A DNA stretch of 64,000 nt, taken from a bacterium. GTDB lineage: Bacteria > Patescibacteriota > Minisyncoccia > Phycocordibacterales > UBA918. The number at the start of each line of letters is the position of its first letter. Position 1 is the first letter of the stretch. This document shows, piece by piece, positions 1 to 64,000 of the stretch. Under the pieces are notes generated by a model. The model did no database searches. It had not been told where the DNA came from and saw nothing but the letters and a program-made list of their open reading frames with translations. The stretch is from NCBI GenBank assembly GCA_002710785.1, contig PAMC01000016.1, forward strand, positions 13,435-77,434. The letters run 5' to 3'. The position numbers were made by a program, and so were the translations under genes.

Positions 1-110
1 ACTTTGAGCGTAGGGTTAGCAAGCTTCGCCTACTGACCCAACTATGTGGCCTTAAGTCAAACTTAAGTGCACGCTATAGTACGGTTAAGTGTGTTATGAG
101 TCAAGTCTGA

Positions 111-674
111 TTATCGCATTACCCAAGGTGCTGCAGATGAGACAGAGACGTGTTGATTTACCTGCAGGCGATTGTCTGAAGACCAGGCTGCCGAAAGCTC
201 AGTAGGGTCCACTATAAGTACTTCATTATTAACAGTTAGTGCCCGCACCTCAAAATTAGTCGCATCAAATACCCGTAGGTAGCAGTCGCCGTCACTCGTT
301 GCTGTCACTGCACAGTAAAAGACAAATTCACCGCTTGGGCTGACCAGTGCTTGGTGGATAGCGGTGTGGGCCTCTGCAAGGTCTGGTGCAGCGGCAGCTG
401 AAACGCTAATAAGGGTTTCTGTCTCACCTTGGATCAAATACAGGCCATTCTCTGAAAGTGCTAGCTCAGGAGGAAGTGTGCTTGCGTCTGGTGCTGCAGT
501 TGGGCTTGGTGCTTCGGGTGTAACTTCGGGTTCTGCGTCCATAAGAGCTGCCGTTTGTGTTGCCGGGACGTAGGCCACTGGCGCGTCACTTACCGGAATA
601 CCGTAGGCAATAAGCGCGGTCGTAAAACCGATACAGAAAGTGAGAGCCATGATTGCGGCGCGTTCGTGTTGCAT
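111..674 (-). CDS. hypothetical secreted/membrane-anchored protein (N-terminal hydrophobic segment, Pro/Ala/Thr-rich linker)
   Basis: 187-codon ORF; N-terminus MALTFCIGFTTALIAYG is hydrophobic; an alternative start at Met9 (about 650) is possible; no recognisable catalytic motif. Confidence 0.45.
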   Translation of the reverse strand: MQHERAAIMALTFCIGFTTALIAYGIPVSDAPVAYVPATQTAALMDAEPEVTPEAPSPTAAPDASTLPPELALSENGLYLIQGETETLISVSAAAAPDLAEAHTAIHQALVSPSGEFVFYCAVTATSDGDCYLRVFDATNFEVRALTVNNEVLIVDPTELSAAWSSDNRLQVNQHVSVSSAAPWVMR

Positions 675-681
675 ACGATGG

Positions 682-981
682 TTATGGTGAAACTAATTTT
701 GAAATTCTGGTAGCGAGCTCAATGTCGAGCTTGGTTAAGCCGTGCAACTCGTGGGTTGTCAGCTTAACAGTGACACTGCGGTACGTGTAGGTAATATCTG
801 GGTGATGCTGCAAGATCTCAGCGTGTACGGCAATACGCGCAATGAATACTAAGCCAGCGACGTAATCAGGTTGTGCAAACGTGGCTTTTAGAAACGTTTG
901 CTTCGGATTAGATTGCCAATCAGGCAGTTTATTTAACGCAGCCGACAACTGCTTCTTTGTAAGAACCCGTTTTACACGCAC
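682..981 (-). CDS. pterin-4a-carbinolamine dehydratase (PCD/DCoH family)
   Basis: 99 aa; signature E-x3-H-H-P-x5-Y ... H-x8-D seen as EILQHHPDITYTYRSVTVKLTTHELHGLTKLD; typical size for the family. Confidence 0.8.
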   Translation of the reverse strand: MRVKRVLTKKQLSAALNKLPDWQSNPKQTFLKATFAQPDYVAGLVFIARIAVHAEILQHHPDITYTYRSVTVKLTTHELHGLTKLDIELATRISKLVSP

Positions 982-1040
982 ATCTATAGTATATCGCTCG
1001 TGATACCGCTATACTGAGTGCACACGTTAATAACTACCCT

Positions 1041-1712
1041 ATGCAGGTACTGATTATTCCTGATTTATTTGCGAAAGACACTCAGTGGGAACCAGTTGTT
1101 GAATCCTTCGCCAAAGCTGGTGTGCGGGCTGAAGTAGTGTCATTTACAGCGCCGAGAGATGAAGATCTGTCTGAAATTGTGGAGTTTGTAAATCAGCGAT
1201 TGATCGAAAAAACGTACCTTATCGGTCATGGAGTAGGTGGACGGGTGGCAATCCAGCTGGCTTCCCAGCAACCGCACCAATTGGCGGGTCTTATGCTGAC
1301 CAGCACACCAGCGATGCCGGCAGCGAGCTTTCGCACCTTTCTTTTTAAGGTGTTGCACTTTTTTGGTACACTAGTTCGCATCGTCATCCCCTATTACATC
1401 CGTAAGAAAATTGTCACGAAGTATCGCGAACTAAAGCCAGGCGACCCAAAGAAAACGCTGTACAACATTATTATTGCGCCGAGTATGGAAGCATTCTTGG
1501 CAAAGTTATCAGTACCGCTGCTACTGCTTTGGGGTGAGCGTGACACTCGGGTAGCGCCAGCTGTTGCTGAAGTAATGAGTGAGACACTTCATAATTTTGA
1601 TGTGCCGCACGATTTGCAGCTGGTAGCTGGTGGCACAGACCAACTACATGTTTCACATGCAGAGCTGGTTGCTCACACAGTACTAGAGGCGCTCCAGTCC
1701 GATTTAGCGTAG
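1041..1712 (+). CDS. alpha/beta-hydrolase fold protein with Gly at the nucleophile position
   Basis: 223 aa; nucleophile-elbow context LIGHGVGGRVA fits G-x-S-x-G spacing but the Ser codon is GGA (Gly) at 1233-1235; a C-terminal Asp/His region is present (VPHDLQLV...HVSHAELV). Confidence 0.6.
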   Translation: MQVLIIPDLFAKDTQWEPVVESFAKAGVRAEVVSFTAPRDEDLSEIVEFVNQRLIEKTYLIGHGVGGRVAIQLASQQPHQLAGLMLTSTPAMPAASFRTFLFKVLHFFGTLVRIVIPYYIRKKIVTKYRELKPGDPKKTLYNIIIAPSMEAFLAKLSVPLLLLWGERDTRVAPAVAEVMSETLHNFDVPHDLQLVAGGTDQLHVSHAELVAHTVLEALQSDLA

Positions 1713-2669
1713 TGCACGCACTTGCGTGAGAACAAACTCTTCTGGAGTAATACCAACAGCGTTGAGGGTCTGCGTCAGTGCAGATTCTGCTGTGAGTGGT
1801 GCAAGGGTGTTCGTTTCAAGGAAATACACCTGACCAGCTGGCGTCACCTGAAAATCAGTGCGGACCGAGCCCGTTAAATCAAGTGCTTTGTACACGTTGT
1901 CGGCAATCTCAGCGACCGTGCGCTTATGTTCACGTGAGAGTGCCGCCGGTTGCAGTACCTCGTTGTTCTCTAGTACACCGTCGGTAGCAAACTGGTGCTG
2001 CCACTGTAGTAGTGGTGTGTGGTAGAGCTTTTCTCCGCGCATACCTGGCATCGATGCCAGGGTTACCGCCTGCCCATCGATGTACTCTTCAATTAGGCAG
2101 GCTGGATGCACGCTTAAGACTTGGGCGATCACCGCTGGCAGCTGTGCTCCGTTTGCAACCAAGTAGACAGAATCACGCTGGGTACCAGAAACTGGCTTAA
2201 CTACGTACGTTGGGCCAAATAACTCTTGGATGCGAGTGCTCAGACCGTGTAGGTCGCTTTGGCTATGAGCATGCGCAATTAGCCGCTGCGGAATACGTAC
2301 ACCAGCACTTCGAACACGTTCGGTGGCCAGGTCTTTCTGCCAGGTCTCTAAAGCGGTGTATGGTTTTTCGGTTTGGTGTGGCACGCCGTGCTGCTCTAGC
2401 ACACGGGCCAGTTGGCCGTCTTCGCCGTACGGCCCGAGAACCGTCAGGTACGCGGCGTCAACATGCGGCAGAAAGGTAGTTGGTGAGACCACCAGACCGT
2501 CGTGCAGCCATTCGCCGTTAGGAGCGACCACAACATCAACCGGGGTGTACCGTCGACTACGCGAGAGTAGCGCAAGGACAGTGGCTCCGTACTCCATTGA
2601 TTGTCGGTTCGTCGCCCGCTCGCCACCCCGAAATACCGCAATGCGTTCTTTTCCACCTAAAAGTGACAT
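1704..2669 (-). CDS. ddl: D-alanine--D-alanine ligase-like ATP-grasp enzyme
   Basis: 321 aa; ATP-grasp hallmarks (LGPYGEDGQLARVLEQHGVPH; VYFLETNTLAPLT); size and order match Ddl; 9-nt convergent overlap with the hydrolase gene. Confidence 0.65.
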   Translation of the reverse strand: MSLLGGKERIAVFRGGERATNRQSMEYGATVLALLSRSRRYTPVDVVVAPNGEWLHDGLVVSPTTFLPHVDAAYLTVLGPYGEDGQLARVLEQHGVPHQTEKPYTALETWQKDLATERVRSAGVRIPQRLIAHAHSQSDLHGLSTRIQELFGPTYVVKPVSGTQRDSVYLVANGAQLPAVIAQVLSVHPACLIEEYIDGQAVTLASMPGMRGEKLYHTPLLQWQHQFATDGVLENNEVLQPAALSREHKRTVAEIADNVYKALDLTGSVRTDFQVTPAGQVYFLETNTLAPLTAESALTQTLNAVGITPEEFVLTQVRALR

Positions 2670-2684
2670 GCCTGTAGTATAGCA

Positions 2685-3920
2685 CTACGACAACTGGCGC
2701 CGGCTGCGTCGCTGACGATGAAACGCCACCGCAAAGCGGTGTGCTTCGGCGTTAGCTAGCAGTATTTGATTTTCGTACTGACTGCGCAGCTTAGCACTGG
2801 CTACCACCCGAATAGGTTTGTGTCGTTCGTCCTTGGTTACTGCTACTACCGGTATCACCAAACCGAGCTTCTTAAGCACAAACTCAGCCGCATTTTTTTG
2901 CGCGGCAGCACCGTCAACTACAATAATCTGCGGAAACGGCCACTCTGGGTGGTTAAATCGGCGTTCGAGTACTTCTTTTAGGGCCGCTGTGTCGTTGCTG
3001 CTGCTAAGCGATTCAATTTTAAACTTGCGGTACTCACTCTTTTTTGGCTCTTCCCCTTCTAGTACGGTCATCACACCGACCATATCTTGTCCGCTCAAGT
3101 GCGCCACGTCGTACGCCTCGATGCGCACCGTACGCTCGTCGCGATAGATCTTGCGGTCGTTTTGGATCAGCGCCACGTCCTGGATGTGTTCAAGCGCAAA
3201 GATTTTTTTCTTGATGCGCTCAGCCTCTTCAAACGCTTCAGTTTTGGCAGCAGCCATCATGTCTTTCTTAAGCTCTTTGATAAGCTGCTGTTTTTTACCT
3301 TCAAAAAAGAGCCGGAGGTGGCGGATGGTTTTCTCGTAAGCCACCTTGTCGCCGTGCTCTGGGTAGAGGCCAATTTGGCGATTAAAGTCGATGCGTCCTT
3401 TCACTACCTTACTCCTTTCGCTCCCCAACGGTTTGTCGGTATCGTAGTACTTAAAAAGTCTGCGAACAATTTTTAATGCTTCACGAAACAGTTGCCCACT
3501 TGGAAACGGACCAAAATGATACTTGATTTCGGCTTCGGTAAACCGTTCGGTGAGGTCTTTACCCCGGACCACCAACACCCGTGGCCACTCCTCGTTGGTA
3601 ATAATGAGATGGTTGTAGCTTTTGTCGTCTTTGCTGCGGGTGTTGTAGTGCGGTTTGTGTGTTCGGATGAGGTTGGTCTCCAAGATGAGTGCTTCAAGCG
3701 TGCTGTCGGTTTCTGTTACCTCGACCGTCTTTGCCCGTTCTACCATCTGCTGAATCAATTCTGAGCGTTTGTCGCGAAGGTCATTTGCGAAGTAACTGCG
3801 CACCCGATTGCGTAAGCTGGTAGCTTTACCAATGTAAAGTATCTCTTTTTTGGCACCGAGAAAAAAATACACCCCAGGTGTATCGGGCAATTCTTTCTTC
3901 GCCAAATCTTCTCGCGTCAT
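2685..3920 (-). CDS. uvrC: excinuclease ABC subunit C, short form (GIY-YIG + UVR + RNase-H-like endonuclease domain, no C-terminal HhH2)
   Basis: 411 aa; N-terminal GIY-YIG (GVYFFLGAKKEILYIGKATSLRNRVRSYF); UVR-like helix (KKQQLIKELKKDMMAAAKTEAFEEAERIKKKIFALE); C-terminal UvrC motif IIVVDGAAAQ; protein ends about 200 aa earlier than canonical UvrC. Confidence 0.8.
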   Translation of the reverse strand: MTREDLAKKELPDTPGVYFFLGAKKEILYIGKATSLRNRVRSYFANDLRDKRSELIQQMVERAKTVEVTETDSTLEALILETNLIRTHKPHYNTRSKDDKSYNHLIITNEEWPRVLVVRGKDLTERFTEAEIKYHFGPFPSGQLFREALKIVRRLFKYYDTDKPLGSERSKVVKGRIDFNRQIGLYPEHGDKVAYEKTIRHLRLFFEGKKQQLIKELKKDMMAAAKTEAFEEAERIKKKIFALEHIQDVALIQNDRKIYRDERTVRIEAYDVAHLSGQDMVGVMTVLEGEEPKKSEYRKFKIESLSSSNDTAALKEVLERRFNHPEWPFPQIIVVDGAAAQKNAAEFVLKKLGLVIPVVAVTKDERHKPIRVVASAKLRSQYENQILLANAEAHRFAVAFHRQRRSRRQLS

Positions 3921-3970
3921 GTCGCCTACTATAGCAAATCAAAAAAAGAAAAATCGCCAGTGGTTGGCGA

Positions 3971-4258
3971 TTAGTTGGTCGTGGCAGCCAAATGTCCCGA
4001 GATGGCCTGGTGAGCAAACGATGGAAGATTGCCATTGATTGCTTCCGAAACAAGGTCACTGGTAATGGTGTTCCCTGTCGCAGCTGCGCACGAATTAAGC
4101 AAACTCTGCATGTCTTCCCAGGTGTAATCATCGGGCAGTAGTTGATGCTCTCGCAGAACATTGATGTGATCACCGCGCAGGGCTTTCATGAATTTGGTTC
4201 GCTCGGCCTGACGATCTCCATCTGGAAGCACTTCGAGGCGAGGCGTTGATCTATCCAT
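3971..4258 (-). CDS. hypothetical small protein
   Basis: 95-codon ORF co-directional between uvrA and uvrC; no recognisable motif. Confidence 0.35.
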   Translation of the reverse strand: MDRSTPRLEVLPDGDRQAERTKFMKALRGDHINVLREHQLLPDDYTWEDMQSLLNSCAAATGNTITSDLVSEAINGNLPSFAHQAISGHLAATTN

Positions 4259-4325
4259 CGCTTTTCCCTTTTAGTGTGAGCTCTAGAGCAGGTTCTAGTC
4301 TGCCCCTCTGAATATTCAGTATACC

Positions 4326-6962
4326 CTACTTCCGACGGAGAATTTTCTTTAAGTACTGTCCGGTGTGACTAACTTTGCTCTCAGCCACTTCTTCAGGTGT
4401 ACCCTTTGCCACTACATTGCCACCGCCGGCCCCGCCCTCCGGGCCAATATCGATAATGTAATCGGCACTCTTTACTACCTCAAGGTTATGCTCAATCACC
4501 ATGACCGTGTTACCGCGGTTAACCAGCTCTTGGAGGATCTCGATTAGCTTAGCGACGTCGTCATAATGAAGACCAATCGTCGGTTCGTCGAGTAAGTAAA
4601 TGGTCTTCTCGGTATGTTTACGGTAGAGCTCGGAAGCAATCTTAACGCGCTGGGCTTCTCCACCAGAGAGTGTGGTTGCGCTCTGTCCAAGTTCGAGGTA
4701 CCCCAAGCCAACATCAAGAAGGGCCTTGAGTCGCTCCTCGATAGCTGGAATGTCTTTGTAAAACTCATGCGCCTCTTCAATAGTAAGGTGTAGAACCTCG
4801 TAAATATTTTTACCTTTGTAACGTACTTCGAGTGTCTCTTTGGTAAAACGCTTGCCATCGCAGACGTCACAGGTTACGTACACTGTCGGCAGAAAGTGCA
4901 TCTCAACCGCAATTACACCGTTACCCTGACAAGCCTCACACCGGCCGCCTTTAACGTTAAAGCTAAACCGGCCCGGCTTCCAGCCGCGAGCTTTAGCCTC
5001 GCTAGTGGCGGCAAAGAGGTCGCGAATGTGGGTAAACGCTCCGGTGTAGGTGGCAGGGTTAGATCGTGGAGTACGGCCAATGGGCGATTGGTCGATCAGT
5101 ACTGTGCGGCCGAGGTACTCGGTACCGGTAAAGTCGCTCACGTTATAGGTTTTAGCGGTGCGGTGGCGCTTCTCTAGCTTGGCCAGAAGATTCTTGTGGA
5201 GGATCTCGTACATAAAGGTCGACTTGCCCGAGCCAGACACTCCTGTCACACAAATTAGTCGTCCGAGCGGCACTGAAATATTTAGATTTTTGATGTTAAA
5301 CGCCTTACCGCCTTTAATCTTAATGCTGCCCTTCTCGCTGCTGCGACGGTCGGGTACCGTAATTGCCTTCTCTCCCCGCAGATACGCTAAGGTGGTTGAT
5401 TTTGAATTGTTTTTTGGTGCATCAAGTAGGGGCTGTAGGTAATCAGCCACGACCACCTCCCCACCATGTACCCCGGCCCCGGGGCCAATGTCGACCAGGT
5501 AGTCGGCAGCGAAGATTGTGTCTTCGTCGTGCTCAACCACTACAATAGTGTTACCTAAGTCGCGCAAGTCAGTGAGCGTCTTGATAAGCCGATCGTTGTC
5601 GCGCTGATGAAGGCCAATTGTCGGCTCATCGAGTACGTAGAGTGCACCGACCAAGCCGGAGCCCAGCTGCGACGCCAGGCGAATACGCTGCGCCTCCCCG
5701 CCAGAGAGCGTGTTAGCCCGACGGTTGAGCGTTAGGTACTCAATACCAACGTCTTGCATAAACTGTAGTCGGTCGATAATTTCGCGCAGCGCTGGCCAGG
5801 CAATATCATGCTGTTTTTTACTAAGCTTCAAATTGGCGATAAACTCAGCGGCATCTTTGACCGTCAGTTCAGTAAAATCGACGATATTTTTCCCCAGGTC
5901 TTTACCGCTGCCACCTAGAAACACGCGTAGCGCTTCTGGCCGCAAACGGGCACCGTTACAGCTTGGACATTCGTCGGTGTTAAAAATACCTACAACGCCA
6001 AGGCCGTTACACTCCGGACATGCCCCGTACGGTGAGTTAAACGAGAAGAGCCGGGGTTCTACTTCGGGAAATGATGAACCGTCAACCGGGCAGGTGAACT
6101 TGGCCGAGAGGGTGCGGGTGCTGCCATCGGGTGATTCAACTTTTACGAGCCCATTGGCCTCATGCAAGGCAATCTCAATCGCCTCTGAGAGACGCTCGTG
6201 TGAGCCTTTGGGGTCATCTGAGAATTCACTGACGTAGATCTCATCAATGAGTAGATCGATGTCGTGGCGTTTAGTTTTTGAAAGCTCAATTTTCTCTCGC
6301 AGTTGCTTGATTTCACCATCAATCTTCACTGTCTCAAAACCTTTACCTAAGAGGTCGTAAAGTAACTGGTAGTACTCGCCTTTACGACCCACCACAATTG
6401 GTGCAAAAACCGACACTCGTCCTTTACTCACCTCGATTCCGAGCACTTTCTCGGACTGCTTTTTGGTCGCGGCTTTAACCTCCTTCTCTTCGATCGATTT
6501 GAGGATGATGCCGACAATCTCATCTTGCGACAGCTTCTCAATCGGTACGTCGACATCTAAACAGTACGGCTGGCCAACCCGTGCGTAGAGGATGCGCAGG
6601 TAGTCGTAGATTTCGGTGATGGTAGCAACTGTTGAGCGTGGGTTGCGACTGGCTGACTTTTGGTCGATAGAAATGGCTGGTGAGAGACCAGAGATTTCGT
6701 CGACATCCGGCTTTTGCATCTTATTGAGAAACTGTCGCGCGTAAGCCGAGAGCGACTCGACGTACCGGCGTTGGCCTTCGGCAAAAATGGTATCGAAGGC
6801 TAAGCTCGACTTTCCGGACCCTGACGGACCGGAGACCACGACGAGCTTGTTGCGCGGCATATCAACGTCAATATTCTTTAGGTTGTGCGTACGCGCACCG
6901 CGTACGCTGATCTTTTCGTCGTTTGGATCTTTCCAAGCCGTTTTTGTTTTCTTGGTGGCCAT
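4326..6962 (-). CDS. uvrA: excinuclease ABC subunit A
   Basis: Two ABC modules; Walker A VVSGPSGSGKSSLAFDTIFAEGQRRYVESLSAYARQF and ICVTGVSGSGKSTF; signature LSGGEAQR twice; Zn-finger CPECNG/CPSCNG and CEACQGNG...CDVCDG; probable start MATKKTKTAWKD at 6962, the ORF-track ATG at 7004 adds 14 unlikely codons. Confidence 0.95.
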   Translation of the reverse strand: MATKKTKTAWKDPNDEKISVRGARTHNLKNIDVDMPRNKLVVVSGPSGSGKSSLAFDTIFAEGQRRYVESLSAYARQFLNKMQKPDVDEISGLSPAISIDQKSASRNPRSTVATITEIYDYLRILYARVGQPYCLDVDVPIEKLSQDEIVGIILKSIEEKEVKAATKKQSEKVLGIEVSKGRVSVFAPIVVGRKGEYYQLLYDLLGKGFETVKIDGEIKQLREKIELSKTKRHDIDLLIDEIYVSEFSDDPKGSHERLSEAIEIALHEANGLVKVESPDGSTRTLSAKFTCPVDGSSFPEVEPRLFSFNSPYGACPECNGLGVVGIFNTDECPSCNGARLRPEALRVFLGGSGKDLGKNIVDFTELTVKDAAEFIANLKLSKKQHDIAWPALREIIDRLQFMQDVGIEYLTLNRRANTLSGGEAQRIRLASQLGSGLVGALYVLDEPTIGLHQRDNDRLIKTLTDLRDLGNTIVVVEHDEDTIFAADYLVDIGPGAGVHGGEVVVADYLQPLLDAPKNNSKSTTLAYLRGEKAITVPDRRSSEKGSIKIKGGKAFNIKNLNISVPLGRLICVTGVSGSGKSTFMYEILHKNLLAKLEKRHRTAKTYNVSDFTGTEYLGRTVLIDQSPIGRTPRSNPATYTGAFTHIRDLFAATSEAKARGWKPGRFSFNVKGGRCEACQGNGVIAVEMHFLPTVYVTCDVCDGKRFTKETLEVRYKGKNIYEVLHLTIEEAHEFYKDIPAIEERLKALLDVGLGYLELGQSATTLSGGEAQRVKIASELYRKHTEKTIYLLDEPTIGLHYDDVAKLIEILQELVNRGNTVMVIEHNLEVVKSADYIIDIGPEGGAGGGNVVAKGTPEEVAESKVSHTGQYLKKILRRK

Positions 6963-6976
6963 ATAACAGGTAAAGG

Positions 6977-6996
6977 GCTGCGGGTGTGGCCGCAGC
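6977..6996 (-). promoter_or_regulatory. 7-bp stem / 6-nt loop hairpin (GCTGCGG-ccacac-CCGCAGC) in the uvrA 5' leader; possible -10 TATACT (7009-7014) and -35 TAGACC (7032-7037) upstream on the minus strand
   Basis: Inverted repeat read directly; on the transcript it is followed by CCUUUACCUGUUAU then the uvrA AUG; promoter hexamers chosen by eye with a 17-nt spacer. Confidence 0.25.
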
Positions 6997-7020
6997 TCAT
7001 GCACGGGTAGTATACCTGGC

Positions 7021-8313
7021 TCAGGCAGCTGGGTCTAGCACCACTTCGGGCTCTGGGCGCCGTCTCGTATGGTGTAGGTGGTGCCCAATTAAAAGCAACA
7101 CTGCACCGATACAGACGGTAGCCACTGAGGCAAGAAGGTACCAGACCAACATCTCCTGGGCGGGGTCGCTGTCTGGCACGCTGGTTATCTGGGTGTCACC
7201 GCTTGGTGGCGTGCGAACCAGGCGCCCTGCAATCATTTCAAAATCGAGCGGGCCGCTCAAGAGCTCGGGTGACGCTTGTGCGTACAGTTCATACGTGGCT
7301 GACGGAAGCGGTGCATCAAGCGTAAGCGAAAACCACCCATTACGCTGCACCGTAGTGCTCGCGCGCTGTTGATCGCGAAGTAACAAAAGTTCGATCGACT
7401 GCTCTGGGGTAGCAGTACCAAACACTAGCACGTCGCCAGATTCTAGCTGGTGGATAAGACGGATCTCTGGCACCAGCAGGGTTGGCATAGTTGTCGTTGG
7501 TGCACGCAGCACCTCGGGCGTGCTGGTTGCGTTACTAGTACTGGTAGCCCTTGAGCTCGTAGCAGCTTGCTCTAGCTTTAGCGTATTGCGGATTCGAACG
7601 TTTGGTCTGGTTGCCACCACGACCTCTTCTGAAGCACGAGCTGTATAGGCGCTAACGGTATACGAACCGTCGGGTAGCTCTCTTGTGTCAGCAGCAAGTT
7701 GCCACGTTTCTGCGGCCTGCTTCACGGCAGCGCCAAGTACGTAGGTACCTGAGGCATTGGCTGCAGCCAAGATCACCTCTTCTGTGTCTGGGGCGCTCAC
7801 CACAACCGGCACCACACCACTTAGTGGCTCAGGTTGCGTAATGTCAATCGTCGCAGTCGTTCGCGGCAGCGCCTCAATCAGCGTTGCTGTTTGAGGTACT
7901 GCGGCCGGTGCGGCAATTTGGTTGAATAAATTCCAGGAGAGTGCGACCCCAAGCAGCATAATCGCAATCCCGCCCAAACGAGCTACACCAACCGCTAACG
8001 CGTCGGTATTAACCGGTATGCTAGAGGCACCAATGGCAGAGAGGGTAATCGTTCGCCCCAGCAGGCGACCAGGCGCCTTAGGGCTGGTTGGCATAGTGTG
8101 TTGATGGCCGCCATAGCGAGCCTCGCGCACCGACTGTGGCTTAGTGTTTTTTGGGCGCTTTACCACCCGCTTAACCACTCGCTTCACTCTCTTTGTGGCG
8201 ACTTTCTTGGTTGTCTTTTTTGCTACTTTACGGGTACGAGTAGCAGTTTTTTTTGCCGCCTTCTTGACAGCTCTTTTGCTACTACGAACAGTCGTGCGTT
8301 TCTTGACGCTCAT
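7021..8313 (-). CDS. bitopic membrane protein with Lys-rich histone-H1-like N-terminal tail and Ig-like extracytoplasmic repeats
   Basis: 430 aa; residues 1-60 carry AKK/KKV/KRV repeats (about 45 percent K/R); TM segments GGIAIMLLGVALSWNLF and MLVWYLLASVATVCIGAVLLLIG; two beta-rich Thr/Ser-rich repeats between them (GSYTVSAYTARA, ATYELYAQAS). Confidence 0.6.
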   Translation of the reverse strand: MSVKKRTTVRSSKRAVKKAAKKTATRTRKVAKKTTKKVATKRVKRVVKRVVKRPKNTKPQSVREARYGGHQHTMPTSPKAPGRLLGRTITLSAIGASSIPVNTDALAVGVARLGGIAIMLLGVALSWNLFNQIAAPAAVPQTATLIEALPRTTATIDITQPEPLSGVVPVVVSAPDTEEVILAAANASGTYVLGAAVKQAAETWQLAADTRELPDGSYTVSAYTARASEEVVVATRPNVRIRNTLKLEQAATSSRATSTSNATSTPEVLRAPTTTMPTLLVPEIRLIHQLESGDVLVFGTATPEQSIELLLLRDQQRASTTVQRNGWFSLTLDAPLPSATYELYAQASPELLSGPLDFEMIAGRLVRTPPSGDTQITSVPDSDPAQEMLVWYLLASVATVCIGAVLLLIGHHLHHTRRRPEPEVVLDPAA

Positions 8314-8390
8314 ACCTCTAGTATAGCGCTCTGCGACTCGCTGACTCGTCAGTTATCACCTACCTCATAAGACAGAAACCCAAGACCTCA

Positions 8391-8434
8391 CCACCTCTGG
8401 CTTACTATCATATATGATAGTAAGCCAGAGGTGG
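8391..8434. promoter_or_regulatory. perfect 44-bp palindrome (22+22 nt, no spacer): candidate uvrB terminator or operator for the downstream gene
   Basis: ccacctctggcttactatcata|tatgatagtaagccagaggtgg is exactly self-complementary; begins 5 nt after the uvrB stop and ends 78 nt before the next start; U-rich-ish tail (GGGUUUCUGUCUU) on the minus transcript. Confidence 0.5.
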
Positions 8435-8438
8435 CCCA

Positions 8439-10475
8439 CTACGTGGACTTATTGTTCTTGGCGTTTGCCTCTTCGAGGTACTTAATCTCGTCGCGAATAA
8501 TAGCAGCTGTTTCAAAATCCAGAATCGCAACCGCATCTTCCATTTGTCGCCGCTTCTCTTTAAGAACTTTCTTTGGGTTCCGTTTGAAGAGTTCCATGTC
8601 GACCTTAAGTAGTGTGTCGACAGTCTCGTCGTGTTCAGTGCGAAGCTGGTCAGCAATCGACTTAATTTCTTTCTTAATGGTTTGCGGGGTAATACCGTGC
8701 ACCTCGTTATACTTAAGCTGCTTTTCGCGTCGCCGTCGCGTCTCACCGACTGCCGATTGCAGTGAGTCAGTCATCTCATCGGCATAGAGCACAACCCGGC
8801 CATTAACGTTACGTGCGGCGCGGCCAATAGTCTGAATAAGTGCGGTTTCACTACGCAAAAAACCTTCTTTGTCGGCATCTAATATGGCAACCAGCTCTAC
8901 CTCGGGCAGGTCGAGTCCTTCGCGCAGGAGGTTTACACCAACCAAGCAATCAAACTCACCTTTGCGAAAATCAGTCAGAATCTCAATGCGCTCAATGGTG
9001 TCGACGTCGCTGTGAATGTACTTACTCTTGATATTACGCTCATCCAAAAACACAGCCAGGTCCTCAGCCATACGTTTGGTCAGGGTGGTGACGAGAACTC
9101 TTGCGCCGCCCTTGATGGTAGCAACCGCATCATCAATAAAGTCTTTAACTTGACCGGGGTACTCGCCTTTCTCGACCACTGGCCTAAGGACAATCTCGGG
9201 GTCAACAAGGCCGGTCGGGCGAATGATTTGCTCCACGACTGGCGCTCCTTCCTCAGCTTTCGTAAGCTCGTACTTGCCCGGAGTGGCAGTCGTGTAAATA
9301 CGCTGCCCAAGTCGCTCTTCGATTTCGGCAAACTTCAGTGGTCGGTTATCGACTGCGCTCGGCAAACGAAAGCCGTGCTCAACGAGTGTCTCTTTACGTG
9401 AGCGGTCGCCGGCATACATGCCGTTAAGCTGCGGGATGGTGACGTGTGACTCGTCGATAATTGTTAAAAAATCAGCTGAGCCGTCTTCCTTATGTGGGAA
9501 GTACGACAGGAGTGTGTATGGCGCTTCCCCTGGCTTACGGCGGTCGAAGTGGCGCGAGTAGTTTTCGATACCGTTGCAATAGCCCATTTCGCGAATCAGG
9601 GCCATGTCGTGTTGGGTGCGACGCTTAAGACGCTCGGCTTCTAGTATCTTCCCTTCTTTCTTAAACTTCTTTAGTTGCTCTTCGAGCTCTAGCCCAATAT
9701 CCTCGAGCGCCACCTTAATCTCATCTTCGGGCGTTACAAAGTGTTTAGCTGGGAATAAGAAAAAGACCTCCGGTTCGTCAATAATCTGCCTTGAGACAGC
9801 GTCAATTTTGGTAATGCTACCAATGGTGGCTCCAGAGAAGCTAAGACGGTACAGGACCCGTTCGTTGGTGGGCATAATCTCGACGGTATTACCAACCGCC
9901 CGGAAGGTGCCGGGCGTAAGGTCGGCGTTAGTCCGCTCAAAATAGAGGTCAATGAGCGTACGTAGCATATCGGTACGTGTTGTTGTGTAGCCGCGCTCGA
10001 TCTTGAGGTGTTTTTTGAGGTACTGCTCAGGAGAACCTAAGCCGTAAATACACGACACAGAGGCGACAATAATCACGTCCTCCCGGGTTAAGAGCGCTTG
10101 GGTGCTGGCGTGGCGCAAGCGGTCGATCTCTTCGTTAATCTGGGCCTCTTTTTCGATGTAGGTGTCGCTCGTGGGTACGTACGCCTCGGGTTGGTAGTAG
10201 TCGTAGTAGGAGACGAAGTAGTGCACCGCGTTATTGGGAAAAAAGTCACGGTACTCCTGCGCCAGCTGCGCAGCTAGGGTTTTGTTGTGGGCAATCACTA
10301 AGGTTGGCTTTTGCACCGACTTAATAACATTGGCCGCCGTAAAGGTTTTACCACTACCGGTCACACCCAATAAAGTTTGGTGCTGCTCGCCCTTCTCAAG
10401 ACCCTTAAGGAGAGAGGCAATCGCCTCTGGCTGGTCACCGGCTGGAGTTTTGTCTGTACTTAGTTTAAATTTCAC
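8439..10475 (-). CDS. uvrB: excinuclease ABC subunit B
   Basis: Helicase motifs LLGVTGSGKTFT and YFVSYYDYYQPEAYVP; C-terminal UVR helix; start set to GTG giving VKFKLSTDKTPAGDQPEAIASL (canonical UvrB N-terminus); the ORF-track ATG at 10532 adds 19 AT-rich codons. Confidence 0.95.
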   Translation of the reverse strand: MKFKLSTDKTPAGDQPEAIASLLKGLEKGEQHQTLLGVTGSGKTFTAANVIKSVQKPTLVIAHNKTLAAQLAQEYRDFFPNNAVHYFVSYYDYYQPEAYVPTSDTYIEKEAQINEEIDRLRHASTQALLTREDVIIVASVSCIYGLGSPEQYLKKHLKIERGYTTTRTDMLRTLIDLYFERTNADLTPGTFRAVGNTVEIMPTNERVLYRLSFSGATIGSITKIDAVSRQIIDEPEVFFLFPAKHFVTPEDEIKVALEDIGLELEEQLKKFKKEGKILEAERLKRRTQHDMALIREMGYCNGIENYSRHFDRRKPGEAPYTLLSYFPHKEDGSADFLTIIDESHVTIPQLNGMYAGDRSRKETLVEHGFRLPSAVDNRPLKFAEIEERLGQRIYTTATPGKYELTKAEEGAPVVEQIIRPTGLVDPEIVLRPVVEKGEYPGQVKDFIDDAVATIKGGARVLVTTLTKRMAEDLAVFLDERNIKSKYIHSDVDTIERIEILTDFRKGEFDCLVGVNLLREGLDLPEVELVAILDADKEGFLRSETALIQTIGRAARNVNGRVVLYADEMTDSLQSAVGETRRRREKQLKYNEVHGITPQTIKKEIKSIADQLRTEHDETVDTLLKVDMELFKRNPKKVLKEKRRQMEDAVAILDFETAAIIRDEIKYLEEANAKNNKST

Positions 10476-10481
10476 CAGATA

Positions 10482-10487
10482 AATATA
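10482..10487 (-). promoter_or_regulatory. -10-like TATATT hexamer 6 nt upstream of the uvrB GTG start (possible leaderless mRNA)
   Basis: Minus strand reads cgtTATATTtatctgGTGaaattt; no purine-rich SD fits between hexamer and start. Confidence 0.25.
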
Positions 10488-10745
10488 ACGTGATTGATTC
10501 AAATAAAAAAGCAGCAGACCATTACAGCCCACCGCCGAAAATCCACCATCCGTAGGTCGATATCACACATACTGGCAACAATAGAAGTGCGCCGAACAAC
10601 CGCAGGCGCTTTTGATCGCGGCTATCCGGTATGACAGCTCGTTTTGCCAACCACAGGCAGAAGATTCCTGCTGCAGCACACGCTAGTGCAAAGATAATAT
10701 GAATATAAATATGAATACTTGCAGCATTGCCGCATCCTCCAAGAT

Positions 10746-11960
10746 CTAACTGTTTAAGATCAAGTTACGCACTTTTTTCGTATAGTCGACTATCGTCCAA
10801 AGGTTATGCAAGCTAGCCAGGTGGGGGCCGAGCATTTCTTTGGCTTTAAAAAGGTGGGCCAGGTAGGCTTTGGTGTAGGTGTAGCCAATTGGGCTCTCGC
10901 TGTTGTCGAGCGAAGTGAAGTCACGTTGGTACTGGCTGTTGATGAGATTCAGTTTGGTGAACTTTGGTAAACCAAATTCGTCGACTTCTCCAGTGTTGTG
11001 GTAAATCGTACCGGTACGCGCCAAGCGCGTTGGTGCCACACAATCGAAGGTGTCGCAGCCATTAAGTACGCCGTGCAAAATATCTTCGGGTTCGCCGATG
11101 CCGAGTAAGTGGCGGGGTTTATTCTCTGGCAAAATCTCATTCACAACCTTAAGAGACTCGCCTAAGTCCTCCTTACTAAAGCTGCCGCCGATACCAAAAC
11201 CATCGAAGTCCATGGCAGCGAGCGTTTTGGCGCTCTCCTGGCGCAGATCAAGGTGGCGACCACCCTGCACAACACCGTAAATACCTTGCGTCTTAAGCGC
11301 TTCATAGTTTTGCTTATGCGCTAAGATGCTGCGTTTGGCCCAACGGTGGGTGCGGTGCATGGCTTCGATCTGGTACTCCTTCTCGGCGGTGGGGCTGGTA
11401 CATTCATCAAACGCAATAATTATGTCGGCGCCAATGTTATGTTGGATCTCAATTGAGCGCTCAGGAGTAAAGCGGTGCATCGAGCCATCAATGTGTGAGG
11501 TAAACGTTACTCCTTCCTCGTCGATAACACATAGTTTCCCGTGCTGAGTCGCAAGCTCTTTGCTGTAGACGTTGAGGCCAGCGTTTTCGTCTGAGCTCTC
11601 TCCTTTAGCAAACTTAGTAACCCCCTTACCAAAGGCTGCGCCAAGGCTAAAGACCTGAAAGCCGCCGCTATCGGTCATGGTGGGTTTATCCCAACGCATC
11701 ATGTGGTTGAGGCCGCCCATCTCTTTTACGAGCTGATCGCCTGGCTGCAAAAACAGGTGGTACGTGTTGGCGAGCGCCACTTGGTTGCCCACGTAGCGCT
11801 CCATATCCTCAGGCTTAACGCTCTTAACGGTACCTTTCGTACCCACCACCACGAAAGCCGGTGTCTCGATGTTGCCGTGGGGGGTAGAAATAACACCAGC
11901 CCGGCCTAATGTTCCTGATTTATTTTGTTCAACTTTAAAACTTACTGGAGCATTACTCAT
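10746..11960 (-). CDS. tgt: tRNA-guanine transglycosylase (queuine tRNA-ribosyltransferase) lacking the canonical Zn-binding Cys triad
   Basis: TGT core TDSGGFQVFSL (catalytic Asp) and GCDTFDCVAPTRLARTG (DMFDCV-type motif); where bacterial Tgt has C-x-C-x2-C before YSRAYLHHL this protein has SPIGYTYTKAYLAHL; a later His is retained (SLHNL); start set to MSNAPVSFKV at 11960. Confidence 0.9.
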   Translation of the reverse strand: MSNAPVSFKVEQNKSGTLGRAGVISTPHGNIETPAFVVVGTKGTVKSVKPEDMERYVGNQVALANTYHLFLQPGDQLVKEMGGLNHMMRWDKPTMTDSGGFQVFSLGAAFGKGVTKFAKGESSDENAGLNVYSKELATQHGKLCVIDEEGVTFTSHIDGSMHRFTPERSIEIQHNIGADIIIAFDECTSPTAEKEYQIEAMHRTHRWAKRSILAHKQNYEALKTQGIYGVVQGGRHLDLRQESAKTLAAMDFDGFGIGGSFSKEDLGESLKVVNEILPENKPRHLLGIGEPEDILHGVLNGCDTFDCVAPTRLARTGTIYHNTGEVDEFGLPKFTKLNLINSQYQRDFTSLDNSESPIGYTYTKAYLAHLFKAKEMLGPHLASLHNLWTIVDYTKKVRNLILNS

Positions 11961-12017
11961 GGTGAGTGATTGGAGAAATTGTATAGGATGCAAGGTAAAC
12001 AAGGATTTCTAAATGAG

Positions 12018-12034
12018 CCGTATTAGTTATACGG
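12018..12034 (-). terminator. 6-bp stem / 5-nt loop hairpin (CCGTAT-aacta-ATACGG) downstream of the FKBP gene
   Basis: Perfect inverted repeat 43 nt after the FKBP stop; the following U-tract is weak (CUCAUUUAG), so confidence is low. Confidence 0.25.
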
Positions 12035-12076
12035 CGAATACAGAAATACGTAGTTCAATGAAGTAGATGATGCGAT

Positions 12077-12601
12077 TTATTCAATCGCTAGTAGTTCGAT
12101 TGCAAAGACAAGCGTGCTGTTTGCCGGAATCGGACCACCGCCGGCACTGCCGTAGCCTAGCTCAGGCGGGATAACCAGCACACGCTGGCCGCCGACCTGC
12201 ATACCAATCAGGCCCTGATCCCAGCCTTCGATAACACGCCCTTTGCCAACTTCGACGGTAAACGGCGTGCCGCGGAGGTACGAGTTGTCAAACGGAGTAC
12301 CATCAGTGAGAGTGCCAATGTAGTGTACGGTCACCGTATCACCCTCTGCGACCAATTCACCAGTGCCAATAACCACATCGTCAATAACCAGTCGCTCAAC
12401 ACCGCCATCACCAACACCTGCCTCAAGGAGTGCCTCAGTCAAGGCGTCGCGATCAGAACCAGCTACCACGGCGGTGCTGGCTTCGCTACCTAGGCCGCTA
12501 ATCGCTTGGTTTGTAGCGTCTAGATTGACGAGCCACAGTACAATTGCCATCAGCGCTACGCTGCTGGCAATTCCTACGGTTTCAAAGGTTGATAGTTTCA
12601 T
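12077..12601 (-). CDS. FKBP-type peptidyl-prolyl cis-trans isomerase, membrane-anchored
   Basis: FKBP domain VTVHYIGTLTDGTPFDNSY...FTVEVGKGRVIEGWDQGLIGMQVGGQRVLVIPPELGYG; N-terminal TM MKLSTFETVGIASSVALMAIVLWLV; start set to ATG at 12601, the ORF-track start at 12700 adds 33 codons. Confidence 0.85.
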   Translation of the reverse strand: MKLSTFETVGIASSVALMAIVLWLVNLDATNQAISGLGSEASTAVVAGSDRDALTEALLEAGVGDGGVERLVIDDVVIGTGELVAEGDTVTVHYIGTLTDGTPFDNSYLRGTPFTVEVGKGRVIEGWDQGLIGMQVGGQRVLVIPPELGYGSAGGGPIPANSTLVFAIELLAIE

Positions 12602-12647
12602 ATCTGGATTTTCTTTTTGTGCTGGACATACTAAACAAAATATGGCG

Positions 12648-13673
12648 CTATTGCAAGGGTACGAACCCTGCCTCAATGTTTGCTTGCAGTGCGGTATCAC
12701 TTACCTCAGCTAAGAGTTGTAGCTGTCGCTCGCGCTGCTCACCAGAGAGCAGCTGAGGTTGGTGTGGGGAGGCTACACTCGTAATTGGATATAGGGCTAC
12801 CCCGTAAGCTTTCCCTTGCCTGCCAAAACCAACCATAAGGCCACGTTGTACCTCCTCGCTAAAATATTGATCGAAGACCGTGTTGCCTAGCGAGTAAAAT
12901 ACTAGGGTGTCGTCAACCCGCTCGATTGGTTGAACGACGTGCGGGTGATGCCCAATTACTACGTCGACTCCCGTTTTGGCAAAAACACTAACTAATTGCT
13001 GTTGGATCGCGTCAGGTAGAAGCTCATACTCGGTGCCCCAGTGAATATTGACGATGCTATAGTCGGCCGTGGAAACTGCGTTAGTGAGAACAGCTTGCAG
13101 AACATCAAGATCAGCACTAACACCTACGGTATTTAAGCTGATGATAGCTACTGTCTCATTACCCAGAGAGACGTACTCGGTAGCGGTTTTATCGACCTGT
13201 TGTGGGTGCCCCAACGGGGTGATTCCGGCCCCTTCTAACGCTTGCTGCGTATGGGCAAAACCCTCTAAACCAAAGTCATAACTATGATTGTTCGCAATCG
13301 AAGCGTAGGTAACGTTGTAAGAAGCAATAGTAGGTAAAGCACTGGTGGCAACAGAAAACTGAAATTGGTAGTCAGGCGTCGGTACGTGTCGTTTAGGAAT
13401 GGCTGATTCAAAATTTATTACCACACTCTCATACGAGCTGAACAGCTCTCCAAGATGATCAAACGGATGAGCTTGCGGATTCCGCTGCTGCCAACGCTCC
13501 ACAGCGCGCCCAAAGAACACATCGCCAGTAAACAATAGGTGTTGCTCGGCGGTGTTTGCGCCACTAAATATTCCCCAGGTGGTGTAAAAATCAGGCAACG
13601 AAATAGTTCGCGCTAGTAAAATCGCCGCCAGCAGCCCAAACGTAATCAACCCTAAGCCGAGCACTGCTCGCAT
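12648..13673 (-). CDS. CapA-family (PgsA-like) metallophosphatase
   Basis: Calcineurin-like phosphoesterase motifs (VIGHHPHVVQPIE, GNTVFDQYFS, YDFGLEGFAHT); N-terminal signal/TM MRAVLGLGLITFGLLAAILLA. Confidence 0.75.
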   Translation of the reverse strand: MRAVLGLGLITFGLLAAILLARTISLPDFYTTWGIFSGANTAEQHLLFTGDVFFGRAVERWQQRNPQAHPFDHLGELFSSYESVVINFESAIPKRHVPTPDYQFQFSVATSALPTIASYNVTYASIANNHSYDFGLEGFAHTQQALEGAGITPLGHPQQVDKTATEYVSLGNETVAIISLNTVGVSADLDVLQAVLTNAVSTADYSIVNIHWGTEYELLPDAIQQQLVSVFAKTGVDVVIGHHPHVVQPIERVDDTLVFYSLGNTVFDQYFSEEVQRGLMVGFGRQGKAYGVALYPITSVASPHQPQLLSGEQRERQLQLLAEVSDTALQANIEAGFVPLQ

Positions 13674-13676
13674 AGT

Positions 13677-14075
13677 TTAACCGGAGTAGAAGATACCCAT
13701 CTTGAGGTACCACATAGCCGTCATCACAAACACAAATGAGAGCGAGAGTGCAACTACCGTCATAGTCATAACTGAACTGGTGGCGACACGATTGCTCCGC
13801 TGGCGCTCCTCGGGTGGCTTAATGTCTACCTCTATCCCCAGTAGCGCAGAAATTGTTTCTGGCTGGAGACGTTCGTCGGAGTGAAAGACTTTATGAAGCG
13901 AATCGACGTGTGTTTCGTGCGTAGCTGGGTCTTCACGCAGCACCATAAGCGCAGTATCGATATCGTCCTCGTGCCACTTGGCACTAAATAAAACCTCTTT
14001 GATCTGCTCGTCGGGTGCTGTTGGGTGGACCCCATTCGCGCGCAAGTATCGTTCTACGACATCTTTTTTGATCAT
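13677..14075 (-). CDS. hypothetical protein with C-terminal TM helix
   Basis: 132 aa; ATGA start/stop overlap with the upstream AI-2E gene at 14072-14075 suggests translational coupling; C-terminal TVVALSLSFVFVMTAMWYL is hydrophobic. Confidence 0.5.
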   Translation of the reverse strand: MIKKDVVERYLRANGVHPTAPDEQIKEVLFSAKWHEDDIDTALMVLREDPATHETHVDSLHKVFHSDERLQPETISALLGIEVDIKPPEERQRSNRVATSSVMTMTVVALSLSFVFVMTAMWYLKMGIFYSG

Positions 14076-15127
14076 ACGGTTACTGTTTCGTCATCGGAGG
14101 GAGAGGTGTCTTCTGCGATGTGAGTCGCGTACAGTTCGAGAAGTACCAAAAAGAGACTGACTGCAACTGGACCAACCACAAAACCAATTGGCCCAAATAG
14201 TGATACGCCCCCGAGTACCGCTAAGAGCACTAGGTACGGGTGTAAGTTGTTGCCGCGACCAATGAGGTATGGGCCGAGCAAGTTGTCGATCACTCCCACT
14301 GCTGTCATACCCCAAACTGAAAGCCCAACAGCAAAGAGGTACTGTCCAGTAATAATGAGGTACACAACTGCCGGAATGAGCACAATTGAGGTGCCGACAC
14401 TTGGAATCAGCGCACCAAAGGCCGCAATTACTCCCCACAATACAAATCGCTCAAAGCCAAAGAGCCAGAGCCCGAAGGCAGTTAAGCTACCTTGAATGAG
14501 CGCAATAAGCACGGTGCCGGTGGCAACGGAGCGAACCGCCCTTCCGAGACGACGGAGAATAAGCTCGTCTTCGTCGTCGGGTAAGGGGCTGATTTTAACG
14601 AGTCTGCGGGTAAAGGCTGGCCCGTCACGAAATAGGTAAAACGTACCGATAATGGCGATGAAGATCGAGAAGATGGTTGAGGCGGTACCGGCAAAGATAG
14701 CACCAACATTGCTGGTGATCCACGATGTCGCCTGTTTAACCGAATCGACTAAATTGAAGTCGAAACCTGGTGCGTACTCGTACACCATCGACTCTATACC
14801 AGCAATACGCTGCTCGAGCTCTGCACCGTTGGTGTTGACCTGGTTGTAGACAGCCAACGCCTCATTAACCAACGTCGAGAACAGCGCCGTGAGCGGCATA
14901 ATAATTATGACGAGCACCATAATAGTAGTGACCAGAGCCCCGAGCGTTTCGTTTTGCCTTGGCATCCGGCGCGTAATCCGCTCATACAGCGGGTAACAGA
15001 TTGTGACAATAATGGCGGCCAGTGCCAGCGCGGAGACAAATGGCGAAAGCATCACCCATACGATGTAGCCAACGACTGCCATTAAGCCAAAGAAAAACAC
15101 GTACTCTACGATACGATTAGTCATCAT
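14072..15127 (-). CDS. AI-2E family transporter (PerM/YhhT-like)
   Basis: About 350 aa polytopic membrane protein with the AI-2E topology and Gly/Pro-rich TM7-8 (LIPAVVYLIITGQ...PYLIGRG); start set to MMTNRIVEYVFFF at about 15127. Confidence 0.8.
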   Translation of the reverse strand: MMTNRIVEYVFFFGLMAVVGYIVWVMLSPFVSALALAAIIVTICYPLYERITRRMPRQNETLGALVTTIMVLVIIIMPLTALFSTLVNEALAVYNQVNTNGAELEQRIAGIESMVYEYAPGFDFNLVDSVKQATSWITSNVGAIFAGTASTIFSIFIAIIGTFYLFRDGPAFTRRLVKISPLPDDEDELILRRLGRAVRSVATGTVLIALIQGSLTAFGLWLFGFERFVLWGVIAAFGALIPSVGTSIVLIPAVVYLIITGQYLFAVGLSVWGMTAVGVIDNLLGPYLIGRGNNLHPYLVLLAVLGGVSLFGPIGFVVGPVAVSLFLVLLELYATHIAEDTSPSDDETVTV

Positions 15128-15205
15128 ATCCTTTATAGTAGCATCAAATGCCAAGCGGTGCGTGACGTGTCGCTGCTGCGAATGGGGGCAGCGCAACGGG
15201 CCCTA

Positions 15206-15766
15206 CTAGCCCTCGTTTGCAAGTGCTGCCAGCAGCGCCTTAAGCTCCTCTTCACCGATCGGTCGGCGAATGTGCTCGCGCACCACTCCAGCACTATTCA
15301 TAATGATGGTTTCTGGCATCGTACGACCTTCATAATTTCTATACCAGTAATCTGCCGGATCTTTGAGTACGACTAGGTCACTTTGCAGCAACTCGGGTGT
15401 TACGATCTTGAGATACTGCTGTATCGTGCCTGGATTTTCGCCCCGATTAACGGCAACAAACTGAGTGTCTGATGATGATAAAAGTGCTGCCAATGCGTGT
15501 AACGTTTGTAGTTGCACCGCACAATCTGGGCACCAGCTAGCCCAGCTGGTGACGACAAACCATTCTGCAGTTTGCTCAGTAAAGCGAAATGGTTGCTCAT
15601 TGAGTGTTAGATATGTGTACGAGAAGTGTGCTTCTGCTTCTGCCGAGCGCTCTTCTGCTATTGAATCTGGTCGCTGTTGTTGCAGGATGAATATTGTCAC
15701 CACGCCAATAATGAGGATCGACCCGATTATTAACAACGTTGTTTTTGAATCTCGCTCTATGGTCAT
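15206..15766 (-). CDS. TlpA/ResA-like membrane-anchored thiol-disulfide oxidoreductase (thioredoxin fold, CPDC)
   Basis: WASWCPDCAVQL CxxC motif in a thioredoxin-fold context; N-terminal TM LLIIGSILIIGVVTIFIL; start set to ATG at 15766, the ORF-track start is a TTG 10 codons upstream. Confidence 0.7.
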   Translation of the reverse strand: MTIERDSKTTLLIIGSILIIGVVTIFILQQQRPDSIAEERSAEAEAHFSYTYLTLNEQPFRFTEQTAEWFVVTSWASWCPDCAVQLQTLHALAALLSSSDTQFVAVNRGENPGTIQQYLKIVTPELLQSDLVVLKDPADYWYRNYEGRTMPETIIMNSAGVVREHIRRPIGEEELKALLAALANEG

Positions 15767-15916
15767 ACTTGTGACAGATTTACAACGGCTGTTCAACTTG
15801 CTGTAACTGAGATTGACGCTCCAAGTAGGTAAACGTCACCATACCAACAAGGAGGGTTAGGAAGAATAACGCAAGTAAAATTAGTACTGAACGATCCATA
15901 GAGCAATGGTACCACG

Positions 15917-17560
15917 CTACTCTTCGGCCAGGTACACAACTATGGTCGTGGTGCTCGTAGGAACCGCCGAGAGTAGTGCACCTGGTAGCGCCTCGCTCAG
16001 TGCGATCGCTTCGTCTTGAAGATCAGTTGGAAAGAGAACGACACTGTTGGTGCGAATGGTCGCGTCGGTTGCCAGTGTGGTAATCGGGAACTGATCAATG
16101 AGGGCAGCTGCTCGTTCTCCAGCCAAGCCAGGCTGTGGGCTGGCGTTGATAAAGGTGACTGAGTAACTAGCATCGTGCTGAAGACGATCGGCCGACATGC
16201 CTGGCTGTTGGAAGAAGGCGATCTCTTCAGAGTTATACGTCACTGCTTGAGCATCTAAGCCAATGGTTGCCTGATACGCATGATTGCTGGTTGCGGCCTG
16301 TGAGCGGACAAAGAGCCAGAGTATGAGCAGTAGTACGACTGCGCCAGCCACCGCAACAAGATGCGCGCGGGGTGACATAAGCCGCCAGAGGGCACGAGCC
16401 TCGCGATACAAGAGCGCGCAAACTTCTCGCGCGTGCGAAAACGTGATTTGTATACGCTGCAGCCAATCACTTTTAGTTGGTGTATCAGCTGTAGTTTGTT
16501 TGAGGTCAAGATCTGACGACTGGCGGATTAGTTCGTTTTTTACTTGGGTTGGTTGTGACTCAGAGAGACTCTTTAATGAAGTAACACCCGCCTGACGAAG
16601 CAGCCGACGGATGTACCACCGACTAACAGTGGCAATGAAGAGTATGATGCCGAGGACAATCGCAATAACGGTAAGTAGTGGCTTCACGGGAATAACCCAG
16701 AAGCTTGTCTTGGCTGAAACAAACTGTTTGGCTTCACTACCGTAGGTAAGTGTTGCCGCAGCAGTGTAACGGCCAATATCGAACAAAGAGGGTTCGCGTT
16801 GCCAAGAGAAGTCGTAGGTCCGAATCATGCCTGGGAGCGCGTTACCAAAACTAGTATTGATATTAACCGGGATGGAGCCGCGTTCAGCGCCCCACATGTT
16901 ACGAATAAGAATTTCACCAACTGGCCGAACATGCACGTTACCCGTGTTCTCGAACCGTAGCGCCAGCTCGGTACGCGGTTCGGTACTGTACGAGTTGCTG
17001 GCGGTGAAGCTACGTAAGAGCGCAGACTCGTACACATCGCCAGCGACACGTACAAACAGTAAACTGCTAATAACCTGTGCGGTACTAAAGCCTGAACTGG
17101 TTTGAGCATCAGGCGGCGCAGTGCTGATCTGAAGTGCGGCAAAATGACTACCTGGTGCAGCAACCTCAGGCGCAGTGACGACAAAGGCAACTTGCCGACT
17201 GGTATTTGGTGGGATGGTAATACTTGGCTCCGGTATATCAATCCAGTTGGCGAGCACTACCTCGTCTTCCGGCACTTGACTCTTCGGGATAATATTACTC
17301 TGACCACGCTCACCCACTGACTCAAAATGGGCTGGTTGCGTGTAAATTGTCAGCGGAAAATCATTGGTGTTTATAACTTTTACGCTACTTTGCCAAATTT
17401 CACCTGGCGCCAGTCCGAGCTCAATGAGAGTTGGGGCTACAGTGATACTCACCCCCTCAGCCTGCTGAGCGGAAACTGTGGCCGGCAAACACGCGAAAGT
17501 GTACGCGAGGGTGGCAACTATGAACAGGCGGAGCTGGTTACGTTTTGAGATTAATGTCAT
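15917..17560 (-). CDS. DUF916/DUF3324-like cell-surface protein, C-terminal TM anchor
   Basis: Signal peptide MTLISKRNQLRLFIVATLAYTFACLPATVSA; beta-rich domain VSITVAPTLIELGLAPGEIWQSSVKVINTNDFPLTIYTQP; C-terminal TM LLTVIAIVLGIILFIATV then a Lys/Arg tail and a cytoplasmic extension; start set to Met35 (17560), a 23-nt out-of-frame overlap with the upstream paralog. Confidence 0.55.
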   Translation of the reverse strand: MTLISKRNQLRLFIVATLAYTFACLPATVSAQQAEGVSITVAPTLIELGLAPGEIWQSSVKVINTNDFPLTIYTQPAHFESVGERGQSNIIPKSQVPEDEVVLANWIDIPEPSITIPPNTSRQVAFVVTAPEVAAPGSHFAALQISTAPPDAQTSSGFSTAQVISSLLFVRVAGDVYESALLRSFTASNSYSTEPRTELALRFENTGNVHVRPVGEILIRNMWGAERGSIPVNINTSFGNALPGMIRTYDFSWQREPSLFDIGRYTAAATLTYGSEAKQFVSAKTSFWVIPVKPLLTVIAIVLGIILFIATVSRWYIRRLLRQAGVTSLKSLSESQPTQVKNELIRQSSDLDLKQTTADTPTKSDWLQRIQITFSHAREVCALLYREARALWRLMSPRAHLVAVAGAVVLLLILWLFVRSQAATSNHAYQATIGLDAQAVTYNSEEIAFFQQPGMSADRLQHDASYSVTFINASPQPGLAGERAAALIDQFPITTLATDATIRTNSVVLFPTDLQDEAIALSEALPGALLSAVPTSTTTIVVYLAEE

Positions 17561-18533
17561 GATCTTCTGCTGGTGATTGCCCCTCGTACACATGCAGCGG
17601 CAAGGCAGCGGCCCCATCTGTATGTGCAATCGGTGACCGCAGCCGACGTGCAAGGTACACATAAAACAATACAGAGAGGATAACGAGCGCCACTACAAAA
17701 GCCAATAGCACCGGCCACGGCAGGTACCAAAATGAATCGCTCATTGAAACAGCTGCCAACTGCTGGTTTTGGTAATCGACGCGCACAGCTGCAGCGTACG
17801 CGCCAAGCCACGGGAGTGCCGGAGTGGCTGTCGCAACACTAAGTACCTCGCCTGGTGCCAATGGTGCGCCGCCAGGGTTGATCGGTACCGCAGCCACTTC
17901 AGCACCTCGTTTGTTAGTGATTATAATCTCTCCTTGTGGCACCACTGTTTTTGTCCCAGGATTACTAATCCGGTAGGCAATCGCAGGCTGTGTATCGGCC
18001 AAGACGAGATTCGTAATATCTAGCGACACCGCACCGTCAGTCTGAATATCTTTCTCCGGAACGGTTAGCCGTAGAACTACTCCGGGCGCCACTCCCCGCT
18101 CAACCGCTTGCTGTGCAGTCGGTCGGTCGATACCTTGCCCGAACCCAAGCAGCGCCCGGTACACACCAGACTCAACATCACGCGGAATCGCCAATCGCAC
18201 TGAAACAATAACCTCCTCCTCAGGTAATAAACGCTGTCCCGCCTGGGTCATGGTGAGCCACTTGGCGACAACTGTCTCGCCCGACGGGAGAATTTGCTCT
18301 TGGGTGCTGGTACCGTCGCGCACTTCGAGTAGGCCATGAACCGACGGGTACACTGTGATTCGGTACGGGTAGGTATTTCTCACTGTTATCTCGGCGCTCA
18401 CAATGTCACCTGGCTGAACGGTTTCCTCGATGGCACGTGGAGAAACGTGGTGAATAGTCTGAGCCGACACAGTGTTACCGCTGGCAAAGACAGCGATTGT
18501 GAGTAACATGATTATTGTCGGTAGGGCGCGCAT
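17538..18533 (-). CDS. DUF916/DUF3324-like cell-surface protein, C-terminal TM anchor
   Basis: Signal peptide; HHVSPRAIEETVQPGDIVSAEITVRNTYPYRITVYPSV; second beta domain AIAYRISNPGTKTVVPQGEIIITNKRG; TM LLAFVVALVILSVLFYVYLARRLRS; paralog of 15917..17560 and 33683..34606. Confidence 0.55.
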   Translation of the reverse strand: MRALPTIIMLLTIAVFASGNTVSAQTIHHVSPRAIEETVQPGDIVSAEITVRNTYPYRITVYPSVHGLLEVRDGTSTQEQILPSGETVVAKWLTMTQAGQRLLPEEEVIVSVRLAIPRDVESGVYRALLGFGQGIDRPTAQQAVERGVAPGVVLRLTVPEKDIQTDGAVSLDITNLVLADTQPAIAYRISNPGTKTVVPQGEIIITNKRGAEVAAVPINPGGAPLAPGEVLSVATATPALPWLGAYAAAVRVDYQNQQLAAVSMSDSFWYLPWPVLLAFVVALVILSVLFYVYLARRLRSPIAHTDGAAALPLHVYEGQSPAEDHDINLKT

Positions 18534-18535
18534 AA

Positions 18536-21500
18536 TTAGAATTCTGGTGTCACCAAGTACACAATATCGCTTGAGTAGTCGCCCGGCGGCTGTGTGCCAG
18601 TAACCACTATTCTGTATATTATATCCTCACTCTCTGTTGCTGGCACGGCACTGTACATGATTTCTTCTGGTGTAGTACTGGCCGCAGCGTAGGTATCGTC
18701 AAGGGCAAAGCGGCTGGTATTGCCTGAAAGTGTATCGTCACCAGCGTGGTACCCGAAACAGCTCGTGAGCCCAGAGCAACCAGCGCTCCATCCGCTTGGT
18801 GCGCTATTGGTGCCGGCAATGTCAGCAATGGTATCAGAATCGCTATTCTGCAGTTGTTGGCGCGTGTAGAGTTGAGTCCGATAGCCGCTGACAGCATTAG
18901 TATCGATTGATAAGCGTTGTCCAGCAATAGCATCACTGTCAGTTACCAGCGAACCGAATGGAATGGTCGTGGCAGTAGTGCTCGCAGTCGTCACCACACC
19001 TTCGGTTGAGGTGCCGGCTGGTAAACCGTTAACCGTAAAAGCGAGACTGCCCGACTCACCTACCAGCGATGGGTAGGTGGCTCCACTATCAAGTGGTACG
19101 ACGTCTCCGTTTGCTACGTCGTACACCCGGAAGTACCACACCTGACCGTAGTACCCAGAAATATTTTGGTACTGAATCGTAAACTCAAATTCAGTGGCGC
19201 TAAGCGCGGTATGCGTGTACCCAGTTAGCGTTAGATCCGATTCGTTGTGAGTACCACAGCCGACGCCCACACCAGCGTTACAGATATCGGTATTTGTTAA
19301 CACCTTTTCATCGATGATCGCATTATCGACGCCGGCGCCATCGTCGTAGCACCAGACATCGCTACCACCACAACTACCACTGTTTACCACATCGTTAACG
19401 GTGGCGAAGCCAGCTGAGTCAGAGTACTGGAGGCGGAACCGGGCGTTGGCTTGTTCGAGATTGTTAAGCTCGTCGACAATAACGCGCAGTTTAACGGTAT
19501 TACCTTTTTGAACTTCGACAGGTGCAACATTCTCAGCTGCTAGGTCGGTGCTCGGTGTGAGAGAGGTTTCATCGTCGTACCAACGCCAATCTGACTGCAC
19601 AGGTGAGTACCCTTCAGTGCGCAGCGAAGGATAGGTGAGGTATTCGGCGAGCTGCGTGCCATCATCTTGTACAACCCGGAAGCAGTAGTCGGAGCGTTGT
19701 GTTGCGCCATTGTGCTGAATCACCCAATCGTACTCAACATCTTCGTCTGCATTTACACTGTACGGGTTGGCAGTTGCTGAGCCACCCTCAACATACCGAC
19801 CAGACCGGTCGGAGACCGCCAAAAGTGTTTGGCCACCGGTTGGCGGGTTGGTACCAATAGCTGCATTGTCTGCAACCGCACCGTTATCAAAACCGCGCCA
19901 GATCGATCCGCTCCCGGGGGCTCCAACATCGTTCCAGCTGCTGATTGCAGAGCAGGTGGTTTCTTGTAGACCGTACTGCAACTTAAGTGACTGGAGCGTT
20001 GCAGGTAGCGTGCCGTTTGTGATGAGAAGTGAGGTGCGTAAGCGAATTACGTCACCGTCACCAACCGGTGTGTCGAGTACCGTGATCGGACTATTTTCAC
20101 CAATGCTGCCGGCGCCAGGGGGCCAGGCGTCGGTGGGGGTAAGGGCGTTTGTGTTGTCGTACCAGCGGTAGTCGTTTTGGCGGATTGAGACGTCTGCGGC
20201 CGGCCACTCCACAACCATGGCACGATACGAAAGGGTGCCTTGCGTGTCTGAACGCCAGATCTCAAAGGTGGTGGAGCTCGTAAGATACAAGCCAGCCATA
20301 ATTTCCGGGAAGTTGTTGGTCGCGCGATCAATAGTCGTGTTACCGAAAATCGCCGCATTATTGATGTCGTTTACACCAACCGCATCAAACGACACTGAAG
20401 TAGTGGCTGGTGCGGTACCCCCGGTAAAGAGTCCGCTCGCTGGAAAAACGGTCATCTCCCCTGCTCCGTTTTGAATATTTTCTATAACCCAGACTACCGC
20501 AGTATGGGTTTGGGCCATATCTGCGCCCGAGTCGAGCGAAAATGAGACCACTCCCATACTCGAGAGCCACGCCTGTACACCGTAGCTCGCCTGTTGTGAG
20601 GTAAACGTGTGCCGTTTTTGTGTCTCCAGAAAAGCTTTGGTGACAGCACTGACCGGCGTGATCGACTCTGTTTCGGTGACGCCGGCGCTTGAGAATTCAT
20701 GTTCCACTCGCTGCACCTTCCAGTTGCCACCTAAAAACTCCACAACAGCGTAGCTAAAGTCCGCACTGGTGTTGGTGGCACTTCTCGTAAGCACTACCTG
20801 ATTGGTGGAGCTCGACCAAGCGGCGGTTGCACGGTTGTTGCTAAAATTACCACGCGAAGCGTTAGTCATACGAGCTCCGGTAATAAACACAGCAATATCG
20901 CCATCGTCGGTAATTGGATTTATGGCTGAGCTTGTGGCGTACGTTTGTCCCGAGCTCATGCTAATAGTTCCTACGTCTCGCACAACCATTTCGTTGTCGG
21001 TACCAGGATCACCAATAAACTCAATGATTTCCCAGGCCACAAACGTGTTATTCACAGAGTCGGTATCACGCGTAATAGTAAAACTAGTTGGTAAGTTACT
21101 GGATGTGATGTACGCGGAAACATCGTCTGGATTTTGGTTACCGGCGCCGGTGTCACGACCAGCACCTGTGTGGTGGAAGTTGGTAATACGAACAAACGCC
21201 ACACTCGTTGAGGCGGGGGCGTCGTAGTCAACGCCGGCCGTAAGTGTAAGACTCGAACCACTGATGACGTTCGTGCCACGCTGCGTCTTGTAGTCACGGT
21301 TAGTTTTGGTGCTAATTTCTGGATACACATCGTACGCCACGAGAGGAGTGCCGTTCTCAACGACCCGGAAACAGAAATCAGTCTCAAATGGCGTATTGGC
21401 GGTAGTTGTGATTGAGAACTCAAAATCAACGTAATTTGTGCTCGAGAGAGTAGTGGTTGGTGTGCTAGCATCAGTTTCGGCTATACCTCCGTTACTGGTT

Positions 21501-24500
21501 AAGAAGTCTGCTTCTTCGTCACTTACACCACCATCAGCCACTGGAATATCAGTTGTATCACTCCCGTCAGTAAGAAACGTGGAGTCGTACATATCCCACG
21601 AGTCATTAGCAAAGGCATCGACGTTGGTCCAGCTGGCAACCACATCACATGTTGTCTCTCTGATGCCGTACTGCAACGTGTACTGGACAGGAACAGAAGA
21701 TGTGCCACCCTCGTTAGAGAGCCCGAGACGCAACCGGTACGGCTCGTTCTTGTCGATGTCGAGCACTGCCGTGTCCTCCGTCCCGCTGGTGGCTGAGCTA
21801 GCGGTTGTTTCAGTGCCGTTATCATTACGCCAGTGGTAATGCACCTGGGTAACAATTGCCCCTGAGACACTGGTGGTGCTCGCAATAGTAACCGCCGTAC
21901 TTGGCGCCACCGATGCGCCGCCCGAGACGGTAATTTGTGTATTCGGGTTAGTAATTTCAAGCTCAATTGTGTCCCCGTTTTGGGCAGTGTTCTCGACGTC
22001 GTACACAACATACACACATAGCGCACTGGTGGTCGAAATACCAACACTGTCAGAAAACGATGCGTTACCGTTGGCGGCGTCAAAGTTGGCGACGGTACTC
22101 CCAAATTGGGACTCTGTACCAGCGTACGATTCGCTGGCGCAGTTGTACGGTGCTGAGGTGTCGCTGTCGTAATACAGCTCAATATTAGCAACATCTGTGT
22201 CGGCATCAATGGTACCCATCTCAGCGATGGTAATGGCCGTGACATTGCGTGCGTCACTAGCCTCGGTGATAACAAACGCGCCACCGCCGTAGATGTCGAC
22301 ATCGCCAATTTCTGCATTCGCCACCTGGTTGCCAACACTGCTCACGTTAACATCAGCGGCAATGGACGCAGTTGGGTATTCAATATACTGACCGAGTACG
22401 GCACCCCCCTCACTAAGCCTAAAGCAGTAGGTGCTTCCCTGTGAAGCTGTGGTCGACGCAACGAGTGAAAACTCGTACTCCACAAATTCAGTACTGGTAA
22501 GCGTAATGCTGTTGGTTTGTGATGTGGTGTCGAGCAAGCCACCGTTTGGCGAGGCAAACGAAGAGTTTGGGTTGCTTACACCCCCACTGCTCGTCGCAAT
22601 GTCGGTGCTGTCGGTGCCGTTGGTGATAAAACTGGAATTGTGCATGTTCCACGCATCGTCTGCGTCGTCGACCCCCGTCCAGGTGCCCACATCTCCACAG
22701 GTCGGGTTAGCTACTCCAAATTCGAGCTCAAAGTTTGTACTTAGCGTTGACGTTGAGCCTTCGTTGGAAAGGGCGATACGCAGACGTCGAGGTTGATTGC
22801 GTGGTAAATCAACCAGGCCGGTATTTTCCACACCAGCGGTAACAGAGGTAGCACCACTCTCGTTACCGTTGTCATTGCGCCAATGGTACCCCGTTTGTTG
22901 AAGATCGGGCCGCACCACGGTGGTGGCACCTGAAAGAGCGATGGCAGTGTTAGGTTTTGGGGTGATGCCGCCGGTTACCGAGACGTCTGTACTCGAATTG
23001 CTAATTTCTACATCAATCGTTTGTCCGTCGTCAGCCGATCCGAGGACGTCAAGCAGTACGTACACACAGAGCGTACTTGAGGTGGCAACCGAAACCGAAT
23101 CCACGAACGTTGCAATACCATTAGCGCCGTTAAAACCGTTGGTGTCAGTCGCGCCGTACTGCAACTCTGAACCGTCATAGCTCTCACTCGAGCAGTCGTA
23201 GGGAGCTGACGTATCTAATTCGTAGAGCAGGCGAATATTGGCAATGTCGTTAGCACCATCAACCGAACCGTCTTCAGTGATCGTAATACCCGTAACCGAG
23301 CGACTGCTGTCGAACTCTGTAAACACGAAGGTGCCGCCGAGGTAGTTGCTCGTAGTGCTTCCTCGCACCTCGGAAATTTGCGAACCAATACTCGACACCG
23401 TCAGTGGTGGCGTCGGGTCGAGCATGGTTTCACCACGAATATCAAGCGGTGTGAGCGCATGCCAGCTCACGTAGAGCCGTTGGTCGGAGCGGTAATTAGT
23501 GTCGACGCCGTAGAAGTCGTCAGTGGCGACATTAAGTGGACCATTGTCGATACTCCAGCTGCCCATGGCACTGGTTGAACTCGCCCAGTACACGTTAGCG
23601 GAGGTGCTGCTGCCAATTGTGCCTCGCGCACCGTACGCAACGTAGACATCATCGGTGTTAGCGTCAACCGCCATGGCCAAATCGGTAATACCTCGACTAT
23701 CGTTGGTGAGGATGTCAGCCGTTTTACTCCAGCTGCCACCACTGTACTTGGCGGTACGAATGTCGTGGTCGGCGGCCGTAAAATTATTGTTGTCTGCAGT
23801 ATACGCCAGGTGAACATCGCCAGTGTCCGGGTCGACCACTGCAGTCATGCCTACTTCGTACGTCGCGCTCTCAACCGCCGACGCATCAATCGCGGTCCAC
23901 GATGCGTCCCAACTCGTGTTGTCCCACACCTTCGAGCGAACATCATTAGCGTTACGGTCGCGGTCAATGACCATGATGTCGCCACCTAACAGTGGCACAA
24001 GAATCTGCATGTCGCCTGTAACTACATCAAGCGGGTTAGTACCAGTTTCTGACCACGATGTCGACAGGTCACAGTTGCTGCTACACTCAACAATAAAACC
24101 ATCCGTGTTATCGGTTAAGCCTGTGTAAATGGTGCCGTCTGTCCCCTTCGTAAGTGCGGGTTTTGCTGCGCCGTGGCTAATAGTTGGTGTCTGGCCAGTG
24201 GTGGCATCGGTACCTGAGAGGCCGACAAGCAAAGTGTCGTTGGTGGTATCGAGGCGGTTGTAGCGGATATCTTCTCGCGCACTGTTTTGGTGCATGGTGA
24301 CAATGTGGATGTAGTCACCAGTGTCCCCCGGCGTCCACTGATCGTACCAGACTGAGATCGAGCCACAGTCGCTAAAGTTATTAAACTGCGTCGCACCGCC
24401 CCAAGTAGCACCGCCATCAGTGGTTTTTGAGTAGTAACAGGTACCGTTGGTGATGGTATAAAACCGGTAGCCAGTTTGATCATCGGTAAAGACAGTAGAA

Positions 24501-24697
24501 AAACCAGATTTTTGGTGCCGAGTCGGTTGGTTATCTGCGTTGTTGGCAATCACAGCTTCGGCAGCAATTATAGGCCGAAAGGAGAAGAAAAGCAGCCCAA
24601 ACAGAAGTACCATCAAGCACGAAAACCAAATCCGTCTCTCAGTCTGAGTCCATATGCAACAAAACTCACGGACGTTGCCGAATATCGTTAAATTCAC
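18536..24697 (-). CDS. giant secreted protein (2053 aa): N-terminal Asp-box (BNR) beta-propeller, four copies of an uncharacterised about 200-aa module, conserved C-terminal domain
   Basis: Signal anchor; Asp-box SKTTDGGATWGG and S-x-SWS repeats; modules starting YHWRNDNG (x2), YRWYDN, DWRWYDDE, each with R-L-R, L-Q-Y-G/S, C-F-R and Y-P motifs; C-terminus ...YSSDIVYLVTPEF. Confidence 0.8.
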   Translation of the reverse strand: MNLTIFGNVREFCCIWTQTERRIWFSCLMVLLFGLLFFSFRPIIAAEAVIANNADNQPTRHQKSGFSTVFTDDQTGYRFYTITNGTCYYSKTTDGGATWGGATQFNNFSDCGSISVWYDQWTPGDTGDYIHIVTMHQNSAREDIRYNRLDTTNDTLLVGLSGTDATTGQTPTISHGAAKPALTKGTDGTIYTGLTDNTDGFIVECSSNCDLSTSWSETGTNPLDVVTGDMQILVPLLGGDIMVIDRDRNANDVRSKVWDNTSWDASWTAIDASAVESATYEVGMTAVVDPDTGDVHLAYTADNNNFTAADHDIRTAKYSGGSWSKTADILTNDSRGITDLAMAVDANTDDVYVAYGARGTIGSSTSANVYWASSTSAMGSWSIDNGPLNVATDDFYGVDTNYRSDQRLYVSWHALTPLDIRGETMLDPTPPLTVSSIGSQISEVRGSTTSNYLGGTFVFTEFDSSRSVTGITITEDGSVDGANDIANIRLLYELDTSAPYDCSSESYDGSELQYGATDTNGFNGANGIATFVDSVSVATSSTLCVYVLLDVLGSADDGQTIDVEISNSSTDVSVTGGITPKPNTAIALSGATTVVRPDLQQTGYHWRNDNGNESGATSVTAGVENTGLVDLPRNQPRRLRIALSNEGSTSTLSTNFELEFGVANPTCGDVGTWTGVDDADDAWNMHNSSFITNGTDSTDIATSSGGVSNPNSSFASPNGGLLDTTSQTNSITLTSTEFVEYEFSLVASTTASQGSTYCFRLSEGGAVLGQYIEYPTASIAADVNVSSVGNQVANAEIGDVDIYGGGAFVITEASDARNVTAITIAEMGTIDADTDVANIELYYDSDTSAPYNCASESYAGTESQFGSTVANFDAANGNASFSDSVGISTTSALCVYVVYDVENTAQNGDTIELEITNPNTQITVSGGASVAPSTAVTIASTTSVSGAIVTQVHYHWRNDNGTETTASSATSGTEDTAVLDIDKNEPYRLRLGLSNEGGTSSVPVQYTLQYGIRETTCDVVASWTNVDAFANDSWDMYDSTFLTDGSDTTDIPVADGGVSDEEADFLTSNGGIAETDASTPTTTLSSTNYVDFEFSITTTANTPFETDFCFRVVENGTPLVAYDVYPEISTKTNRDYKTQRGTNVISGSSLTLTAGVDYDAPASTSVAFVRITNFHHTGAGRDTGAGNQNPDDVSAYITSSNLPTSFTITRDTDSVNNTFVAWEIIEFIGDPGTDNEMVVRDVGTISMSSGQTYATSSAINPITDDGDIAVFITGARMTNASRGNFSNNRATAAWSSSTNQVVLTRSATNTSADFSYAVVEFLGGNWKVQRVEHEFSSAGVTETESITPVSAVTKAFLETQKRHTFTSQQASYGVQAWLSSMGVVSFSLDSGADMAQTHTAVVWVIENIQNGAGEMTVFPASGLFTGGTAPATTSVSFDAVGVNDINNAAIFGNTTIDRATNNFPEIMAGLYLTSSTTFEIWRSDTQGTLSYRAMVVEWPAADVSIRQNDYRWYDNTNALTPTDAWPPGAGSIGENSPITVLDTPVGDGDVIRLRTSLLITNGTLPATLQSLKLQYGLQETTCSAISSWNDVGAPGSGSIWRGFDNGAVADNAAIGTNPPTGGQTLLAVSDRSGRYVEGGSATANPYSVNADEDVEYDWVIQHNGATQRSDYCFRVVQDDGTQLAEYLTYPSLRTEGYSPVQSDWRWYDDETSLTPSTDLAAENVAPVEVQKGNTVKLRVIVDELNNLEQANARFRLQYSDSAGFATVNDVVNSGSCGGSDVWCYDDGAGVDNAIIDEKVLTNTDICNAGVGVGCGTHNESDLTLTGYTHTALSATEFEFTIQYQNISGYYGQVWYFRVYDVANGDVVPLDSGATYPSLVGESGSLAFTVNGLPAGTSTEGVVTTASTTATTIPFGSLVTDSDAIAGQRLSIDTNAVSGYRTQLYTRQQLQNSDSDTIADIAGTNSAPSGWSAGCSGLTSCFGYHAGDDTLSGNTSRFALDDTYAAASTTPEEIMYSAVPATESEDIIYRIVVTGTQPPGDYSSDIVYLVTPEF

Positions 24698-24715
24698 CCC
24701 TTAATAATACCGTAT

Positions 24716-26296
24716 TTACTGCTCAGTACTGGTGGCTGCCGGTGGAATAACCAGGTCAAATTCGGGGTCTGGGAGCACGTCTGGAGCCGGTGACTTCTCG
24801 GGTACGGTAGAGGTTGCCAAATCGAGGATGAGCGGGTTATCGGAAGCTTCGGCTGGCGTACTGGTTGCTGCTGGCGCAGGCTCAGTTTGCGGAGCACTAC
24901 TCGTGGCAGTAGTGGCACTGGAACCAGTGCCAGACATCAGTGGCTCCGACACAATCTCATCTTCTTCAAGAGTAGGTTTGTACTGCACAAGCGCTCGGAC
25001 CTCGTTTGTTGGATCACTCGAAGGTAGCTCATCAGGGAGTTCTGCTGGCAAAGCCTCGATTGGTACTAACTCTTGGGTAATCGGGTCAAACCCGCGAATG
25101 ACTCGGTCCCCTTCTGGGGTAAGGCCTTCGTACACGAGTAGCATGCGAGCATTTTGCACTGATGCACCCACTGATGCGTCGTCAATTCGAGACTCTTCTT
25201 CGTTTTTAATATCGTACACAACAACTTCCTGGTTACCGTCGTACATTCGCTTCCAGACCACGAAACCTTCACTGACTGACGGTGCAACGTCCGGCATTGT
25301 GTTGTCGGTCAGCTGCCGCACTGATTCGCCGTCGTGCAACATAATTTCCCAGCTCTCGCTTCCCCACTGCTGCCACACAATAATGTCTCCCTGTCTAGTC
25401 GGTTCCATGTTGTTACTGCGTCCGGCAGTGAGTTGGGTTTCTGTTTCCTCATCAAAGTCGTAAACCATGATCTGGTACCGTCCAGAAATGAGCGTATGCC
25501 AGACGAGGGTGTCAGATTGCGCGTCGTAATACGGGGCAGCATCATCCCGTTTATTGTTGGTGATTTGGTACGTTTTTCCCTCCATCACCGCAAAAATCTC
25601 GCGATCCCCATCGCCATCAAGCGCTACATAGAAGCTGTCGGCTGGCGGCGGCTCTGGAGCACTTGATCCACAGTAGTACGAGCCGTCAGCTACCCGTACG
25701 CAGTCATCTTTAGAAAATTGATAGTAGTTTTGATTGGTGGCACCAGTGTGGCTAAGCGGGACAACTGGTGACGTAGTTGCGGCTACATCAGAAGCTGCCT
25801 CCGCTGCAGAGTCAGCCAGTAAGTTGTCCTCATCTGCGCTATCAGTGACGCTTTCCTCGTCGAGGACCGATGTGCTGGTTGCCTGCACAGGTGGCGTCGA
25901 TGAGGCCGAGGAGGTGTCATCAAGGTCCGGGTCGGGAACCACTTCATCACTATCCGGAGGGGCAGCTGGTGTACCTGATGGCTGATCTTCCTCGATTTCA
26001 GGTTCGGGCTGCACTACTTCGCTCGCTATTTCTTCTGGTGGTGCAATGTCTTCCGCCGATATACTAGACCCGGTCTCCACTCCGCCGCCCGTATCAGCTG
26101 GTTGCGTTTCCTCCACTTCTGCTACCGTGTCAGTCTCAATTTCTGTCGGTACCTCGTTGGCAAAAACCAAACTAACCGGCTGCGAGAACATGACGAGCAA
26201 CACCCACGTCGAAAACCACCGCACAAGACGGTTACCAAATACAAACCGGTAGAGCCACACCGACTGAATGCTATTGGTACTTATGGGCTTTGACAT
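24716..26296 (-). CDS. secreted beta-propeller-repeat protein with acidic low-complexity N- and C-terminal regions
   Basis: Signal anchor; repeats (GDIIVWQQWGSESWEIMLHDGESVRQLTDN; GFVVWKRMYDGNQEVVVYDIKNEEESRIDD; TLVWHTLISGRYQIMVYDFDEETETQLTAG) resembling TolB/PD40-type blades; long E/D/P/T-rich tracts. Confidence 0.55.
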   Translation of the reverse strand: MSKPISTNSIQSVWLYRFVFGNRLVRWFSTWVLLVMFSQPVSLVFANEVPTEIETDTVAEVEETQPADTGGGVETGSSISAEDIAPPEEIASEVVQPEPEIEEDQPSGTPAAPPDSDEVVPDPDLDDTSSASSTPPVQATSTSVLDEESVTDSADEDNLLADSAAEAASDVAATTSPVVPLSHTGATNQNYYQFSKDDCVRVADGSYYCGSSAPEPPPADSFYVALDGDGDREIFAVMEGKTYQITNNKRDDAAPYYDAQSDTLVWHTLISGRYQIMVYDFDEETETQLTAGRSNNMEPTRQGDIIVWQQWGSESWEIMLHDGESVRQLTDNTMPDVAPSVSEGFVVWKRMYDGNQEVVVYDIKNEEESRIDDASVGASVQNARMLLVYEGLTPEGDRVIRGFDPITQELVPIEALPAELPDELPSSDPTNEVRALVQYKPTLEEDEIVSEPLMSGTGSSATTATSSAPQTEPAPAATSTPAEASDNPLILDLATSTVPEKSPAPDVLPDPEFDLVIPPAATSTEQ

Positions 26297-26521
26297 GGTG
26301 GAGAATCATTGCGATACACTCAATTCAAGCGCAGCGCCAGATTCATCCGCAAAATCAAAGATCACAAACAAGCGTAAGTGAAAGTTATGGAATTGTACGA
26401 TTGGCTCTACGTTTGCTTTGAGCATATATACCCAGGCTCTAGCAGCACTTAGCTGCCAAAGCCCATCACACACCTATATATTTTACGATTTTTTGCCACA
26501 ACTCTGGCAAGTTATCAACAG

Positions 26522-27250
26522 TTAGTTAAAGAAGGAGTCGGCCAAAATAATAGCAAAATCAGTGAAATTCATGCGCCTGTCCTGGTTAAAATCGTACAGC
26601 CACTGCCTGTTGCGCCAGGCGCGCATAAATTCGTTAACATCGGCCAAACTGACGTTACCGTCGCCATCGATATCCGTAATAAACGAAATGGCCACATCAC
26701 CACTCAGGATGCCGTCTTCACTCACTCCAACCACCAAAATTGGTGTATCGGCAATCTCATCCACTTCACTACCGTTCCCATCACCAGCCAAAAGCGTCGT
26801 CTCACTGACGCTAAATTCAGCGCGTCCACCTGTATTGGCTTTGAAGTTAATTCGCGCAACTTGATGTTCACCCACAAACCCCTTGCGGAAGGTGCCGCCA
26901 CGCAGAATCACCTGCGACCCCTCAACGTACGGATCTTGTGTCCAGAGTGAGATTACTGACTCACCAGTGTCTATGCCGGTTACCTCAACCTGATTGCTGG
27001 GAAACGAGACGGCAATATCCACTGCATTTACCGAGCGGTGTGCACCAGCATAGACGTAGACTGAAAAAGAATCCCCGGCAGCAACACTGCGCTCTGGTGC
27101 CTCCAGCCTAATGTAAGAAGTTGTGTCAGTTAGGAGGACTGTGGCAACAAGCGAAAGGGCTGCGAGTGTGGCAAACGAAAACGTGTGTCGAATGGTACGC
27201 ACTCGGGCCTGTTTACGAAAACGGTGGAGTAAGCGACGGAGAAACATCAT
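26522..27250 (-). CDS. cohesin-like domain + dockerin protein
   Basis: N-terminal signal; cohesin-like block SFSVYVYAGAHRSVNAVDIAVSFPSNQVEVTGIDTGESVISLW...HQVARINFKANTGGRAEFSVSETTLLAGDGNGSEV; C-terminal dockerin F-hand repeats DIDGDGNVSLADVNEFMRAW and DFNQDRRMNFTDFAIILA. Confidence 0.6.
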   Translation of the reverse strand: MMFLRRLLHRFRKQARVRTIRHTFSFATLAALSLVATVLLTDTTSYIRLEAPERSVAAGDSFSVYVYAGAHRSVNAVDIAVSFPSNQVEVTGIDTGESVISLWTQDPYVEGSQVILRGGTFRKGFVGEHQVARINFKANTGGRAEFSVSETTLLAGDGNGSEVDEIADTPILVVGVSEDGILSGDVAISFITDIDGDGNVSLADVNEFMRAWRNRQWLYDFNQDRRMNFTDFAIILADSFFN

Positions 27251-27900
27251 ATGGCATATAACGACTGACGGATGTCGGCGATGGTAGTATTCAGTTCCGC
27301 TACTCGGTTTGAGACCTGCTGCGCTCTGACGAGCTTAGCTTCTAGCACATCCGGATCAGGTACCCCGGTTTGCAAAATAACGATAATTTCACCTTGAATG
27401 TCGACTTGCTCGCTCAGCAAGTCCCCCCGCTCCCGTTCAAAATCAACTAACGACTGCCAGGTGAGCACCGGATACTCACTGACAGCAGCCGGCTCAAGTG
27501 CCGTGAGGAGCGATACGTACTCGTTGTACACCTCAAACTCCCGCTCAAGGCGTGCCACTATAACTGCCTTACGTTCTGCGAAAAACCCTCCGCAAGCGTC
27601 GAATAAACGACTGATGTCGTCGAGCTCAGTAGCGGTAAGATTGGCTAAATTGTTCAAAAGTTGCTCAAACTGCCGTCTGCTGTCGGGTGAGCAGTCGCGA
27701 ATAATGACTTCTGCGACAGCATCAGCTCTATTTTGGGCTGTCAATTCGGCGAGGGTAGTGAGTCGTTGTTCTTGTTTGGCAATTGCGCGTTCCAGGGTCA
27801 AAACTGTCGTACGCTGTGACTGCTCAATGTAGAGAGAAGCAAACGCAAAACAAAGTGCCAAACCAACACCAAGCGTGATGACAATATGATGATTTCGCAT
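27247..27900 (-). CDS. hypothetical N-terminally anchored coiled-coil protein
   Basis: 217 aa; TM IVITLGVGLALCFAFASLYI then heptad-like Q/E/L/R-rich sequence; ATGA-type overlap with the downstream gene. Confidence 0.45.
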   Translation of the reverse strand: MRNHHIVITLGVGLALCFAFASLYIEQSQRTTVLTLERAIAKQEQRLTTLAELTAQNRADAVAEVIIRDCSPDSRRQFEQLLNNLANLTATELDDISRLFDACGGFFAERKAVIVARLEREFEVYNEYVSLLTALEPAAVSEYPVLTWQSLVDFERERGDLLSEQVDIQGEIIVILQTGVPDPDVLEAKLVRAQQVSNRVAELNTTIADIRQSLYAI

Positions 27901-27906
27901 AGTGTA

Positions 27907-29667
27907 TTAGCTAACTATATCATCAACCTCGGAAATTTCCTTGCGGATTGTTTGCTCAGCTGCGTCGATGTGTGCGAGTGTATCATCAACAAGTTGTTGT
28001 TCAGCTTTAGTGAGTTTTTTAGTTTTGCGCGAGCCGCGGAGCGTCTGACTTTCGGCAGTAACTGTCTCTCGCAGGGTAGTAAACTGGCGTTCGAGCACAG
28101 TCAATGCCTCTCCCGTTTCGGCAACCACAACCCGTCTGATTCGGCGGATGCGGGCTCGGCCATAGAGAAGTAGCAAAACGAGGAGAAGTGTCAGTGCCAC
28201 GAGTGGTACGAGAACCGACATGATGCTTACCGCCCACTGACCAAAGGCGATGTAGCCTGGTTGAGCCACTAAGAAGCGTACCGTCTCACTCGTTGCGCTC
28301 TGTGAACCATGCGAATCAATCGCATAGGCGGAGAGTTCGTACACCCCTTCCGACAGACGTCCGTCCGGCACAATTCTGAACGACCCGTCCTCCTCAGCAC
28401 CCAAAACGTACTCGAGCGGCACATCCCCCTGGTCACCGCGACCAACTGGTGCAATCGTCGCGTATACAGTTGCCCCTGGCCGCGTAGAGCCAAAGAATAC
28501 CGGCACGACACTGGCTCCCACCTCTGCGGGATACTCGGTCCAAACCGGAGCAGCAAACGCCTCGATGGTAAAGCTAATAGTGGCAACCCGGCTATTACCT
28601 GCCGCATCGAAAGCTTCAATTACAAAACTCTGCTGTCCAGGTTCAAGCTCAGTCAGGGTGAGTGTGCTGCTGCCGGTTTCGTCAACAAATTCGTACGGTT
28701 CTCCACCGTTGTGCTGGATACGATAACGCGTTACTGGGGAGGTCGCGTCACTACTACTAAAGCGAAGTTCTTGCGTAGGGCTAGAAACATCGTAGGCGTC
28801 GCTACGAGTGATAGAAAACTCGGTTGGCGCCTCAGTATCAACCGCGAGACGGTAGTGCGCCACTCGACCCCACCCTTCAGTGTTGCGGAACTGGAGGTGG
28901 AAGTACTGCACACCCTCATCTAGCTCACTCAGCGTAATCGAGTTAATCGGCGGCTCGTATACTTTCGTTGGGATGGTGCCGCTATTAGTATCGAGTAGCG
29001 TGCGAACTGCCGTCACATCACCCGGAATTGACCACGACAGTTTTGCTTCAGTGGCTTGTGACCATCCATCTGCCTGGTGGGTCTCGCTCGAAATATTTGG
29101 TGTACCAGGAGTATTCGCTGGAGCGATGTACTCAATGGTCTCTGGCTCGGGCTGCACGTCGGCTGCGGCAATGGTGTACGTACCGCCATTAAGACTCTGT
29201 ACTACATTTGTACCCCGTCCATCGGCTGCTAAAACTGACCCGTTGCTGAAGGTAACCCGTGCTGGGCCTGCACCTTTAGAACGCCAGGTAATCGTGAGTA
29301 CCGTACCAGCACTCCCGGTGTAGCCAGCTGGAGAGCCGCCGCCAAAATTAATAGTACCGGCTGCGTTTGAGTACGATGGCTCGACGGCCCACAGTGAGAA
29401 GGTGTTCCCTTTGCTGATGCCGAGCACTGAGAGCTGACTCGGGTTGAAACTAAGTGTAGCTTCGGCGGCGTTAATGGCAGTTCCGCGTGTATTTACGACT
29501 ACCCGCGTCGTAAATGTCTGTCCTGCGGTGTACACACCGGTGCTCGGTGAGAGCGAAAGAGTTGCGGCTGACACGGTAGTAGCGCCGAGTAGGAAGAGAG
29601 CACACGCAAATACAAAGCTCAGTAGGTAGGTATGGGCAGTGGCGCTAGTTCGTATCATTGTCTTCAA
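27907..29667 (-). CDS. cohesin-like domain surface protein with Ig/FN3-like domains, TM anchor and cytoplasmic coiled-coil tail
   Basis: Signal peptide; cohesin-like block ATLSLSPSTGVYTAGQTFTTRVVVNTRGTAINAAEATLSFNPSQLSVLGISKGNTFSLWAVEP...ARVTFSNGSVLAADGRG; TM AVSIMSVLVPLVALTLLLVLLLLYG; about 85-aa charged coiled-coil C-terminus. Confidence 0.6.
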   Translation of the reverse strand: MKTMIRTSATAHTYLLSFVFACALFLLGATTVSAATLSLSPSTGVYTAGQTFTTRVVVNTRGTAINAAEATLSFNPSQLSVLGISKGNTFSLWAVEPSYSNAAGTINFGGGSPAGYTGSAGTVLTITWRSKGAGPARVTFSNGSVLAADGRGTNVVQSLNGGTYTIAAADVQPEPETIEYIAPANTPGTPNISSETHQADGWSQATEAKLSWSIPGDVTAVRTLLDTNSGTIPTKVYEPPINSITLSELDEGVQYFHLQFRNTEGWGRVAHYRLAVDTEAPTEFSITRSDAYDVSSPTQELRFSSSDATSPVTRYRIQHNGGEPYEFVDETGSSTLTLTELEPGQQSFVIEAFDAAGNSRVATISFTIEAFAAPVWTEYPAEVGASVVPVFFGSTRPGATVYATIAPVGRGDQGDVPLEYVLGAEEDGSFRIVPDGRLSEGVYELSAYAIDSHGSQSATSETVRFLVAQPGYIAFGQWAVSIMSVLVPLVALTLLLVLLLLYGRARIRRIRRVVVAETGEALTVLERQFTTLRETVTAESQTLRGSRKTKKLTKAEQQLVDDTLAHIDAAEQTIRKEISEVDDIVS

Positions 29668-30781
29668 TTACGTTACCGTCTTCATCAACTTCGACCTCCA
29701 CCCACTCTTCGACATACTCATACTCGTCTTCTTCGGCAGCGGCGGAGGCTTTGGCCGCCTTACGTTCGCGACGACGTGCGAGCAGATTCGGCACCAGTTT
29801 GTGACCAACCAGAGCGCCGAGTAGCACCAAGAGCAACGCGCCGACGCCAATAATGATGTACTCAAGCAGTGTCGTCATAGAAATGCCGCGGAGTGGCTCT
29901 TCTGGTACCAGCGTGGCAATGTACTCGTTACCTGCCTTATCTACGGCTTTTACACGAATTGTGCTGTTGAGTGACTGATCAGACAGTACGTACGGGCTAC
30001 GAACGCGTTTCCACGGCGCGTCAACTGCACCCCACTCGAAGAGGCCAGCTTCTTCAAACGGCTCTTCAATAACTTCGTAGTAAGCTATGCCGGTTTGTTT
30101 GTCGGTAGTGTTAAAGATGATGTAGTACTTGTTGTCAAACACTTTGGTGTCGCGCTGTAGGGTAATACTAAACTCTTCTGGGATACGAGTATCGCCCTGC
30201 ACGAGCTCTACCCAATCGTTGCGCACCACTTGACCTGGCCGGTCACCAACCACAAGTGTTGCTGTGTTCGTAATGAGATCCGCTAAGCTACCTCGTCCGT
30301 CATTGAGGTACACTGTTGTTTGATCAGAAAAACGAATCGTACTGGTTGGACTCTGATCGCCGAATCCAACCCGGAGACCGGGTACTTGGAACACAATCTT
30401 GAGCACCTCATTGGTAAGGCGTGGATCTCCCTCAATGCGGCCGCAGTATCCGTTGGGGATACCGCCGGCAAAGGTAATGCGGTTGTTCTCGCGATCTATG
30501 GTGGGCTCTTCTACCCACAGCGGCAAAATTGACTGGCCACGGCTAATGTCAACCGGTTGCACATTTGGGTCGTACTCGATGACCGCGTCAACGACGTTAA
30601 TACACTCCCCGGGTGAAGGATTAACCCGTACCGCCATCACAATGGTGTCGCCCGGGTTAATCGTGCCTGTATTTGGATCTAAGTAGAGAACTGCAGCTGC
30701 AGCGGTCCCTGGCAACACCAACTGACTAGAGAGACCGAGTGTCCCCACCACCATAAAGAGCTGCCGCATAAAATGCATCAT
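29645..30781 (-). CDS. cohesin-like domain surface protein with C-terminal TM anchor and acidic tail
   Basis: Signal peptide; cohesin-like block TIVMAVRVNPSPGECINVVDAVIEYDPNVQPVDISRGQSILPLWVEEP...STIRFSDQTTVYLNDGRG; TM IIIGVGALLLVLLGALVG; tail ARRRERKAAKASAAAEEDEYEYVEEWVEVEVDEDG. Confidence 0.6.
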   Translation of the reverse strand: MMHFMRQLFMVVGTLGLSSQLVLPGTAAAAVLYLDPNTGTINPGDTIVMAVRVNPSPGECINVVDAVIEYDPNVQPVDISRGQSILPLWVEEPTIDRENNRITFAGGIPNGYCGRIEGDPRLTNEVLKIVFQVPGLRVGFGDQSPTSTIRFSDQTTVYLNDGRGSLADLITNTATLVVGDRPGQVVRNDWVELVQGDTRIPEEFSITLQRDTKVFDNKYYIIFNTTDKQTGIAYYEVIEEPFEEAGLFEWGAVDAPWKRVRSPYVLSDQSLNSTIRVKAVDKAGNEYIATLVPEEPLRGISMTTLLEYIIIGVGALLLVLLGALVGHKLVPNLLARRRERKAAKASAAAEEDEYEYVEEWVEVEVDEDGNVIEDNDTN

Positions 30782-30896
30782 GGTTAAAGTATACCGCGCG
30801 GCTTTTTTACTCTTAGCTGTCTCGTGTGCACAACAAAACTAGAAAACACCGTCTCGTGGTGGGAGATGGGTGTTTTCTGGCTACTCAATAGCCTGA

Positions 30897-32042
30897 TCAG
30901 AATATTGGTGTGGCAACGTAGCGCAGTGTGGTTGAGTAGGCATCTGAGGCTTCTTGCAAAGCCGAGATTTCTACTCGGTACCCCACCCGCGTGGTACCCT
31001 CACCGGTTCCTGTCCCATCAGTAGGACCGGTATGACTCATCACTACAACAGGTGTAGTGCTCGCCGCTACCCACGAGTTGCTCGTAAACTCTGCGCTGCG
31101 TGTTGTTGTCGCATCATCAGAGGTTAGACCCCAGTGCCCAAAGGTGGTTGGATCACCTGGTTGCGCCGCTGGAGAGAACCAACTTGTAGGTGTGGTGGTG
31201 TAATCACCATCGCGGAACGAGTCAATGATAGCGCCGCCTGAAGACATAAATTCTCCATCTTGCGCCACGGTGACTACGTACCCTTGCGATGCGTTAGTAA
31301 CCACCCGCAATTCTTGAGCCGTCGTGCTCGCGACCCCTTGCGTCAGATTTCCGAACGCAAGCGTAGTTGGAGTCGACGAACCGGTGGTGGTGACACCGTT
31401 AACAGTCTGACCGCCGCCCACCGCGAGTACCTGAAAGGTAAACGTGGTGTCGACAGTCGCCGTTACGGTAACCGTGTCAATAATGACAACCTCGGTCTCA
31501 CCAGTATCAGTTTGTGTTCCCGCAATGCCAATCTCGTAGCTACCCGTTACGCTCGGGTTCACGAGCTGATTGGAGCCAGACCCGCCAAAGCTGGCATGGT
31601 CGCCAATCTCAATTGTGGTTGAACCGTTAGCTGCGATTGAAGCGCCGTCGCCAGGACAAAACTCAATCGTCAGTACTGCTCCACTAAAGCTGATACCGAT
31701 TTCATCAGAGCCGACGGTGCAGTCTGTGGAAACTGACAAGTCAGTCGCGCCATCCTGCACGTCGATGTCTGTAGCAGCGATACTAGACGTACCGGTGAAC
31801 GGACCATCCGAGAAATCGATGGTGATAGTTTCACCATTGCTGATACCCGTAGGGGTCGTAAAGACAATGGTGTGGTTCGAGGCAGAACCAGGGCTCGAAT
31901 CGCTCAACGTGTCAGACACGTTGGCAATACTTGCAGCGCTTACCAGCCAGCTGGAGTGAAAGTTGGTGCTCCAAAATAGGAGCCCGACACTCACAAACGC
32001 TGCAACAGCTTTGAGTAGCCGGAATGATTTCATTCCAGACAT
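30897..32042 (-). CDS. secreted Thr/Gly/Ser-rich beta protein sharing the C-terminal domain of the 2053-aa giant
   Basis: Signal peptide MSGMKSFRLLKAVAAFVSVGLLFWS; C-terminal about 150 aa align to the 18536..24697 C-terminus (FGHWGLTSDD.../FGYHAGDDTLSG; WVAASTTP/YAAASTTP; ...LRYVATPIF/...IVYLVTPEF). Confidence 0.65.
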   Translation of the reverse strand: MSGMKSFRLLKAVAAFVSVGLLFWSTNFHSSWLVSAASIANVSDTLSDSSPGSASNHTIVFTTPTGISNGETITIDFSDGPFTGTSSIAATDIDVQDGATDLSVSTDCTVGSDEIGISFSGAVLTIEFCPGDGASIAANGSTTIEIGDHASFGGSGSNQLVNPSVTGSYEIGIAGTQTDTGETEVVIIDTVTVTATVDTTFTFQVLAVGGGQTVNGVTTTGSSTPTTLAFGNLTQGVASTTAQELRVVTNASQGYVVTVAQDGEFMSSGGAIIDSFRDGDYTTTPTSWFSPAAQPGDPTTFGHWGLTSDDATTTRSAEFTSNSWVAASTTPVVVMSHTGPTDGTGTGEGTTRVGYRVEISALQEASDAYSTTLRYVATPIF

Positions 32043-32174
32043 ACTCTACGTTGTTAAGCTGCAGCACCCATCACGAGGATAGCTGAGTCGACTCCAGACT
32101 CCACACCGAAGTCGCACTCACGATGCTGTAGCGTACAAATCGTCTCACCGGGCTGTACGGTGATTGGGCAAGCC

Positions 32175-32196
32175 CAAAAGACGAGCCGTGCTCGTC
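32175..32196 (-). terminator. intrinsic-terminator-like hairpin (8-bp stem AGACGAGC/GCTCGTCT, 3-nt loop) followed by UUUU on the minus transcript
   Basis: Read directly: plus strand aaaAGACGAGCcgtGCTCGTCT; on the minus strand the stem is followed by TTTTGGGC; sits 340 nt after the 32535 gene stop inside a 490-nt non-coding gap. Confidence 0.45.
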
Positions 32197-32534
32197 TCTA
32201 CGTTTTGTACTCTTAAAGTATACTCCGCGCCAACGGACACTTGTTCGCGGCTATACACATATAGCTGCACAGTTTACCTATCCTACTCAGTCCAGTGGAA
32301 AATAAATGAGTAAATGAACGAAGCGATTATTACGAATTTACTTCCGAAGTTTGTCTTAGTCTAGACAAAAATCCTGGAAGGCCAGTATCGATACTCGCAG
32401 TCTGTGAGTAAAACGGGTGATCAGCAATCTACTGCGCTGAATAGCTTAGCAACAACGCAGTAGAATCGCCCTAGATCAGGAGCGATTCACTCGCGAAAAT
32501 TCGCAACAGTCGGCTTCGCCTTGTTTGCTCATTT

Positions 32535-33668
32535 TTACCCAGTCCAGTTAAACAGCAAAATCGAAAAGTCCTCAATACCAACGTTGCCGTTACCATTTAT
32601 GTCAGCTGGAGGGTCAGAGTCGCCTCCGGTAGTCTGCCACCAAAAAATCATGATCGAGAAGTCAATTAAGTTTACAAAACCGTCACGGTTAAGGTCGGTT
32701 GGTGTGGTAGCGCGGCCATCAACGCCTACAAATAAGGTGAGGCTGCTACTAAAGCTACTCTCAGTCACGAGGACTCCGCTACCTTGGATAAAGCGAGTGC
32801 GAAGTAAATACTCAGCGGGCGCGAGGCCGGCAGTATTAAATTGGTACTCCCAGACTCCATTTGCGCCTGATGTTACCTCGGCTATCTGCTCGTCGTCCTG
32901 ATAAATCTGTACCGTCTTATCTGGTGCAGTTTGACCACGTAATAGAATGACATCTCCAGGATCAATCGTAACGTCATCAGCAGAAATGGTTGGTGGTAGT
33001 AGCACACCTCGGACAGTTGTGACCGCACCCTGCGTCACATCAAAGGTTGAATTGTACGTAATCGAACGTGTACCAAAGGTGTCTTCAGACCACAAGCCGA
33101 GCGAAGCGGTACCTGGCTCAGCGTCGACTGCAAACTCAAATTCGCCGTCACTATCAGCCCGAATAGTCCCAACCTGCTCGGCATCCAGTAGCACCTGAAC
33201 TGTCTCATTGGGGTACGCGATGCCTTCAACACGCACAAGCGTATCGCCAAGCTCTTCATCACTACCGCCAGAATTTCCACTTCCGCCACCTGAGCTGCCG
33301 CCGCCGCCAAAACCAGCTGGTTCTACCTGGCAGTCTGCCGAACAAAAGTCATCATCGGTATTGTTGCCGTCGTCACATTCTTCGTCAAACAAGGTCTGTA
33401 AAATGCCGTCCCCGCAGTACGGACCAAACTGACAGTCAACGTCACACTGACGACCAGCAATGGTGGTGCTATACGCACCTGTCTCACCGGGCACGTCACA
33501 CGCCTCGTTAAAATTTACGAGCGCGTCGCCGCAAATACTAATACCCACAGTAGTAGTCGCAACCGTTGTGGTGAGCGTTGAAGTGGGTGTCGTAGTAGCA
33601 AACCCCACATACGGCAGCAAGAGTAAAAGGCTGAGAACACCAGCTCTTAGACGCGATAGCATGCACAT
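32535..33668 (-). CDS. secreted protein with Myxococcus-type Cys-rich repeats, Gly-rich linker and C-terminal dockerin
   Basis: Signal peptide; repeats CGDALVNFNEACDVPGE..., CGDGILQTLFDEECDDGNNTDDDFCSADCQ; GGGGSSGGGSGNSGGSD linker; dockerin F-hand repeats DLNRDGFVNLIDFSIMIFWW and DINGNGNVGIEDFSILLFNW. Confidence 0.65.
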   Translation of the reverse strand: MCMLSRLRAGVLSLLLLLPYVGFATTTPTSTLTTTVATTTVGISICGDALVNFNEACDVPGETGAYSTTIAGRQCDVDCQFGPYCGDGILQTLFDEECDDGNNTDDDFCSADCQVEPAGFGGGGSSGGGSGNSGGSDEELGDTLVRVEGIAYPNETVQVLLDAEQVGTIRADSDGEFEFAVDAEPGTASLGLWSEDTFGTRSITYNSTFDVTQGAVTTVRGVLLPPTISADDVTIDPGDVILLRGQTAPDKTVQIYQDDEQIAEVTSGANGVWEYQFNTAGLAPAEYLLRTRFIQGSGVLVTESSFSSSLTLFVGVDGRATTPTDLNRDGFVNLIDFSIMIFWWQTTGGDSDPPADINGNGNVGIEDFSILLFNWTG

Positions 33669-33682
33669 ACCTCTTTGCAGTA

Positions 33683-34606
33683 CTAGCTACGGCGACGATA
33701 CACCAGTAGACCGATAATGATTAAGACGGTGAGAATCGGCAAAATAATTGAGACCTTGTGCGGCAGTGACAAGCCAGCAAAACCATACCCGGCCGTCTGC
33801 AACGTGCCGTACGGCAGGATATTTAGCGTCAGCTCACCCTCCTGTTTAATGTCATCTTGATTATAAATGGAGTACCGTGCCAGGTACGAACCAGCTGGCA
33901 AGCGCGTTGGTATCTCGGCCACCACGTCTTCAGTTGCAAATGGCTGCACTCTGACAATTCGGTTGCGGTGGTGAGTCTCCTCCAGAAGCGTCTGTCCGGT
34001 TGAATCGTAGATCTTGAAAACCACATCGCTCGGCGCTACGTCAACGTTGCCGGTATTCTCGATACGCATGCCAAAGTTAATCTTAGCTGGGAAGTAGAGC
34101 CAGCCAACTTTGTGTCCCTCGTTAAAGTCGGGCAATTCGATCTTGCGTACACGAAAATCAAATATCTCTCTATCAATGATCGTTAGGTCGATGTCGACTT
34201 GTGCACCTAAAGAAATGTTAACGGCGCCAGCAGTTTCAGAGCCCGGTGGTGGTGCAGTCTTAATGCGGATCTTGCCAGAGTAACGTCGGAATTCTGCGTC
34301 GTCAGGGACCGTCACCCGAACGGTCACCGGCACTTTTTTGGCGCCAACTGGCATAGCAATGAGATCACCCTCGAGCACCTCTACCCAGTCAGCAATCGTG
34401 GGGGCATCAACCGTGATGCGGGCGTTGAGTGGGGTTGATGGGTCGCTGCGGACCATGAGAATCTGCTGTTCGTATACTGAGTTACGCGTCAAGCTCGTAT
34501 TACGCACGTACGGTGGTGTAATACCAAAACCAGCGTAGGAAAGATTGACCCCCACCACGTAGGCAATAAAGAACACCGAGAAAAATACGTAGAGCTTCTT
34601 TATCAT
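33683..34606 (-). CDS. DUF916/DUF3324-like cell-surface protein, C-terminal TM anchor
   Basis: Signal peptide MIKKLYVFFSVFFIAYVVGVNLSYA (start set to Met17); GFGITPPYVRNTSLTRNSVYEQQILMVRSDPSTPLNARITVD; second beta domain; TM ILPILTVLIIIGLLVYRRRS. Confidence 0.55.
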   Translation of the reverse strand: MIKKLYVFFSVFFIAYVVGVNLSYAGFGITPPYVRNTSLTRNSVYEQQILMVRSDPSTPLNARITVDAPTIADWVEVLEGDLIAMPVGAKKVPVTVRVTVPDDAEFRRYSGKIRIKTAPPPGSETAGAVNISLGAQVDIDLTIIDREIFDFRVRKIELPDFNEGHKVGWLYFPAKINFGMRIENTGNVDVAPSDVVFKIYDSTGQTLLEETHHRNRIVRVQPFATEDVVAEIPTRLPAGSYLARYSIYNQDDIKQEGELTLNILPYGTLQTAGYGFAGLSLPHKVSIILPILTVLIIIGLLVYRRRS

Positions 34607-34711
34607 GTCACAATCACTTCTTCCCATTATCACCTCAACTGGGCGATAAAACAACAGCCACCGTCTGGATAACGGTGGCTATCTGGTTAGCTATTTCAGC
34701 AAGTTTTAGGC

Positions 34712-36607
34712 CTACGGACCCCAGCGGGTTGAACTACTTGTTTGTGCAACAAACTCGTTTCGTCCCGTGTAGAGACCAGCTAGAGTAATAGTGCCTGGCA
34801 CCTCAATACCCCAGTAGGTGGTGCCTGACGGCTGAGTTGACGTTGCGGTAGGCTTTAATACACCGAGACGCAAACGTTGTGCGGAGGTGGTCGCCGGCAA
34901 ATCCTGGCCTGAGCCGTACGGCAAGCTTGAGGTAGCGTATTCCTGTTGGTACTCAGCAATAGATGAAGTCGCTGTAGTTGAGGCGACGTTTGGACACCCG
35001 CCAACAGTAAATGTGTCGGGACACATATGCACACCACCGAGCTCTTGGTCGACACCTACGTTACCGGTTGCGCGCGTAGTTGTAGTGGCGTTTAGGTTGC
35101 CGGTATTATCGCCTGGTGCTAAGTCACCGTACGGAATTGCGTTGGTGTCGAGTGCAAATGAGAGGAATGATACCACTTCAATGTTCGCTGTTGTGCTTTG
35201 TACAAACGAGCTGGTTGCGCTGTCGTCATCTACAGCACTGATTCCGGCACGCCAGTCCTCAGTTTCATAAACTGGTGTTTCGGCAGCAGGATCGGTTGGG
35301 TCAGCAACGTACCAAAGCGGGAAGGTACACTCCCAAAGCTCAGTAGCGTCTGTTGGTCCACCACACGCGCCAGCACCAGTGGTCGTTGCGGTACAGCTAA
35401 CGTTCCAGTCAGCGCCAGCACCACTTTCGTAACAGTTGTTAGGGTTGTAGTTACTGCCAGCTCCGTCACACGTTGTCGAGCCAACGCCTGAACGGTACAC
35501 CGAGGCGATGTAATTCGTAATTTCCGAACCAGCCACGCTGTTCTCACAACTGTTAGCGTCGTTAGCAACAAAGGTCAGCGTGAAGCCAGTCGTCTCGCCA
35601 GCTGCTGTATCGAGAGTCATGTCAAGGCCACCGTTAAGTGAGATCAGTGCGCCATCGATGGTCGGGGCTACGTTTGCTACAACGTACTGGTTATTAGCTC
35701 CTTGCTGGCCACCACTGGCTTCGTGACCATGGTTGTCTACGACGTAGACGTAGGCATCGTACGTGTCGTCTTGTAGTGGTGTCGCAGTAGTTGTGGCCGC
35801 GGAAAGCACTACCGGTGTACCAGAGGTGAAAGTAGATGTGGCAATGGTACCAGCTGGACCACACGCGTTAGTGGTTGGATTGTAGTCGTTAGAGACACAC
35901 ACCAAGAGCTGCATGGTGTCGACGCCGCCAAGAGAGTCGGTATCAGATGATGTTGCACTGAAGGTGAGCGTGCCAGCTGGGTCGACTGGTCCGTCGTTCA
36001 CGATTCCAGTAAAGGTTGGCCGGTGGTTTACTACAAACGGAGACGCCGTGGTAGTCGTGCCTTGGTAGCCAGGACTACACTCAGGGTTTACCGCGTCATC
36101 GTCACATGCGAACGCCCACCAGGTATTACTCTCAGGCATTGCCTCAGTGGTTGTCGTCGCTGCACGCGCCTCGGTGCCACTGATTGTACTGGTTGAGATA
36201 GCAATTTGGTCATTGTTATCACAGGTAGGTGGCGCACTACCATCACCCGCTCCTGACTGGGCAGTAGCGGCATTGGTGGCACACACAATGAGGAAGTACG
36301 GGGCCCCGTTCTGGTCAGTCGCGGTACCAACGATAGCCAGCTCATCACCTGAGTTGGTTGGGTTAGTAGCTGACGATTCAGTTTCTTCGTTTGGTTCATC
36401 CGCCTCCAGTAAGAACTGTGGTGGGGTGTTTAGAACATTAACCGAAGTGGTCGCAAGCTGCTGCGCAGATACGTTGTTAATTTCAGCCTGGCCGAGATTA
36501 AGTAAAAATACGAGTAAAAATATACCTAAAGCACCGACTGTGGTGAGTACGGTGATCTTGCCGGCGGTAGTGAGTGGCTGGCGATTTGCTCTAACTTTGT
36601 ACGACAT
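34712..36607 (-). CDS. secreted Thr-rich beta protein (631 aa), N-terminal signal anchor
   Basis: N-terminal TM ITVLTTVGALGIFLLVFLLNL; Thr/Ala/Gly-rich throughout with scattered Cys pairs; no catalytic motif. Confidence 0.55.
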   Translation of the reverse strand: MSYKVRANRQPLTTAGKITVLTTVGALGIFLLVFLLNLGQAEINNVSAQQLATTSVNVLNTPPQFLLEADEPNEETESSATNPTNSGDELAIVGTATDQNGAPYFLIVCATNAATAQSGAGDGSAPPTCDNNDQIAISTSTISGTEARAATTTTEAMPESNTWWAFACDDDAVNPECSPGYQGTTTTASPFVVNHRPTFTGIVNDGPVDPAGTLTFSATSSDTDSLGGVDTMQLLVCVSNDYNPTTNACGPAGTIATSTFTSGTPVVLSAATTTATPLQDDTYDAYVYVVDNHGHEASGGQQGANNQYVVANVAPTIDGALISLNGGLDMTLDTAAGETTGFTLTFVANDANSCENSVAGSEITNYIASVYRSGVGSTTCDGAGSNYNPNNCYESGAGADWNVSCTATTTGAGACGGPTDATELWECTFPLWYVADPTDPAAETPVYETEDWRAGISAVDDDSATSSFVQSTTANIEVVSFLSFALDTNAIPYGDLAPGDNTGNLNATTTTRATGNVGVDQELGGVHMCPDTFTVGGCPNVASTTATSSIAEYQQEYATSSLPYGSGQDLPATTSAQRLRLGVLKPTATSTQPSGTTYWGIEVPGTITLAGLYTGRNEFVAQTSSSTRWGP

Positions 36608-36701
36608 AATAAATAACTAGCTGTCACCAATAATTGTAACGAATTTACGTTCCTCTGTGCGCTGCGCACGTTGATAAGTGTTGATAGTAGTTTTGAGCCA
36701 A

Positions 36702-37910
36702 CTACTCGTAGCGGATGGCATCGAGTGGGTTTAGGGATGCCGCCCGACGGGCCGGGAAAATACCAGTCAAATACCCGACCGCAGCAGAGAAAAGCGCAAT
36801 AAACGTAAGAAAAGTGAGCGGAAACGAGAATAATTGCACTGCTTGACCGCCAAACTGACTGGCTACGAAGTTGAGTAAGACATTAATAGTCGCTCCAAAT
36901 ATAACTCCCATGACAATTCCCGACAAACCACCCAGAAAACCAACGATGATTGATTCAGACACAAAGAGCCACTTAATGTCGCTCGGTGACGCGCCAATAG
37001 TGCGCATAATACCAATCTCTTTGGTTCTCTCCAGAAGCGTCACGGTCATCGTGTTAAACATACCAATCGCCGACACGACGAGCGCAATACCACCAAAGAT
37101 TGCTAAAGTGACCTGGATACCCTGGAAGATCTTACTGGCTTGGTCGACAGTTTTTGAGAGCGCCGTTACCCGGTACCCATCTTCGATCAGTTCAGCTTCA
37201 ACCGGCTCAAGAAATTCGTTGGTGCTGACACGCACCTGGGCTCGCTCGTACTCATCGATACCTACGTAATTGCGTAGTTCTGGCATCATCATAAGGGCGT
37301 TAAGCACACCTTCCTCTTTGGTAATACCGCGTACGAGGTAATCTTTTTCGATGGGAATTTCTAGAATTTCGTCAGTGCCGTCGTCGGCCGGCACAAGCAA
37401 GCGGAACGTTACCTGCTCACCAACAAAGGTTTCAGCCTCTTCAATACCAAATAATTTGAGGACCGCTGGTGAAAGCATGACCGAGCTACCATCGCCAGCA
37501 TCATCGTCAGTGAATACCTGACCGGCAGAGGCAGTAATACCGGCGTAGCGCAGGTATGGCGGCTCTGCTCCCTGCAAGAAAACGTTGCCGGTCAATCCTT
37601 TGTAGGTAATGAGGGCTGGAAAGCGAGCTAACGGCGCAGCGTCGAGGACGTTGTCTTTTTCTTCAAACTCACGAATGGTCTCATCTGTAATCTGCAAATT
37701 TTGTGCGCCAGTAGCAGACACACCAAGCGAGAGAAGGGTTTCACCAAATACAATCTGCTCAAGAATGATCTGCTGCAACCCGAATCCTAGACCTACTAAA
37801 ACCACCACCGCACCAGTGCCCACGCCCATGCCAAGAATAGTCAGCCAAGTACGCATCGGGTTTGTTTTAAAGGCTCGGGTTGAGAGTTGGGCTAGATCTT
37901 GTGCTCGCAT
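36702..37910 (-). CDS. ABC transporter permease, FtsX/MacB-type (4 TM with large extracytoplasmic domain between TM1 and TM2)
   Basis: TM1 WLTILGMGVGTGAVVVLVGLGFGL, about 200-aa periplasmic domain, three C-terminal TMs with FtsX-like IGIMRTIGASPSDIKWLFVSESIIVG. Confidence 0.85.
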   Translation of the reverse strand: MRAQDLAQLSTRAFKTNPMRTWLTILGMGVGTGAVVVLVGLGFGLQQIILEQIVFGETLLSLGVSATGAQNLQITDETIREFEEKDNVLDAAPLARFPALITYKGLTGNVFLQGAEPPYLRYAGITASAGQVFTDDDAGDGSSVMLSPAVLKLFGIEEAETFVGEQVTFRLLVPADDGTDEILEIPIEKDYLVRGITKEEGVLNALMMMPELRNYVGIDEYERAQVRVSTNEFLEPVEAELIEDGYRVTALSKTVDQASKIFQGIQVTLAIFGGIALVVSAIGMFNTMTVTLLERTKEIGIMRTIGASPSDIKWLFVSESIIVGFLGGLSGIVMGVIFGATINVLLNFVASQFGGQAVQLFSFPLTFLTFIALFSAAVGYLTGIFPARRAASLNPLDAIRYE

Positions 37911-37936
37911 ACTACGTACTCAGTATAACAACGGGG

Positions 37937-39262
37937 CTACGACTTGTAGCTGACGTCCACACCTTGGGCAATTAGCTTTTCAAAGTAGCGGGTTAGTGAA
38001 TCAGCCTCCTTCTCAGCCAGACTCAGTCCGCCGACGGTAATGCCGCGCGCGAGCATTTCGTGAAAAGTGGCTTCTTCTATCACGCCGGTTACGCGGTCGG
38101 CAATGAGGTCGACCAGATTTTTGTTCTGTTTCTCTGAAAGCTGGAGGCGGTAGGAGTGCAAAAGATGATCACGTAACCGCTCGGCCAGTTGGTCTTGGCT
38201 AAAGAACGAGCTAGCCTCTTTTTCTCGCTGCGCTCTAAAGCGACGAATGTCGTCAGCCTGCTCAATCATGCGGGTAGAAATTTTTGCCATTTTACGAGCA
38301 GTGGCAGCATCGATGCCGATACCACCAGCTTCAAACGGAGCGGTTAAGGATTTCACAAAGGCGTCTTTGTGCAGTTTGCCCTTAATGAGGTAGCGAATGG
38401 ACTTCTCGAGGCGTACCAATTGATCGTACGTGTAGTCTTGTGTTAGGTAGTTGACGAGACTCTTTACGCGCAGCGTGTCAATTGAGTCGTACGGGAATAG
38501 TCGAGCCAACTGTTCGAGTTCGGTCACGATGGTCTCTCCTTCTTTTACTGGTTTAATTTGCTTACGCTGCGGGTTGACCACCTCACGTACGATGCGGCCA
38601 TCCTTGAGGTAGTACACGCGATGCGCGTAGCTTAAGTGCGCTGCGTTATGAGAGACCATAATAACGGTCCGGCGGTCAAACGTGTTAATTTCGTCAATTT
38701 TGTCCATTACCTGCTGCGTGGATACTGAGTCGAGGTTACCAGTCGGCTCGTCAGCCAAGAGAATCTTCGGGTCGTTCACCATCGAGCGAGATACCGACAC
38801 ACGCTGCTGTTGCCCACCGGAGAGCATCGCCGGAATCTTATGTGAGACAAACCCCACCCCAAACCGATCGAGTAGCGACTGCGCGCGACGGTTGCGCTTT
38901 TTCTTGTCAGCGTCGCAAAAAATCATCGGTAGCGCCACGTTGTCGAGCACCGTGAGCGATGGAATGAGGTTAAATTGCTGGAAGATAATCCCCATCACGT
39001 ACCGCTGAAAGTAGACGCGTTCCTCAGGTGGGTAGCTGTAAATATCGTCACCCCGGATAAGCATAGTTCCGTTACCTGGTGGCAGCGAGCCTTGGATGGT
39101 GTACATGAGGGTCGACTTACCAGACCCGGAGGCGCCAAAGAGAATAATGTACTCCCCTTCGTAGATATCGGTATTGACGCTGGAGAGCGCTTTAAACTCA
39201 TTACTTTTACCCTTGTTGTAGGTAATGTCGAGGTCTCTACAGATGATCAGTGGTTTTGCCAT
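37937..39262 (-). CDS. ABC transporter ATP-binding protein (MacB/LolD/FtsE-like) with about 215-aa C-terminal extension of unknown function
   Basis: Walker [11 protein letters not shown]-loop, signature [14 protein letters not shown], Walker [14 protein letters not shown]-loop MVSHN in the first about 225 aa; a further about 215 aa ([12 protein letters not shown]...GVDVSYKS) is helical/charged with no motif I recognise; 6 nt after the upstream FN3 gene stop. Confidence 0.9.
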
Positions 39263-39268
39263 AACAGT

Positions 39269-40780
39269 TTATGCGCCAATGTTTTGCACCCAACCAAATG
39301 TGGCTTCGAAGTTCTCAAGAATAAGATCAATGATGTTCTTTTCTTGGATTGGGGTAAAGAGCACAAAGTTTTCGCTCTGCACACTGTTGCCCGCTTCGTC
39401 GGTACAATTGAGCCAGAACTGGTACACCGTTGCTGGCGCAAAGTCGACGATCACCTCCACGTGCCGCTCGGTATAGTTGATCTGCTCCGGCTCAATGGTG
39501 GTTGGTTCGACACCACCAGCCACACCCTCTCGGTACGTCAAGAGACAGTAGGCTGCTTCGTCGGTACGCCACTCAACAATGGTTTGGATGCGCGATTCGC
39601 TGCCCGGAAAGAGGGTTGATTCGTTGGTAACATTGCTGATAATCGGCGCTGAGGTATCGCGCACCGTAATGAACGTAATCGGCTGACTCCGTACACGGTC
39701 GCCGCCACCATTCTCCGCGATCACAAACGCCACGTAGCGAGTACCGAGCGTTAGGTCGGCAATCCGCATCTGGTGCGTCGTCGCGAGCGTCGGGCGACCA
39801 ACCGAGTTTTGCGCGCCGGTCGTGAGGTCTTGGTACTCAATGAGTGCCTTGGCGGGTACGGTTGTGTCCCAGGCTAGCGTTGCTGCATCCTCTTCCACTT
39901 TTACGATGCGGAGGTTGCGAATCTCTGGCAACGAAGCTTTGGTTCGGAAGGTAAAGTCGAGTGAACTACCGGTAATACCAAACTCGTCAGTTGAACGGAC
40001 TTTAAAGTGGTACTCGGTAAAGGGCTCAAGGCCGATCAGGCGAATGGAGTGGTTGCTGGTATTGCCACCTGTGCTCGACTGCGAGAAGGCGTATACGTCT
40101 GGCTGGTACTGACTGGCCGGCGTAAAGAGTACCTCCGAAGACGCGGGGCGGTCAGTCGTCCACTCAACGAGCGCTGTTGTGGTCTCTGGGGTAACGGTCG
40201 GCGGACCAACAATAGTCAGGTCTTCGGTGATACCTTGTACCGCCTTTACGATTTCGTTCTGGATCTCTCTAATCTCTTGCGGATCCTGAATCTGTTTAAT
40301 TTGCTCGATGATCTCATTGGTGGTCACCTCGTTCACCTGGCCTGGTCCAACGTCAACACCATCGCCGGTACCACTATCGCTCGGGGTACCAGTTGTAGAA
40401 ATGCGGTAGTCGGCTGAGATACCTTGGTTGCCGTCTTCGTCTGAGGAACCGACGCGGAAGTAGTAGACGCGCCCCGGTTCGAGATTCTCGAGCGTTACCT
40501 CGTGCGCCTGACGGACAGTTTCCGGCACACGTACGATGCCGTAGTCGGGCTGTAGTCCGTAGTTAACGAGTGAATCAGCATCTTCGTCGGTTTCCCACGT
40601 AATGCGTAGCGTCGTATCGTCGACGTTTTCGACTTGAACGTTCGTAATTTCCGGCGCCACGCCGTCGCCCACCTGCGCTAAGGTAGCTGGGGTGAAATAC
40701 CAACCGGTTACCAGATACACCAAAAGGACGCCGTAAGACCGAAACATTACTTGCATTGTACCAGTCACTGTTTTACTCAT
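39269..40780 (-). CDS. secreted protein with four fibronectin-type-III-like repeats
   Basis: Signal/TM VLLVYLVTGWYF; repeats of the form LRITWETDEDADSLVNYG...YYFRVGSSDEDGN, TALVEWTTDRPASSEVLF...YHFKVRSTDEFG, ATLAWDTTVPAKALIEY...YVAFVIAENGGG, IQTIVEWRTDEAAYCLLTY...YQFWLNCTDEAGN. Confidence 0.7.
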   Translation of the reverse strand: MSKTVTGTMQVMFRSYGVLLVYLVTGWYFTPATLAQVGDGVAPEITNVQVENVDDTTLRITWETDEDADSLVNYGLQPDYGIVRVPETVRQAHEVTLENLEPGRVYYFRVGSSDEDGNQGISADYRISTTGTPSDSGTGDGVDVGPGQVNEVTTNEIIEQIKQIQDPQEIREIQNEIVKAVQGITEDLTIVGPPTVTPETTTALVEWTTDRPASSEVLFTPASQYQPDVYAFSQSSTGGNTSNHSIRLIGLEPFTEYHFKVRSTDEFGITGSSLDFTFRTKASLPEIRNLRIVKVEEDAATLAWDTTVPAKALIEYQDLTTGAQNSVGRPTLATTHQMRIADLTLGTRYVAFVIAENGGGDRVRSQPITFITVRDTSAPIISNVTNESTLFPGSESRIQTIVEWRTDEAAYCLLTYREGVAGGVEPTTIEPEQINYTERHVEVIVDFAPATVYQFWLNCTDEAGNSVQSENFVLFTPIQEKNIIDLILENFEATFGWVQNIGA

Positions 40781-40799
40781 ATCATGTACCTGTTGTTAT

Positions 40800-43700
40800 C
40801 TAGTCGGCTGTGGCGGTAAAGGTGTTGATGCCACTGTGTGGTTCACTAGCGGTTCCAAACGGAATAGCAATGCCCCAGTAGAGCGCGTCCGTCACCAGTG
40901 GCGTGCTGGTCGTTGGTTTATTAAGGTCAACCTCAATAGAGCTGCCAATCTCAGAGAGTGTAATACAGGCCGTACAGGTAGTGTGGTCAAAGGATGAGGT
41001 CGCAAATTTCTGCTGCGTTACATCAATGATTGAGACGCCGCCATTGGACATGTCAGTACCCGACACATCAACGTCGAGTGCCTCATTACCAAAGTTACTA
41101 ATGTTTGATACTGGGTTACTACCACTGGCAGTGACACCATTAATGTCGAGTGTGCCGTAGCCAATGAGATTATCAACCGAGATACTGCGTAGCGTGCCAA
41201 CGTCGATTATGCCTGTTGAGGTTTCAAAGTCACTGTTTGTTGCGGCGTCAGCCACTTCAACGTAGGCGTACCACTCTTCTCCCTCATACGGAGAGCCACC
41301 GTCGGTCGGGTCAGTGTGGAAGGCAAAGTCAGCGGTACATGAGAGGCTACAGCTAGTACCGCTACAACCTGAGAGCACACAACCTGTACCAAGAGTCGTG
41401 ACGTAACAGTTGTTGTCGTCTGGTGTACAGCTCGCCCCCACTGTGGTGCGGTAGAAGGTGGTGGTCGCTGCCACAATATCGGCATACCCATTAAGGTCAG
41501 TGACTGTGGTACTTGCTACTACTGGTGTAGTGGTGCCTGGGCTGAGCACTATGTCACTCCCATCGTTAAGCGTCACCACGCCAACCGACGGCGCAAACTC
41601 AAGCGTGAGCTCTGGAATACTGGCGTAGGAGTCAAGTGCCGTGCCGGCGTTCGTGACACGGAAGCAGTACGCATCTTCAGTCGCGTTGCTAGTTAGATTA
41701 AGCGCGTACTCGAGCTCAGTGTAGTACTGTTGGTTGACGTCTACGAATCCGGTCTGGTTATCGGTGTTGCTGACGATCTCACCAGCGGAGAACGTGCCTG
41801 ACGGAATGATAAGATGGTCAGTCGTCGGATCACCACTGCTCACTTGAGTCGTGTTAATCATACAAACAGGGCTCACTCCACAACTACCGGCCGCGGGCAC
41901 CGAGCTGTAACTACCGCCACTCACTGCCTCACACGTTAAGGCGACGCCCTTGCCAGCATACTCTAGTCGAAACTCTTGGTTTGTAATATCGAGTCCTGAA
42001 TTCTCAACCGCTACTCGCAAACGCGCCACGTCACCAAAGTCGTAGCCTGAACCAGCTACCCCCTGCGGTGCACGCCACGTGGCTCCGCCGTCAACCTGCT
42101 CTGCGCCAAAGTACACAGTCGGTTTATTATCGAGTCGTGGGTAGGACACAAAGCTGTCCCAGCCGCCGTAGAAGCCCCAGAACGTGAAGCCAAAGCCGCC
42201 GCTTGTGTAATTAGAATCTGTGGCGGTGGTTGACGCCACGAGCGTGCCGCCGCTGTTGTAGAGCCGCACGTCGATGGTGTCGTCGGTCTGCCAGTCGACT
42301 TCGATCTCGTACCAGCCAGTACTGTACGTGACGTTTGTTTGGTCGAGTACGACTACACCACCTACCAAGTCGGTACTCTCTGCATCACGAACCAAAGAGA
42401 GACGGTCGGTACCCTGTAGCTCGATACACACACCGTAGTTTTCGTTGGTAGTACCTGGTGACTGCACACCAAAGAGTGTACAAGACTCGTCAGATCCACT
42501 CGCGTCCACATACTGACGGTACCGGATAATCTCGCCTTGGCTCACTGTCTGGTCGAAGGTAAAGATACCATCGGTTGCTTTGGCTGTTTCATTACCATTT
42601 GTGTCGAGACCGTTAGAGCCACCCCACGCGTAGGTACTACCAATGTTAAAGAGTGTCGTGTCGCCGCTGTACTCACTTAAACTGCCACTCTCAAAGTCGT
42701 CAACGGCCGTGAAGACGAGGGTGCTGCTACTGGTCGTTGTGGCGGTGAGGTTGTCGTAGTACATGTAGATCTGCGTTGTTGAGGCAGCTGGCAGGCTCGG
42801 TACTTCAACCCACACATCTGCGCTCACGCCGGTGCTAAAGCGCTCGATCCAATGGTCGATCAGTACGGTTCCAGTGCTGTCAGTAAAGCGTAGGTCATCA
42901 AAGTCGGTTTGCATGTCAGAGTCGTACGTCACGCTCAGCAACACTGGCACATTGCTATAGGTGCTGGCATCACCATTCTGCAGCCGCACCCGCTGCCGCG
43001 CATCCCAGTTGGTGTCGTACCACGTACTGGCTACTGCGCCTTCCCCACCGTCGTCGTTACGCCAGCGGTACTCTGTCTGCTCAGTCAAGAGACAGGCGCT
43101 ATCATCCCAACGAATAGAGCTACACGCATCTTCACCATCGACGTCGTAATCCTCACCACTAAGATCACCAAAGTGTGTGCTGAAAATCCAGCTGTTGGTC
43201 GAAGTGGCATCGAGAGTTACGTTGGCGCCACCGGTGAATCCACCATCGGTGAAGACGGCTTCGAGAATGGTCAAACCAGCATTTGCATCAAGCGCAGTCT
43301 GCGGCAGGGTAATCATAGTGGCAGTATTGGTCGCCTGGTTGAAGACACCTCGATCTAGGTCGCTTATGGTTGGGGTACCAACAAACGTCAAGCCACCGGC
43401 TGCCAGATCGTCGAAGGTGTACGTGTCTGCACTGAATGTTCCGCCACTGACAGTGAAGTCATACAGTGTGCTTGCCTCAGCACTCTGGATCGTAGTGCTG
43501 GCGCCAGTGGCGCCAATAATTTCCAAGGTGCCGCTCTCAAGAGTGAAGTTAGACAACGTGCTGGTCGCAAAGGTGACACTCACCGCCCGTGGACTTCCAC
43601 CCAGCGCCACACCGTCAAAGTCAGTTGCGTAACTCCAGTACTCGTTTACGGTCTGACTGACGTACTCACCGTAGATTCTCAGGGCGCCGTCAGAACCAGC

Positions 43701-46700
43701 GTGGTCTTGTGAGTAGATTGAAGACGAGGCGCTCAGTGTGCTCACGAGGTAGTCGCTGTTCCAGAAGCGCACATCGGTATCGCCGATAAGAGTGAGTGTA
43801 TCGTAGGTGTCTCCTGTGCTGGCTTTGGTATTGGCACTAAAATTGGTACCAGCTGCTAAGATCAGCTCGCTATTAGTCCAGGTAGTGTTTGCGCCACCAA
43901 CCGTGTTAGTGAAGACGCCGCCGACATAAAGAGTTTCACTGCTTCCGAGTGTAAACGCGCTAGCGCTCAAGAGACTAAAGTCGCTGGTTGATGTTGCGCT
44001 TGAGAACGTCCAGCCTCCTGTCGCGCTGTTTACTACCACGCGGTAAAACTCGTTGCTGCCTGGATCAACGGTTTCGCCCGTATCGGTAGAGTCGAAGAGG
44101 AGCGTGCTCGTTCCCACATCGAGTGTGCCGCTCGTGGCATCGAGCGAACCGCCAATTGCTGTAGAGCTGCTGGCCAGCCGTAGATTACCAGCAGCAACCG
44201 TCACATCACCCAAGAAGGCGCTCGTTGCATCGGTAACTGTGAAGCTGCCCGATCCGTCAACTTGCAAGCTCGAAAGATCGTTGCCGCCAGCAGTCAAGAC
44301 ATGGGTGCCTGTACCAGTAAGTCGAATGGTGCCGCTATTGTGTGCCACCGTGTCAGACACGACGAAGTCAGTACCGACGGTGAAGGTGCCGCCTGGAAGT
44401 GTTACCGTACCGGTGGCAACCGTAACGCTCGCCGTGGCAGTTGCGTTCGTATCGCTAATACTCCAACTGCCGCTACCTGCAAACTGTATTGTTGCAGCGT
44501 CAGATCCACCAAAAGTGATCGTGTTGCCCGCGTCTGTCGCGGTAAACGCGAGCACTCCGCCGTTAGCGTCGAAGCTACCGCCCGTATTAGTGAAGTCATT
44601 GGCAAAGGTGCTCGTCGCCGCTGGCAACGTCACGTCGCCATTGGTAATGGTGACGTCTCCATTCGCGGCAAAAGTAGTGTCGTTAACGGTCCACGAACCA
44701 GTACCATTGAAGGTGAGCGCACCAAAGGTTGCGTCATTGCTGTCGATTGAGCGACCGCTCTGGGTGCTGGTAAAGGTTAGCGCAGCGTCATTGAGCGCCA
44801 GTGTTGCACCAGCGCCACTTAGGAGCTCGCCGCCAATCGTGTGCGACTCACTGCCTGCGCCGGTAAACGTGGCATTGGCTTGTAGTTCGAGTGTGCCGGC
44901 ATGACTAGCAGTTCCTGTACTGAGTGTGACATCACCGTCAGGGGTAAAGGTCTTACTATCCCACACAATGAGTTTTGTGTCTGTCGGGAAGGATACCGTG
45001 TTGGTACCGCCAGTTGTTGCAGTGAATGGAATGTCAGCATCGTCACTACTATCCCACACAGCCAGGTCAGCAATGCGTATAGCATCCGTGCTCTCGTGTC
45101 GCACAATCACGCGGTCGACGTAGACATCCATGTTGAGAATGTTTGAAATCGGATCAGCAGTCACTGTCGCGCCGGCCTCACTCTCACCGTCGATGTACAC
45201 GATGATACTGTCAGACGGTCCAAAGCCGACATTAGTAAAGGTGTACGCACCAGTACCCGAGGCACAGGTAGTGCTGGCGCTCGTTAGACCAGCTACCACC
45301 AACCGCACATTCGGGGTACTGCCGTCACACTGGGTGTACCAGCTAGTCCCTTCGTCATTGTAGATATTTCCGGAAATTGAGATAAGCGCAGCTGAGTCAC
45401 TCCACACGATTTCGCCAGGATCACCTGAGTCGGCGTCAAACGCCTCACCGTCGAGGTTACCGGTGTGGTTTGTGAAGCGCCACGATGAAACCGAAACTCC
45501 CGAAGTGGTGACGTTTACCGGGCTCGTCACACCACTCTCGTTAAAGGTGTTGCGATCAAAGTTCTTGGCTGGGTTCGCGTCGATCACGCTGCCAGCCACT
45601 GTCATCGCACTCGCATTATTATCGTCAACCAGCCAATCAACATTTACGATATTCACCACTGTCGGTGTGCCCGTAAATGAGAGACCCGCGCTATCAACGT
45701 CACGTGGTTCAGCGTCGAGCCATTCAGTGCTCGCGGTACCGCCAATAGTAAAGCTAAACTCGCCACTGCCTTGGTTTTGGATTGTCGTCGACGCGGTTGT
45801 GGAACCCATAACGTCGAGGCTACCACCAGTATACGTGACGCTTCCGCCCCCTTCGACGTACACATCAGCTTGGCGTGGTGAACCAAGGGCGGCACCATCC
45901 CAATCGGTGGTGTAGCTCCACGAATCGGTGTACGAAGCATTGCTGTACGCTCCAAAGATATATAGATCACCAGCAACGTCGTTGTGATCCATCGAGTAAA
46001 GTGAGCTGCTCGCAGAAATGGTCGTCGTGCTGTAGCTACTGTTCCAGAATCGTGGTTGAGTGCCATTATCGACAACGAGCTCAGCGTAGTCATCAGCGTC
46101 AGTCTTAGTATTTACCTCATACGCCGTATTACCAAACAGCTTCAGAACGGAATTGCTCCAGTTCGTATTTGCCCCGCTGACAGTGTTGGTAAACACGTCA
46201 CCAACTGCCAGCGTATTGCCTGGCTGTAGTGTAAAGGTGAAGGCGCTCGTCAAACTAAAGTCACCGGTAGTAGTTGCGGATTCGGTAAAGAGGTAGGTGC
46301 CGCCGCCGGCCACGCTCACATCGTAGAAATCGGAAGCGCCAGCCGCGACCGACGCCGTACCGGTCGCTTGCAAAAACTCTACCAAGCCGCCGTTGGCCGT
46401 GAAGACGCCGTCGTTATCGTAGCTACCGAATAGCTGCAGGCTGCTGGTATCACTAGCCTCAAGCGTACCGCGAGCGCCAATGTAAGTATCGCCCGCTACT
46501 ACCGTTAATGGATCATTGGTGTCGAGCGTGAACGTAGTCGTACCGCGACTGCCGACAGTTAGATCACCAAACACCTGCAATCCTGTTACCGGGGCTGTGA
46601 CAGCAGTGCTACCCGTTGCTGCTTCGACAGCAAGGTCGAAGTAGGCCGTCCTGGTTACGGTACTGTTGCCTCCGTACGTGATACGACTGGTGTCTTCCAA

Positions 46701-49700
46701 GAAGGTGCCGTCCTCCACAAATACGGTACCGTCACCCGTCAGGTCCCACTGTGAACTCCCAGCGTCTAAGAGGTGCCCAGAGTCGATGGTAAGTCGATTG
46801 CGCACCGTCGTGGTTGCACTACCAAACGGTGTCGTCACTTGAGTAGCGGTCACACCATCACCGAGTACTAAGTTGTAGAACTGCCACGGGGTGGTGCCGC
46901 CTAAGGTATTGGTGCGATCAATCTCCACCGTACCATTGACCATGGCCACTGTGCCGTTGCCGGTGAAGTTACCGTTGGTGATGGTTATATCGCTCGTACC
47001 GCTGAGTGTACCTGTAGCAACAGTGAGATTATTAATCACCGTAATTGGCGTTTGTACACCCCAGCCACCACCAGCTCCAGTAAACGACACGGCCGTAAAG
47101 GCTAGGGTACTGCTCGCTGCACTGGCAATTGATTGACCAGTGGTGGTGGCTGTGAAGAGCACAGTTGAACTCGGCGTATTGAAGGTGGCAGCAGTATCAA
47201 GATAGAGCGAGCCGCCGATAGTGAGCACTTCGGTACCGCTCATGTTTAAGGTGGCAGATGGCCCAAGCAAGAGTGAGCCATCTTGGGTAGATCCGCCAGA
47301 GCCAGCCAGGGTGATGTCGCCATTGCCGGTAAAGGTCTTACTATTCCAAACCATCAGGCCGCTACTCGCGCTTACAGTGAGTGAGTCTGGGGTCGTACTG
47401 GTAGAGACGGTAAATGGCACATCTCCATTATCTCCACTATCGAAGATGTTCATGTCCGCAATCGAAAGCGGGCTGATGTCTTCGTGTCGCACGATAACTC
47501 GATTTTGGTAGAGATCGAAGTCACTGATACTGTCGAGAACTGACACCGACGCTGGTTTAAGCGCAAACTGCACAACATTCACATCGTCGGTAGAGCCGCC
47601 AGTTGCGGTCGCGTCGCCGGTTGCACCAGCGCTCGTTTGTAGTTGCGAGGAGAGAAGCAGGTTGCGACTTCCTTGTCGAGCATCTTGCAGAATGGTGCTC
47701 CATGGTGACGTCGGTCCAACGAGATCATTGTCGTCAATGACGTACCAGGCTGCCAGCACGTACGACCCGTCGTTAGTGGTCGTAATACCAGGCGCAACTG
47801 GTGAGCTAGTATTCTGCTCGTTGCTCCAGACTGGGTCAGTATCAAAGATATCGCTGGTGTCTACCCCGCGGTACGCCCCAATCCAAGCGCTAAACTCCTC
47901 GGTGCCGGCAGTATCGTTATTCGTAAAGGCGTACGTCTCAGCTTCAGTGGCGGCGTTGGTAATCACTCGCGACCAGACCGCTGTGTACATATCGTTGCCG
48001 GTAGTCAGTCCGAGCTCCCCTTCTAACTGCCAACCAGACGGTGCGCTAATGTCAAACTCGTCTTCACGAGCAGTAATAGCAATCAACACATCACCATTCT
48101 CCACCTCGGGACGCTCGACAGTAAAGGTCGCACCGTTGGCCACCGTACCCACCGCAGTTCGCTGGTCTACCAAATTAATAGTTTTGTACGGTTGTGCTGC
48201 TGCACCAAGCGGTGTCTTGGTTACAACTGCAGCAATTGCGGTACCAGTAGCGGTTGGGCTCGCGTCCGGGTTAAATGACATCTGGATCACCTGTGATTCT
48301 CGACCAATAGTGACGTTACCAAACTGCGCCGTACTGGTCGCGCCTGCTGGTCGGGCCACACGCGAGACAACGCCAAGGTTATGGTTGGTGCCGTCTACAA
48401 CGTTTTGTGCCCGTGTCGCCCAATTACCGCTCGGTACCGCCACGTCAGTGTCGTTAAATACGTGTGCAGCTGCAATCACCAGTGAGCCGTCGATCGTAGT
48501 GGTGGCAGTGGGTGCTATTGGATCGTACTCGTTTTGCAACTTACTCCAGTTAGTTGTTGCCGCAAGCGGACTAGCTGTGTCCACGTTAAGTAAGCTGCCC
48601 ATCCAGTAGTTGTACGTCTCGTTGTTGTCGGTAACTGGGAAATCGTAGCTCGCTGGCTCGGTGCTCGCATCAGCCACCACCTTGTACCACGCGCCACTCG
48701 CAAGATCATCACCTGTCGTGTTACCAAAACTATCTATCGCCGTCCAACCGCCAAGCGTATTAATGAGCGGCTCATCGTCTTTACCGGCGATGAGGACCAA
48801 GACGCTATTATCAACCACGGTTGGTCGCGTTACGTTCATCAGGTTACTGGTGACTGTTCCAGTACCACTCGTCTCATCGAGAATTGCCACGTTTACTTCA
48901 GAGCTGCTGGCGGTACTACTTAAGAAGGCGGTAATCTTAGGTTCACCAACGTAGGTCACGCCAGCTACTTCGTATGCACCCGTTGCTGCATCACACGACG
49001 TTTGGTAGGTCGTGCCACCATCAATTACCACCGTGACGACGGCTGTACTATTGTTACAGACTGGAGCACCCATCGGCGTCACACCATCATCGGCGTACAC
49101 TACGCCACTGATACTAATGTTGTAGTTACTATCGTCCCACTGGATAGAGCCTGGGTCGCCATCGTCGGCGTCAAACGCCTCACCGTAACGATCGCCACCG
49201 CCGCCAGTAAAGAGCCAGTACGTACTCGGGGTACCGTCAGTGGTGACGTTAGCGCCGGCTGCTGTAGAAACCGTACTGGTAGCGTAAAACTCATCCGGTT
49301 GGAGGAAGTTCCTAAACTCTGCGTCGATCCAGTCTGTGCCCTGGGTACTGGTAGCAAAGCGCAGCTCATCGACCTGAATCTCACCGTACGTACCGCCCTG
49401 GTAGCGACCAATCTTGAGGCCAGTGTTGGATGGATTCTGTGATGAGCTAATCTGCGTCACTGTATCTTGCAGCGTATTATCTTCGTAGATGAGGTTGTTC
49501 TCACCATCGGTAGCTCGTCCAATCGTGGTGAAGTGGTGCCAGATAGTGTTGTTGTACGGGCTCACAGTGTACTCACCGCCACTGGTAATACCAAAGAAGT
49601 GTCGCCCGCGGTTGGTTAGATCGTAGTTCGGCATAAACGCGAGGTAGGTGCCGTTGTTGGTGCCGTTACCGGTACCAAACTGCCACAGCGCACCAGTGTC

Positions 49701-52700
49701 AGTGTTGGTCATGAAGTAGAGCCCTGAGGAGATGAGGTCATCGCCAGAGGTCCACGTCCAGCCGGCAGATTGGAGCATTACGTTGCTGGTGGTGGTGTCT
49801 ACCGCCTGACCCAGCTGGCCCGAAGTTGTTGCTGCGGTACCAACCGCCGGGAGGAGAGTGCGGCCGTTGCCTGTTTCGTCGGTAATACTCACGGTTGGAT
49901 CCTCGTTGAAGTGGTACACCGCCTCGTAGTTATCCCACACCGCTTCTGAGCCGTAGCGATAAGTAGCGGCGTACGCTGAAGCCGTTGGATTGTTGTAGTG
50001 GATGTAGAAGGTAGTATCCTGCGCGGCACTCACGGCTGGGGCTAAGAAGTGGAGCTCACCGGTCTGGGTTGTAGTATTAATTTCGACCACATCAATCGGA
50101 AGTTCATTGGCGCCAGCTGTAGTTACCCGAATGTCAGCACCGTCACTTTTAACATTACTCCAGAAGTCACTGCCGAGACTGGCTAGATTGACGTAGACCG
50201 GATACTCAGTGAGCGTGCTCAGGGTGCTGCTAGCTGGAACAGTGAGCGTTAGTTGACTGTTCCAATCTGCACTGTAAACATTGGTGGCCGTGGTTGAGGC
50301 AAACGACACGCCGGTAAACACCGAAGATGGCTGCGCGTTCATGGTCGCTGCGTCAACCGTAATACCCGTGCGTCCAGCTGGTACCGCTATGTCAGTTTGT
50401 GTGAGCGTACTGATCGTGGTGCCATTGCGCAACTCAATACCTTCTGCACCCATCCCGCTAAAGTCTGCGTATTGACTCGCAAAGGTGGCATTTTCAAGAT
50501 TAAGTTGGTAGAGACCAAACAATACGGACACGGTGGTGGTGCTAGTCGCATCACCGAGGACCGATAACGTAGTACTGGTGCCGAAGGTGAGCTCAGAGCC
50601 ATTACCAATTTCTACCGTAACCGGCCGCTCATTACCGCCTGTAAGATCGGTACCATCAAAGTCGGTAGCATAACTCCAGTGTTCGGTACCACTCATACGC
50701 TGGTACTCACCATAGACGCGCAGCAAACCATTAGTGCCACCAAAGTCTGGGAGATACAGCGATGAGGTATCGAGAATGGTCGACGTAGCGATGGTTGAGT
50801 TCCAAATGACGATGTCGGAATCGTTAGATACCTGAATCGTGCCGTAGTCGTCACCGTCGTCGAGGCGGCCGGTAATTGTGTAGTCGCCACCAGTGAGAAC
50901 AATAGTACTGTCGGTCCAGGTAGTACTAGTACTAGCAAAACTATTTGTGAAGATGCCGCCAACGGTCATAACCGCGTCAGGGGCGAGTGTGAATTGTGTA
51001 CCGTTAACCAACCGTGCGTCATTAACAACATCAACATTGCCGCTCGGAGTCCAGTCACCACCCGCGGCATCAAAGACCAAGTTGTAGAAGCTGTTGTCTT
51101 CGATGCTGATGGTTTCGTTACCAGCTGAACTATCAAAGGTGGTGGTAGCGGTATTAGCATCAAAGAGACCGTCGAGGGTGGTCATTGAGCCACCAATGGT
51201 TAACGTGTCATTTGGCGCGATAAGCTCAGAACTCTGCACCACCACGTTACCGTCTATATCGGTAGTGGACTCTTTTAAGATAAAGCGCGGTACCGCGTCA
51301 GTGAAACTCTCACTGCTCGCAGCTACACCATAAAACGCTGTTGGTGTGTTGCCGTTGGTGTACTCAGCATCAATCCAGGCAGTAGATGGCGTGGTGCTGC
51401 TAAAGCGCAGCTCGTCAATCTGAATATCCATGTAGACAGTAGTCTGGTACGCACCAACCCGCAAGCCAGTATTCGAAGGATTCTCTCCATCGGCTGTCTG
51501 TGTCACCGAGTCACGAAGAATATTATCCTCGTAGATTTGGTTAGTCTCGCCAATCGCAGCACGACCGACGGTAGTAAAGTGGTGCCAAATAGTACTGTTG
51601 CGCGTGAAGCGGAAGTCGCTACCGGACGTCTCACCAAATCGGAAGTAGCCTCGATCGCCACTGTCATACCACGGTAGGTAGTGCAGGTAGGTATCCTCAC
51701 TACCGCCCACCGCTACACCAAACTGCCACAATGCACCCGTATCGACCGCCGACTGGAAGTACCAACCAGATGAAACCATGTCTTCTCCGGCTGGCCAGGT
51801 CCAACCGGCGTTCTCGAGTCGAACATTGCCGCTAGTGGTATCAAGGGCTGTGCCAAGAGTACCGGTCGTTGTGGCTGGTGTACCAATGGCTGGAGTAAGG
51901 TCGCGGCCGTTGCCTGTTTCGTCGGTAATACTGATAGTTGGATCCTCGTGGAAGTGGTACACCGCCTCGTAGTTATCCCACACCGCTTCTGAGCCGTAAG
52001 CACTATCGGAAGCCGGTGCAGTTGCGTCGGCGTTTGCAAAGTAGATGTAGAACGTCGTCGTTGCTGTATCACTGATACTATCGGCTAAGAAGTGGAGTTC
52101 GCCGGTCTCACCCACCGCATCAAACTCAACCACATCAACCGGCAACGCAACGAACCCACTGCCGTTTGCGACACGAATGTCAGCGCCATCGCTCGCCACT
52201 CCATTCCAAAAGTCGGAGCCAAGGGTACTGAGGTCAACGTAAACCGGGAAATCACTAAGTGAGGCCTCTACCGTGTTTGGTGCAATCGTGAGCGCTACCC
52301 GTTCGTTCCAGCCACTGCCATACCACGGCAAGCTGCTTAGGGTTCCAAACTGTACATCATTAAAGGCTGAGCCATTAGTGCGTACTTGTTCTTCGTTCGT
52401 CGAGCTAAAGAGGACCAAACCGCCATTGTTAGAGAACGAGCCACTGCCAGTTACCGTGAGCGTGTCGCCAATCGACAGATTGCCGCTTGGGAAGGTAACG
52501 GTACCGTCACTTATAGTTACTGCACCAGTAGCGGTGGCGTGCGTATCGGTAATACTCCAGCTGCCGCTGCCGTCAAAGGTGACATCATCTAAGATATTTA
52601 AGAAGGTGGTGCCGCCTAACGTAACCGTTTCTGCTGCACTACTTGTAAACTCGAGCTCAGCGTTGTTGTGCATGAACGTGCCTTGGTTGAGGAACGACCC

Positions 52701-55700
52701 ACCAACAGTTAGTTTTGTCGTTGGGAAGGTAACGGTACCAGTTGCAACAGTGAAGTCATCATCAACCGTAACTGCCGCGTCACTAAAGTACGGGGTAGTA
52801 GTTGCGTCATTGAGTGTCAGGGCGTAAAACGCTGAGCCACCGGTGGTAATTTGGTGCGACGGCGCATCAGGGATAATGTCCGGCACGTACGTCTCAACGC
52901 TTGAGGTAGCGTAAAACGCTGTCGGGTCACTCTGGTTACTGTACTCAGCACTAACCCAGTCGGCGCCGCGTGTGCTCTGCGCAAAGCGAAGCTCGTCCAT
53001 TTCACCCTCCCACGAACCAGCGGTGGTGTAGCGACCGAGCTGAAGCGCTCCGCCAGATGGATCGGCAGCAGTTTGTGTCGGGTTATCACGCACAATGTCG
53101 TTGATGTAAGTAATCACCTGCTCGCTCGTGCTGGTTGGGCCAACAGTTGTGAAGTGTTGCCAGTTCACGGTGTCACGTGGCGTAAAGTCAAAGGTAAACG
53201 CGCCAGCCGTCGAGCCGAAACGGTGGTAGCCGCGCTGCGTGCCGCTGTACCACGGCATGAAGTTCATATCGGCGCCGGTACCCCACGACCACAATGCCTC
53301 GCTGCTCGCCGCGCTCAGCTTGTACCAACCCGACGACTCGAGACGATCGCCACTTGCCCAACTCCAGCTGTTGGTCAAGATACCGCTCGAACCGACGAGG
53401 GTAATGGCTGTGCCGAGTTGGCCGGTTGAGGTGGCGATATCCGCTCCCGTGATAGTAAGATCGTACCCATTGGCAGTAGCATCAGGCACAATAGTATTTA
53501 CGCCAGTCGTCGCCACTTCAAAGTGGTACACCGCATCAAAATCTACCCATACCGCCTCACTGCCGTAGGTACTAAACGATGCCGGCATACTGGCACTTGG
53601 ATTATTGAAGTAGAGGTAGAACGTGGTGTCGCCAGTACTGCTTGCAGATGGGGCCAAGAAGTGCAACTCACCTGTCTGCGTGTTGGAGTTAATGCTTACG
53701 ACCTCAACCGCAATTTCTGTCTGGCCGTCATCGGTAGTCATGCGAATGTCGCCACCATCGCTTTTAACTGCTCCCCAGAAGCTGCTGCCGAGCGTGCTTA
53801 AGTCAACGTAGACAGGGAAATTCGTGAGACTCGAATCAATCTCACTGGCCTGTAGCGCAATTGGTAGTCGCTGGGTGAAGTCAGTGTCACTGTACCAATC
53901 ACTTGAGCCTGGGATAATACCTGGGTACGTACGATCATCAGGTACGATCTCAACTTCACTGGTACCGGCGATAAACGAACCGCTATTTGTCCAATCACCA
54001 CCAACCTGAATCAGGGTATCGCTACCACCGTTGAGTGTGTCGTTAGCACCGATGTTGACGTCGTACGCAGCAGCTGCCGTATCGACTACAATCGTCTTGC
54101 TTGCCCCATCAACGACCACAATGCCAATATTTTGCAACGAAGTTGAAGCATTGAGATCTTGCCATATCGAACTGCCGCTACCGTCAAACGTAGTGGTACC
54201 AACACCACTCCACTGTGCACCCGCGTAGGTGCGCACATCACCAGCTACTGCAATGCTGCTCGTGCCTCGATTAAATGTACCGGCGGCAACAATGAGGTTG
54301 CCTGAGAGATCAAGGTCAGCGCTAATGTCCCACTGCGCCACACTGGTTGAAGTGCCGAAGGTGAGGCTGTTAAAGGCCAGTGGGTCGGATGGGTCAATAA
54401 TGGTTTCGGTACCAACAAGTGCGTTAAAGGCCACCGTCGCCGCTGCCACCGAGGTAGTGGCCGTGTTAATCCAGGAACCAGACACCTCAAGTGTGTTACT
54501 GTCGAGCGTCAGAGTGCCGTCATTAACAATGTCGTGAGTAGTAATAACTGCCGCAGTACTGCTCGACGGTCTAAACTCTTGGTTGGCCGCCACGTAGATA
54601 TTAAAATCACCACACGTACCCACTGCACAAACGTCGAGATTATTAGCCAGATCGACGTTGAAGAAGATATCCTCGTTGGCGGAGATACTATTGTCGTAGA
54701 GCGCTAAACCAGACACATCAACGGTTCCTGTCTCATCGGCATCAAACGCGAGATGGCCCTCATAAAGCGTCACACCAGTGATGTCACCCAAGCCGTCGTA
54801 GACAAAGGCAGTAACCGCCTCGTCTGGATCAGCTGCACCATCGACCCATACCTGCACCGTCTGGCCGGCAAACGCGGTCACGTTTGGCAAGCTCCAGGTG
54901 CCACTAGCGATGGTGCCGGTAGCGCTTAAGAGCACACCGTTAACTGCTGCGCGGACGGTACCACTCGCTACCGGAGTGATCCGGTCGTTCTCAAAAATGT
55001 TGCCGCTCATGGTCACACCCTCACTCCACTCTACTTGCCAGTCCTGCACCTCAGGGCAGTTACCGCCGCCACAAGTAAGCGTCGCGTACGGTCGAATAGT
55101 GTCGTAAATATTGATGTCGACGTTGGTAAGGTCGATTGGGCCTGTTGTCGTACCAACCGAGTTACCGGGGATAGCGCTGTCCGGAATGAGTGCCCAAGTG
55201 TCGGCACTGACCTGGTACTGCAGCTGATACACGATATCACTCGTAGCTGGTGTGCTGTCAGTCCAATCAAAATTCTCAAACTTTGGTCCCGCGCCGTCAC
55301 TAAAGATAACCGGCTCACCGGCAATGGTACCTGAGAGCGTGCCCGCGTTAGCGCGCGTTAAGAGCCCTGAGCTCGCCTCAAACGCGATTACCGAAACGAT
55401 CTCCTGCGTGTGTCCGTTGGCACCTAAACCGTCCTCCATGAGACTCAGGAAAATCTGGCTAGCGTTATTGGTACCGGAAGTATCTTTTATACCGAAACCG
55501 CCGTCGCCGCCGTCTTCCGCGTTGTTATGGACGAGCGTCACCTGTGGTGTGCTGCCAAAGCCGGTTTGGAAGCTTTGATTGTGTCCACCCTGACCTTGTG
55601 TATCATCAACGGAATCGCTCGAGTTAAAGGCTTCGAAGTCTGCGCCGTTGATGGTGCCGTCAGCAACATCCATAATGACGTAGTCGACGTCTTCAGCGCC

Positions 55701-58700
55701 GTGGCTCGTTACGCCATCGTAACTAGCGTTGAGGGCAATCTGCATTCCGTCCTCTTCGATCTCATCGTCGCGAGGGCCGTTGCCGTTACCGTTGGTATTA
55801 ACGTTACCGTCGATGTGGGTACCGATCCAATCAGAGTCGTTGTTGGATGCCACAGTTGCGATGCCGACCGGTGGGTTAATGAATGGGTTGCTGGAGTAAT
55901 CGATCTCAGTACCGATGTCATTCTGGAATGGACGCGCCTGCACGGCTGACACATTAGCGGCCGTGCCAGCAATCACTTGTATACCCGACCCACCCTCGTC
56001 CAGGGTCCACGTACCAGCTTCCATTACAATATAGTCAACATCGGTACTGCCGGTAAAGGCATTGGTGTAATCGTCAACTTTAATTTCGAAGGTGTTTGCG
56101 GTCTTGTTGCGGACTCGGGCGTTGCGGTTGTTACCGTAGGAACTACCGTCATACTCTGGCGAGGCTACTACCACCATGTTCTGGTAGCTACGCAAGGTAG
56201 TCACCTCCGTCCAGTTATTATCGGTGAGGCTGACGGTACCGTACTCGCCAAACTCTGGTGATACCGTCACCGCACCACTGGTCGCGACGGTACCGTCAAG
56301 TGTTCCCTGTTCAAACTGCTCATCCGTTGTCTGGAACCAGGTCGAGACGGTAACGCTGGTGTCAATCGTAAACGCGTCTGCTTCAGACCACGGAGACCAG
56401 GCATCGCCGCCATTAGGGTCCTTCGCTCGAGTGCGCCACCAGTACGTGGTGCCGTTCACGAAAGCTTCTCCCGCTTGTTTGGTGTAGGTAATCGTGTCAC
56501 CTGATGTAAACGGATTGGTATCGCCACCATCGCTTAAGTTTGCAAAGCCAGGGCTGGTGCTCGAATTGTAGGTTGAAGAACTGGTTTCAAACGTACGGTC
56601 AGTACTAAAAGAGATTTCATACTCTAGATCATCGCCCTGCGGATCGCTCGAGATAAAGTCAAACGTTGGCAATGTCTCGGCAGTTTTTTGGTTATCAAAC
56701 AGATCACCCAAGACCGGCGTTTCAACGCGCAGCGCCCAACGCACACCCCACTCTTCAAGCGAGAGCGTGCTACCGGCAAAATTGGCCACTAACCGCAATT
56801 CATTATAGGTGCTAGTATCGAGCGCCAAAATATCAATCGGGCTCGTGGTAGTTCCAGCCGAGTTGCCTTCGATGAGGTTGTTTGGCACCAACGTCCAAGT
56901 CCCATTATTGTTGTACTCAACCTGAATGGTTATGGTGCCCGCGGTTTCAGTATCACTCCAGAACACCTCTCCCCACGCGTTGCCAATGAGCGCGTCATCA
57001 AAGTCGATTTCGGTGCCGGTAATAGTGCCGGTCGCTCCCGTCACTGCGCCGGTAGTGGTACTCAGTCCAGCCGTCAACGTGTCGGTTGAGAATTGATCAC
57101 CAGTGGTCTGGTACCACTCGGTCACCGTTAAGGTCGGGTTTGTGGTGAAGCTATACGGAGTTGACCAGGCGCTGCTGGTTGCTGAGCCGTCTGGATCACT
57201 GGCGCGAACTCGCCACCAGTACGTTGTGCTACTGGCCAACGTCGTCGGCGTTGTAAAGCGGACTGTTGCTCCACTCACAAACGGGGCTTTGTCACTCGCA
57301 TCCGCAACGTTTTCAAAGTCAAGGAAGCTGTCGGCTGAGTTAACATCCACCACCGGCGACGGGAAAGCTGGGTCCGTGTCAATTTGTACTTGGTAGTCAA
57401 TCTCGTCACCAGCGTTGTCGGTAGTCACAAACGTCAGCTGGGTGTCGAGGTCAGCGATGTGGGCATTATCAAAATACGAAATGAGCTGCGGTACGTTTGG
57501 CGGACCGGCTGTCTCAAGTTGCGGATAGAGCGTGTAAGTTTGCAGCTCCCCTCCGGTGGCTCGTACCATCCGGAAGCAGTAGTTGGTATTGATGCCAACA
57601 TCCACTGCCGTGATAACCCAATCAAACTCCACCACCTCACCGACGCCTACGTCATTTGGTAGCACGTTTGAGAGATTTCGTTCTTCGTAGGTACCGAGCA
57701 CCGTTGAATCGGTAAGCGTGGTGGTTGCCAAGGTGGTACCGTCGCCAACGCTGGCATTATTAAAACCAGCAAAAGCTGCGGTGGTACTGCTCTGCTCGGC
57801 CAGATCAAGCCACTCAGTAATGAGCGAGCACTGATCTTGAGTGGCGGTGCCGTACTGTAGCTTAAATGCCAACGAGTCTTCAGTACCGGTCGCATTGCTC
57901 GCAGCTAAGTTCATGCGCAGCCGCAAGATATCTCCGTTGTCGACTGCCCCTGCACCTCGAATATCCTCGCCTTCACTCACGAATTCACCGCTACCAATCG
58001 ACCAGGTACTCGTTGGGGTCGAAACGTCCTCGTTTTGGTACCACGCAAATGAGCGCTGCTCGTAGCGGGCGTCATTAGCCAACTCTTGAGCCCCAAATGA
58101 GGCACCAAAGACGTTTCCGTACTTCCTCGCCTGCACAGTGCCGGTGACGTTGGTTTCTTCACTATCAACAGACACGTCTTCGTAGATGACGTAAATTGGC
58201 ACTCCATTGGTTGAAACTACCGTATGTCCTTCGGTGTACGTAACGTTACTGTTCGTACCTGAATCGCCAAAGTGTATGGTGCCTGGATAGTCACCGCCAG
58301 CCCCACACGAACCTGATGTCACCGTAGTACCAGCCGGACTGATAATCTCGATTGTCGCGGTACCAAATCGTGGGCTACAGGCTACCGCCACAAATTGGGC
58401 ATCGTTGGTAAGCGCAAATTCAGTACCAAACTCCCGCTCCGACCAGAACGCGACCGATTCACGGCCGTCAGAGTCGGCTTGCTGGATTGCTGCAATCGGC
58501 TCACTTTGAGCAACTAACCGGACCGAATCGCCGTCAAACTGAGCCGCCGCTGTACAGCCATCAACCACTTGACGGTCACCGCGCGTCAGTGGCTCAGTGC
58601 CTGAGGTTGTATCGTCGCTACAGTAGTAATCGGCGTTGGTTGTACCAGTACCACCGGCGAATACATAGTTTGAGTCATGACCATAAATTGGTTCCATGGT

Positions 58701-61700
58701 TGGTGGGTAGAGTGCATACCCGTCACCTGGTGACGTTGACCGGTGAAACGCGAGTACGGGACTGGTCGCCTCAATCATTACACCGTCACCATCGTTGGCG
58801 TTACCGGAGTTTGACGGGTCAGCCGTAAAAGTTGCAACCGCGCTCGTTGCTATACTTTGCGTTTGGTTGGCGGTGCCCGACGAGCCAATAAACGTACTTA
58901 CCGAAGTGCTGGCAAATGGTGCGTACACGTACCAGCGGTTCGTGTCGCGGTTGGTGGCGCCAATGTGGGTAGTCGTTGCAAACGAAATCGGCACGAGTGT
59001 ATCGCTGTTGCCATTACTGGTGTGTGAGACCGTTGAAGAAATCGGGCCATTCGCACTAATAACCGACGTGCCGGTAAACGTGCTAAAAACCGTGCGGTCG
59101 CCTGCGTCGAGTGTAACGGTACTACCGCCATCAATACTTACCTCGTTATTGTCAATCAAACTAATGACCGAGATATCATCGGCCCCGCTATTATCAACGA
59201 CGTAGTAAAGGTCTTGTGGAGTATCGTAGCTAAAGGTGGCCAACTCATCGCTCGCACTAGTCACGCTCGATGCGCCGTAGTAGAGCCAGATGGTGGTTTT
59301 TGCTCCTGCTGGCAACGATTCTACCTGCACCCACACGTCACTCTCTTGGCCGGAGTAGTCGTAGTGCTGGAGCCAGAAGTCAAGCTCAACAAAGTCTGTT
59401 ACCGTGAGCGCTTCTGCACTAGATGTGGCAAGCCAGCCTGCGTTATCACTCATGCTGTCGTAGATGACACTCGCCCACTCTGGAGTGCGTACCACGTCGG
59501 AGATGCGGAACGAGTCGAGCTGTCCCTCAAAGTTCTCAGCAGTACTAAAGTTACCACCGACAATGTCTTGGTCTTGTCCAATTAAAAGACCGCCGCTGTC
59601 GATACTTGTCGTGGCTATGACCGGACTGGCTGTAATCGGACTTTGCGCATCGCGCAGGCCATTGCGGATAACCGACTTCTCTTGGTTGTCCATATCACGA
59701 ATGGTCATGTAGTACTGCCAGTTGCCATCGTTGTACGTAGCCCCATTGTCGAGCGTCGCAGTTTCTTGGCCACCTTGCGAGTACAAACGAAGTAACGTGT
59801 TATTGTCGAGTCGATCCCAGTATTCGTTGGCTTGTCCGCTGTTGGCACCACTGAGGAGCGTCATGTCACTAATGTTGCTGCTCTCGTGCCACCAAGAGGT
59901 ACTGATGTTGGTGAGACCGTCGATGACTTCTTTTGGCAGACGGATGTAGTCAGTCTGATCGTCGCCAAACTCTTGCCCAGCCCCAAAGAGACCGGTCTTA
60001 TCGTCAGATGTGTTGTAGTCGTCAGCGTGGTACTCGTTAGCGGTCGAGTCGAGGTAGAGATTGTTGTTACCGGTACCAGCTGCATCTTCCTCAAGGTGGT
60101 AGACCGCGCGGTAGTTGTTCGTCCACACGTTCTCTGAGCCATACGTATCATCGCGGGCGTAGGCAGTGGCGTCCGGGTTATTAAAGTAGATGTAGTAGTT
60201 AGTATCGGCAGCCGCGGTGAGATTGGTCTTAAAGTAAAGCTCACCCGTGTTCGCGCCAGTATCAATTGCTACCAGTTCGTACGGGTACTCAGTCTGACCA
60301 TCTTCGCTAATCACGCGGATATCGCGACCGTCGGTTGCAACGTCGTTGAAGAAGGCGCTGCCGAGAATGCTCAAGTCGACGTAGACTGGGAAGTCGGTTA
60401 GATTCTCGCTGGCTGGTACGGTAATGCGCTGACGGTTGTTCCAACTTGTGTTGAACCAGCCCGGAAGCGATGTGCCACCAGCTAGCAGTGTGCTGCTCGT
60501 CGCGTAGAACGTAGTTGGATTGCGGTGGTTTGTTGCCTCGGCGGCGGTCCAGCCGTCGGTTCGCAAGTCGTCGCGCGTGGTAAAGCGCAGTTCGTCGATG
60601 TAGCCGTTATACGAGCCACCAGTCGTGTAGCGACCGACCTGCAGATTGTTCAAGTTGTATGGGTCGGCGATGTCTTGCAGTGCTGTCAACTGCTCAACGC
60701 CGTCTTCGTAGATCACGTGCCGACCGCCAATAGTGGTCTCACTCACTGTCGTAAAGTGTGTCCAAGCGTTAACAATTCCAGTGCGGTCCCAAATAGCATT
60801 TGAGGTTTGACCGAAGTAGAGGTACCCCCGGCCAGTTGCTGTGCCGTTGTTGTACCACGGCATGTACGACATCCAGTTAGGGTTGTTGTTTGTACCCCAC
60901 TGCCAAATCGCTTCCGCGCTGGCTGCTCCCTGCTGGTAAAGCCCGCTCGAGACGAGGTCCGTGCTCGACGCCCAGTTCCAGCCCGTTGCGGTAAGGTGGC
61001 CGCTGCTGGTAACGGTAAGGTCGAGTGCGCTACCCATGGCCCCGGTGGTGGTGGCAACGTTGGCGGTAGTAATAGTAAGGTCACGACCGTTACCCGTTTG
61101 GTCGGTGTAGGTGTCTCCGGTAGTGGTGGCGTTGTCACTAAAGTGGTACACCGCCTCAAAATCAGCCCAAACAGCGTTTCGACCGAGCGGATCACTCACT
61201 GCACGGGCGGTAGCATTTGCGTTGCCGGTGTAGATATGAAAAACCGTATCTTGGGCACCCGAAATGTAGTCGGCCAAGAAGTGCAATTCACCCGTTCGGG
61301 TGTTGGTATTAATTTCCACCACTGAGAGTGGGAGCTCGGTTACACCATCTGCTTTAGTAATACGAATGTCTCCACCATCGCTGCGTACTGTGTTCCAGAA
61401 GTCTGCGCCTAGTGTTGAGAGGTCAACAAACACTGGGTAACTGCTTAGGGCACCAGGTACTGCGCTCGCTTGCACAATGAGCGCGGTGCGTTCGCTCCAC
61501 GCTGGGTCATACGGATTTTCAAACTGCGTGGTAGTGGACTGGTAGAGATTGCCGCTGGTAATTTCTTGGACAAAACGAATGTCAGACCCATCGCTCTGCA
61601 CGTTGCTCCAGAAGTCACTTAAAGCGCTATCAAGTTGTAAGAATACCTGATGCTCAGTCAAATCGGTGGTGCCGCTGGTGTTATCAATCTCAATTGGAAT

Positions 61701-63956
61701 CCGGTACGTCCAGTCACTGTTCCAGAATGGGTCGAGGAGTCCGTACTCTTGGGTTCCCACTGCCTCGATCCAAAACTCACCTCTTGAAAAGGCTGGAAAT
61801 TCAATATCCATCTTAAAGTACCGTGTCTCACCTGCCTGGATGGTGAAGGACTCTGGAGTTTCGGTGCGTACCTCAAACTGCGGTGGCACCTCCTTTACCG
61901 CTGGGGCTACCCCGAGCAAACCACCGAGCCGAGCCAATCGACTGGTGTTAGTAGGCACAGCGTCAGTAGAGACTTCGGCAGTTTGCCAATCACGTCGGTA
62001 CACGGTTTTTGCGTGTTCAGCGACTCGCTTTTGCGTAATCCGACACTCAGTCTCCTCGCTGCCGAGCACGTCACACTGCTGCACCTGTTGAGTACTCGGG
62101 CACCAGTAACTGGCAGCGACAGTCTCCGTACTGCTGGTAGCGGCGCTCGTTGCGGTTGCTTGAGTAAACGGACGTAGGTCCAGCGCACGTGATTGTACTG
62201 CGGTCGTCCCGCTACTTGTTGCTGCACTCGTCTCAGGAGTTGGCTCAGTAGTGGTTGAGGTTTGGTCAGAAGACTCCGCTCCTGACGCAGCTGCGCTCGT
62301 GGTGGCCAAAGCTGCTTCATTCGAGGTGGTGGCGGTCTCTTCACTGGCAGCGATTGCAAGCTGGCCTTCAGTAGCCATCTCCCAACCACCGCTACAGTGG
62401 TAGACAAACGGGCGGAACTCCGGAATAGTTACTGCGCGTGGCCGGTTCTGGTTCCAGACTGATAGTTCAGTGACCTCTCCAACGCCATTAGGGAAGTACG
62501 TCTTAACGGTAAACGAATCTGTCCGGTCGCTCGTGTTAGAGACGTTAAAGTACATAGTCGCTTGCGTAAGTCCGTTGTAGGTCACATCGTCAGACTTAAT
62601 AATGAGCGTCTCGCCACGATTCTCGTCAGTAAAGCTAAAGTCGATAGTTTCCCCATTAGGGAGGGTGAGCGTATCGCCAGCCAGAACTTCGTCGCTAAAG
62701 TTATCGTCAAATGCCGCGAGTGGGTCGAGGGTCTCGTCCTCGGCAGTAGTAAAGAGCTCAAGCCAAACGGCATCGATATAGAGCTCCTCGAGTGTGCTGC
62801 GTTTGCCTTCGTACGCGACGCGAACCGAAAGATCGCGCAAGCTATCGGCGTCGGTGATAAACGGCAGAGCGAAGAGGTAGTAGTCACCATTAATGCTGTT
62901 ACTAACCTCGTCTTCAATTGTGATGTCACCGCCATCTTGCCACGTAGCCTCACCATCGAGTGAGTACTGGATGGTGAAGCGAGCCGCTTCGTCGAGGCGA
63001 GTGCTGCGCTTCTTCGCACCTAGGGAAAGTCGGAGTTGCCCCCCCGTCACCTGAGCATTGTCGGTAAATACGGGTAGCCAGAAGTCTTGCAGGGTCACGC
63101 CGTAGCTGCGTACTTCATTTTTGATATCAACGCCAATTCTTGGAGTCTCGTCAATCACGTCGGGACGCACATTCGCCTCATCGCGTGGCGTGGATGTGGC
63201 AACCGCGTCGCCACTGCTGGCCGGTGACGTACTGGTTGCTACTAGCGTTGGTGAAGTCGTGGCAGTTTCTGTCGTGCTCGTTGCACTACTTGGTTTCTCT
63301 TCAGGAGTTTCGAGTTCCTCTGTAGCGTTATCGGTAGTTGTCGCAGCTGACTCACTCTCGGACAGAACTTCTGTAACAAGTGCAGGGTCAGGTTGTGCTG
63401 CTTCGGTTTCTTGCGACTCATCAAGTGCCGCAGTGTCTGCCTCACTTTCGTCGCTCGTGGTAGCACTGTTTACAAACGCAAAGCGCTCCACAAAGTTCGC
63501 AAACGCAAACTGGAACTGTGTCCCCAGCCGGCGTAAAACAGTCGTGGTGGCGCTTGAGGTACTCTGGGTCGTCTCGGCTTCTGGTGGCGTGACGGGAACC
63601 GTGGTTGTAGCGATTGTTGGCTCAGAACTGGTTGCTGTCTCTGGCTCAGCAACTGGAACAGGGGCTTCTTCGGTACTACTGGCTACAGGCTGCTCATCAG
63701 CGGGGTCTACCACCTCTTCTGCTTCGGCAGATTCACCGTCTGGTTCTTGTACCGGCAGTGTAGTGCTCGCACTTGAGGTGGCTGTCTCCTCAGTCGCTTG
63801 CGGCGGAGTGTTTAGGCGCAGTGTCTCAACTCGGCGCACGTTTGGCTCAAGTGGTAAGTACGCAGAGTTAATCGTATTAAAATCTTGGTATAACGCATCA
63901 CCAGAAAGGTTCTGGTTGAGAATGGTCTCGACGTTTTCCCAGCCGCTGCTCATCAC
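40800..63956 (-). CDS. giant cell-surface protein (at least 7718 aa; N-terminus may lie beyond the window): low-complexity N-terminal region, 7 DUF2341-like modules, 6 LamG-like (concanavalin-like) domains, FN3-like and beta-helix-like repeats, Cys-rich C-terminal region
   Basis: Single 23 kb reading frame, open upstream of the GTG at 63956 to the window edge; DUF2341-like W-x-[YF]-R-x-x-I-x-I...L-T-[DN]-FPVYVDLS...SDG-DIR...YIYF at about 61740, 61440, 60400, 53810, 52240, 50200, 43070; LamG-like D-E-L-R-F at about 60590, 52990, 51410, 49375 and others. Confidence 0.85.
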   Translation of the reverse strand: MMSSGWENVETILNQNLSGDALYQDFNTINSAYLPLEPNVRRVETLRLNTPPQATEETATSSASTTLPVQEPDGESAEAEEVVDPADEQPVASSTEEAPVPVAEPETATSSEPTIATTTVPVTPPEAETTQSTSSATTTVLRRLGTQFQFAFANFVERFAFVNSATTSDESEADTAALDESQETEAAQPDPALVTEVLSESESAATTTDNATEELETPEEKPSSATSTTETATTSPTLVATSTSPASSGDAVATSTPRDEANVRPDVIDETPRIGVDIKNEVRSYGVTLQDFWLPVFTDNAQVTGGQLRLSLGAKKRSTRLDEAARFTIQYSLDGEATWQDGGDITIEDEVSNSINGDYYLFALPFITDADSLRDLSVRVAYEGKRSTLEELYIDAVWLELFTTAEDETLDPLAAFDDNFSDEVLAGDTLTLPNGETIDFSFTDENRGETLIIKSDDVTYNGLTQATMYFNVSNTSDRTDSFTVKTYFPNGVGEVTELSVWNQNRPRAVTIPEFRPFVYHCSGGWEMATEGQLAIAASEETATTSNEAALATTSAAASGAESSDQTSTTTEPTPETSAATSSGTTAVQSRALDLRPFTQATATSAATSSTETVAASYWCPSTQQVQQCDVLGSEETECRITQKRVAEHAKTVYRRDWQTAEVSTDAVPTNTSRLARLGGLLGVAPAVKEVPPQFEVRTETPESFTIQAGETRYFKMDIEFPAFSRGEFWIEAVGTQEYGLLDPFWNSDWTYRIPIEIDNTSGTTDLTEHQVFLQLDSALSDFWSNVQSDGSDIRFVQEITSGNLYQSTTTQFENPYDPAWSERTALIVQASAVPGALSSYPVFVDLSTLGADFWNTVRSDGGDIRITKADGVTELPLSVVEINTNTRTGELHFLADYISGAQDTVFHIYTGNANATARAVSDPLGRNAVWADFEAVYHFSDNATTTGDTYTDQTGNGRDLTITTANVATTTGAMGSALDLTVTSSGHLTATGWNWASSTDLVSSGLYQQGAASAEAIWQWGTNNNPNWMSYMPWYNNGTATGRGYLYFGQTSNAIWDRTGIVNAWTHFTTVSETTIGGRHVIYEDGVEQLTALQDIADPYNLNNLQVGRYTTGGSYNGYIDELRFTTRDDLRTDGWTAAEATNHRNPTTFYATSSTLLAGGTSLPGWFNTSWNNRQRITVPASENLTDFPVYVDLSILGSAFFNDVATDGRDIRVISEDGQTEYPYELVAIDTGANTGELYFKTNLTAAADTNYYIYFNNPDATAYARDDTYGSENVWTNNYRAVYHLEEDAAGTGNNNLYLDSTANEYHADDYNTSDDKTGLFGAGQEFGDDQTDYIRLPKEVIDGLTNISTSWWHESSNISDMTLLSGANSGQANEYWDRLDNNTLLRLYSQGGQETATLDNGATYNDGNWQYYMTIRDMDNQEKSVIRNGLRDAQSPITASPVIATTSIDSGGLLIGQDQDIVGGNFSTAENFEGQLDSFRISDVVRTPEWASVIYDSMSDNAGWLATSSAEALTVTDFVELDFWLQHYDYSGQESDVWVQVESLPAGAKTTIWLYYGASSVTSASDELATFSYDTPQDLYYVVDNSGADDISVISLIDNNEVSIDGGSTVTLDAGDRTVFSTFTGTSVISANGPISSTVSHTSNGNSDTLVPISFATTTHIGATNRDTNRWYVYAPFASTSVSTFIGSSGTANQTQSIATSAVATFTADPSNSGNANDGDGVMIEATSPVLAFHRSTSPGDGYALYPPTMEPIYGHDSNYVFAGGTGTTNADYYCSDDTTSGTEPLTRGDRQVVDGCTAAAQFDGDSVRLVAQSEPIAAIQQADSDGRESVAFWSEREFGTEFALTNDAQFVAVACSPRFGTATIEIISPAGTTVTSGSCGAGGDYPGTIHFGDSGTNSNVTYTEGHTVVSTNGVPIYVIYEDVSVDSEETNVTGTVQARKYGNVFGASFGAQELANDARYEQRSFAWYQNEDVSTPTSTWSIGSGEFVSEGEDIRGAGAVDNGDILRLRMNLAASNATGTEDSLAFKLQYGTATQDQCSLITEWLDLAEQSSTTAAFAGFNNASVGDGTTLATTTLTDSTVLGTYEERNLSNVLPNDVGVGEVVEFDWVITAVDVGINTNYCFRMVRATGGELQTYTLYPQLETAGPPNVPQLISYFDNAHIADLDTQLTFVTTDNAGDEIDYQVQIDTDPAFPSPVVDVNSADSFLDFENVADASDKAPFVSGATVRFTTPTTLASSTTYWWRVRASDPDGSATSSAWSTPYSFTTNPTLTVTEWYQTTGDQFSTDTLTAGLSTTTGAVTGATGTITGTEIDFDDALIGNAWGEVFWSDTETAGTITIQVEYNNNGTWTLVPNNLIEGNSAGTTTSPIDILALDTSTYNELRLVANFAGSTLSLEEWGVRWALRVETPVLGDLFDNQKTAETLPTFDFISSDPQGDDLEYEISFSTDRTFETSSSTYNSSTSPGFANLSDGGDTNPFTSGDTITYTKQAGEAFVNGTTYWWRTRAKDPNGGDAWSPWSEADAFTIDTSVTVSTWFQTTDEQFEQGTLDGTVATSGAVTVSPEFGEYGTVSLTDNNWTEVTTLRSYQNMVVVASPEYDGSSYGNNRNARVRNKTANTFEIKVDDYTNAFTGSTDVDYIVMEAGTWTLDEGGSGIQVIAGTAANVSAVQARPFQNDIGTEIDYSSNPFINPPVGIATVASNNDSDWIGTHIDGNVNTNGNGNGPRDDEIEEDGMQIALNASYDGVTSHGAEDVDYVIMDVADGTINGADFEAFNSSDSVDDTQGQGGHNQSFQTGFGSTPQVTLVHNNAEDGGDGGFGIKDTSGTNNASQIFLSLMEDGLGANGHTQEIVSVIAFEASSGLLTRANAGTLSGTIAGEPVIFSDGAGPKFENFDWTDSTPATSDIVYQLQYQVSADTWALIPDSAIPGNSVGTTTGPIDLTNVDINIYDTIRPYATLTCGGGNCPEVQDWQVEWSEGVTMSGNIFENDRITPVASGTVRAAVNGVLLSATGTIASGTWSLPNVTAFAGQTVQVWVDGAADPDEAVTAFVYDGLGDITGVTLYEGHLAFDADETGTVDVSGLALYDNSISANEDIFFNVDLANNLDVCAVGTCGDFNIYVAANQEFRPSSSTAAVITTHDIVNDGTLTLDSNTLEVSGSWINTATTSVAAATVAFNALVGTETIIDPSDPLAFNSLTFGTSTSVAQWDISADLDLSGNLIVAAGTFNRGTSSIAVAGDVRTYAGAQWSGVGTTTFDGSGSSIWQDLNASTSLQNIGIVVVDGASKTIVVDTAAAAYDVNIGANDTLNGGSDTLIQVGGDWTNSGSFIAGTSEVEIVPDDRTYPGIIPGSSDWYSDTDFTQRLPIALQASEIDSSLTNFPVYVDLSTLGSSFWGAVKSDGGDIRMTTDDGQTEIAVEVVSINSNTQTGELHFLAPSASSTGDTTFYLYFNNPSASMPASFSTYGSEAVWVDFDAVYHFEVATTGVNTIVPDATANGYDLTITGADIATSTGQLGTAITLVGSSGILTNSWSWASGDRLESSGWYKLSAASSEALWSWGTGADMNFMPWYSGTQRGYHRFGSTAGAFTFDFTPRDTVNWQHFTTVGPTSTSEQVITYINDIVRDNPTQTAADPSGGALQLGRYTTAGSWEGEMDELRFAQSTRGADWVSAEYSNQSDPTAFYATSSVETYVPDIIPDAPSHQITTGGSAFYALTLNDATTTPYFSDAAVTVDDDFTVATGTVTFPTTKLTVGGSFLNQGTFMHNNAELEFTSSAAETVTLGGTTFLNILDDVTFDGSGSWSITDTHATATGAVTISDGTVTFPSGNLSIGDTLTVTGSGSFSNNGGLVLFSSTNEEQVRTNGSAFNDVQFGTLSSLPWYGSGWNERVALTIAPNTVEASLSDFPVYVDLSTLGSDFWNGVASDGADIRVANGSGFVALPVDVVEFDAVGETGELHFLADSISDTATTTFYIYFANADATAPASDSAYGSEAVWDNYEAVYHFHEDPTISITDETGNGRDLTPAIGTPATTTGTLGTALDTTSGNVRLENAGWTWPAGEDMVSSGWYFQSAVDTGALWQFGVAVGGSEDTYLHYLPWYDSGDRGYFRFGETSGSDFRFTRNSTIWHHFTTVGRAAIGETNQIYEDNILRDSVTQTADGENPSNTGLRVGAYQTTVYMDIQIDELRFSSTTPSTAWIDAEYTNGNTPTAFYGVAASSESFTDAVPRFILKESTTDIDGNVVVQSSELIAPNDTLTIGGSMTTLDGLFDANTATTTFDSSAGNETISIEDNSFYNLVFDAAGGDWTPSGNVDVVNDARLVNGTQFTLAPDAVMTVGGIFTNSFASTSTTWTDSTIVLTGGDYTITGRLDDGDDYGTIQVSNDSDIVIWNSTIATSTILDTSSLYLPDFGGTNGLLRVYGEYQRMSGTEHWSYATDFDGTDLTGGNERPVTVEIGNGSELTFGTSTTLSVLGDATSTTTVSVLFGLYQLNLENATFASQYADFSGMGAEGIELRNGTTISTLTQTDIAVPAGRTGITVDAATMNAQPSSVFTGVSFASTTATNVYSADWNSQLTLTVPASSTLSTLTEYPVYVNLASLGSDFWSNVKSDGADIRVTTAGANELPIDVVEINTTTQTGELHFLAPAVSAAQDTTFYIHYNNPTASAYAATYRYGSEAVWDNYEAVYHFNEDPTVSITDETGNGRTLLPAVGTAATTSGQLGQAVDTTTSNVMLQSAGWTWTSGDDLISSGLYFMTNTDTGALWQFGTGNGTNNGTYLAFMPNYDLTNRGRHFFGITSGGEYTVSPYNNTIWHHFTTIGRATDGENNLIYEDNTLQDTVTQISSSQNPSNTGLKIGRYQGGTYGEIQVDELRFATSTQGTDWIDAEFRNFLQPDEFYATSTVSTAAGANVTTDGTPSTYWLFTGGGGDRYGEAFDADDGDPGSIQWDDSNYNISISGVVYADDGVTPMGAPVCNNSTAVVTVVIDGGTTYQTSCDAATGAYEVAGVTYVGEPKITAFLSSTASSSEVNVAILDETSGTGTVTSNLMNVTRPTVVDNSVLVLIAGKDDEPLINTLGGWTAIDSFGNTTGDDLASGAWYKVVADASTEPASYDFPVTDNNETYNYWMGSLLNVDTASPLAATTNWSKLQNEYDPIAPTATTTIDGSLVIAAAHVFNDTDVAVPSGNWATRAQNVVDGTNHNLGVVSRVARPAGATSTAQFGNVTIGRESQVIQMSFNPDASPTATGTAIAAVVTKTPLGAAAQPYKTINLVDQRTAVGTVANGATFTVERPEVENGDVLIAITAREDEFDISAPSGWQLEGELGLTTGNDMYTAVWSRVITNAATEAETYAFTNNDTAGTEEFSAWIGAYRGVDTSDIFDTDPVWSNEQNTSSPVAPGITTTNDGSYVLAAWYVIDDNDLVGPTSPWSTILQDARQGSRNLLLSSQLQTSAGATGDATATGGSTDDVNVVQFALKPASVSVLDSISDFDLYQNRVIVRHEDISPLSIADMNIFDSGDNGDVPFTVSTSTTPDSLTVSASSGLMVWNSKTFTGNGDITLAGSGGSTQDGSLLLGPSATLNMSGTEVLTIGGSLYLDTAATFNTPSSTVLFTATTTGQSIASAASSTLAFTAVSFTGAGGGWGVQTPITVINNLTVATGTLSGTSDITITNGNFTGNGTVAMVNGTVEIDRTNTLGGTTPWQFYNLVLGDGVTATQVTTPFGSATTTVRNRLTIDSGHLLDAGSSQWDLTGDGTVFVEDGTFLEDTSRITYGGNSTVTRTAYFDLAVEAATGSTAVTAPVTGLQVFGDLTVGSRGTTTFTLDTNDPLTVVAGDTYIGARGTLEASDTSSLQLFGSYDNDGVFTANGGLVEFLQATGTASVAAGASDFYDVSVAGGGTYLFTESATTTGDFSLTSAFTFTLQPGNTLAVGDVFTNTVSGANTNWSNSVLKLFGNTAYEVNTKTDADDYAELVVDNGTQPRFWNSSYSTTTISASSSLYSMDHNDVAGDLYIFGAYSNASYTDSWSYTTDWDGAALGSPRQADVYVEGGGSVTYTGGSLDVMGSTTASTTIQNQGSGEFSFTIGGTASTEWLDAEPRDVDSAGLSFTGTPTVVNIVNVDWLVDDNNASAMTVAGSVIDANPAKNFDRNTFNESGVTSPVNVTTSGVSVSSWRFTNHTGNLDGEAFDADSGDPGEIVWSDSAALISISGNIYNDEGTSWYTQCDGSTPNVRLVVAGLTSASTTCASGTGAYTFTNVGFGPSDSIIVYIDGESEAGATVTADPISNILNMDVYVDRVIVRHESTDAIRIADLAVWDSSDDADIPFTATTGGTNTVSFPTDTKLIVWDSKTFTPDGDVTLSTGTASHAGTLELQANATFTGAGSESHTIGGELLSGAGATLALNDAALTFTSTQSGRSIDSNDATFGALTFNGTGSWTVNDTTFAANGDVTITNGDVTLPAATSTFANDFTNTGGSFDANGGVLAFTATDAGNTITFGGSDAATIQFAGSGSWSISDTNATATASVTVATGTVTLPGGTFTVGTDFVVSDTVAHNSGTIRLTGTGTHVLTAGGNDLSSLQVDGSGSFTVTDATSAFLGDVTVAAGNLRLASSSTAIGGSLDATSGTLDVGTSTLLFDSTDTGETVDPGSNEFYRVVVNSATGGWTFSSATSTSDFSLLSASAFTLGSSETLYVGGVFTNTVGGANTTWTNSELILAAGTNFSANTKASTGDTYDTLTLIGDTDVRFWNSDYLVSTLSASSSIYSQDHAGSDGALRIYGEYVSQTVNEYWSYATDFDGVALGGSPRAVSVTFATSTLSNFTLESGTLEIIGATGASTTIQSAEASTLYDFTVSGGTFSADTYTFDDLAAGGLTFVGTPTISDLDRGVFNQATNTATMITLPQTALDANAGLTILEAVFTDGGFTGGANVTLDATSTNSWIFSTHFGDLSGEDYDVDGEDACSSIRWDDSACLLTEQTEYRWRNDDGGEGAVASTWYDTNWDARQRVRLQNGDASTYSNVPVLLSVTYDSDMQTDFDDLRFTDSTGTVLIDHWIERFSTGVSADVWVEVPSLPAASTTQIYMYYDNLTATTTSSSTLVFTAVDDFESGSLSEYSGDTTLFNIGSTYAWGGSNGLDTNGNETAKATDGIFTFDQTVSQGEIIRYRQYVDASGSDESCTLFGVQSPGTTNENYGVCIELQGTDRLSLVRDAESTDLVGGVVVLDQTNVTYSTGWYEIEVDWQTDDTIDVRLYNSGGTLVASTTATDSNYTSGGFGFTFWGFYGGWDSFVSYPRLDNKPTVYFGAEQVDGGATWRAPQGVAGSGYDFGDVARLRVAVENSGLDITNQEFRLEYAGKGVALTCEAVSGGSYSSVPAAGSCGVSPVCMINTTQVSSGDPTTDHLIIPSGTFSAGEIVSNTDNQTGFVDVNQQYYTELEYALNLTSNATEDAYCFRVTNAGTALDSYASIPELTLEFAPSVGVVTLNDGSDIVLSPGTTTPVVASTTVTDLNGYADIVAATTTFYRTTVGASCTPDDNNCYVTTLGTGCVLSGCSGTSCSLSCTADFAFHTDPTDGGSPYEGEEWYAYVEVADAATNSDFETSTGIIDVGTLRSISVDNLIGYGTLDINGVTASGSNPVSNISNFGNEALDVDVSGTDMSNGGVSIIDVTQQKFATSSFDHTTCTACITLSEIGSSIEVDLNKPTTSTPLVTDALYWGIAIPFGTASEPHSGINTFTATAD
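49250..52250. repeat. intragenic tandem duplication (about 2.04 kb period) of a DUF2341-like + LamG-like module inside the giant gene, with a near-identical core
   Basis: 49861-49957 and 51904-52000 differ at 5 of 97 positions by eye (cggccgttgcctgtttcgtcggtaatact...gaagtggtacaccgcctcgtagttatcccacaccgcttctgagccgta); flanks are about 70 percent identical over several hundred bp. Confidence 0.6.
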
Positions 63957-64000
63957 CGTACCTGGGAATACATTGACGGTCGATACGGTGACGGAGCTAC

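Follow-up and report, generated by a model that had tools for sequence, protein, structure and literature searches.

Gene content of the locus

The window analyzed here is a 64,000-nucleotide stretch of DNA from an uncultured, ultra-small marine member of the Patescibacteria (CPR). On its minus strand lie three genes encoding cohesin-bearing proteins of 242, 586, and 378 amino acids (aa), among further genes for surface proteins and an ABC transporter (Table 1). When module HMMs were run against all open reading frames of the window, exactly three cohesins and two dockerins were found. The three cohesin genes, one of which also encodes a dockerin, and the gene of the second dockerin are part of a 14-gene cluster that has the same order in 84 Patescibacteria loci. 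Its other members include a Pam-pilin-like gene, the gene of the 2053-aa protein, those of a MacB-type ABC transporter, and an ORF of 7718 aa. In our search of the literature on cohesins and dockerins from Patescibacteria, Parcubacteria, or CPR, we came across no account of such a cluster.

Genes of the cluster are tightly packed or overlapping. The 217-aa gene, for instance, located between the 242-aa and 586-aa genes and conserved in 73 loci, shares an ATGA with the 242-aa gene, in which its stop codon and the start codon of the latter overlap. The 586-aa gene probably has its true start at the ATG at position 29658. Because it contains two invariant Cys residues (70 and 103), the helical domain of the 217-aa protein is probably extracytoplasmic; in a topology analysis using signal peptides, TM segments, and charge flanks, invariant Cys pairs lay in extracytoplasmic parts. 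The ATPase of the transporter has a C-terminal extension of roughly 200 aa, the first 50 residues of which are almost invariant.

Table 1. Features of the locus, with window coordinates (nt), strand, and residue ranges
Feature	nt	Strand	aa	Description
331-aa protein	17538–18533	−		paralog of 323-aa protein; signal peptide, two beta domains, TM 275–293
2053-aa protein	18536–24697	−		surface protein
242-aa protein	26522–27250	−		NCBI MAZ30309.1, annotated "hypothetical protein"
242-aa anchor			23–41	hydrophobic, after basic N terminus
242-aa cohesin	26717–27121	−	44–178	followed by short linker
242-aa dockerin	26528–26683	−	190–241	
217-aa protein	27247–27900	−		bitopic; TM aa 6–24, then helical domain
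586-aa protein	27907–29667	−		signal peptide (..VSA/AT)
586-aa cohesin	29173–29568	−	34–165	
586-aa Ig/Fn3-like domains				three (fn3 292–358, Big_13 389–461)
586-aa TM	28168–28224	−	482–500	by hydropathy
586-aa cytoplasmic tail	27910–28167	−	501–586	conserved, heptad-periodic
378-aa protein	29645–30781	−		paralog of 586-aa protein; signal peptide (..AAA/AV)
378-aa cohesin	30242–30697	−	29–180	invariant Cys 60 and 113
378-aa Ig-like domain			190–295	one
378-aa TM	29780–29860	−	308–334	by hydropathy
381-aa protein	30897–32042	−		secreted, two domains; C-terminal domain aa 225–381
Conserved block	32043–32059	−		..AACAACGUAGAGU; directly before AUG of pilin-like gene
Leader RNA hairpin	32125–32165	−		covarying; 5′ leader of pilin-like gene; degenerate loop GGUGAGAC in window copy
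377-aa protein	32535–33668	−		secreted, signal peptide
377-aa head				Cys-rich DUF4215/myxo_disulf_rpt, 8 invariant Cys; then Gly/Ser linker
377-aa Ig-like domains				two, before C-terminal dockerin
377-aa dockerin	32538–32717	−	318–377	Dockerin_1, 27.0 bits (passes)
323-aa protein	33683–34654	−		signal peptide, two beta domains, C-terminal TM
MacB/LolCDE-type ABC transporter	36702–39262	−		permease 402 aa (MacB_PCD + FtsX), ATPase 441 aa

Three cohesins, two of them on membrane-anchored stalks

A sequence-only reading of this DNA had proposed a cohesin-like beta domain in each of the three proteins, and homology and predicted fold bear this out. That reading had let its proposal depend on Pfam thresholds, which hold in part. 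Against the Pfam Cohesin model (PF00963; cut-off, 24.1 bits), the 586-aa protein passes with 31.9 bits, whereas the 242-aa protein (20.9 bits, E 4e-4) and the 378-aa protein (22.2 bits, E 2e-4, with only the N-terminal half of the model matched) stay below the gathering score, as does the 242-aa dockerin. PF00963 was matched at E ≤ 0.01 by 9/36 orthologs in the 242-aa family and 5/36 in the 378-aa family. The identity of these two cohesins and of the 242-aa dockerin thus stands on orthogonal evidence only.

For the cohesins, this evidence comes from profile and fold comparisons. In hhalign comparisons of the ortholog families, the N-terminal domains proved homologous for 586 versus 378 aa (99.6% probability, E 6e-25), 586 versus 242 aa (98.6%, E 1e-15), and 242 versus 378 aa (97.2%, E 3e-11). 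Single-sequence and profile searches of PDB sequences gave weak matches, to cohesins at E 0.03 to 0.15, so a fold comparison was needed. The AF2 model of the 242-aa protein, predicted from an alignment built from protein-search matches, has a pLDDT of about 90 in the beta domain, and its top 41 Foldseek matches in the PDB are all cohesins (best, 2xdh; E 1e-8, TM 0.79). The fold is the nine-stranded beta-sandwich (jelly-roll) of cohesins, and all three proteins carry true cohesin folds.

Three motifs, S-I/V-x-x-L-W, G-G-x-P-x-G-Y/F, and D-G-x-G-T, are common to the three families and lie largely in loops. They may thus fall outside the canonical 8-3-6-5 face that binds dockerins, a point against dockerin docking. 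The cohesins might instead be adhesive tips that bind a protein or glycan ligand on a host cell or in the environment, and not the dockerins of their own locus. Host-binding tips usually vary, however, and of the three modules the 586-aa cohesin varies least (mean p-distance, 0.35); given also the persistent adjacency of dockerin genes, we consider this explanation improbable.

Signal peptides and C-terminal TM segments found by hydropathy agree with the earlier proposal that the 586-aa and 378-aa proteins are anchored in the membrane by their C termini. Both are type-I membrane proteins with the cohesin at the membrane-distal N terminus, carried by a stalk of three Ig-like domains in the 586-aa protein and of a single one in the 378-aa protein. 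The AF2 model of the 378-aa protein places a helix at residues 302 to 351. Both proteins had also been credited with charged cytoplasmic tails. The 586-aa tail is conserved. Conservation does not extend to the acidic tail of the 378-aa protein, whose orthologs have a short RRRR stop-transfer segment followed by a variable stretch.

One of the two tails had been described as an 85-aa coiled coil; in the 586-aa protein we find an 86-aa tail with heptad periodicity. Across the family, whose members are 33 to 66% identical to the 586-aa protein, hydrophobic positions recur with a dominant period of 3.5 residues, and the best 28-residue window fills 7/8 a/d core positions, which 1.75% of shuffles reach. 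The motifs SRKTKKLTKAE and, at the C terminus, KEI.DVDDIV are conserved even in Uhrbacteria-level relatives. Conserved motifs together with heptad periodicity make an intracellular partner or oligomerization plausible. It is also conceivable that the 586-aa protein is a transmembrane receptor that signals the binding of an outside ligand or dockerin through this tail; motif conservation from Paceibacteria to Uhrbacteria-level relatives, the heptad periodicity, and, in the single locus L001, downstream genes for a histidine kinase and a response regulator would fit. Yet the two-component genes lie outside the conserved order, Pfam and NCBIfam scans recognized no signaling domain in the tail, and such a tail can equally serve oligomerization, all of which makes a receptor quite unlikely in our view.

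Two dockerins

The C-terminal dockerin postulated for the 242-aa protein is supported by both calcium loops, by the helices, and by Pfam matches of its orthologs. The protein itself scores 17.9 bits (E 0.004) against Pfam Dockerin_1 (PF00404; cut-off, 22.9 bits), while 32/36 orthologs match the model at E ≤ 0.01 (best, 2e-7) and a profile search matched the PDB dockerin 2y3n_B at E 0.004. The calcium-binding Asp/Asn pattern, suggested earlier as a check, is complete in both EF-hand-type loops, D193-x-D-x-D-G-x-V-x-x-x-D204 and D220-x-N-x-D224-x-x-M-x-x-x-D231, and D193, G198, D204, D220, D224, and D231 are invariant among 53 sequences. In the AF2 model the segment DIDGDGNVSLAD is followed by a helix at 202 to 214 and DFNQDRRMNFTD by a helix at 229 to 241, giving the tandem arrangement of two segments, each an EF-hand-like calcium loop with D/N at positions 1, 3, 5, and 12 and then a helix.

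The N terminus of the 242-aa protein combines a flank charge of +8 with the hydrophobic segment and has no AxA site; on this sequence evidence, the protein is probably membrane-anchored via its own N terminus. A Tat signal was considered there and rejected, as the RR is not conserved.

The second dockerin, at the C terminus of the 377-aa protein, is encoded three genes away and scores better than the first. Its calcium loops read DLNRDGFVNLID and DINGNGNVGIED, and homology between the 242-aa and 377-aa proteins runs through the dockerin only (hhalign, 92.6%). The 377-aa gene stays beside cohesin genes even in distant CPR lineages. Loci L078, L083 (Uhrbacteria), L084, and L086 each have a 377-like dockerin gene immediately upstream of one to four TM-anchored cohesin genes and contain neither the pilin-like nor the 242-aa gene. 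When the divergence of the dockerins was compared with that of each cohesin across 39 genomes (mirror tree with partial correlation), no pairing stood out clearly; partial r did not exceed 0.2.

With a cohesin and a dockerin in one small polypeptide, the 242-aa protein could polymerize head to tail, each dockerin binding the cohesin of the next copy to form a chain or sheet on the membrane, as the sequence-only reading had imagined. Among the 150 best cluster representatives listed for the family profile, most are relatives of about 250 aa that span both modules in a single stretch, and some of these stand alone in unrelated gene contexts, so they may act without other cohesins. In adaptors of the ScaC type, with one cohesin and one dockerin, the two modules differ in specificity, which counts against self-polymerization, and the apparent N-terminal anchor limits the geometry of a chain. 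We therefore regard such a polymer as very doubtful.

Possible relatives of the Pam pilus beside the cohesins

The Pam pilus is a CPR-specific surface system of "Ca. Mycosynbacter amalyticus," with membrane-anchored PapD/FimC-like chaperones PamC and PamD and with PamR, an RbmA-like anchor; reported Pam homologs come mainly from Saccharimonadia and Microgenomatia and not from Paceibacteria, and the report makes no mention of cohesins, dockerins, or an ABC transporter (Troman et al., bioRxiv 10.64898/2026.03.03.709456). In the 381-aa protein, the C-terminal domain matches the NCBIfam model of the Pam pilin C terminus (NF058581, CPR_Pam_pilin_C) over the model's whole length (positions 3 to 148 of 148; E 5e-7), albeit at 29.9 bits against a cut-off of 55. 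The model was matched at E ≤ 0.01 by 25/31 orthologs of the 381-aa protein. As in Pam pilins, the best-conserved stretches are a mid-protein strand (residues 191 to 205) and the C-terminal strand. A PDB profile search with the 381-aa family found nothing. Given the sub-threshold match, the 381-aa protein appears by sequence to be a remote relative of the CPR Pam pilin.

The last 170 aa of the 2053-aa protein (nt 18539 to 19048) are homologous to this C-terminal domain by hhalign and hmmsearch, and the 2053-aa protein had no direct match to NF058581. The 323-aa and 331-aa proteins, alike over their full length (hhalign, 96.7%), recall PamC and PamD as two paralogous proteins with a signal peptide, two beta domains, and a TM segment. 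By architecture alone they are candidate membrane-anchored chaperones; PDB profile searches and Pfam scans of each family member of the 323-aa protein returned no PapD, PDB, or Pfam chaperone match, nor any other informative one. Unlike the Pam operon, the cluster here also contains cohesins, dockerins, a MacB-type transporter, and giant ORFs, and its three cohesin genes are without a described Pam counterpart.

PamR has been proposed to hold or terminate a donor-strand-exchange fiber (bioRxiv 10.64898/2026.03.03.709456). The anchored cohesin-fold proteins could likewise form a pilus base that does so by beta-strand complementation, the dockerins being merely calcium-stabilized modules. They share with PamR an architecture of beta domains and a C-terminal TM helix, the 586-aa and 378-aa proteins carry Fn3/Ig-like domains, and the cohesin genes adjoin the pilin-like gene in 84 loci. 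Their folds, however, match cohesins and not RbmA/FnIII, so that the three proteins are not PamR-like by fold. The mature proteins start directly at cohesin strand 1, which leaves no free N-terminal donor strand, and distant lineages keep the cohesin genes with the dockerin gene and not with the pilin-like gene. On balance, a pilus base of this kind seems unlikely.

A proposed docking set on the cell surface

The reading we favor, with moderate confidence, is that these cohesins and dockerins form a docking set, non-cellulosomal and anchored in the membrane, on the surface of a Paceibacteria-type (CPR/Patescibacteria) cell, with the three genes as its socket side. Binding between the modules is suggested indirectly, by the conserved adjacency of their genes. 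The 377-aa protein would be a cargo that plugs, in a Ca2+-dependent manner, into an anchored cohesin, and the 242-aa protein would act as a monovalent, ScaC-like adaptor, with its dockerin seated in an anchored cohesin and its own cohesin offering a further socket. The coiled-coil-like tail of the 586-aa protein may oligomerize the anchor or tie it to a cytoplasmic partner. On the cell surface, the complex would have as its neighbor a Pam-like pilus built by donor-strand exchange, whose putative parts are the 381-aa pilin-like protein, the 2053-aa protein with the same C-terminal domain, and the two anchored two-domain proteins. This suggests a plug-and-socket way of building an attachment surface.

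Cellulosomes, such as those of Clostridium thermocellum (CipA/SdbA/OlpB) and Ruminococcus flavefaciens (ScaA/B/C/E), combine carbohydrate-active enzymes that bear dockerins with a scaffoldin that bears a CBM, and they are anchored through SLH domains or sortase. The window holds no such set: Pfam and NCBIfam scans of all its large ORFs detected neither a sortase nor any GH, CBM, or SLH domain. The proteins here are anchored by transmembrane helices, their putative cargo is a Cys-rich/Ig protein, they belong to an ultra-small CPR bacterium, and their genes are embedded in a pilus-like/adhesin cluster. Non-cellulosomal cohesins and dockerins were surveyed by Peer et al. (2009; as cited in PMC10066038). 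Cohesins of this kind include that of Archaeoglobus fulgidus (2xdh) and those of the Clostridium perfringens toxin complex (2vo8, 2jh2, and 2w1n). Those cohesins are soluble or enzyme-borne, whereas two, and probably all three, of the paralogs described here are anchored in the membrane, and all three are encoded in a 14-gene cluster that a whole bacterial class conserves.

CPR/Patescibacteria account for much of bacterial diversity, carry tiny genomes, and presumably live attached to other cells; to our knowledge, their surface molecules are almost unknown. It is in such streamlined genomes that TM cohesins, dockerins, a Pam-related pilin, giant proteins, and an ABC transporter of the mechanotransmitting type are kept together, in 84 loci. 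If the predicted pairs bind, they would be a natural cellulosome-style modular assembly, anchored by membrane helices, that serves cell-surface architecture and not polysaccharide breakdown, and the small soluble modules would be concrete parts for studying attachment in uncultured CPR bacteria.

A broader reading, which we offer only tentatively and think rather doubtful as a whole, is that Paceibacteria use cellulosome-style plugs and sockets to build the surface by which they attach to hosts or particles, and that a calcium-dependent platform of cohesins, adaptor, and cargo forms the base on which a Pam-type pilus and giant-adhesin apparatus stands. The platform would be coupled to the cytoplasm via the 586-aa tail, possibly with the MacB-type transporter and its ATPase extension, and pilin expression would be set by a previously undescribed leader hairpin. 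The parts of such a platform would be TM cohesin anchors of two stalk lengths, a membrane-tethered 242-aa adaptor, and a Cys-rich dockerin cargo.

Rfam gave no match to the window or to a canonical leader, and RNAalifold predicted no structure from the long, poorly alignable leader alignment; the covarying hairpin in the leader of the pilin-like gene (Table 1) was derived from an anchored alignment.

Gene order and conservation

Nearly all genes in the window, which comes from a Patescibacteria (CPR) genome, lie on the minus strand. ORFs were present at all three positions where the sequence-only reading had placed cohesin-like genes (encoding proteins of 242, 586, and 378 aa), and a fourth gene, for a 217-aa protein, lies between them. 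The stop codon of the 217-aa gene and the first codon of the 242-aa gene overlap (ATGA), and the two genes are translationally coupled. The proteins studied here are identical to NCBI MAZ30309.1 to MAZ30314.1 from a Tara Oceans mesopelagic MAG, all annotated as "hypothetical protein"; some orthologs have already been labeled "cohesin domain-containing protein" by automated pipelines. An identical order of 14 genes, which are tightly packed or overlapping, recurred at 84 loci of different Patescibacteria genomes, and the named relatives were Nomurabacteria, Kaiserbacteria, Pacebacteria, and Paceibacteria. A terminator-like hairpin with a 13-bp stem (6 G-C pairs), the strongest in the region, may divide the cluster into separate transcription units.

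Features of the conserved cluster (genes numbered in cluster order) and its surroundings; positions are those of the window unless the locus of a relative (L-number) is named
Feature	Position	Strand	Remark
7718-aa ORF	40800-63956	-	23 kb; directly upstream of cluster
1, Fn3 protein (503 aa)
2 and 3, ABC ATPase (441 aa) and MacB/FtsX permease (402 aa)	36702-39262	-	MacB/LolCDE-type ABC transporter
4, 631-aa protein
Terminator-like hairpin	34653-34683	-	between genes 4 and 5
5, 323-aa protein	33683-34654	-
6, 377-aa dockerin protein	32535-33668	-
Leader of pilin-like gene	32043-32172	-	hairpin copy 32125-32165
7, 381-aa pilin-like protein	30897-32042	-
8, 378-aa cohesin protein	29645-30781	-
9, 586-aa cohesin protein	27907-29667	-	TTG start; likelier ATG at 29658
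10, 217-aa protein	27247-27900	-
11, 242-aa cohesin-dockerin protein	26522-27250	-
12, 526-aa protein	24716-26296	-
13, 2053-aa surface protein	18536-24697	-
14, 331-aa protein	17538-18533	-
581-aa protein	15917-17662	-
430-aa surface protein	7021-8313	-	between uvrA (4326-7004) and uvrB (8439-10532)
Canonical leader hairpins, examples	L077:506-546, L079:7479-7519, L063:4293-4333
348-aa dockerin and 948-aa cohesin genes	L086:8945-12847

Three cohesins and two dockerins

The Pfam Cohesin model matched all three proteins, but only the 586-aa protein passed its gathering score of 24.1 bits (31.9 bits); the 242-aa (20.9 bits) and 378-aa (22.2 bits, over half of the model only) proteins fell below it. 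Sequence searches of the PDB gave nothing significant, with cohesins among the top weak matches, and ortholog alignments were therefore built. The 586-aa family comprises at least 877 clusters at 90% identity, of which the best 120 are nearly all 550 to 600 aa long and 51 to 71% identical; the other two families are conserved to a similar degree. In profile-profile comparisons, the N-terminal domains of the three proteins were mutually homologous (98.6, 99.6, and 97.2%; E values of 1e-15, 6e-25, and 3e-11). The 586- and 378-aa proteins are paralogs, because their cohesins are homologous and are followed by a common Ig-like domain.

AlphaFold2 modeled the beta domain of the 242-aa protein with a pLDDT of about 90 and the 378-aa protein with a mean pLDDT of 86. 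Searched against the PDB with Foldseek, the first 41 and 43 matches of these models, respectively, were all cohesins (lowest E values, 1e-8 and 3e-9; TM to target, 0.73 to 0.81). The best or joint-best match was 2xdh, a non-cellulosomal Archaeoglobus fulgidus cohesin. The cohesin assignment proposed from sequence is thus borne out: it is secure for the 242- and 378-aa proteins on the strength of predicted models, and for the 586-aa protein by Pfam score and homology.

The dockerin that had been read at the C terminus of the 242-aa protein scored 17.9 bits, under the Pfam Dockerin_1 cutoff of 22.9 bits, but other evidence agreed with it. Dockerin_1 matched 32 of 36 orthologs at an E value of ≤0.01 (best, 2e-7), the family profile matched the solved dockerin 2y3n_B (E value of 0.004), and the region was modeled with two helices, as expected. 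The Ca-binding pattern held as well, both loops being canonical, with D193, G198, D204, D220, D224, and D231 invariant in 53 sequences. A second dockerin, missed by that reading, is carried by the 377-aa protein and passes the cutoff (27.0 bits). This protein also has a signal peptide, two Ig-like domains, and a Cys-rich head (DUF4215/myxo_disulf_rpt) in which eight cysteines are invariant. Module HMMs run against all window ORFs found exactly three cohesins and two dockerins, which by fold and motif are members of the respective superfamilies.

Membrane topology

Both the 586-aa and the 378-aa protein start with a signal peptide that has an A-x-A-type site, and each has a single strong hydrophobic segment near the C terminus (residues 482 to 500 and 308 to 334, respectively), followed by an Arg-rich stop-transfer sequence. 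The segment of the 378-aa protein was modeled as a long helix, and the C-terminal anchoring claimed for both proteins is upheld. Two invariant cysteines in the 378-aa cohesin fit an external location of this domain.

Charged cytoplasmic tails had also been proposed for both anchors. The 586-aa protein has a conserved tail of 86 aa, with SRKTKKLTKAE and a C-terminal KEI.DVDDIV, and 586-like proteins from distant lineages, one of them from an Uhrbacteria genome, end in similar tails. The 378-aa protein has an acidic tail of 45 aa that only its closest relative shares; those of other orthologs are short and variable. Family-wide hydrophobic occupancy of the 586-aa tail has a dominant, heptad-type period of 3.5 residues, and a basic motif separates two heptad-rich stretches, so that the suggested coiled coil is supported by sequence periodicity but not proven.

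The N terminus of the 242-aa protein consists of 22 residues with a net charge of +8 and a conserved T-V-R-Y-A-F-P motif, followed by a 19-residue hydrophobic segment; no A-x-A site was found in this region. Because of these features, the protein is most likely type-II anchored, with cohesin and dockerin outside. The bitopic 217-aa protein, kept in 73 loci, has an N-terminal TM segment and a helical domain that contains two invariant cysteines; its sole match, a weak one, was FtsL-like and covered the TM/coiled-coil part.

Linkage in relatives and a possible docking set

In four more distant loci (L078, L083 from the Uhrbacteria genome, L084, and L086, the last retrieved with the profile of the 242-aa family), the pilin-like, 217-aa, and 242-aa genes are absent from the neighborhood, and one to four cohesin genes are still preceded directly by a 377-like dockerin gene. 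A C-terminal TM helix is present in most of these cohesin proteins, and the tail motif recurs in some. Because this adjacency outlasts the other genes, the dockerin-cargo and anchored-cohesin pair is the evolutionarily tightest unit, and this conservation is the best available indirect evidence that the two would work together. A mirror-tree attempt at pairing dockerins with cohesins yielded no partner assignment. L086 offers a further case of the dockerin-then-cohesin gene pair, in an unrelated CPR context beside Mur ligase genes: the gene for a 348-aa Dockerin_1 protein precedes, by 10 nt, that for a 948-aa protein whose cohesin is internal.

We give about an even chance to a non-cellulosomal, membrane-anchored cohesin-dockerin docking set. 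In this arrangement, whose modules, topology signals, paralogy, and genetic linkage we observe and whose every binding step we infer, the 586- and 378-aa transmembrane anchors would each hold up a cohesin, on stalks of unequal length, and the secreted, Cys-rich 377-aa protein would dock via its C-terminal dockerin. Alternatively, the cohesins could be adhesive tips for foreign ligands. For the docking set, the conserved 586-aa tail would oligomerize the anchor or bind a cytoplasmic partner; a rival reading of the system is that of a receptor.

The 242-aa protein could serve the docking set as a membrane-tethered adaptor, with an architecture comparable to that of ScaC, a monovalent scaffoldin whose cohesins were among the fold matches. 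Its family profile retrieved 1791 cluster representatives at an E value of ≤1e-10; most of the best 150 of these one-cohesin-one-dockerin representatives were 220 to 275 aa long with both modules covered, and some lay in unrelated contexts. Carrying both modules, the protein might instead self-polymerize, as had been suggested from the sequence.

A cellulosome was considered and rejected: its enzymes, CBM, SLH domain, and sortase were not found for this system. Non-cellulosomal cohesins and dockerins are known in all three domains of life, according to Peer et al. (2009) as cited in PMC10066038. A literature search returned no paper on this cluster, on transmembrane-anchored cohesin paralogs, or on their link to a Pam-like pilin.

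Pam-pilin-like neighbors

The C-terminal 157 residues of the secreted 381-aa protein matched NCBIfam NF058581 (CPR_Pam_pilin_C) over the whole model (E value of 5e-7; 29.9 bits against a cutoff of 55), which makes it by sequence a remote, sub-threshold relative of this domain; 25 of 31 orthologs also matched. The description of the Pam pilus, from "Candidatus Mycosynbacter amalyticus", dates from June 2026; each pilin consists of a beta-sandwich at the N terminus, a donated linker strand, and a truncated Ig-like domain at the C terminus (bioRxiv 10.64898/2026.03.03.709456). Because homologs have so far been reported mainly in Saccharimonadia and Microgenomatia (same preprint), the 381-aa protein may extend the system to Paceibacteria.

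Several features are consistent with the Pam system. Within the 381-aa family, conservation is highest in a mid-protein strand (residues 191 to 205) and in the C-terminal strand. The 2053-aa protein, which shows long internal repeats and for which neither Pfam nor NCBIfam gave a match, ends in 170 residues that are homologous to the 381-aa C-terminal domain (hhalign, 99.4%; hmmsearch E value of 9e-23); it may be a tip adhesin or a giant subunit of the pilus. The paralogous 323- and 331-aa proteins each comprise a signal peptide, two beta domains, and a TM helix at the C terminus. As read from sequence, this architecture resembles that of both the anchored Pam chaperones PamC/PamD and the Firmicutes WxL-interacting proteins; the chaperone reading found no sequence support. 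The neighboring 581-aa protein is weakly similar to them (E value of 0.0035) and has a weak WxLIP_PGBD match. In contrast to this cluster, which has all three, the Pam paper makes no mention of a cohesin, dockerin, or ABC transporter. The docking complex would stand beside a Pam-like fiber and giant surface proteins; alternatively, the cohesin proteins could themselves be the base or terminator of the pilus.

Leader hairpin and other neighboring genes

In 50 of 52 loci, the pilin-like gene is preceded, 78 to 118 nt before its AUG, by a covarying hairpin whose stem has 9 to 14 bp and whose apical loop, GUGGAGA(C), is invariant. Of the cells in the anchored alignment, 73.8% were paired versus 52.1% in shuffles (0 of 500 reached the observed value), and the covariation score was 0.585 versus 0.219 in shuffles (0 of 500) and 0.13 to 0.23 in slid controls. 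The loop 8-mer is position-specific, with 51 of its 81 plus-strand occurrences in 1.4 Mb found here, and Rfam had no match. A promoter-like block lies upstream, and a conserved UAAUACAACGUAGAG block lies immediately 5' of the AUG. The window's own hairpin copy is degenerate (GGUGAGAC). The GGA in the loop recalls CsrA-type sites, by analogy.

Among the other genes, the 7718-aa ORF has two DUF2341 domains, a pentaxin/LamG-like stretch, and Ig_Rha78A_N; the module HMMs found no cohesin, dockerin, or pilin-C module in it. The ABC ATPase has a C-terminal extension of ~200 aa with no family match, whose first 50 residues are almost invariant across orthologs. The 526-aa protein combines a long, acidic, low-complexity N-terminal half with TolB/beta-propeller-like repeats (TIGR04275; E value of 2.5e-11, under the cutoff). 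Outside the cluster, the 430-aa protein encoded between uvrA and uvrB is an Ig-like surface protein (Big_6, Big_13, and Ca_tandemer-like).

Follow-up and report, generated by a model that had tools for sequence, protein, structure and literature searches.

Our data indicate that the open reading frame at 32535..33668 of the window (the whole 64,000-nucleotide stretch of DNA that was analysed) encodes a genuine and, as predicted from its signal peptide, secreted protein that is built from a small disulfide-rich head, two Ig-like spacers and a dockerin tail. Across Kaiserbacteria-type ultrasmall (CPR) bacteria the gene is conserved and present in single copy. We propose, at slightly better than even confidence in the model as a whole, that the protein is docked on the cell surface by pairing of its dockerin with a cohesin, and that its displayed head plays an adhesive role. 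The gene and the parts of its product are listed here.

32535..33668, minus strand: the gene, an ORF of 377 aa in the ORF list (NCBI entry MAZ30314.1, 'hypothetical protein')
33540..33668, minus strand: Sec-type signal peptide (aa ~1-24, ...LLLLLPYVGFA / TTT) and Thr-rich N-terminal stretch (aa 25-43), from sequence reading
33429..33539, minus strand: Cys-rich repeat 1 (aa 44-80), a degenerate DUF4215-like copy, C46-x10-C57-x17-C75-x3-C79, with its four Cys invariant in 36 orthologues
33318..33428, minus strand: Cys-rich repeat 2 (aa 81-117), canonical DUF4215 / TIGR02232, C85-GDG-x9-C98-DDGN-x6-C109-x3-C113, from HMM matches
33261..33317, minus strand: Gly/Ser-rich linker (aa 118-136), from sequence reading
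32721..33260, minus strand: two tandem Ig-like domains of Big_6 / Big_13 type (aa ~137-316, about 180 aa), from Big_6, AlphaFold2 and Foldseek
32538..32699, minus strand: type-I-like dockerin (aa 324-377) with two Ca-loop/helix segments, from Dockerin_1 and loop motifs

A Shine-Dalgarno sequence, AAGAGG, lies 7 nt 5' of the second ATG of the ORF, and gene callers return a protein of 375 aa; the start is therefore probably the second ATG, at 33662 (375 aa). Outside the coding sequence, an Rfam search of the 492-nt spacer after the gene returned nothing, and a scan for promoter and terminator consensus gave counts not above those of shuffled sequence. The protein exceeds the curated cut-offs of four Pfam and NCBIfam models, namely DUF4215, TIGR02232, Big_6 and Dockerin_1. 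The same collections gave no match to a catalytic domain in this protein or in any protein of the surrounding gene cluster, and no match to a pilin domain in the protein itself. Inspection of its sequence found no lipobox, LPXTG motif or transmembrane (TM) segment. The Thr-rich stretch (aa 25-43) carries a conserved ATTT(L/V)xxS motif, and residues A37, T38 and T39 are invariant or almost so among the 36 orthologues.

The first-pass annotation had recognized Myxococcus-type Cys-rich repeats in the head, a description that fits the second repeat but not the first. Repeat 2 accounts for matches to TIGR02232 myxo_disulf_rpt (44.2 bits against a cut-off of 20.8, aa 83-117) and PF13948 DUF4215 (34.4 bits against 27, aa 74-114), and when searched alone it scores 45.1 bits to TIGR02232. 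Repeat 1 (aa 44-80) alone matched no repeat-family HMM, and its family consensus gave a sub-threshold half-match covering model positions 4-16 only (14.7 bits, E 0.02). It has the same four-Cys frame as repeat 2, plus a conserved insert, VPGETGxYSTTIAGRQ. The ECDDGN motif occupies aa 97-102, the C-x3-C pairs are C75-C79 and C109-C113, and all eight cysteines of the mature protein (4 + 4) are invariant across the 36 orthologues. The head comprises one canonical and one degenerate repeat, rather than tandem repeats that each match the model. AlphaFold2, run on the 36-sequence alignment, gave pLDDT <50 for aa 28-138, which includes the Cys-rich head, so the cysteine pairings are unreadable from this model.

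Relatives of repeat 2 are found far from the myxobacteria. In a profile search its region matched human pappalysin-1 (aa 864-899), and the pattern CGDG...EECDDGN...C-x3-C is shared with DUF4215 / TIGR02232 proteins such as pappalysin-1 and the diatom protein Ca5255. Diatom adhesive and adhesive-trail proteins carry DUF4215 repeats, and the repeat has been reported, by very weak similarity, in proteins of CPR Peregrinibacteria. Typical members of the family have many tandem copies (12 in Ca5255; 12-38 matched stretches in giant proteins), whereas the protein described here has its one canonical and one degenerate copy. Overall, the repeat family spans bacteria and eukaryotes and is not specifically myxococcal.

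Between the head and the dockerin lie the linker and the Ig-like spacers. The Gly-rich linker and two-repeat dockerin described in the first-pass annotation are both borne out, as a Gly/Ser linker (aa 118-136) and two canonical Ca loops. That annotation omitted the tandem Ig-like domains, ~180 aa between linker and dockerin. PF17936 Big_6 matches at 28.5 bits against a cut-off of 27.6, and the domains are modelled by AlphaFold2 as all-beta with pLDDT ~90, the sole confidently modelled parts of the protein. A Foldseek search with the spacers returned tandem Ig structures, including those of Bap (7dm0) and SiiE (2yn3). PF00404 Dockerin_1 matches aa 324-371 at 27.0 bits against a gathering threshold of 22.9. 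The 12-residue Ca-loop motifs, DLNRDGFVNLID at 325 and DINGNGNVGIED at 356, start 31 residues apart and are followed by FSIMIFWW and FSILLFNW, respectively, giving a shared helix pattern DFSI(M/L)(I/L)F. These loop and helix residues are near-invariant among the 36 orthologues.

We found at least 1,530 database homologues of the protein, and relatives are encoded in 204 GTDB species genomes, nearly all of them Patescibacteria. One homologue is named by NCBI 'DUF4215 domain-containing protein [Candidatus Kaiserbacteria bacterium]', and no paper describing the family was found in the literature on DUF4215 with dockerin or on cohesin/dockerin in CPR. DUF4215, Big_6 and Dockerin_1 are all present in 36 of the 36 sampled orthologues (best Dockerin_1 E value, 4.5e-8). 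The domain pairing had been taken as unusual; with this distribution, the DUF4215-dockerin fusion is not the rarity first supposed. Mean pairwise identity among orthologues is highest of all segments in the dockerin (87%), with 81% for the linker, 69-77% for the head and 49-62% for the Ig spacers. Greater conservation of dockerin and head than of the Ig spacers would be expected of a protein with a specific partner for each end. Furthermore, the Gly-Ig-Ig-dockerin cassette also forms the C-terminal part of proteins that carry a different head (fn3, MG2, Y_Y_Y or unknown), and with this recurrence it behaves as a portable attachment module.

These data bear on the reading of the gene as encoding a Cys-rich protein of Myxococcus type that resembles MYXO-CTERM cargo, carries, unusually, a dockerin and receives its disulfides from an adjacent TlpA-like oxidoreductase. 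The HMM search placed both the repeat model and Dockerin_1 above curated cut-offs, so the match to the myxococcal repeat family (TIGR02232) is real, and the window does encode a Redoxin-family protein on the same strand. The C-terminus, however, is the end of the dockerin (...FSILLFNWTG), with no MYXO-CTERM NCBIfam match at E <= 1 and no terminal TM segment; proteins sorted by MYXO-CTERM differ in carrying a C-terminal sorting signal. The breadth of the repeat family also argues against this reading, as does a large CPR family whose members normally have the fusion. Nor is the oxidoreductase adjacent. A six-frame motif scan found one thioredoxin-fold ORF in the window, at 15206-15796 (WCPDC, Redoxin 33.2 bits), ~16.7 kb and nine genes downstream and beyond the stretch of the cluster for which synteny was established, within +/-10 kb. 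TlpA/ResA-type redoxins are usually reductants, which makes the disulfide-supply idea chemically weak. We consider the myxococcal reading very improbable.

In 38 of 38 complete loci from different species, the gene occupies the same place in a cluster of ~14 genes, as judged by a synteny test covering +/-10 kb. The cluster order is a giant protein, an fn3 protein, a MacB-type ABC transporter, a Cys-rich protein, a PapD/WxLIP-fold membrane protein and the gene itself, followed by a Pam-pilin-like protein, three cohesin-like proteins, one of which has a dockerin too, and further large proteins. In the window, its neighbours are the following.

34712..40780, minus strand: upstream cluster genes encoding g631 (secreted, 14 Cys), a MacB/FtsX-type permease, an ABC ATPase and a triple-fn3 protein, from Pfam and NCBIfam; syntenic from g631 to the triple-fn3 gene in 36-38 of 38 complete loci
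33683..34627, minus strand: g323/314, with a signal peptide, two PapD-like beta-sandwich domains and a C-terminal TM helix
30897..32042, minus strand: g381, a secreted pilin-like protein, distantly related to the Pam-pilus pilin C-terminal domain, from NF058581
29645..30781, minus strand: g378, with a cohesin-like N-domain, a second domain shared with g586, a C-terminal TM helix and an acidic tail, from hhalign
27907..29667, minus strand: g586, with a signal peptide, cohesin, fn3, Big_13, a C-terminal TM helix and a cytoplasmic tail, from Pfam Cohesin
26522..27250, minus strand: g242, with an N-terminal hydrophobic anchor, a cohesin-like domain and a second, different dockerin, from Dockerin_1 and hhalign

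Among the cohesin-like proteins, each of which has a single cohesin, g586 meets the PF00963 Cohesin threshold (31.9 bits against 24.1), has a TM segment at aa 473-500 and is syntenic in 38 of 38 complete loci. The other two score below the cut-off: g378 at 22.2 bits, with only 3 of 33 orthologues matching, and g242 at 20.9 bits, with 13 of 33 orthologues matching Cohesin and 32 of 33 matching Dockerin_1. Since Pfam Cohesin reaches so few of the g378 family, homology to the g586 cohesin had to be assessed by profile-profile comparison. By hhalign, the g378 and g586 families align with a probability of 99.8% (E 7.6e-28), and g242 aligns to the g586 cohesin at 98.9% (E 1e-17). On these profile alignments, the cohesin-like domains of g378 and g242 are clear paralogues of the g586 cohesin. 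Family-specific HMMs for further dockerins and Cys-rich modules in the window retrieved only the gene itself plus, weakly, g242, and loci that extend far enough have exactly these two dockerin ORFs. Conservation of the cohesin domain is 66% in g586, 57% in g378 and 51% in g242, a weak hint that we do not take as pairing evidence. We regard g586 as the best candidate docking partner for the dockerin, while g242 may be an adaptor.

We reasoned that, because neither a membrane anchor nor a lipobox or sortase signal is present, the protein is most likely held at the cell non-covalently through its dockerin. In the docking model, a non-enzymatic modular surface protein would be exported by Sec, and its dockerin would bind a cohesin-like module, of which three are encoded 2-5 genes downstream. 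Such docking would place the head at the end of a stalk of Ig domains, with the Gly/Ser linker as a hinge between, where it would form a rigid disulfide-stabilised tip for binding or adhesion. The gene itself is a constant member of this cell-surface cluster in Kaiserbacteria/Paceibacteria-type Patescibacteria. Two observations from other organisms favour the model: an envelope protein with a dockerin domain is essential in Southlakia, a cultivated Patescibacterium (PMC10633639), and diatom adhesive-trail proteins contain DUF4215 repeats.

The main challenge to cohesin docking is that the dockerin-like module could be a plain EF-hand Ca2+ module, or could bind a wall or host glycan or a remotely encoded partner, and the protein could even be a released factor. 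Non-cellulosomal dockerins often have no identified cohesin partner. Consistent with this possibility, the Dockerin_1 score is little above the Pfam cut-off (27.0 against 22.9), a PDB profile search matched a cellulosomal dockerin only marginally (E 0.097), and the dockerin (aa 323-377) is modelled with pLDDT <50. We nonetheless judge it unlikely that the module bypasses the cohesins of the cluster, given that three cohesin-like genes are strictly co-located with it across species, that its helices are extremely conserved and that the cassette is reused under other heads.

The docking model resembles non-cellulosomal cohesin-dockerin surface display, with which it shares a C-terminal dockerin of two duplicated Ca-loop/helix segments, nearby membrane-anchored candidate partners that bear cohesins, and a cassette reused under different heads. 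It differs from such systems in having no enzymes, a tiny disulfide-rich head as cargo and a CPR host, with binding that is predicted, and in having one cohesin per protein, anchored by a C-terminal TM helix and not by an SLH domain or sortase. Cellulosomes are typified by cohesin and dockerin modules, and one might suppose that the protein is a subunit of a cellulosome-like enzyme complex for polysaccharide degradation; a CBM60 match overlaps Ig1, but at 15.4 bits it falls far under the cut-off of 28.2. Neither the protein nor its cluster partners have a catalytic domain, and each cohesin protein has one cohesin, whereas a cellulosome has dockerin-borne CAZyme subunits and a multi-cohesin scaffoldin. 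We consider a cellulosomal role hardly credible.

Does the protein instead belong to a pilus? The Pam pilus of CPR bacteria was described in 2026, with PamC and PamD combining a PapD-like fold with a C-terminal TM helix (bioRxiv 10.64898/2026.03.03.709456). At every locus, the gene is flanked immediately by the PapD/WxLIP-fold gene on one side and the pilin-like gene on the other, and the protein might join or cap a Pam-like donor-strand-exchange pilus of g381, aided by g323, through its ATTT(L/V)xxS strand, with the dockerin recruiting other components. In favour of this arrangement, g381 matches the Pam pilin C-domain model NF058581 over model positions 3-148 of 148 (29.9 bits, E 5e-7), as do 19 of 33 of its orthologues at E <= 1e-3; g323 has the topology described for PamC/PamD; and the signal peptide is followed by a short conserved strand (E40-44 in the AlphaFold2 model; T39 invariant). 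The NF058581 match is full-length but sub-threshold (cut-off 55), and we therefore regard g381 as a distant relative and not a certified Pam pilin; a PDB sequence search with g381 found nothing at E <= 1. The N-terminal strand is modelled at low confidence, and the protein itself matches no pilin domain. Furthermore, g323 matches WxLIP and RbmA about equally to usher chaperones, so a chaperone role for it is only putative. Its likeness to Gram-positive WxL surface-protein loci (WxLIP, PDB 9i1y/9i25) is at the level of fold only, with 11% identity, and no WxL-domain protein was detected in the cluster.

Compared with the published system, g381 resembles the pilin C-domain distantly, g323 combines a PapD-like fold with a C-terminal TM helix as PamC/PamD do, and signal peptides are present on all components in both (bioRxiv 10.64898/2026.03.03.709456). 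The hosts differ, with Pam in Saccharimonadia or Microgenomatia and the present cluster in Paceibacteria/Kaiserbacteria. The Pam paper makes no mention of dockerin or cohesin, and the published operon lacks the cohesin, dockerin, DUF4215 and ABC transporter components found here. On balance, we find it quite improbable that the protein is a pilus-associated subunit, and we retain cohesin docking as the preferred reading.

A broader and speculative view, which we consider unlikely, is that the cluster encodes an undescribed CPR surface organelle. Such an organelle would combine a Pam-like donor-strand-exchange filament (g381 and g323) with a cohesin-dockerin network (g586, g378 and g242), and the protein would be its disulfide-knotted recognition tip for host contact, attached by its dockerin, with heads swapped between lineages through the Ig-Ig-dockerin cassette.

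CPR/Patescibacteria are thought to be host-attached, and few of their attachment structures are known. The single Saccharibacterium that is open to genetic work has an essential dockerin-domain protein. The cluster pairs two dockerins with three cohesin-like modules beside pilin-like and PapD-fold proteins, which offers testable pairs for the assembly of a surface adhesion apparatus. Furthermore, with its one canonical repeat, the protein would provide a minimal setting for functional work on the widespread DUF4215 repeat.

The Cys-rich dockerin protein reported by the first-pass annotation is real and was correctly delimited, being encoded by a 377-aa minus-strand ORF (32535-33668) in the ORF listing of the window (the target). 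A Shine-Dalgarno sequence (AAGAGG) lies 7 nt ahead of its second ATG and, given this spacing, the true start is probably 33662 (375 aa), which gene callers also picked on identical metagenome contigs. Scanned against Pfam and NCBIfam models at curated cut-offs, the target passed four.

Family models passing curated cut-offs in the target
aa 74-114: PF13948 DUF4215, 34.4 bits (cut-off 27)
aa 83-117: TIGR02232 myxo_disulf_rpt, 44.2 bits (cut-off 20.8)
aa 140-206: PF17936 Big_6, 28.5 bits (cut-off 27.6)
aa 324-371: PF00404 Dockerin_1, 27.0 bits (cut-off 22.9)

Reading the sequence directly, we found a Sec-type signal peptide (…LLLLLPYVGFA/TTT) followed by a Thr-rich stretch, a first Cys unit (C46-x10-C57-x17-C75-x3-C79), a second Cys unit (C85-x12-C98-x10-C109-x3-C113, with EECDDGN within), a Gly/Ser linker (aa 119-136), and DLNRDGFVNLID and DINGNGNVGIED as dockerin loops, with DFSI(M/L)(I/L)F after each one. 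Since the cut-offs were passed and the motifs can be read in the sequence, the earlier description of Cys-rich repeats, a Gly-rich linker and a two-loop dockerin holds, including the match to the myxococcal repeat model. Family membership stands for repeat 2, which reached 45.1 bits by itself, whereas repeat 1 by itself had no match in the family-model scan and its orthologue consensus reached only 14.7 bits, covering the first third of the model. The target contains one canonical repeat and one degenerate repeat. Two Ig-like domains fill the approximately 180 residues between linker and dockerin; AlphaFold2 confidence was confined to them (pLDDT approximately 90), and by Foldseek this region resembles tandem Ig modules, the adhesins Bap and SiiE among them.

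With the target as query, a word-indexed protein search yielded at least 1,530 homologues. The top 120 share 58-100% identity with it and have lengths of 327-392 aa; for most of them, matches to DUF4215 and Dockerin_1 are among the precomputed annotations. DUF4215, Big_6 and Dockerin_1 were each matched in 36/36 sequences of an orthologue sample, across which the eight cysteines are invariant. The pairing of DUF4215 with a dockerin, which the first-pass annotation had not met before, is therefore not unusual. When each GTDB species was represented by a single genome, relatives turned up in 204 genomes, nearly all labelled Kaiserbacteria, Paceibacteria/Paceibacterota, Parcubacteria or Patescibacteria. 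In NCBI the target has the accession MAZ30314.1 and the title 'hypothetical protein [bacterium]'; the assembly behind it is marine (Tara Oceans). The title 'DUF4215 domain-containing protein [Candidatus Kaiserbacteria bacterium]' is given to a homologue with 64% identity. Far from being a one-off fusion, the target belongs as an ordinary member to a large CPR protein family that is annotated in databases but uncharacterised.

The repeat is not specific to Myxococcota: the family profile also matches human pappalysin-1 (residues approximately 864-899), diatom adhesive-trail proteins are reported to contain the repeat, and large Cys-rich proteins of CPR Peregrinibacteria are reported to resemble it very weakly. 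The NCBIfam scan found no MYXO-CTERM signal in the target. No TlpA-like gene adjoins the target; a six-frame scan of the window gave a single thioredoxin-motif ORF (WCPDC; 15206-15796, minus strand; Redoxin/AhpC-TSA match), which is separated from the target by 16.7 kb and nine genes in the downstream direction. The myxobacterial/TlpA picture is thus contradicted, failing on uniqueness and adjacency. The WCPDC ORF adjoins an AI-2E family transporter gene.

The neighbours of the target form a cluster on its strand. We compared the cluster proteins of the window with 80 loci of other species by tblastn and found a single fixed gene order in 38/38 loci having full 10-kb flanks.

Genes of the cluster, in order
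Gene 1: 40800-63956 (-), giant protein, 7,718 aa
Gene 2: (-), triple-fn3 protein
Gene 3: within 36702-39262 (-), ABC ATPase
Gene 4: within 36702-39262 (-), MacB/FtsX permease
Gene 5: 34712-36607 (-), g631, secreted, 14 Cys
Gene 6: (-), g323
Gene 7: 32535-33668 (-), target
Gene 8: 30897-32042 (-), g381, pilin-like, secreted
Gene 9: (-), g378
Gene 10: (-), g586
Gene 11: (-), g217
Gene 12: (-), g242
Gene 13: (-), g526
Gene 14: 18536-24697 (-), 2,053-aa protein

Conservation within the cluster is highest for the permease and the ABC ATPase (77-79% identity across species), and the ATPase has a C-terminal extension of approximately 200 aa. The C-terminal 1,500 aa of the giant ORF are approximately 50% conserved in 37/38 complete loci, and DUF2341 domains are present in the homologue from a Kaiserbacteria genome (L005). 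At the other end, the 2,053-aa ORF is syntenic in 35/38 loci and had no match in the Pfam scan; g631 (631 aa) matched no Pfam or NCBIfam family and is kept in the cluster. The 492-nt spacer that separates the target from the pilin-like gene (32043-32534) contains no ORF and no Rfam match. Part of it (approximately 32299-32379), with no further copy within the window, is similar to intergenic stretches at several positions in clusters of other species (four in locus L045, two in L046, and also in L021 and L024) and could serve as a promoter or leader common to them. A 13-bp GC-rich hairpin with a weak terminator-like T-tail lies between g631 and g323 (34653-34683, minus strand); the promoter/terminator scan that gave it did no better overall than shuffled sequence.

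The cohesin of g586 scored 31.9 bits (Pfam cut-off 24.1) and is followed by fn3, Big_13, a C-terminal TM helix and a cytoplasmic tail. Cohesin matches of g378 and g242 fall slightly under the Pfam cut-off; compared profile to profile with the g586 cohesin, they reached probabilities of 99.8% (E 8e-28) and 98.9% (E 1e-17), respectively, and are clear paralogues of it. A second dockerin, with helices unlike those of the target, is carried by g242 (32/33 orthologues). In every locus reaching far enough, an HMM of the target dockerin matched the target and g242 orthologues and no third dockerin ORF.

The target carries an export signal, and neither a TM segment nor a lipobox nor a sortase motif is present in its sequence, leaving the dockerin as the sole candidate retention device. 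Mean pairwise identity among target orthologues was 87% for the dockerin, 81% for the Gly linker, 77% for repeat 2, 69% for repeat 1, 62% for Ig1 and 49% for Ig2, suggesting that the ends are constrained and the middle acts as a spacer. An exhaustive search of 50%-identity representatives gave 168 proteins at E <= 1e-30, many of them 300-900 aa long with their own C-termini aligning only to target residues approximately 118-377. Among 10 of the 168 scanned with Pfam, Ig and/or dockerin modules were retained in 10/10, and 9/10 had non-DUF4215 heads (fn3, MG2, Y_Y_Y or unassigned). Because it is found with other heads, the Gly-Ig-Ig-dockerin cassette behaves as an attachment module that can move between proteins, with the DUF4215 head as one cargo among several. 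Proteins P0270-P0304 (445-905 aa) have only this cassette in common with the target, and their N-terminal heads are of other types (fn3, MG2, Y_Y_Y or unassigned).

From the anchoring, conservation and cassette data we infer a sequence of export, oxidation, docking and display. The target would be exported by Sec, its eight cysteines would be oxidised extracellularly, and its C-terminus would dock in a Ca2+-dependent manner on a cluster-encoded cohesin, with g586 as the best-supported candidate and g242 as a possible adaptor. Once docked on the cluster cohesin, the small, rigid, acidic head would be shown on the Ig stalk and contact a host or substrate surface. The nearest known system to this proposed docking is non-cellulosomal cohesin-dockerin display. 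A cellulosome-type enzyme complex was rejected because the Pfam and NCBIfam scans found no catalytic domain in the target or in the other cluster proteins. The phylum offers a precedent for such proteins being important: Southlakia epibionticum has an essential envelope protein with a dockerin domain (PMC10633639).

The target may instead be part of a Pam-like filament, joined via a conserved N-terminal strand; gene order speaks for this, but a pilin domain is undetectable in the target. In another alternative reading, the dockerin may make no use of a cluster cohesin. Its neighbour g381 aligned to the whole model of the Pam pilus pilin C-terminal domain (NF058581; E 5e-7) with a score under the curated cut-off (29.9 vs 55 bits), and 19/33 g381 orthologues matched the model. 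The proposed link between the cluster and the Pam pilus draws on this match below the threshold and on similarity at the level of folds. According to a 2026 preprint (bioRxiv 10.64898/2026.03.03.709456), PamC/PamD are chaperones of PapD/FimC type that have a TM helix at the C-terminus, while PamR resembles RbmA and also has a TM helix. The preprint assigns Pam pilins chiefly to Saccharimonadia and Microgenomatia and makes no reference to cohesin, dockerin or DUF4215. We found no description of the cluster in the literature on DUF4215 with dockerin or on cohesin/dockerin in CPR. The cluster is the part worth keeping, a strictly conserved surface-apparatus locus in which cohesin-dockerin modules occur alongside pilin-like and PapD-fold proteins. 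If g381 is a real Pam-like pilin, it would extend Pam-like pilins to the Paceibacteria/Kaiserbacteria lineage.

What the first reader, a model, noticed from the sequence alone, without database searches (positions are those of the whole stretch)
40800..63956. Giant ORF of at least 7718 codons, still open at the window edge, built from repeated DUF2341-like + LamG-like modules
The reading frame stays open upstream of the first start codon through to the window edge, so the protein may be longer. By eye, seven modules show the DUF2341 pattern (W-x-[FY]-R-x-x-[IV]...FPVYVDLS...SDG-DIR...YIYF-N). Most are followed about 270 aa later by a LamG-like D-E-L-R-F motif. Between them lie FN3-like segments (YWWRVRASD, TTYWWRTRAKD) and long beta-helix-like T-F-x-G-x-G-S-W stretches. 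An N-terminal TSEAP-rich tract of about 500 aa precedes them, and the C-terminus is Cys-rich. The size and modularity suggest an adhesin or fibre.
Basis: partly seen in the sequence, partly recalled or inferred. Interest (0 to 1): 0.75.

Follow-up and report, generated by a model that had tools for sequence, protein, structure and literature searches.

The report
Giant lectin-studded CPR surface protein
This is a real 23-kb gene of an uncultured marine ultra-small (Paceibacterota/CPR) bacterium encoding a roughly 7,770-residue secreted protein with sugar-binding-like modules, most likely a surface fibre for attaching to a host or to glycans; relatives already sit unstudied in public databases.

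Summary
On the minus strand, 40800-63998 is one stop-free frame of 7,732 codons that is still open at the window edge. An independent Tara Oceans assembly calls the same gene at 7,773 aa, so only about 41 codons are missing. Orthologues show that the missing part is a Sec signal peptide. It is not a chimera: internal repeats are old, other assemblies are 99.99-100% identical over the parts retrieved, and an intact 7,440-aa orthologue is collinear end to end.

The gene lies in a conserved cluster with an FN3 protein, a MacB-type ABC transporter and cohesin/dockerin proteins.

The best reading is a secreted, multivalent glycan-binding fibre or adhesin of an episymbiont. This is inferred, not shown. 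Giant DUF2341 proteins in Patescibacteria have already been noted in the literature, so this is a new member of a known kind.

The parts
40800..64000 (-). Giant gene. The stop codon is at 40800-40802. 7,732 codons are visible and the frame is open to the window edge. The full gene is 7,773 aa in an independent assembly.
63849..63998 (-). aa 1-50: conserved mature N-terminal motif (TVxVFPxxVxxxGWxN...LYQDFNxINSA). In orthologues it directly follows a Sec signal peptide with an AXA-like cleavage site. The signal peptide itself lies beyond the window edge.
63159..63848 (-). aa 51-280: T/S/E/A/P/Q-rich low-complexity linker 1.
62409..63131 (-). aa ~290-530: non-low-complexity N-terminal segment, collinear with the close giant orthologues. 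No Pfam hit and no structure model.
62079..62408 (-). aa 531-640: S/T/A-rich low-complexity linker 2.
61563..61727 (-). aa 758-812: partial DUF2341 copy (first half of the domain).
60492..61508 (-). aa 831-1169: module 1, DUF2341 plus LamG-like jelly roll (DELRF).
59448..60452 (-). aa 1183-1517: module 2, DUF2341 plus LamG. This is the only LamG seen by Pfam (Laminin_G_3 47.4 bits; Pentaxin 30.8 bits).
58119..59390 (-). aa 1537-1960: divergent DUF2341 plus a ~370-aa domain with no Pfam family and no solved relative. It is the part best conserved among orthologues. The search with aa 1530-2090 found 541 relatives, including giant DPANN-archaeal proteins.
57513..57947 (-). aa 2018-2162: copy of the 'ct1' beta-sandwich, also present at aa 7299-7469 and four times in the 2053-aa neighbour.
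56202..57491 (-). aa 2170-2599: two repeats of an FN3/Ig-like domain (Ig_Rha78A_N, Pur_ac_phosph_N) plus a following domain.
52899..53888 (-). aa 3371-3700: module 3, DUF2341 plus LamG-like. This is the module modelled with AF2 (pLDDT 86, pTM 0.89).
52311..52829 (-). aa 3724-3896: G/T-rich repeat region with the TFxGxGSW motif. It is related to aa 6387-6650. A beta-solenoid is suspected but not tested.
51318..52316 (-). aa 3895-4227: module 4, DUF2341 plus LamG-like.
50271..50933 (-). aa 4356-4576: copy 1 of repeated domain X. The other copies are at aa 5940-6193 and 6700-6959.
49272..50273 (-). aa 4576-4909: module 5, DUF2341 plus LamG-like. It is absent from orthologues P0232, P0229 and P0233.
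47553..49250 (-). aa 4917-5482: domain Y (repeated at aa 6162-6269) and two copies of domain Z (aa 5037-5244 and 5274-5482). No family or PDB match. The Z pair is absent from P0233 and L004.
43122..47537 (-). aa 5488-6959: unannotated beta-rich region made of repeated units. These are solenoid-like stretches at aa 5488-5679 and 6284-6660, X2 at 5940-6193, Y2 at 6162-6269 and X3 at 6700-6959.
42705..43031 (-). aa 6990-7098: DUF2341 copy 8 (Pfam 66 bits).
42102..42716 (-). [not shown]
40803..42104 (-). aa 7299-7732: three C-terminal beta-sandwich domains (ct1, ct2, ct3) with invariant cysteines. ct2+ct3 recur in the 631-aa protein encoded at 34712-36607.
26522..40780 (-). Co-oriented, tightly spaced cluster. 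Its first six genes are syntenic with those downstream of the giant gene in L004, and in part in L005 and L013. Genes: FN3/Pur_ac_phosph_N protein (39269-40780); MacB-type ABC ATPase (37937-39262) and permease (36702-37910); 631-aa protein (34712-36607); 323-aa protein (33683-34654); DUF4215/dockerin protein (32535-33668); cohesin-domain membrane proteins (26522-30781).

Best explanation
The gene encodes a Sec-secreted, very acidic protein of about 820 kDa. It is modular and all-beta where modelled, and it belongs to a marine Paceibacterota (CPR/Patescibacteria) bacterium.

Proposed working model:
- After signal-peptide cleavage, a short conserved N-terminal motif and two S/T/A/E/P-rich linkers sit next to the cell envelope.
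- A long chain of beta-sandwich domains, and possibly beta-solenoid domains, projects away from the cell.
- Along this chain it displays five DUF2341+LamG-like lectin-type modules. Near the C-terminus it displays a sixth, different lectin fold (CBM66/L-type-lectin-like) in a disulfide-stabilised module.
- The protein would therefore act as a multivalent glycan-binding fibre that attaches the ultra-small cell to the surface polysaccharides of a host cell or to polysaccharide particles.
- The lectin modules behave as gain-and-loss cassettes that could tune specificity.
- The conserved neighbouring genes (FN3 protein, MacB-type ABC transporter, cohesin and dockerin proteins, and a 631-aa protein sharing the last two domains) probably help to assemble or hold it on the surface.

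Shown: the gene is real and intact, the domain and fold assignments, secretion signals in orthologues, conservation and synteny.

Inferred: extracellular fibre geometry, glycan binding, host attachment, and any role of the neighbours.
For: Gene is real:
- The frame is stop-free.
- Other Tara assemblies are 99.99-100% identical over the parts retrieved, window 29269-50780. One of them (ERZ908547),015 aa of the gene up to its contig end.
- Another assembly calls the gene at 7,773 aa.
- Internal repeats are only 28-60% identical at protein level and at most 80% at DNA level.
- The intact orthologue P0232 (7,440 aa, present in NCBI, JGI and Logan) is collinear over 96% of the query.

Secreted and extracellular:
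- All orthologues with a complete N-terminus start with a basic n-region, a hydrophobic h-region and an AXA-like site.
- No TM-like segment exists in the 7,732 aa (maximum Kyte-Doolittle 19-mer score 1.42).
- There are 16 invariant cysteines.
- The two AF2 models are essentially all-beta.

Lectin-like modules:
- The PDB profile search hits AbnA domain 4, an S-layer-domain protein, neurexin LNS, toxin Hc and pentraxin.

Cassette behaviour: modules are present or absent between orthologues on a conserved scaffold.

Synteny.

Literature:
- Giant Patescibacteria proteins with FhaB/DUF2341 domains have been proposed to act in adhesion or host interaction (PMC11809585).
- Giant surface proteins are implicated in host attachment in the CPR bacterium Vampirococcus (PMC8080830).
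- DUF2341 proteins have been proposed as pilus-tip adhesins in archaea (PMC4858521).
Against: - No binding, localisation or expression data exist.
- About 70% of the protein has no recognisable family, so an enzymatic or other activity could be hidden there.
- No recognised anchoring device was found: no LPXTG, C-terminal TM segment, dockerin or RTX repeats, and no SLH, LysM or other anchoring-domain hit in the Pfam scans. How, or whether, the protein stays on the cell is unknown.
- Which end is distal is a guess.
- The host, if any, is unknown.
Confidence: 0.6

Rival explanations
1. It is a polysaccharide-capturing or polysaccharide-degrading scaffold, a cellulosome-like nutrient-acquisition complex. 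The ConA-like modules would be CBMs or cryptic glycanases acting on marine polysaccharides, and the cohesin and dockerin neighbours would build the complex. Host-cell attachment would not be its purpose.
For: Cohesin and dockerin domain proteins flank the gene here and in orthologous loci. The best structural matches are CBM-type domains of glycoside hydrolases: AbnA domain 4 and CBM66, with GH16, GH43 and PL folds further down the lists. Dockerin-type giant proteins of Omnitrophota were interpreted as acting in attachment and glycan processing (bioRxiv 10.1101/2023.11.21.568195).
Against: No catalytic family was detected anywhere in the protein or in the immediate neighbours. The giant protein has no dockerin or cohesin of its own. 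From general knowledge, CPR bacteria have minimal catabolism and mostly a symbiotic lifestyle.
Confidence: 0.14
2. It is a structural envelope component, a fibrous coat or S-layer-like or glycocalyx-like protein. Its size and lectin folds would serve self-assembly and protection rather than specific adhesion.
For: A LamG domain of an 'S-layer domain-containing protein' (4qvs) is the second-best sequence-profile match. The protein is extremely acidic (pI ~4.05). Several co-encoded proteins share its terminal domains, as would be expected for co-assembling parts. Vampirococcus giant proteins were linked to a fibrous surface (PMC8080830).
Against: No SLH or other S-layer anchoring domain was found. 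One 7.8-kaa chain is an unlikely lattice monomer. The cassette-like gain and loss of lectin modules between orthologues fits a changing ligand better than a constant lattice.
Confidence: 0.14
3. It is a type IV pilus-associated tip adhesin. This is how DUF2341/COG5306 proteins are annotated in archaeal pilus loci, and by analogy with lectin-bearing modular pilins.
Against: Orthologue N-termini are classical Sec signal peptides with AXA-like sites, not class III prepilin signals. No pilus assembly gene (PilB, PilC, PilM, PilT or prepilin peptidase) was detected in the 64-kb window or in the 10-kb flanks of orthologues.
Confidence: 0.07
4. It is an assembly chimera, or a pseudogene read through by chance.
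For: Several relatives are fragmented by frameshifts (L001, L003, L004, L005; one frameshift in L002). The NCBI MAG of the same organism has N-gaps inside the gene.
Against: There are 7,732 codons without a stop. The sequence is identical in independent assemblies, and one assembly gives a 7,773-aa call. There are no near-identical internal repeats. An intact 7,440-aa orthologue is collinear from end to end, and further intact orthologues of 7,072 and 6,589 aa exist. The fragmentation in relatives coincides with a 2x-coverage contig and with a contig whose flanking genes are also broken, so sequencing errors are the likely cause (my inference).
Confidence: 0.02

Closest known systems
Giant (>4,000 aa) Patescibacteria proteins carrying FhaB and/or DUF2341 domains (census in the Patescibacterium danicum paper, PMC11809585)
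   Same: Same phylum-level group, same size class and same DUF2341 marker domain. There is no full-length conservation outside close relatives. The proposed role in adhesion or host interaction is the same, as is the suggested domain reshuffling.
   Different: That paper gives only counts (149 proteins over 4,000 aa, 82 with FhaB and/or DUF2341). It does not dissect this family. The present protein has no significant FhaB/Fil_haemagg hit (E 0.03 only). It does have defined orthologues (7,440, 7,072 and 6,589 aa) and a conserved gene neighbourhood.
DUF2341/COG5306 (MJ1470-like) large proteins of archaeal type IV pilus loci (PMC4858521) and giant DUF2341 proteins of DPANN archaea (e.g. MBN2101901.1, 5,382 aa, Aenigmarchaeota)
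   Same: They share DUF2341 and the ~430-aa 'DUF2341 plus unannotated domain' unit (giant aa 1537-1960; 31% identity, E 8e-106). They are large, secreted, multidomain proteins of ultra-small symbionts.
   Different: No pilus genes lie nearby and there is no prepilin-type signal here. Overall architecture outside the shared unit was not compared in detail.
Stand-alone ~350-400-aa DUF2341+Laminin_G_3 proteins of Paceibacterota and other CPR (e.g. a Wolfebacteria hypothetical protein, P0152)
   Same: They have the same two-domain module at 30-38% identity over 94-99% of its length.
   Different: They are single-module proteins. Here five such modules are embedded in one 7.8-kaa chain.
Giant fibrous adhesins of cultivated bacteria: RTX adhesins (MpIBP, SiiE, FrhA/LapA), Ebh/Embp, the 7,651-aa Mobiluncus Ig-repeat adhesin, and Apilactobacillus kunkeei Giant1-5
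   Same: Similar size, extracellular beta-rich modular build, ligand-binding (often lectin-type) modules carried on spacer domains, and the largest gene of the genome.
   Different: The present protein has no RTX repeats and no T1SS. It has no LPXTG sortase signal. It has no long array of near-identical repeats, since its repeats are few and 28-60% identical. Its domain families are different.
Omnitrophota giant proteins (Archaeovorins and Dockerin-type; bioRxiv 10.1101/2023.11.21.568195)
   Same: Giant genes in ultra-small, presumably host-dependent bacteria. They carry CBM, DUF1080-like and dockerin-associated themes, and attachment or glycan processing has been proposed.
   Different: Those proteins are 4-10 times larger. 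They have HEAT repeats, dockerin and enzymatic domains and TM anchors. Here dockerin and cohesin are on neighbouring proteins only, and no enzyme domain is seen.
AbnA domain 4 (PDB 5hon) and BoNT/TeNT Hc-N, pentraxin and CBM40 jelly rolls; CBM66 (PDB 4b1m) and L-type lectins
   Different: Sequence identity is only 13-22% to the best-matching folds (AbnA domain 4, CBM66) and lower to the rest. Ligand-binding residues were not compared. The DUF2341 half of the module has no solved relative detectable by sequence.

Membership tests
DUF2341 (Pfam PF10102 / COG5306) | Match to the Pfam HMM above the gathering score (23.4 bits). | tested here: met
   90.2 and 89.2 bits for the two halves of the protein. 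Individual copies score 80, 49.5, 34 and 66 bits. Eight copies are found with two independent custom profiles.
Laminin_G_3 / ConA-like lectin-glucanase superfamily (PF13385) | Match to the Pfam HMM above the gathering score (27.6 bits). | tested here: inconclusive
   Met for module 2 only (47.4 bits; also Pentaxin 30.8 bits). Modules 1, 3, 4 and 5 give no Pfam hit even at E<=10.
Laminin_G_3 / ConA-like lectin-glucanase superfamily (PF13385) | ConA-like jelly-roll fold, and homology through intermediate sequences. | tested here: met
   [not shown]
RTX / T1SS giant adhesins (LapA, SiiE, MpIBP type) | C-terminal GGxGxD nonapeptide repeats with a T1SS signal, and an adjacent T1SS (ABC with C39/CLD, MFP, TolC). 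| tested here: not met
   There is no GGxGxD motif anywhere. Orthologues use N-terminal Sec signals. The neighbouring ABC system is MacB/FtsX-type, and no HlyD or TolC hit appeared in the Pfam scans of the neighbouring genes.
Sortase-anchored Gram-positive surface proteins (MSCRAMM, Ebh type) | C-terminal LPXTG followed by a hydrophobic segment and a basic tail. | tested here: not met
   The protein ends ...GINTFTATAD. The only LPxT[GAS] is internal, at aa 6898. There is no hydrophobic 19-mer above 1.42 on the Kyte-Doolittle scale.
Type IV pilin-fused or pilus-tip adhesins | Class III (prepilin) signal or N_methyl motif, and linkage to pilus assembly genes. | tested here: not met
   Eleven of twelve orthologue N-termini aligned are Sec type (one, P0001, is a mis-started call) with AXA-like sites. 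No N_methyl or pilus gene was detected in the window or in orthologue flanks. The window's own first ~41 codons are not visible, so this rests on orthologues.
Two-partner-secretion exoproteins (FhaB/TpsA) | N-terminal TPS (Haemagg_act) domain, Fil_haemagg repeats and a TpsB partner. | tested here: not met
   There is no Haemagg_act hit. Fil_haemagg scores only E 0.03 and 15 bits, below the 21.5 cut-off. No TpsB gene was found among the neighbours. From general knowledge, the CPR envelope lacks an outer membrane.
Cellulosomal components | A dockerin or cohesin module in the protein itself. | tested here: not met
   The giant protein has no Dockerin_1 or Cohesin hit and no dockerin-type D-x-[ND]-x-[DNS]-G-x-[IVL]-x-x-x-D motif. 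Neighbouring proteins do carry both.
Orthologous group of giant Paceibacterota proteins (P0232 7,440 aa; P0377 7,072 aa; P0233 6,589 aa; L001, L002 and L004 loci) | End-to-end collinearity, the shared N-terminal motif, the shared C-terminal 1,033-aa module and the same downstream gene order. | tested here: met
   Collinear over 96% of the query with P0232 at 46-48% identity. The N-terminal motif aligns. The C-terminal module is 41-69% identical in 62 homologues. Synteny holds in L004, L005 and L013.

The most novel reading that the evidence does not exclude
The giant protein may be the centrepiece of a conserved, so far undescribed surface 'attachment apparatus' of Paceibacterota. It would be a Sec-secreted fibre held and possibly actuated by the syntenic set of genes: membrane-anchored cohesin-domain proteins, dockerin proteins, a 631-aa protein sharing its two terminal domains, and a MacB-type mechanotransmitting ABC transporter. 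Its core unit (DUF2341 plus a ~370-aa domain with no known fold) is shared with giant proteins of DPANN archaea. That would point to a common, perhaps horizontally exchanged, host-attachment toolkit of ultra-small episymbionts in both domains.
Probability: 0.15. Interest if true: 0.7.

Novelty: new member of a known kind. Interest (0 to 1): 0.42.

Why it matters
CPR/Patescibacteria are a large share of bacterial diversity. They are thought to live attached to hosts, yet the molecules that mediate attachment are almost unknown outside Saccharibacteria.

A single gene that takes about 2% of a roughly 1-Mb genome must be under strong selection. That genome size is an assumption, based on one 993-kb relative contig. 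The gene is kept intact and collinear across species that are only 45-50% identical.

This analysis gives a concrete parts list:
- a secretion signal;
- six lectin-type domains of two kinds;
- a widely conserved disulfide-bonded C-terminal module with high-confidence models;
- variable cassettes;
- a conserved neighbourhood.

Together these make the adhesion hypothesis experimentally testable through glycan arrays, pull-downs and cryo-ET.

The analysis also shows how public annotation hides such genes. The NCBI MAG of this very organism calls only a 1,388-aa fragment because of scaffold gaps.

It does not by itself overturn anything. Giant DUF2341 proteins in this phylum have already been noted.

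Tried and rejected
1. Protein searches with the whole protein or the first 5,000 aa failed. One was too long and the other timed out, so I searched with three sub-regions instead.
2. NCBIfam gave nothing meaningful for any part.
3. Pfam on 20 finer segments at lenient E-values gave only sub-threshold hints: H_lectin 0.024, Fil_haemagg 0.03, a beta-helical trimerisation domain 0.017 and SO2946-like_C 0.0016. I do not rely on these.
4. Sequence searches of solved structures found nothing for the solenoid-like region, for domain Z, or for the profile of the aa 1537-1960 domain family.
5. Foldseek of the C-terminal model against PDB returned only generic strings of Ig/MG-like domains (integrin legs, alpha2-macroglobulin, mastigoneme) with TM 0.1-0.15. 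This is uninformative beyond 'chain of beta-sandwiches'.
6. The afdb50 library was unavailable. I therefore could not test my recollection that MshQ-type pilus proteins share the DUF2341+LamG pair, and I make no claim about it.
7. The genome-contig scan found only one relative at 40% identity. The source genome is not in that collection. Its identity came from the exact-sequence look-up of the neighbouring FN3 protein.
8. I considered programmed frameshifting to explain the split orthologues and rejected it. Break points differ between loci. They occur in a 2x-coverage contig and in a contig whose flanking genes are also fragmented.
9. I searched for RTX, LPXTG, dockerin and TM anchoring motifs and found none.
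10. tRNA scan: none in the window.
Full report

The ORF listing reports 40800..63956 (-), 7,718 aa from the first GTG. Translating 40800-63998 (-) gives 7,732 sense codons and a single terminal stop. The frame is still open at the window edge. By my own arithmetic, a stop-free run this long in ~53% GC DNA is about (61/64)^7732, roughly e^-371, so chance cannot explain it. Composition is uniform across the gene and its surroundings.

**2. How much is missing, and is it an assembly artefact?**

I looked up the exact sequence of the FN3 protein encoded just downstream (39269-40780). The same locus turned up in several Tara Oceans assemblies:
- ENA ERZ908547 contig k127_640534 is 100% identical to window 29269-50780. 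There the giant gene runs into the contig end at 6,015 aa.
- A JGI contig (3300020367) is 99.99% identical.
- NCBI MAG GCA_002331125.1 (DCYQ01000032.1) carries 636 N and small overlaps inside the gene, so only a 1,388-aa fragment is called there.
- In ENA ERZ2777187 scaffold_79 the gene is called at 7,773 aa.

The window therefore lacks about 41 codons.

Orthologue N-termini all begin with a basic stretch, a hydrophobic stretch and an S/F/V-Y/H-A site followed by Q/E/N. A conserved motif, TVxVFPxxVxxxGWxN...LYQDFNxINSA, follows. The window ORF starts about 5 residues after the predicted cleavage site. The missing piece is therefore the Sec signal peptide.

Repeat-driven mis-assembly is unlikely. 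Internal protein repeats are 28-60% identical. The best DNA repeat is 74% identical over 243 nt, and the short ones reach at most 83%.

An intact 7,440-aa orthologue (P0232, also present in NCBI and Logan data on a 210-kb contig) is collinear with query residues 1-4570 and 4906-7732 at 46-48% identity. Further orthologues of 7,072, 7,036 and 6,589 aa exist.

Fragmented relatives (L001, L003, L004, L005, and one frameshift in L002) break at different places. They include a 2x-coverage contig and a contig in which all genes are fragmented. I read these breaks as sequencing errors.

**3. Whose gene is it?**

The window also encodes UvrA, UvrB, UvrC, TGT, Ddl, FKBP and a redoxin. Almost every gene is on the minus strand. 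It is therefore cellular DNA, not viral.

The relatives that carry names are mostly labelled Candidatus Paceibacterota, Kaiserbacteria, Parcubacteria or Minisyncoccia, with a few odd labels on MAG fragments. A 1,669-aa Tara gene fragment is 100% identical to the C-terminus. The organism is thus a marine member of the CPR/Patescibacteria.

**4. Anatomy**

Residue i corresponds to nt 63998-3(i-1). From N- to C-terminus:
- **aa 1-50:** the conserved N-terminal motif.
- **aa 51-280 and 531-640:** two low-complexity T/S/E/A/P tracts. They flank a non-low-complexity segment (aa ~290-530) that is collinear with the close orthologues. The search with the N-terminal 1,160 aa found only 14 relatives.
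- **DUF2341 domains:** eight in all, at aa 758-812 (a half copy), 831-946, 1183-1294, 1537-1590, 3371-3486, 3895-4008, 4576-4689 and 6990-7098. Pfam scores the two halves of the protein at 90 and 89 bits against a cut-off of 23.4. Two independent custom profiles find all eight.
- **LamG-like domains:** five of the DUF2341 copies are followed directly by a ~215-aa LamG-like domain, at aa 947-1169, 1296-1517, 3487-3700, 4010-4227 and 4691-4909.
- **FN3/Ig-like repeats:** aa 2170-2599 (Ig_Rha78A_N 29.6 bits).
- **Other repeated units:**
  - X, three copies: aa 4356-4576, 5940-6193, 6700-6959
  - Y, two copies: aa 4917-5026, 6162-6269
  - Z, two copies: aa 5037-5244, 5274-5482
  - G/T-rich stretches: aa 3724-3896, 5488-5679, 6284-6660

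*LamG evidence.* Pfam's Laminin_G_3 recognises only module 2 (47.4 bits). Three other lines of evidence support them:
- The module exists as a stand-alone ~350-aa protein in many CPR genomes. Most of those proteins are pre-annotated with PF13385, with or without PF10102.
- A profile of 55 such homologues hits PDB LamG-type domains: AbnA domain 4 at 2.6e-15, an S-layer-domain protein, neurexin, clostridial toxin Hc and pentraxin.

*Beta-helix question.* The strict TFxGxGSW motif occurs only three times. Only sub-threshold Fil_haemagg/beta-helix hints exist. The beta-helix idea is therefore untested.

*Coverage.* Only about 29% of residues fall in any recognisable domain. NCBIfam and PDB sequence searches add nothing.

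**5. The C-terminal module**

The last 1,033 aa are the most widely conserved part. The search found 103 homologues; the 62 I aligned are 41-69% identical over most or all of it. All 16 cysteines are invariant.

- L-type lectins and DUF1080-type domains
- phage receptor-binding modules
- the Aap and SraP adhesin lectin domains

The remainder is a chain of beta-sandwiches. Domain ct1 (aa 7299-7469) recurs at aa 2018-2162 and four times in the neighbouring 2,053-aa ORF. Domains ct2 and ct3 (aa 7469-7732) recur in the 631-aa protein encoded four genes downstream.

**6. The conserved unannotated unit**

Residues 1284-2076 are the stretch best conserved among orthologues, at 58-63% identity. I searched aa 1530-2090 against 1.8 billion cluster representatives. 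This gave 541 hits at E<=1e-3.

The hits include the intact giant orthologues. They also include giant proteins of DPANN archaea, for example a 5,382-aa Aenigmarchaeota 'DUF2341 domain-containing protein'.

The ~370 aa after the DUF2341 part have no Pfam family and no solved relative.

**7. Gene neighbourhood**

Downstream genes are co-oriented with short gaps:
- an FN3/Pur_ac_phosph_N protein
- a MacB-type ABC ATPase and its MacB_PCD/FtsX permease
- the 631-aa protein
- a 323-aa membrane protein
- a DUF4215/Big_6/dockerin protein
- several cohesin-domain proteins with C-terminal TM anchors

The order giant, FN3, ABC, FtsX, ~620-630 aa, ~310 aa is kept in L004 and L013, and in fragmented form in L005. 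A dockerin protein follows in L004 and L005. In L013 a dockerin protein, HSP20 and a cohesin protein lie just upstream of the giant gene. L003 has HSP20 and a cohesin protein in the same position.

No pilus genes were seen.

**8. How it most likely works**

*Shown:* the gene is intact, conserved and encodes a protein with a Sec signal in orthologues. The visible protein has no TM segment, LPXTG, RTX repeat or dockerin. It is very acidic (pI ~4.05, 817 kDa). It is all-beta where modelled. It carries six lectin-type jelly rolls of two kinds.

The lectin modules vary between orthologues on a conserved scaffold:
- P0232 lacks module 5.
- P0229 lacks residues 931-1523 and module 5.
- P0233 lacks modules 3 and 5 and the Z pair.

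*Inferred:* the protein is exported and stays associated with the envelope by an unknown device. Candidates are the conserved N-terminal motif next to the linkers, or the shared ct2-ct3 domains together with the cohesin and dockerin neighbours. It would extend as a fibre on the order of 100-250 nm. This is my rough estimate, assuming 40-55 domains of 3-5 nm each. It would bind glycans on a host cell or on particles multivalently.

This agrees with what has been proposed for giant Patescibacteria proteins (PMC11809585), Vampirococcus giant surface proteins (PMC8080830) and archaeal DUF2341 proteins (PMC4858521). I give it 0.6.

*Rivals and my estimates:*
- cellulosome-like polysaccharide capture or degradation: 0.14
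- structural coat: 0.14
- type IV pilus tip adhesin: 0.07, disfavoured by the Sec-type N-termini and the absence of pilus genes
- artefact or pseudogene: 0.02

**9. Comparison and novelty**

The protein is a clear member of DUF2341-containing proteins. It also belongs to a definable orthologous group of giant Paceibacterota proteins.

It fails the defining tests for RTX/T1SS adhesins, sortase-anchored adhesins, TpsA/FhaB exoproteins, pilin-fused adhesins and cellulosomal components (see the membership table).

The existence of proteins over 4,000 aa with DUF2341 in Patescibacteria is already published as a census (PMC11809585). Orthologues sit in public databases as 'hypothetical' or 'DUF2341 domain-containing' proteins. 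I therefore rate it a new member of a known kind, with moderate interest.

The parts that could become interesting are:
- the conserved cluster with a MacB-type transporter and cohesin/dockerin proteins;
- the unannotated unit shared with DPANN giants;
- the unknown anchoring mechanism.

Noticed in passing
window 18536-24697 (-): A second large ORF of 2,053 aa has no Pfam hit. Its N-terminal region contains an Asp-box-like 'TTDGGATWG' motif. It carries four copies of the giant protein's ct1 beta-sandwich and a region similar to giant aa 1974-2178 (31.6% identity, E 6e-21).
   Followed up: partly
window 34712-36607 (-): A 631-aa secreted or membrane protein shares the giant protein's last two domains (giant aa 7469-7732). 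BLASTP gives 26% identity at E 7e-12, and the profile domain E-values are 1e-9 and 1e-19. Its position is conserved in L004, L006 and L013. A shared terminal module could mean co-assembly or a common attachment device.
   Followed up: partly
window 26522-33668 (-); L013:5930-9885; L003:726-2150: The cluster looks like a cohesin-dockerin system. It has two cohesin-domain proteins with C-terminal TM anchors, a 242-aa protein whose sequence combines a cohesin domain with a dockerin-like EF-hand pair, and a DUF4215/Big_6/dockerin protein. In orthologous loci a cohesin protein and HSP20 lie immediately upstream of the giant gene.
   Followed up: partly
window 36702-39262 (-): A MacB-type ABC pair is syntenic with the giant gene in every orthologous locus examined (L004, L005, L013). 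The ATPase is 441 aa, and its ABC domain ends near residue 174. That leaves about 260 aa with no Pfam hit.
   Followed up: no
L007 (NCBI GCA_002331125.1, DCYQ01000032.1) versus window 45047-50118: The public MAG of the same organism has 636 N and short duplicated overlaps inside the giant gene. Only a 1,388-aa fragment is called there, so the giant gene is hidden in the public annotation.
   Followed up: yes
window 49254-53561 and 60474-61181 (-): The four LamG-like domains carrying the DELRF motif escape Pfam Laminin_G_3 even at E<=10. The one without that motif (DSFRI, module 2) scores 47 bits. The DELRF type looks like a divergent LamG subfamily, common in stand-alone CPR proteins.
   Followed up: partly
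window 58119-59390 (-); P0236, P0238, P0240, P0263: The 'DUF2341 plus ~370-aa unannotated domain' unit has relatives in giant proteins of DPANN archaea (Aenigmarchaeota, up to 6,971 aa). The search with aa 1530-2090 found 541 cluster representatives in all. No Pfam model or solved structure covers the ~370-aa part.
   Followed up: partly
window 15917-18533 (-): Two adjacent ORFs of 581 and 331 aa have no Pfam hit. They are paralogues (28% identity, E 1e-15), and their called coordinates overlap by 125 nt.
   Followed up: no
window 33683-34654 (-) and 30897-32042 (-): A 323-aa protein has hydrophobic N- and C-terminal segments. A 381-aa secreted protein ends in ...RYVATPIF, resembling the ...IVYLVTPEF end of the 2,053-aa ORF. 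Neither has a Pfam hit. The 323-aa protein's position is conserved next to the 631-aa gene in relatives.
   Followed up: no
window 1-64000: The window has no tRNA genes. Apart from the 223-aa hydrolase gene at 1041-1712, every ORF I took to be a gene is on the minus strand. The giant protein is extremely acidic (979 D+E against 259 K+R, pI ~4.05).
   Followed up: no
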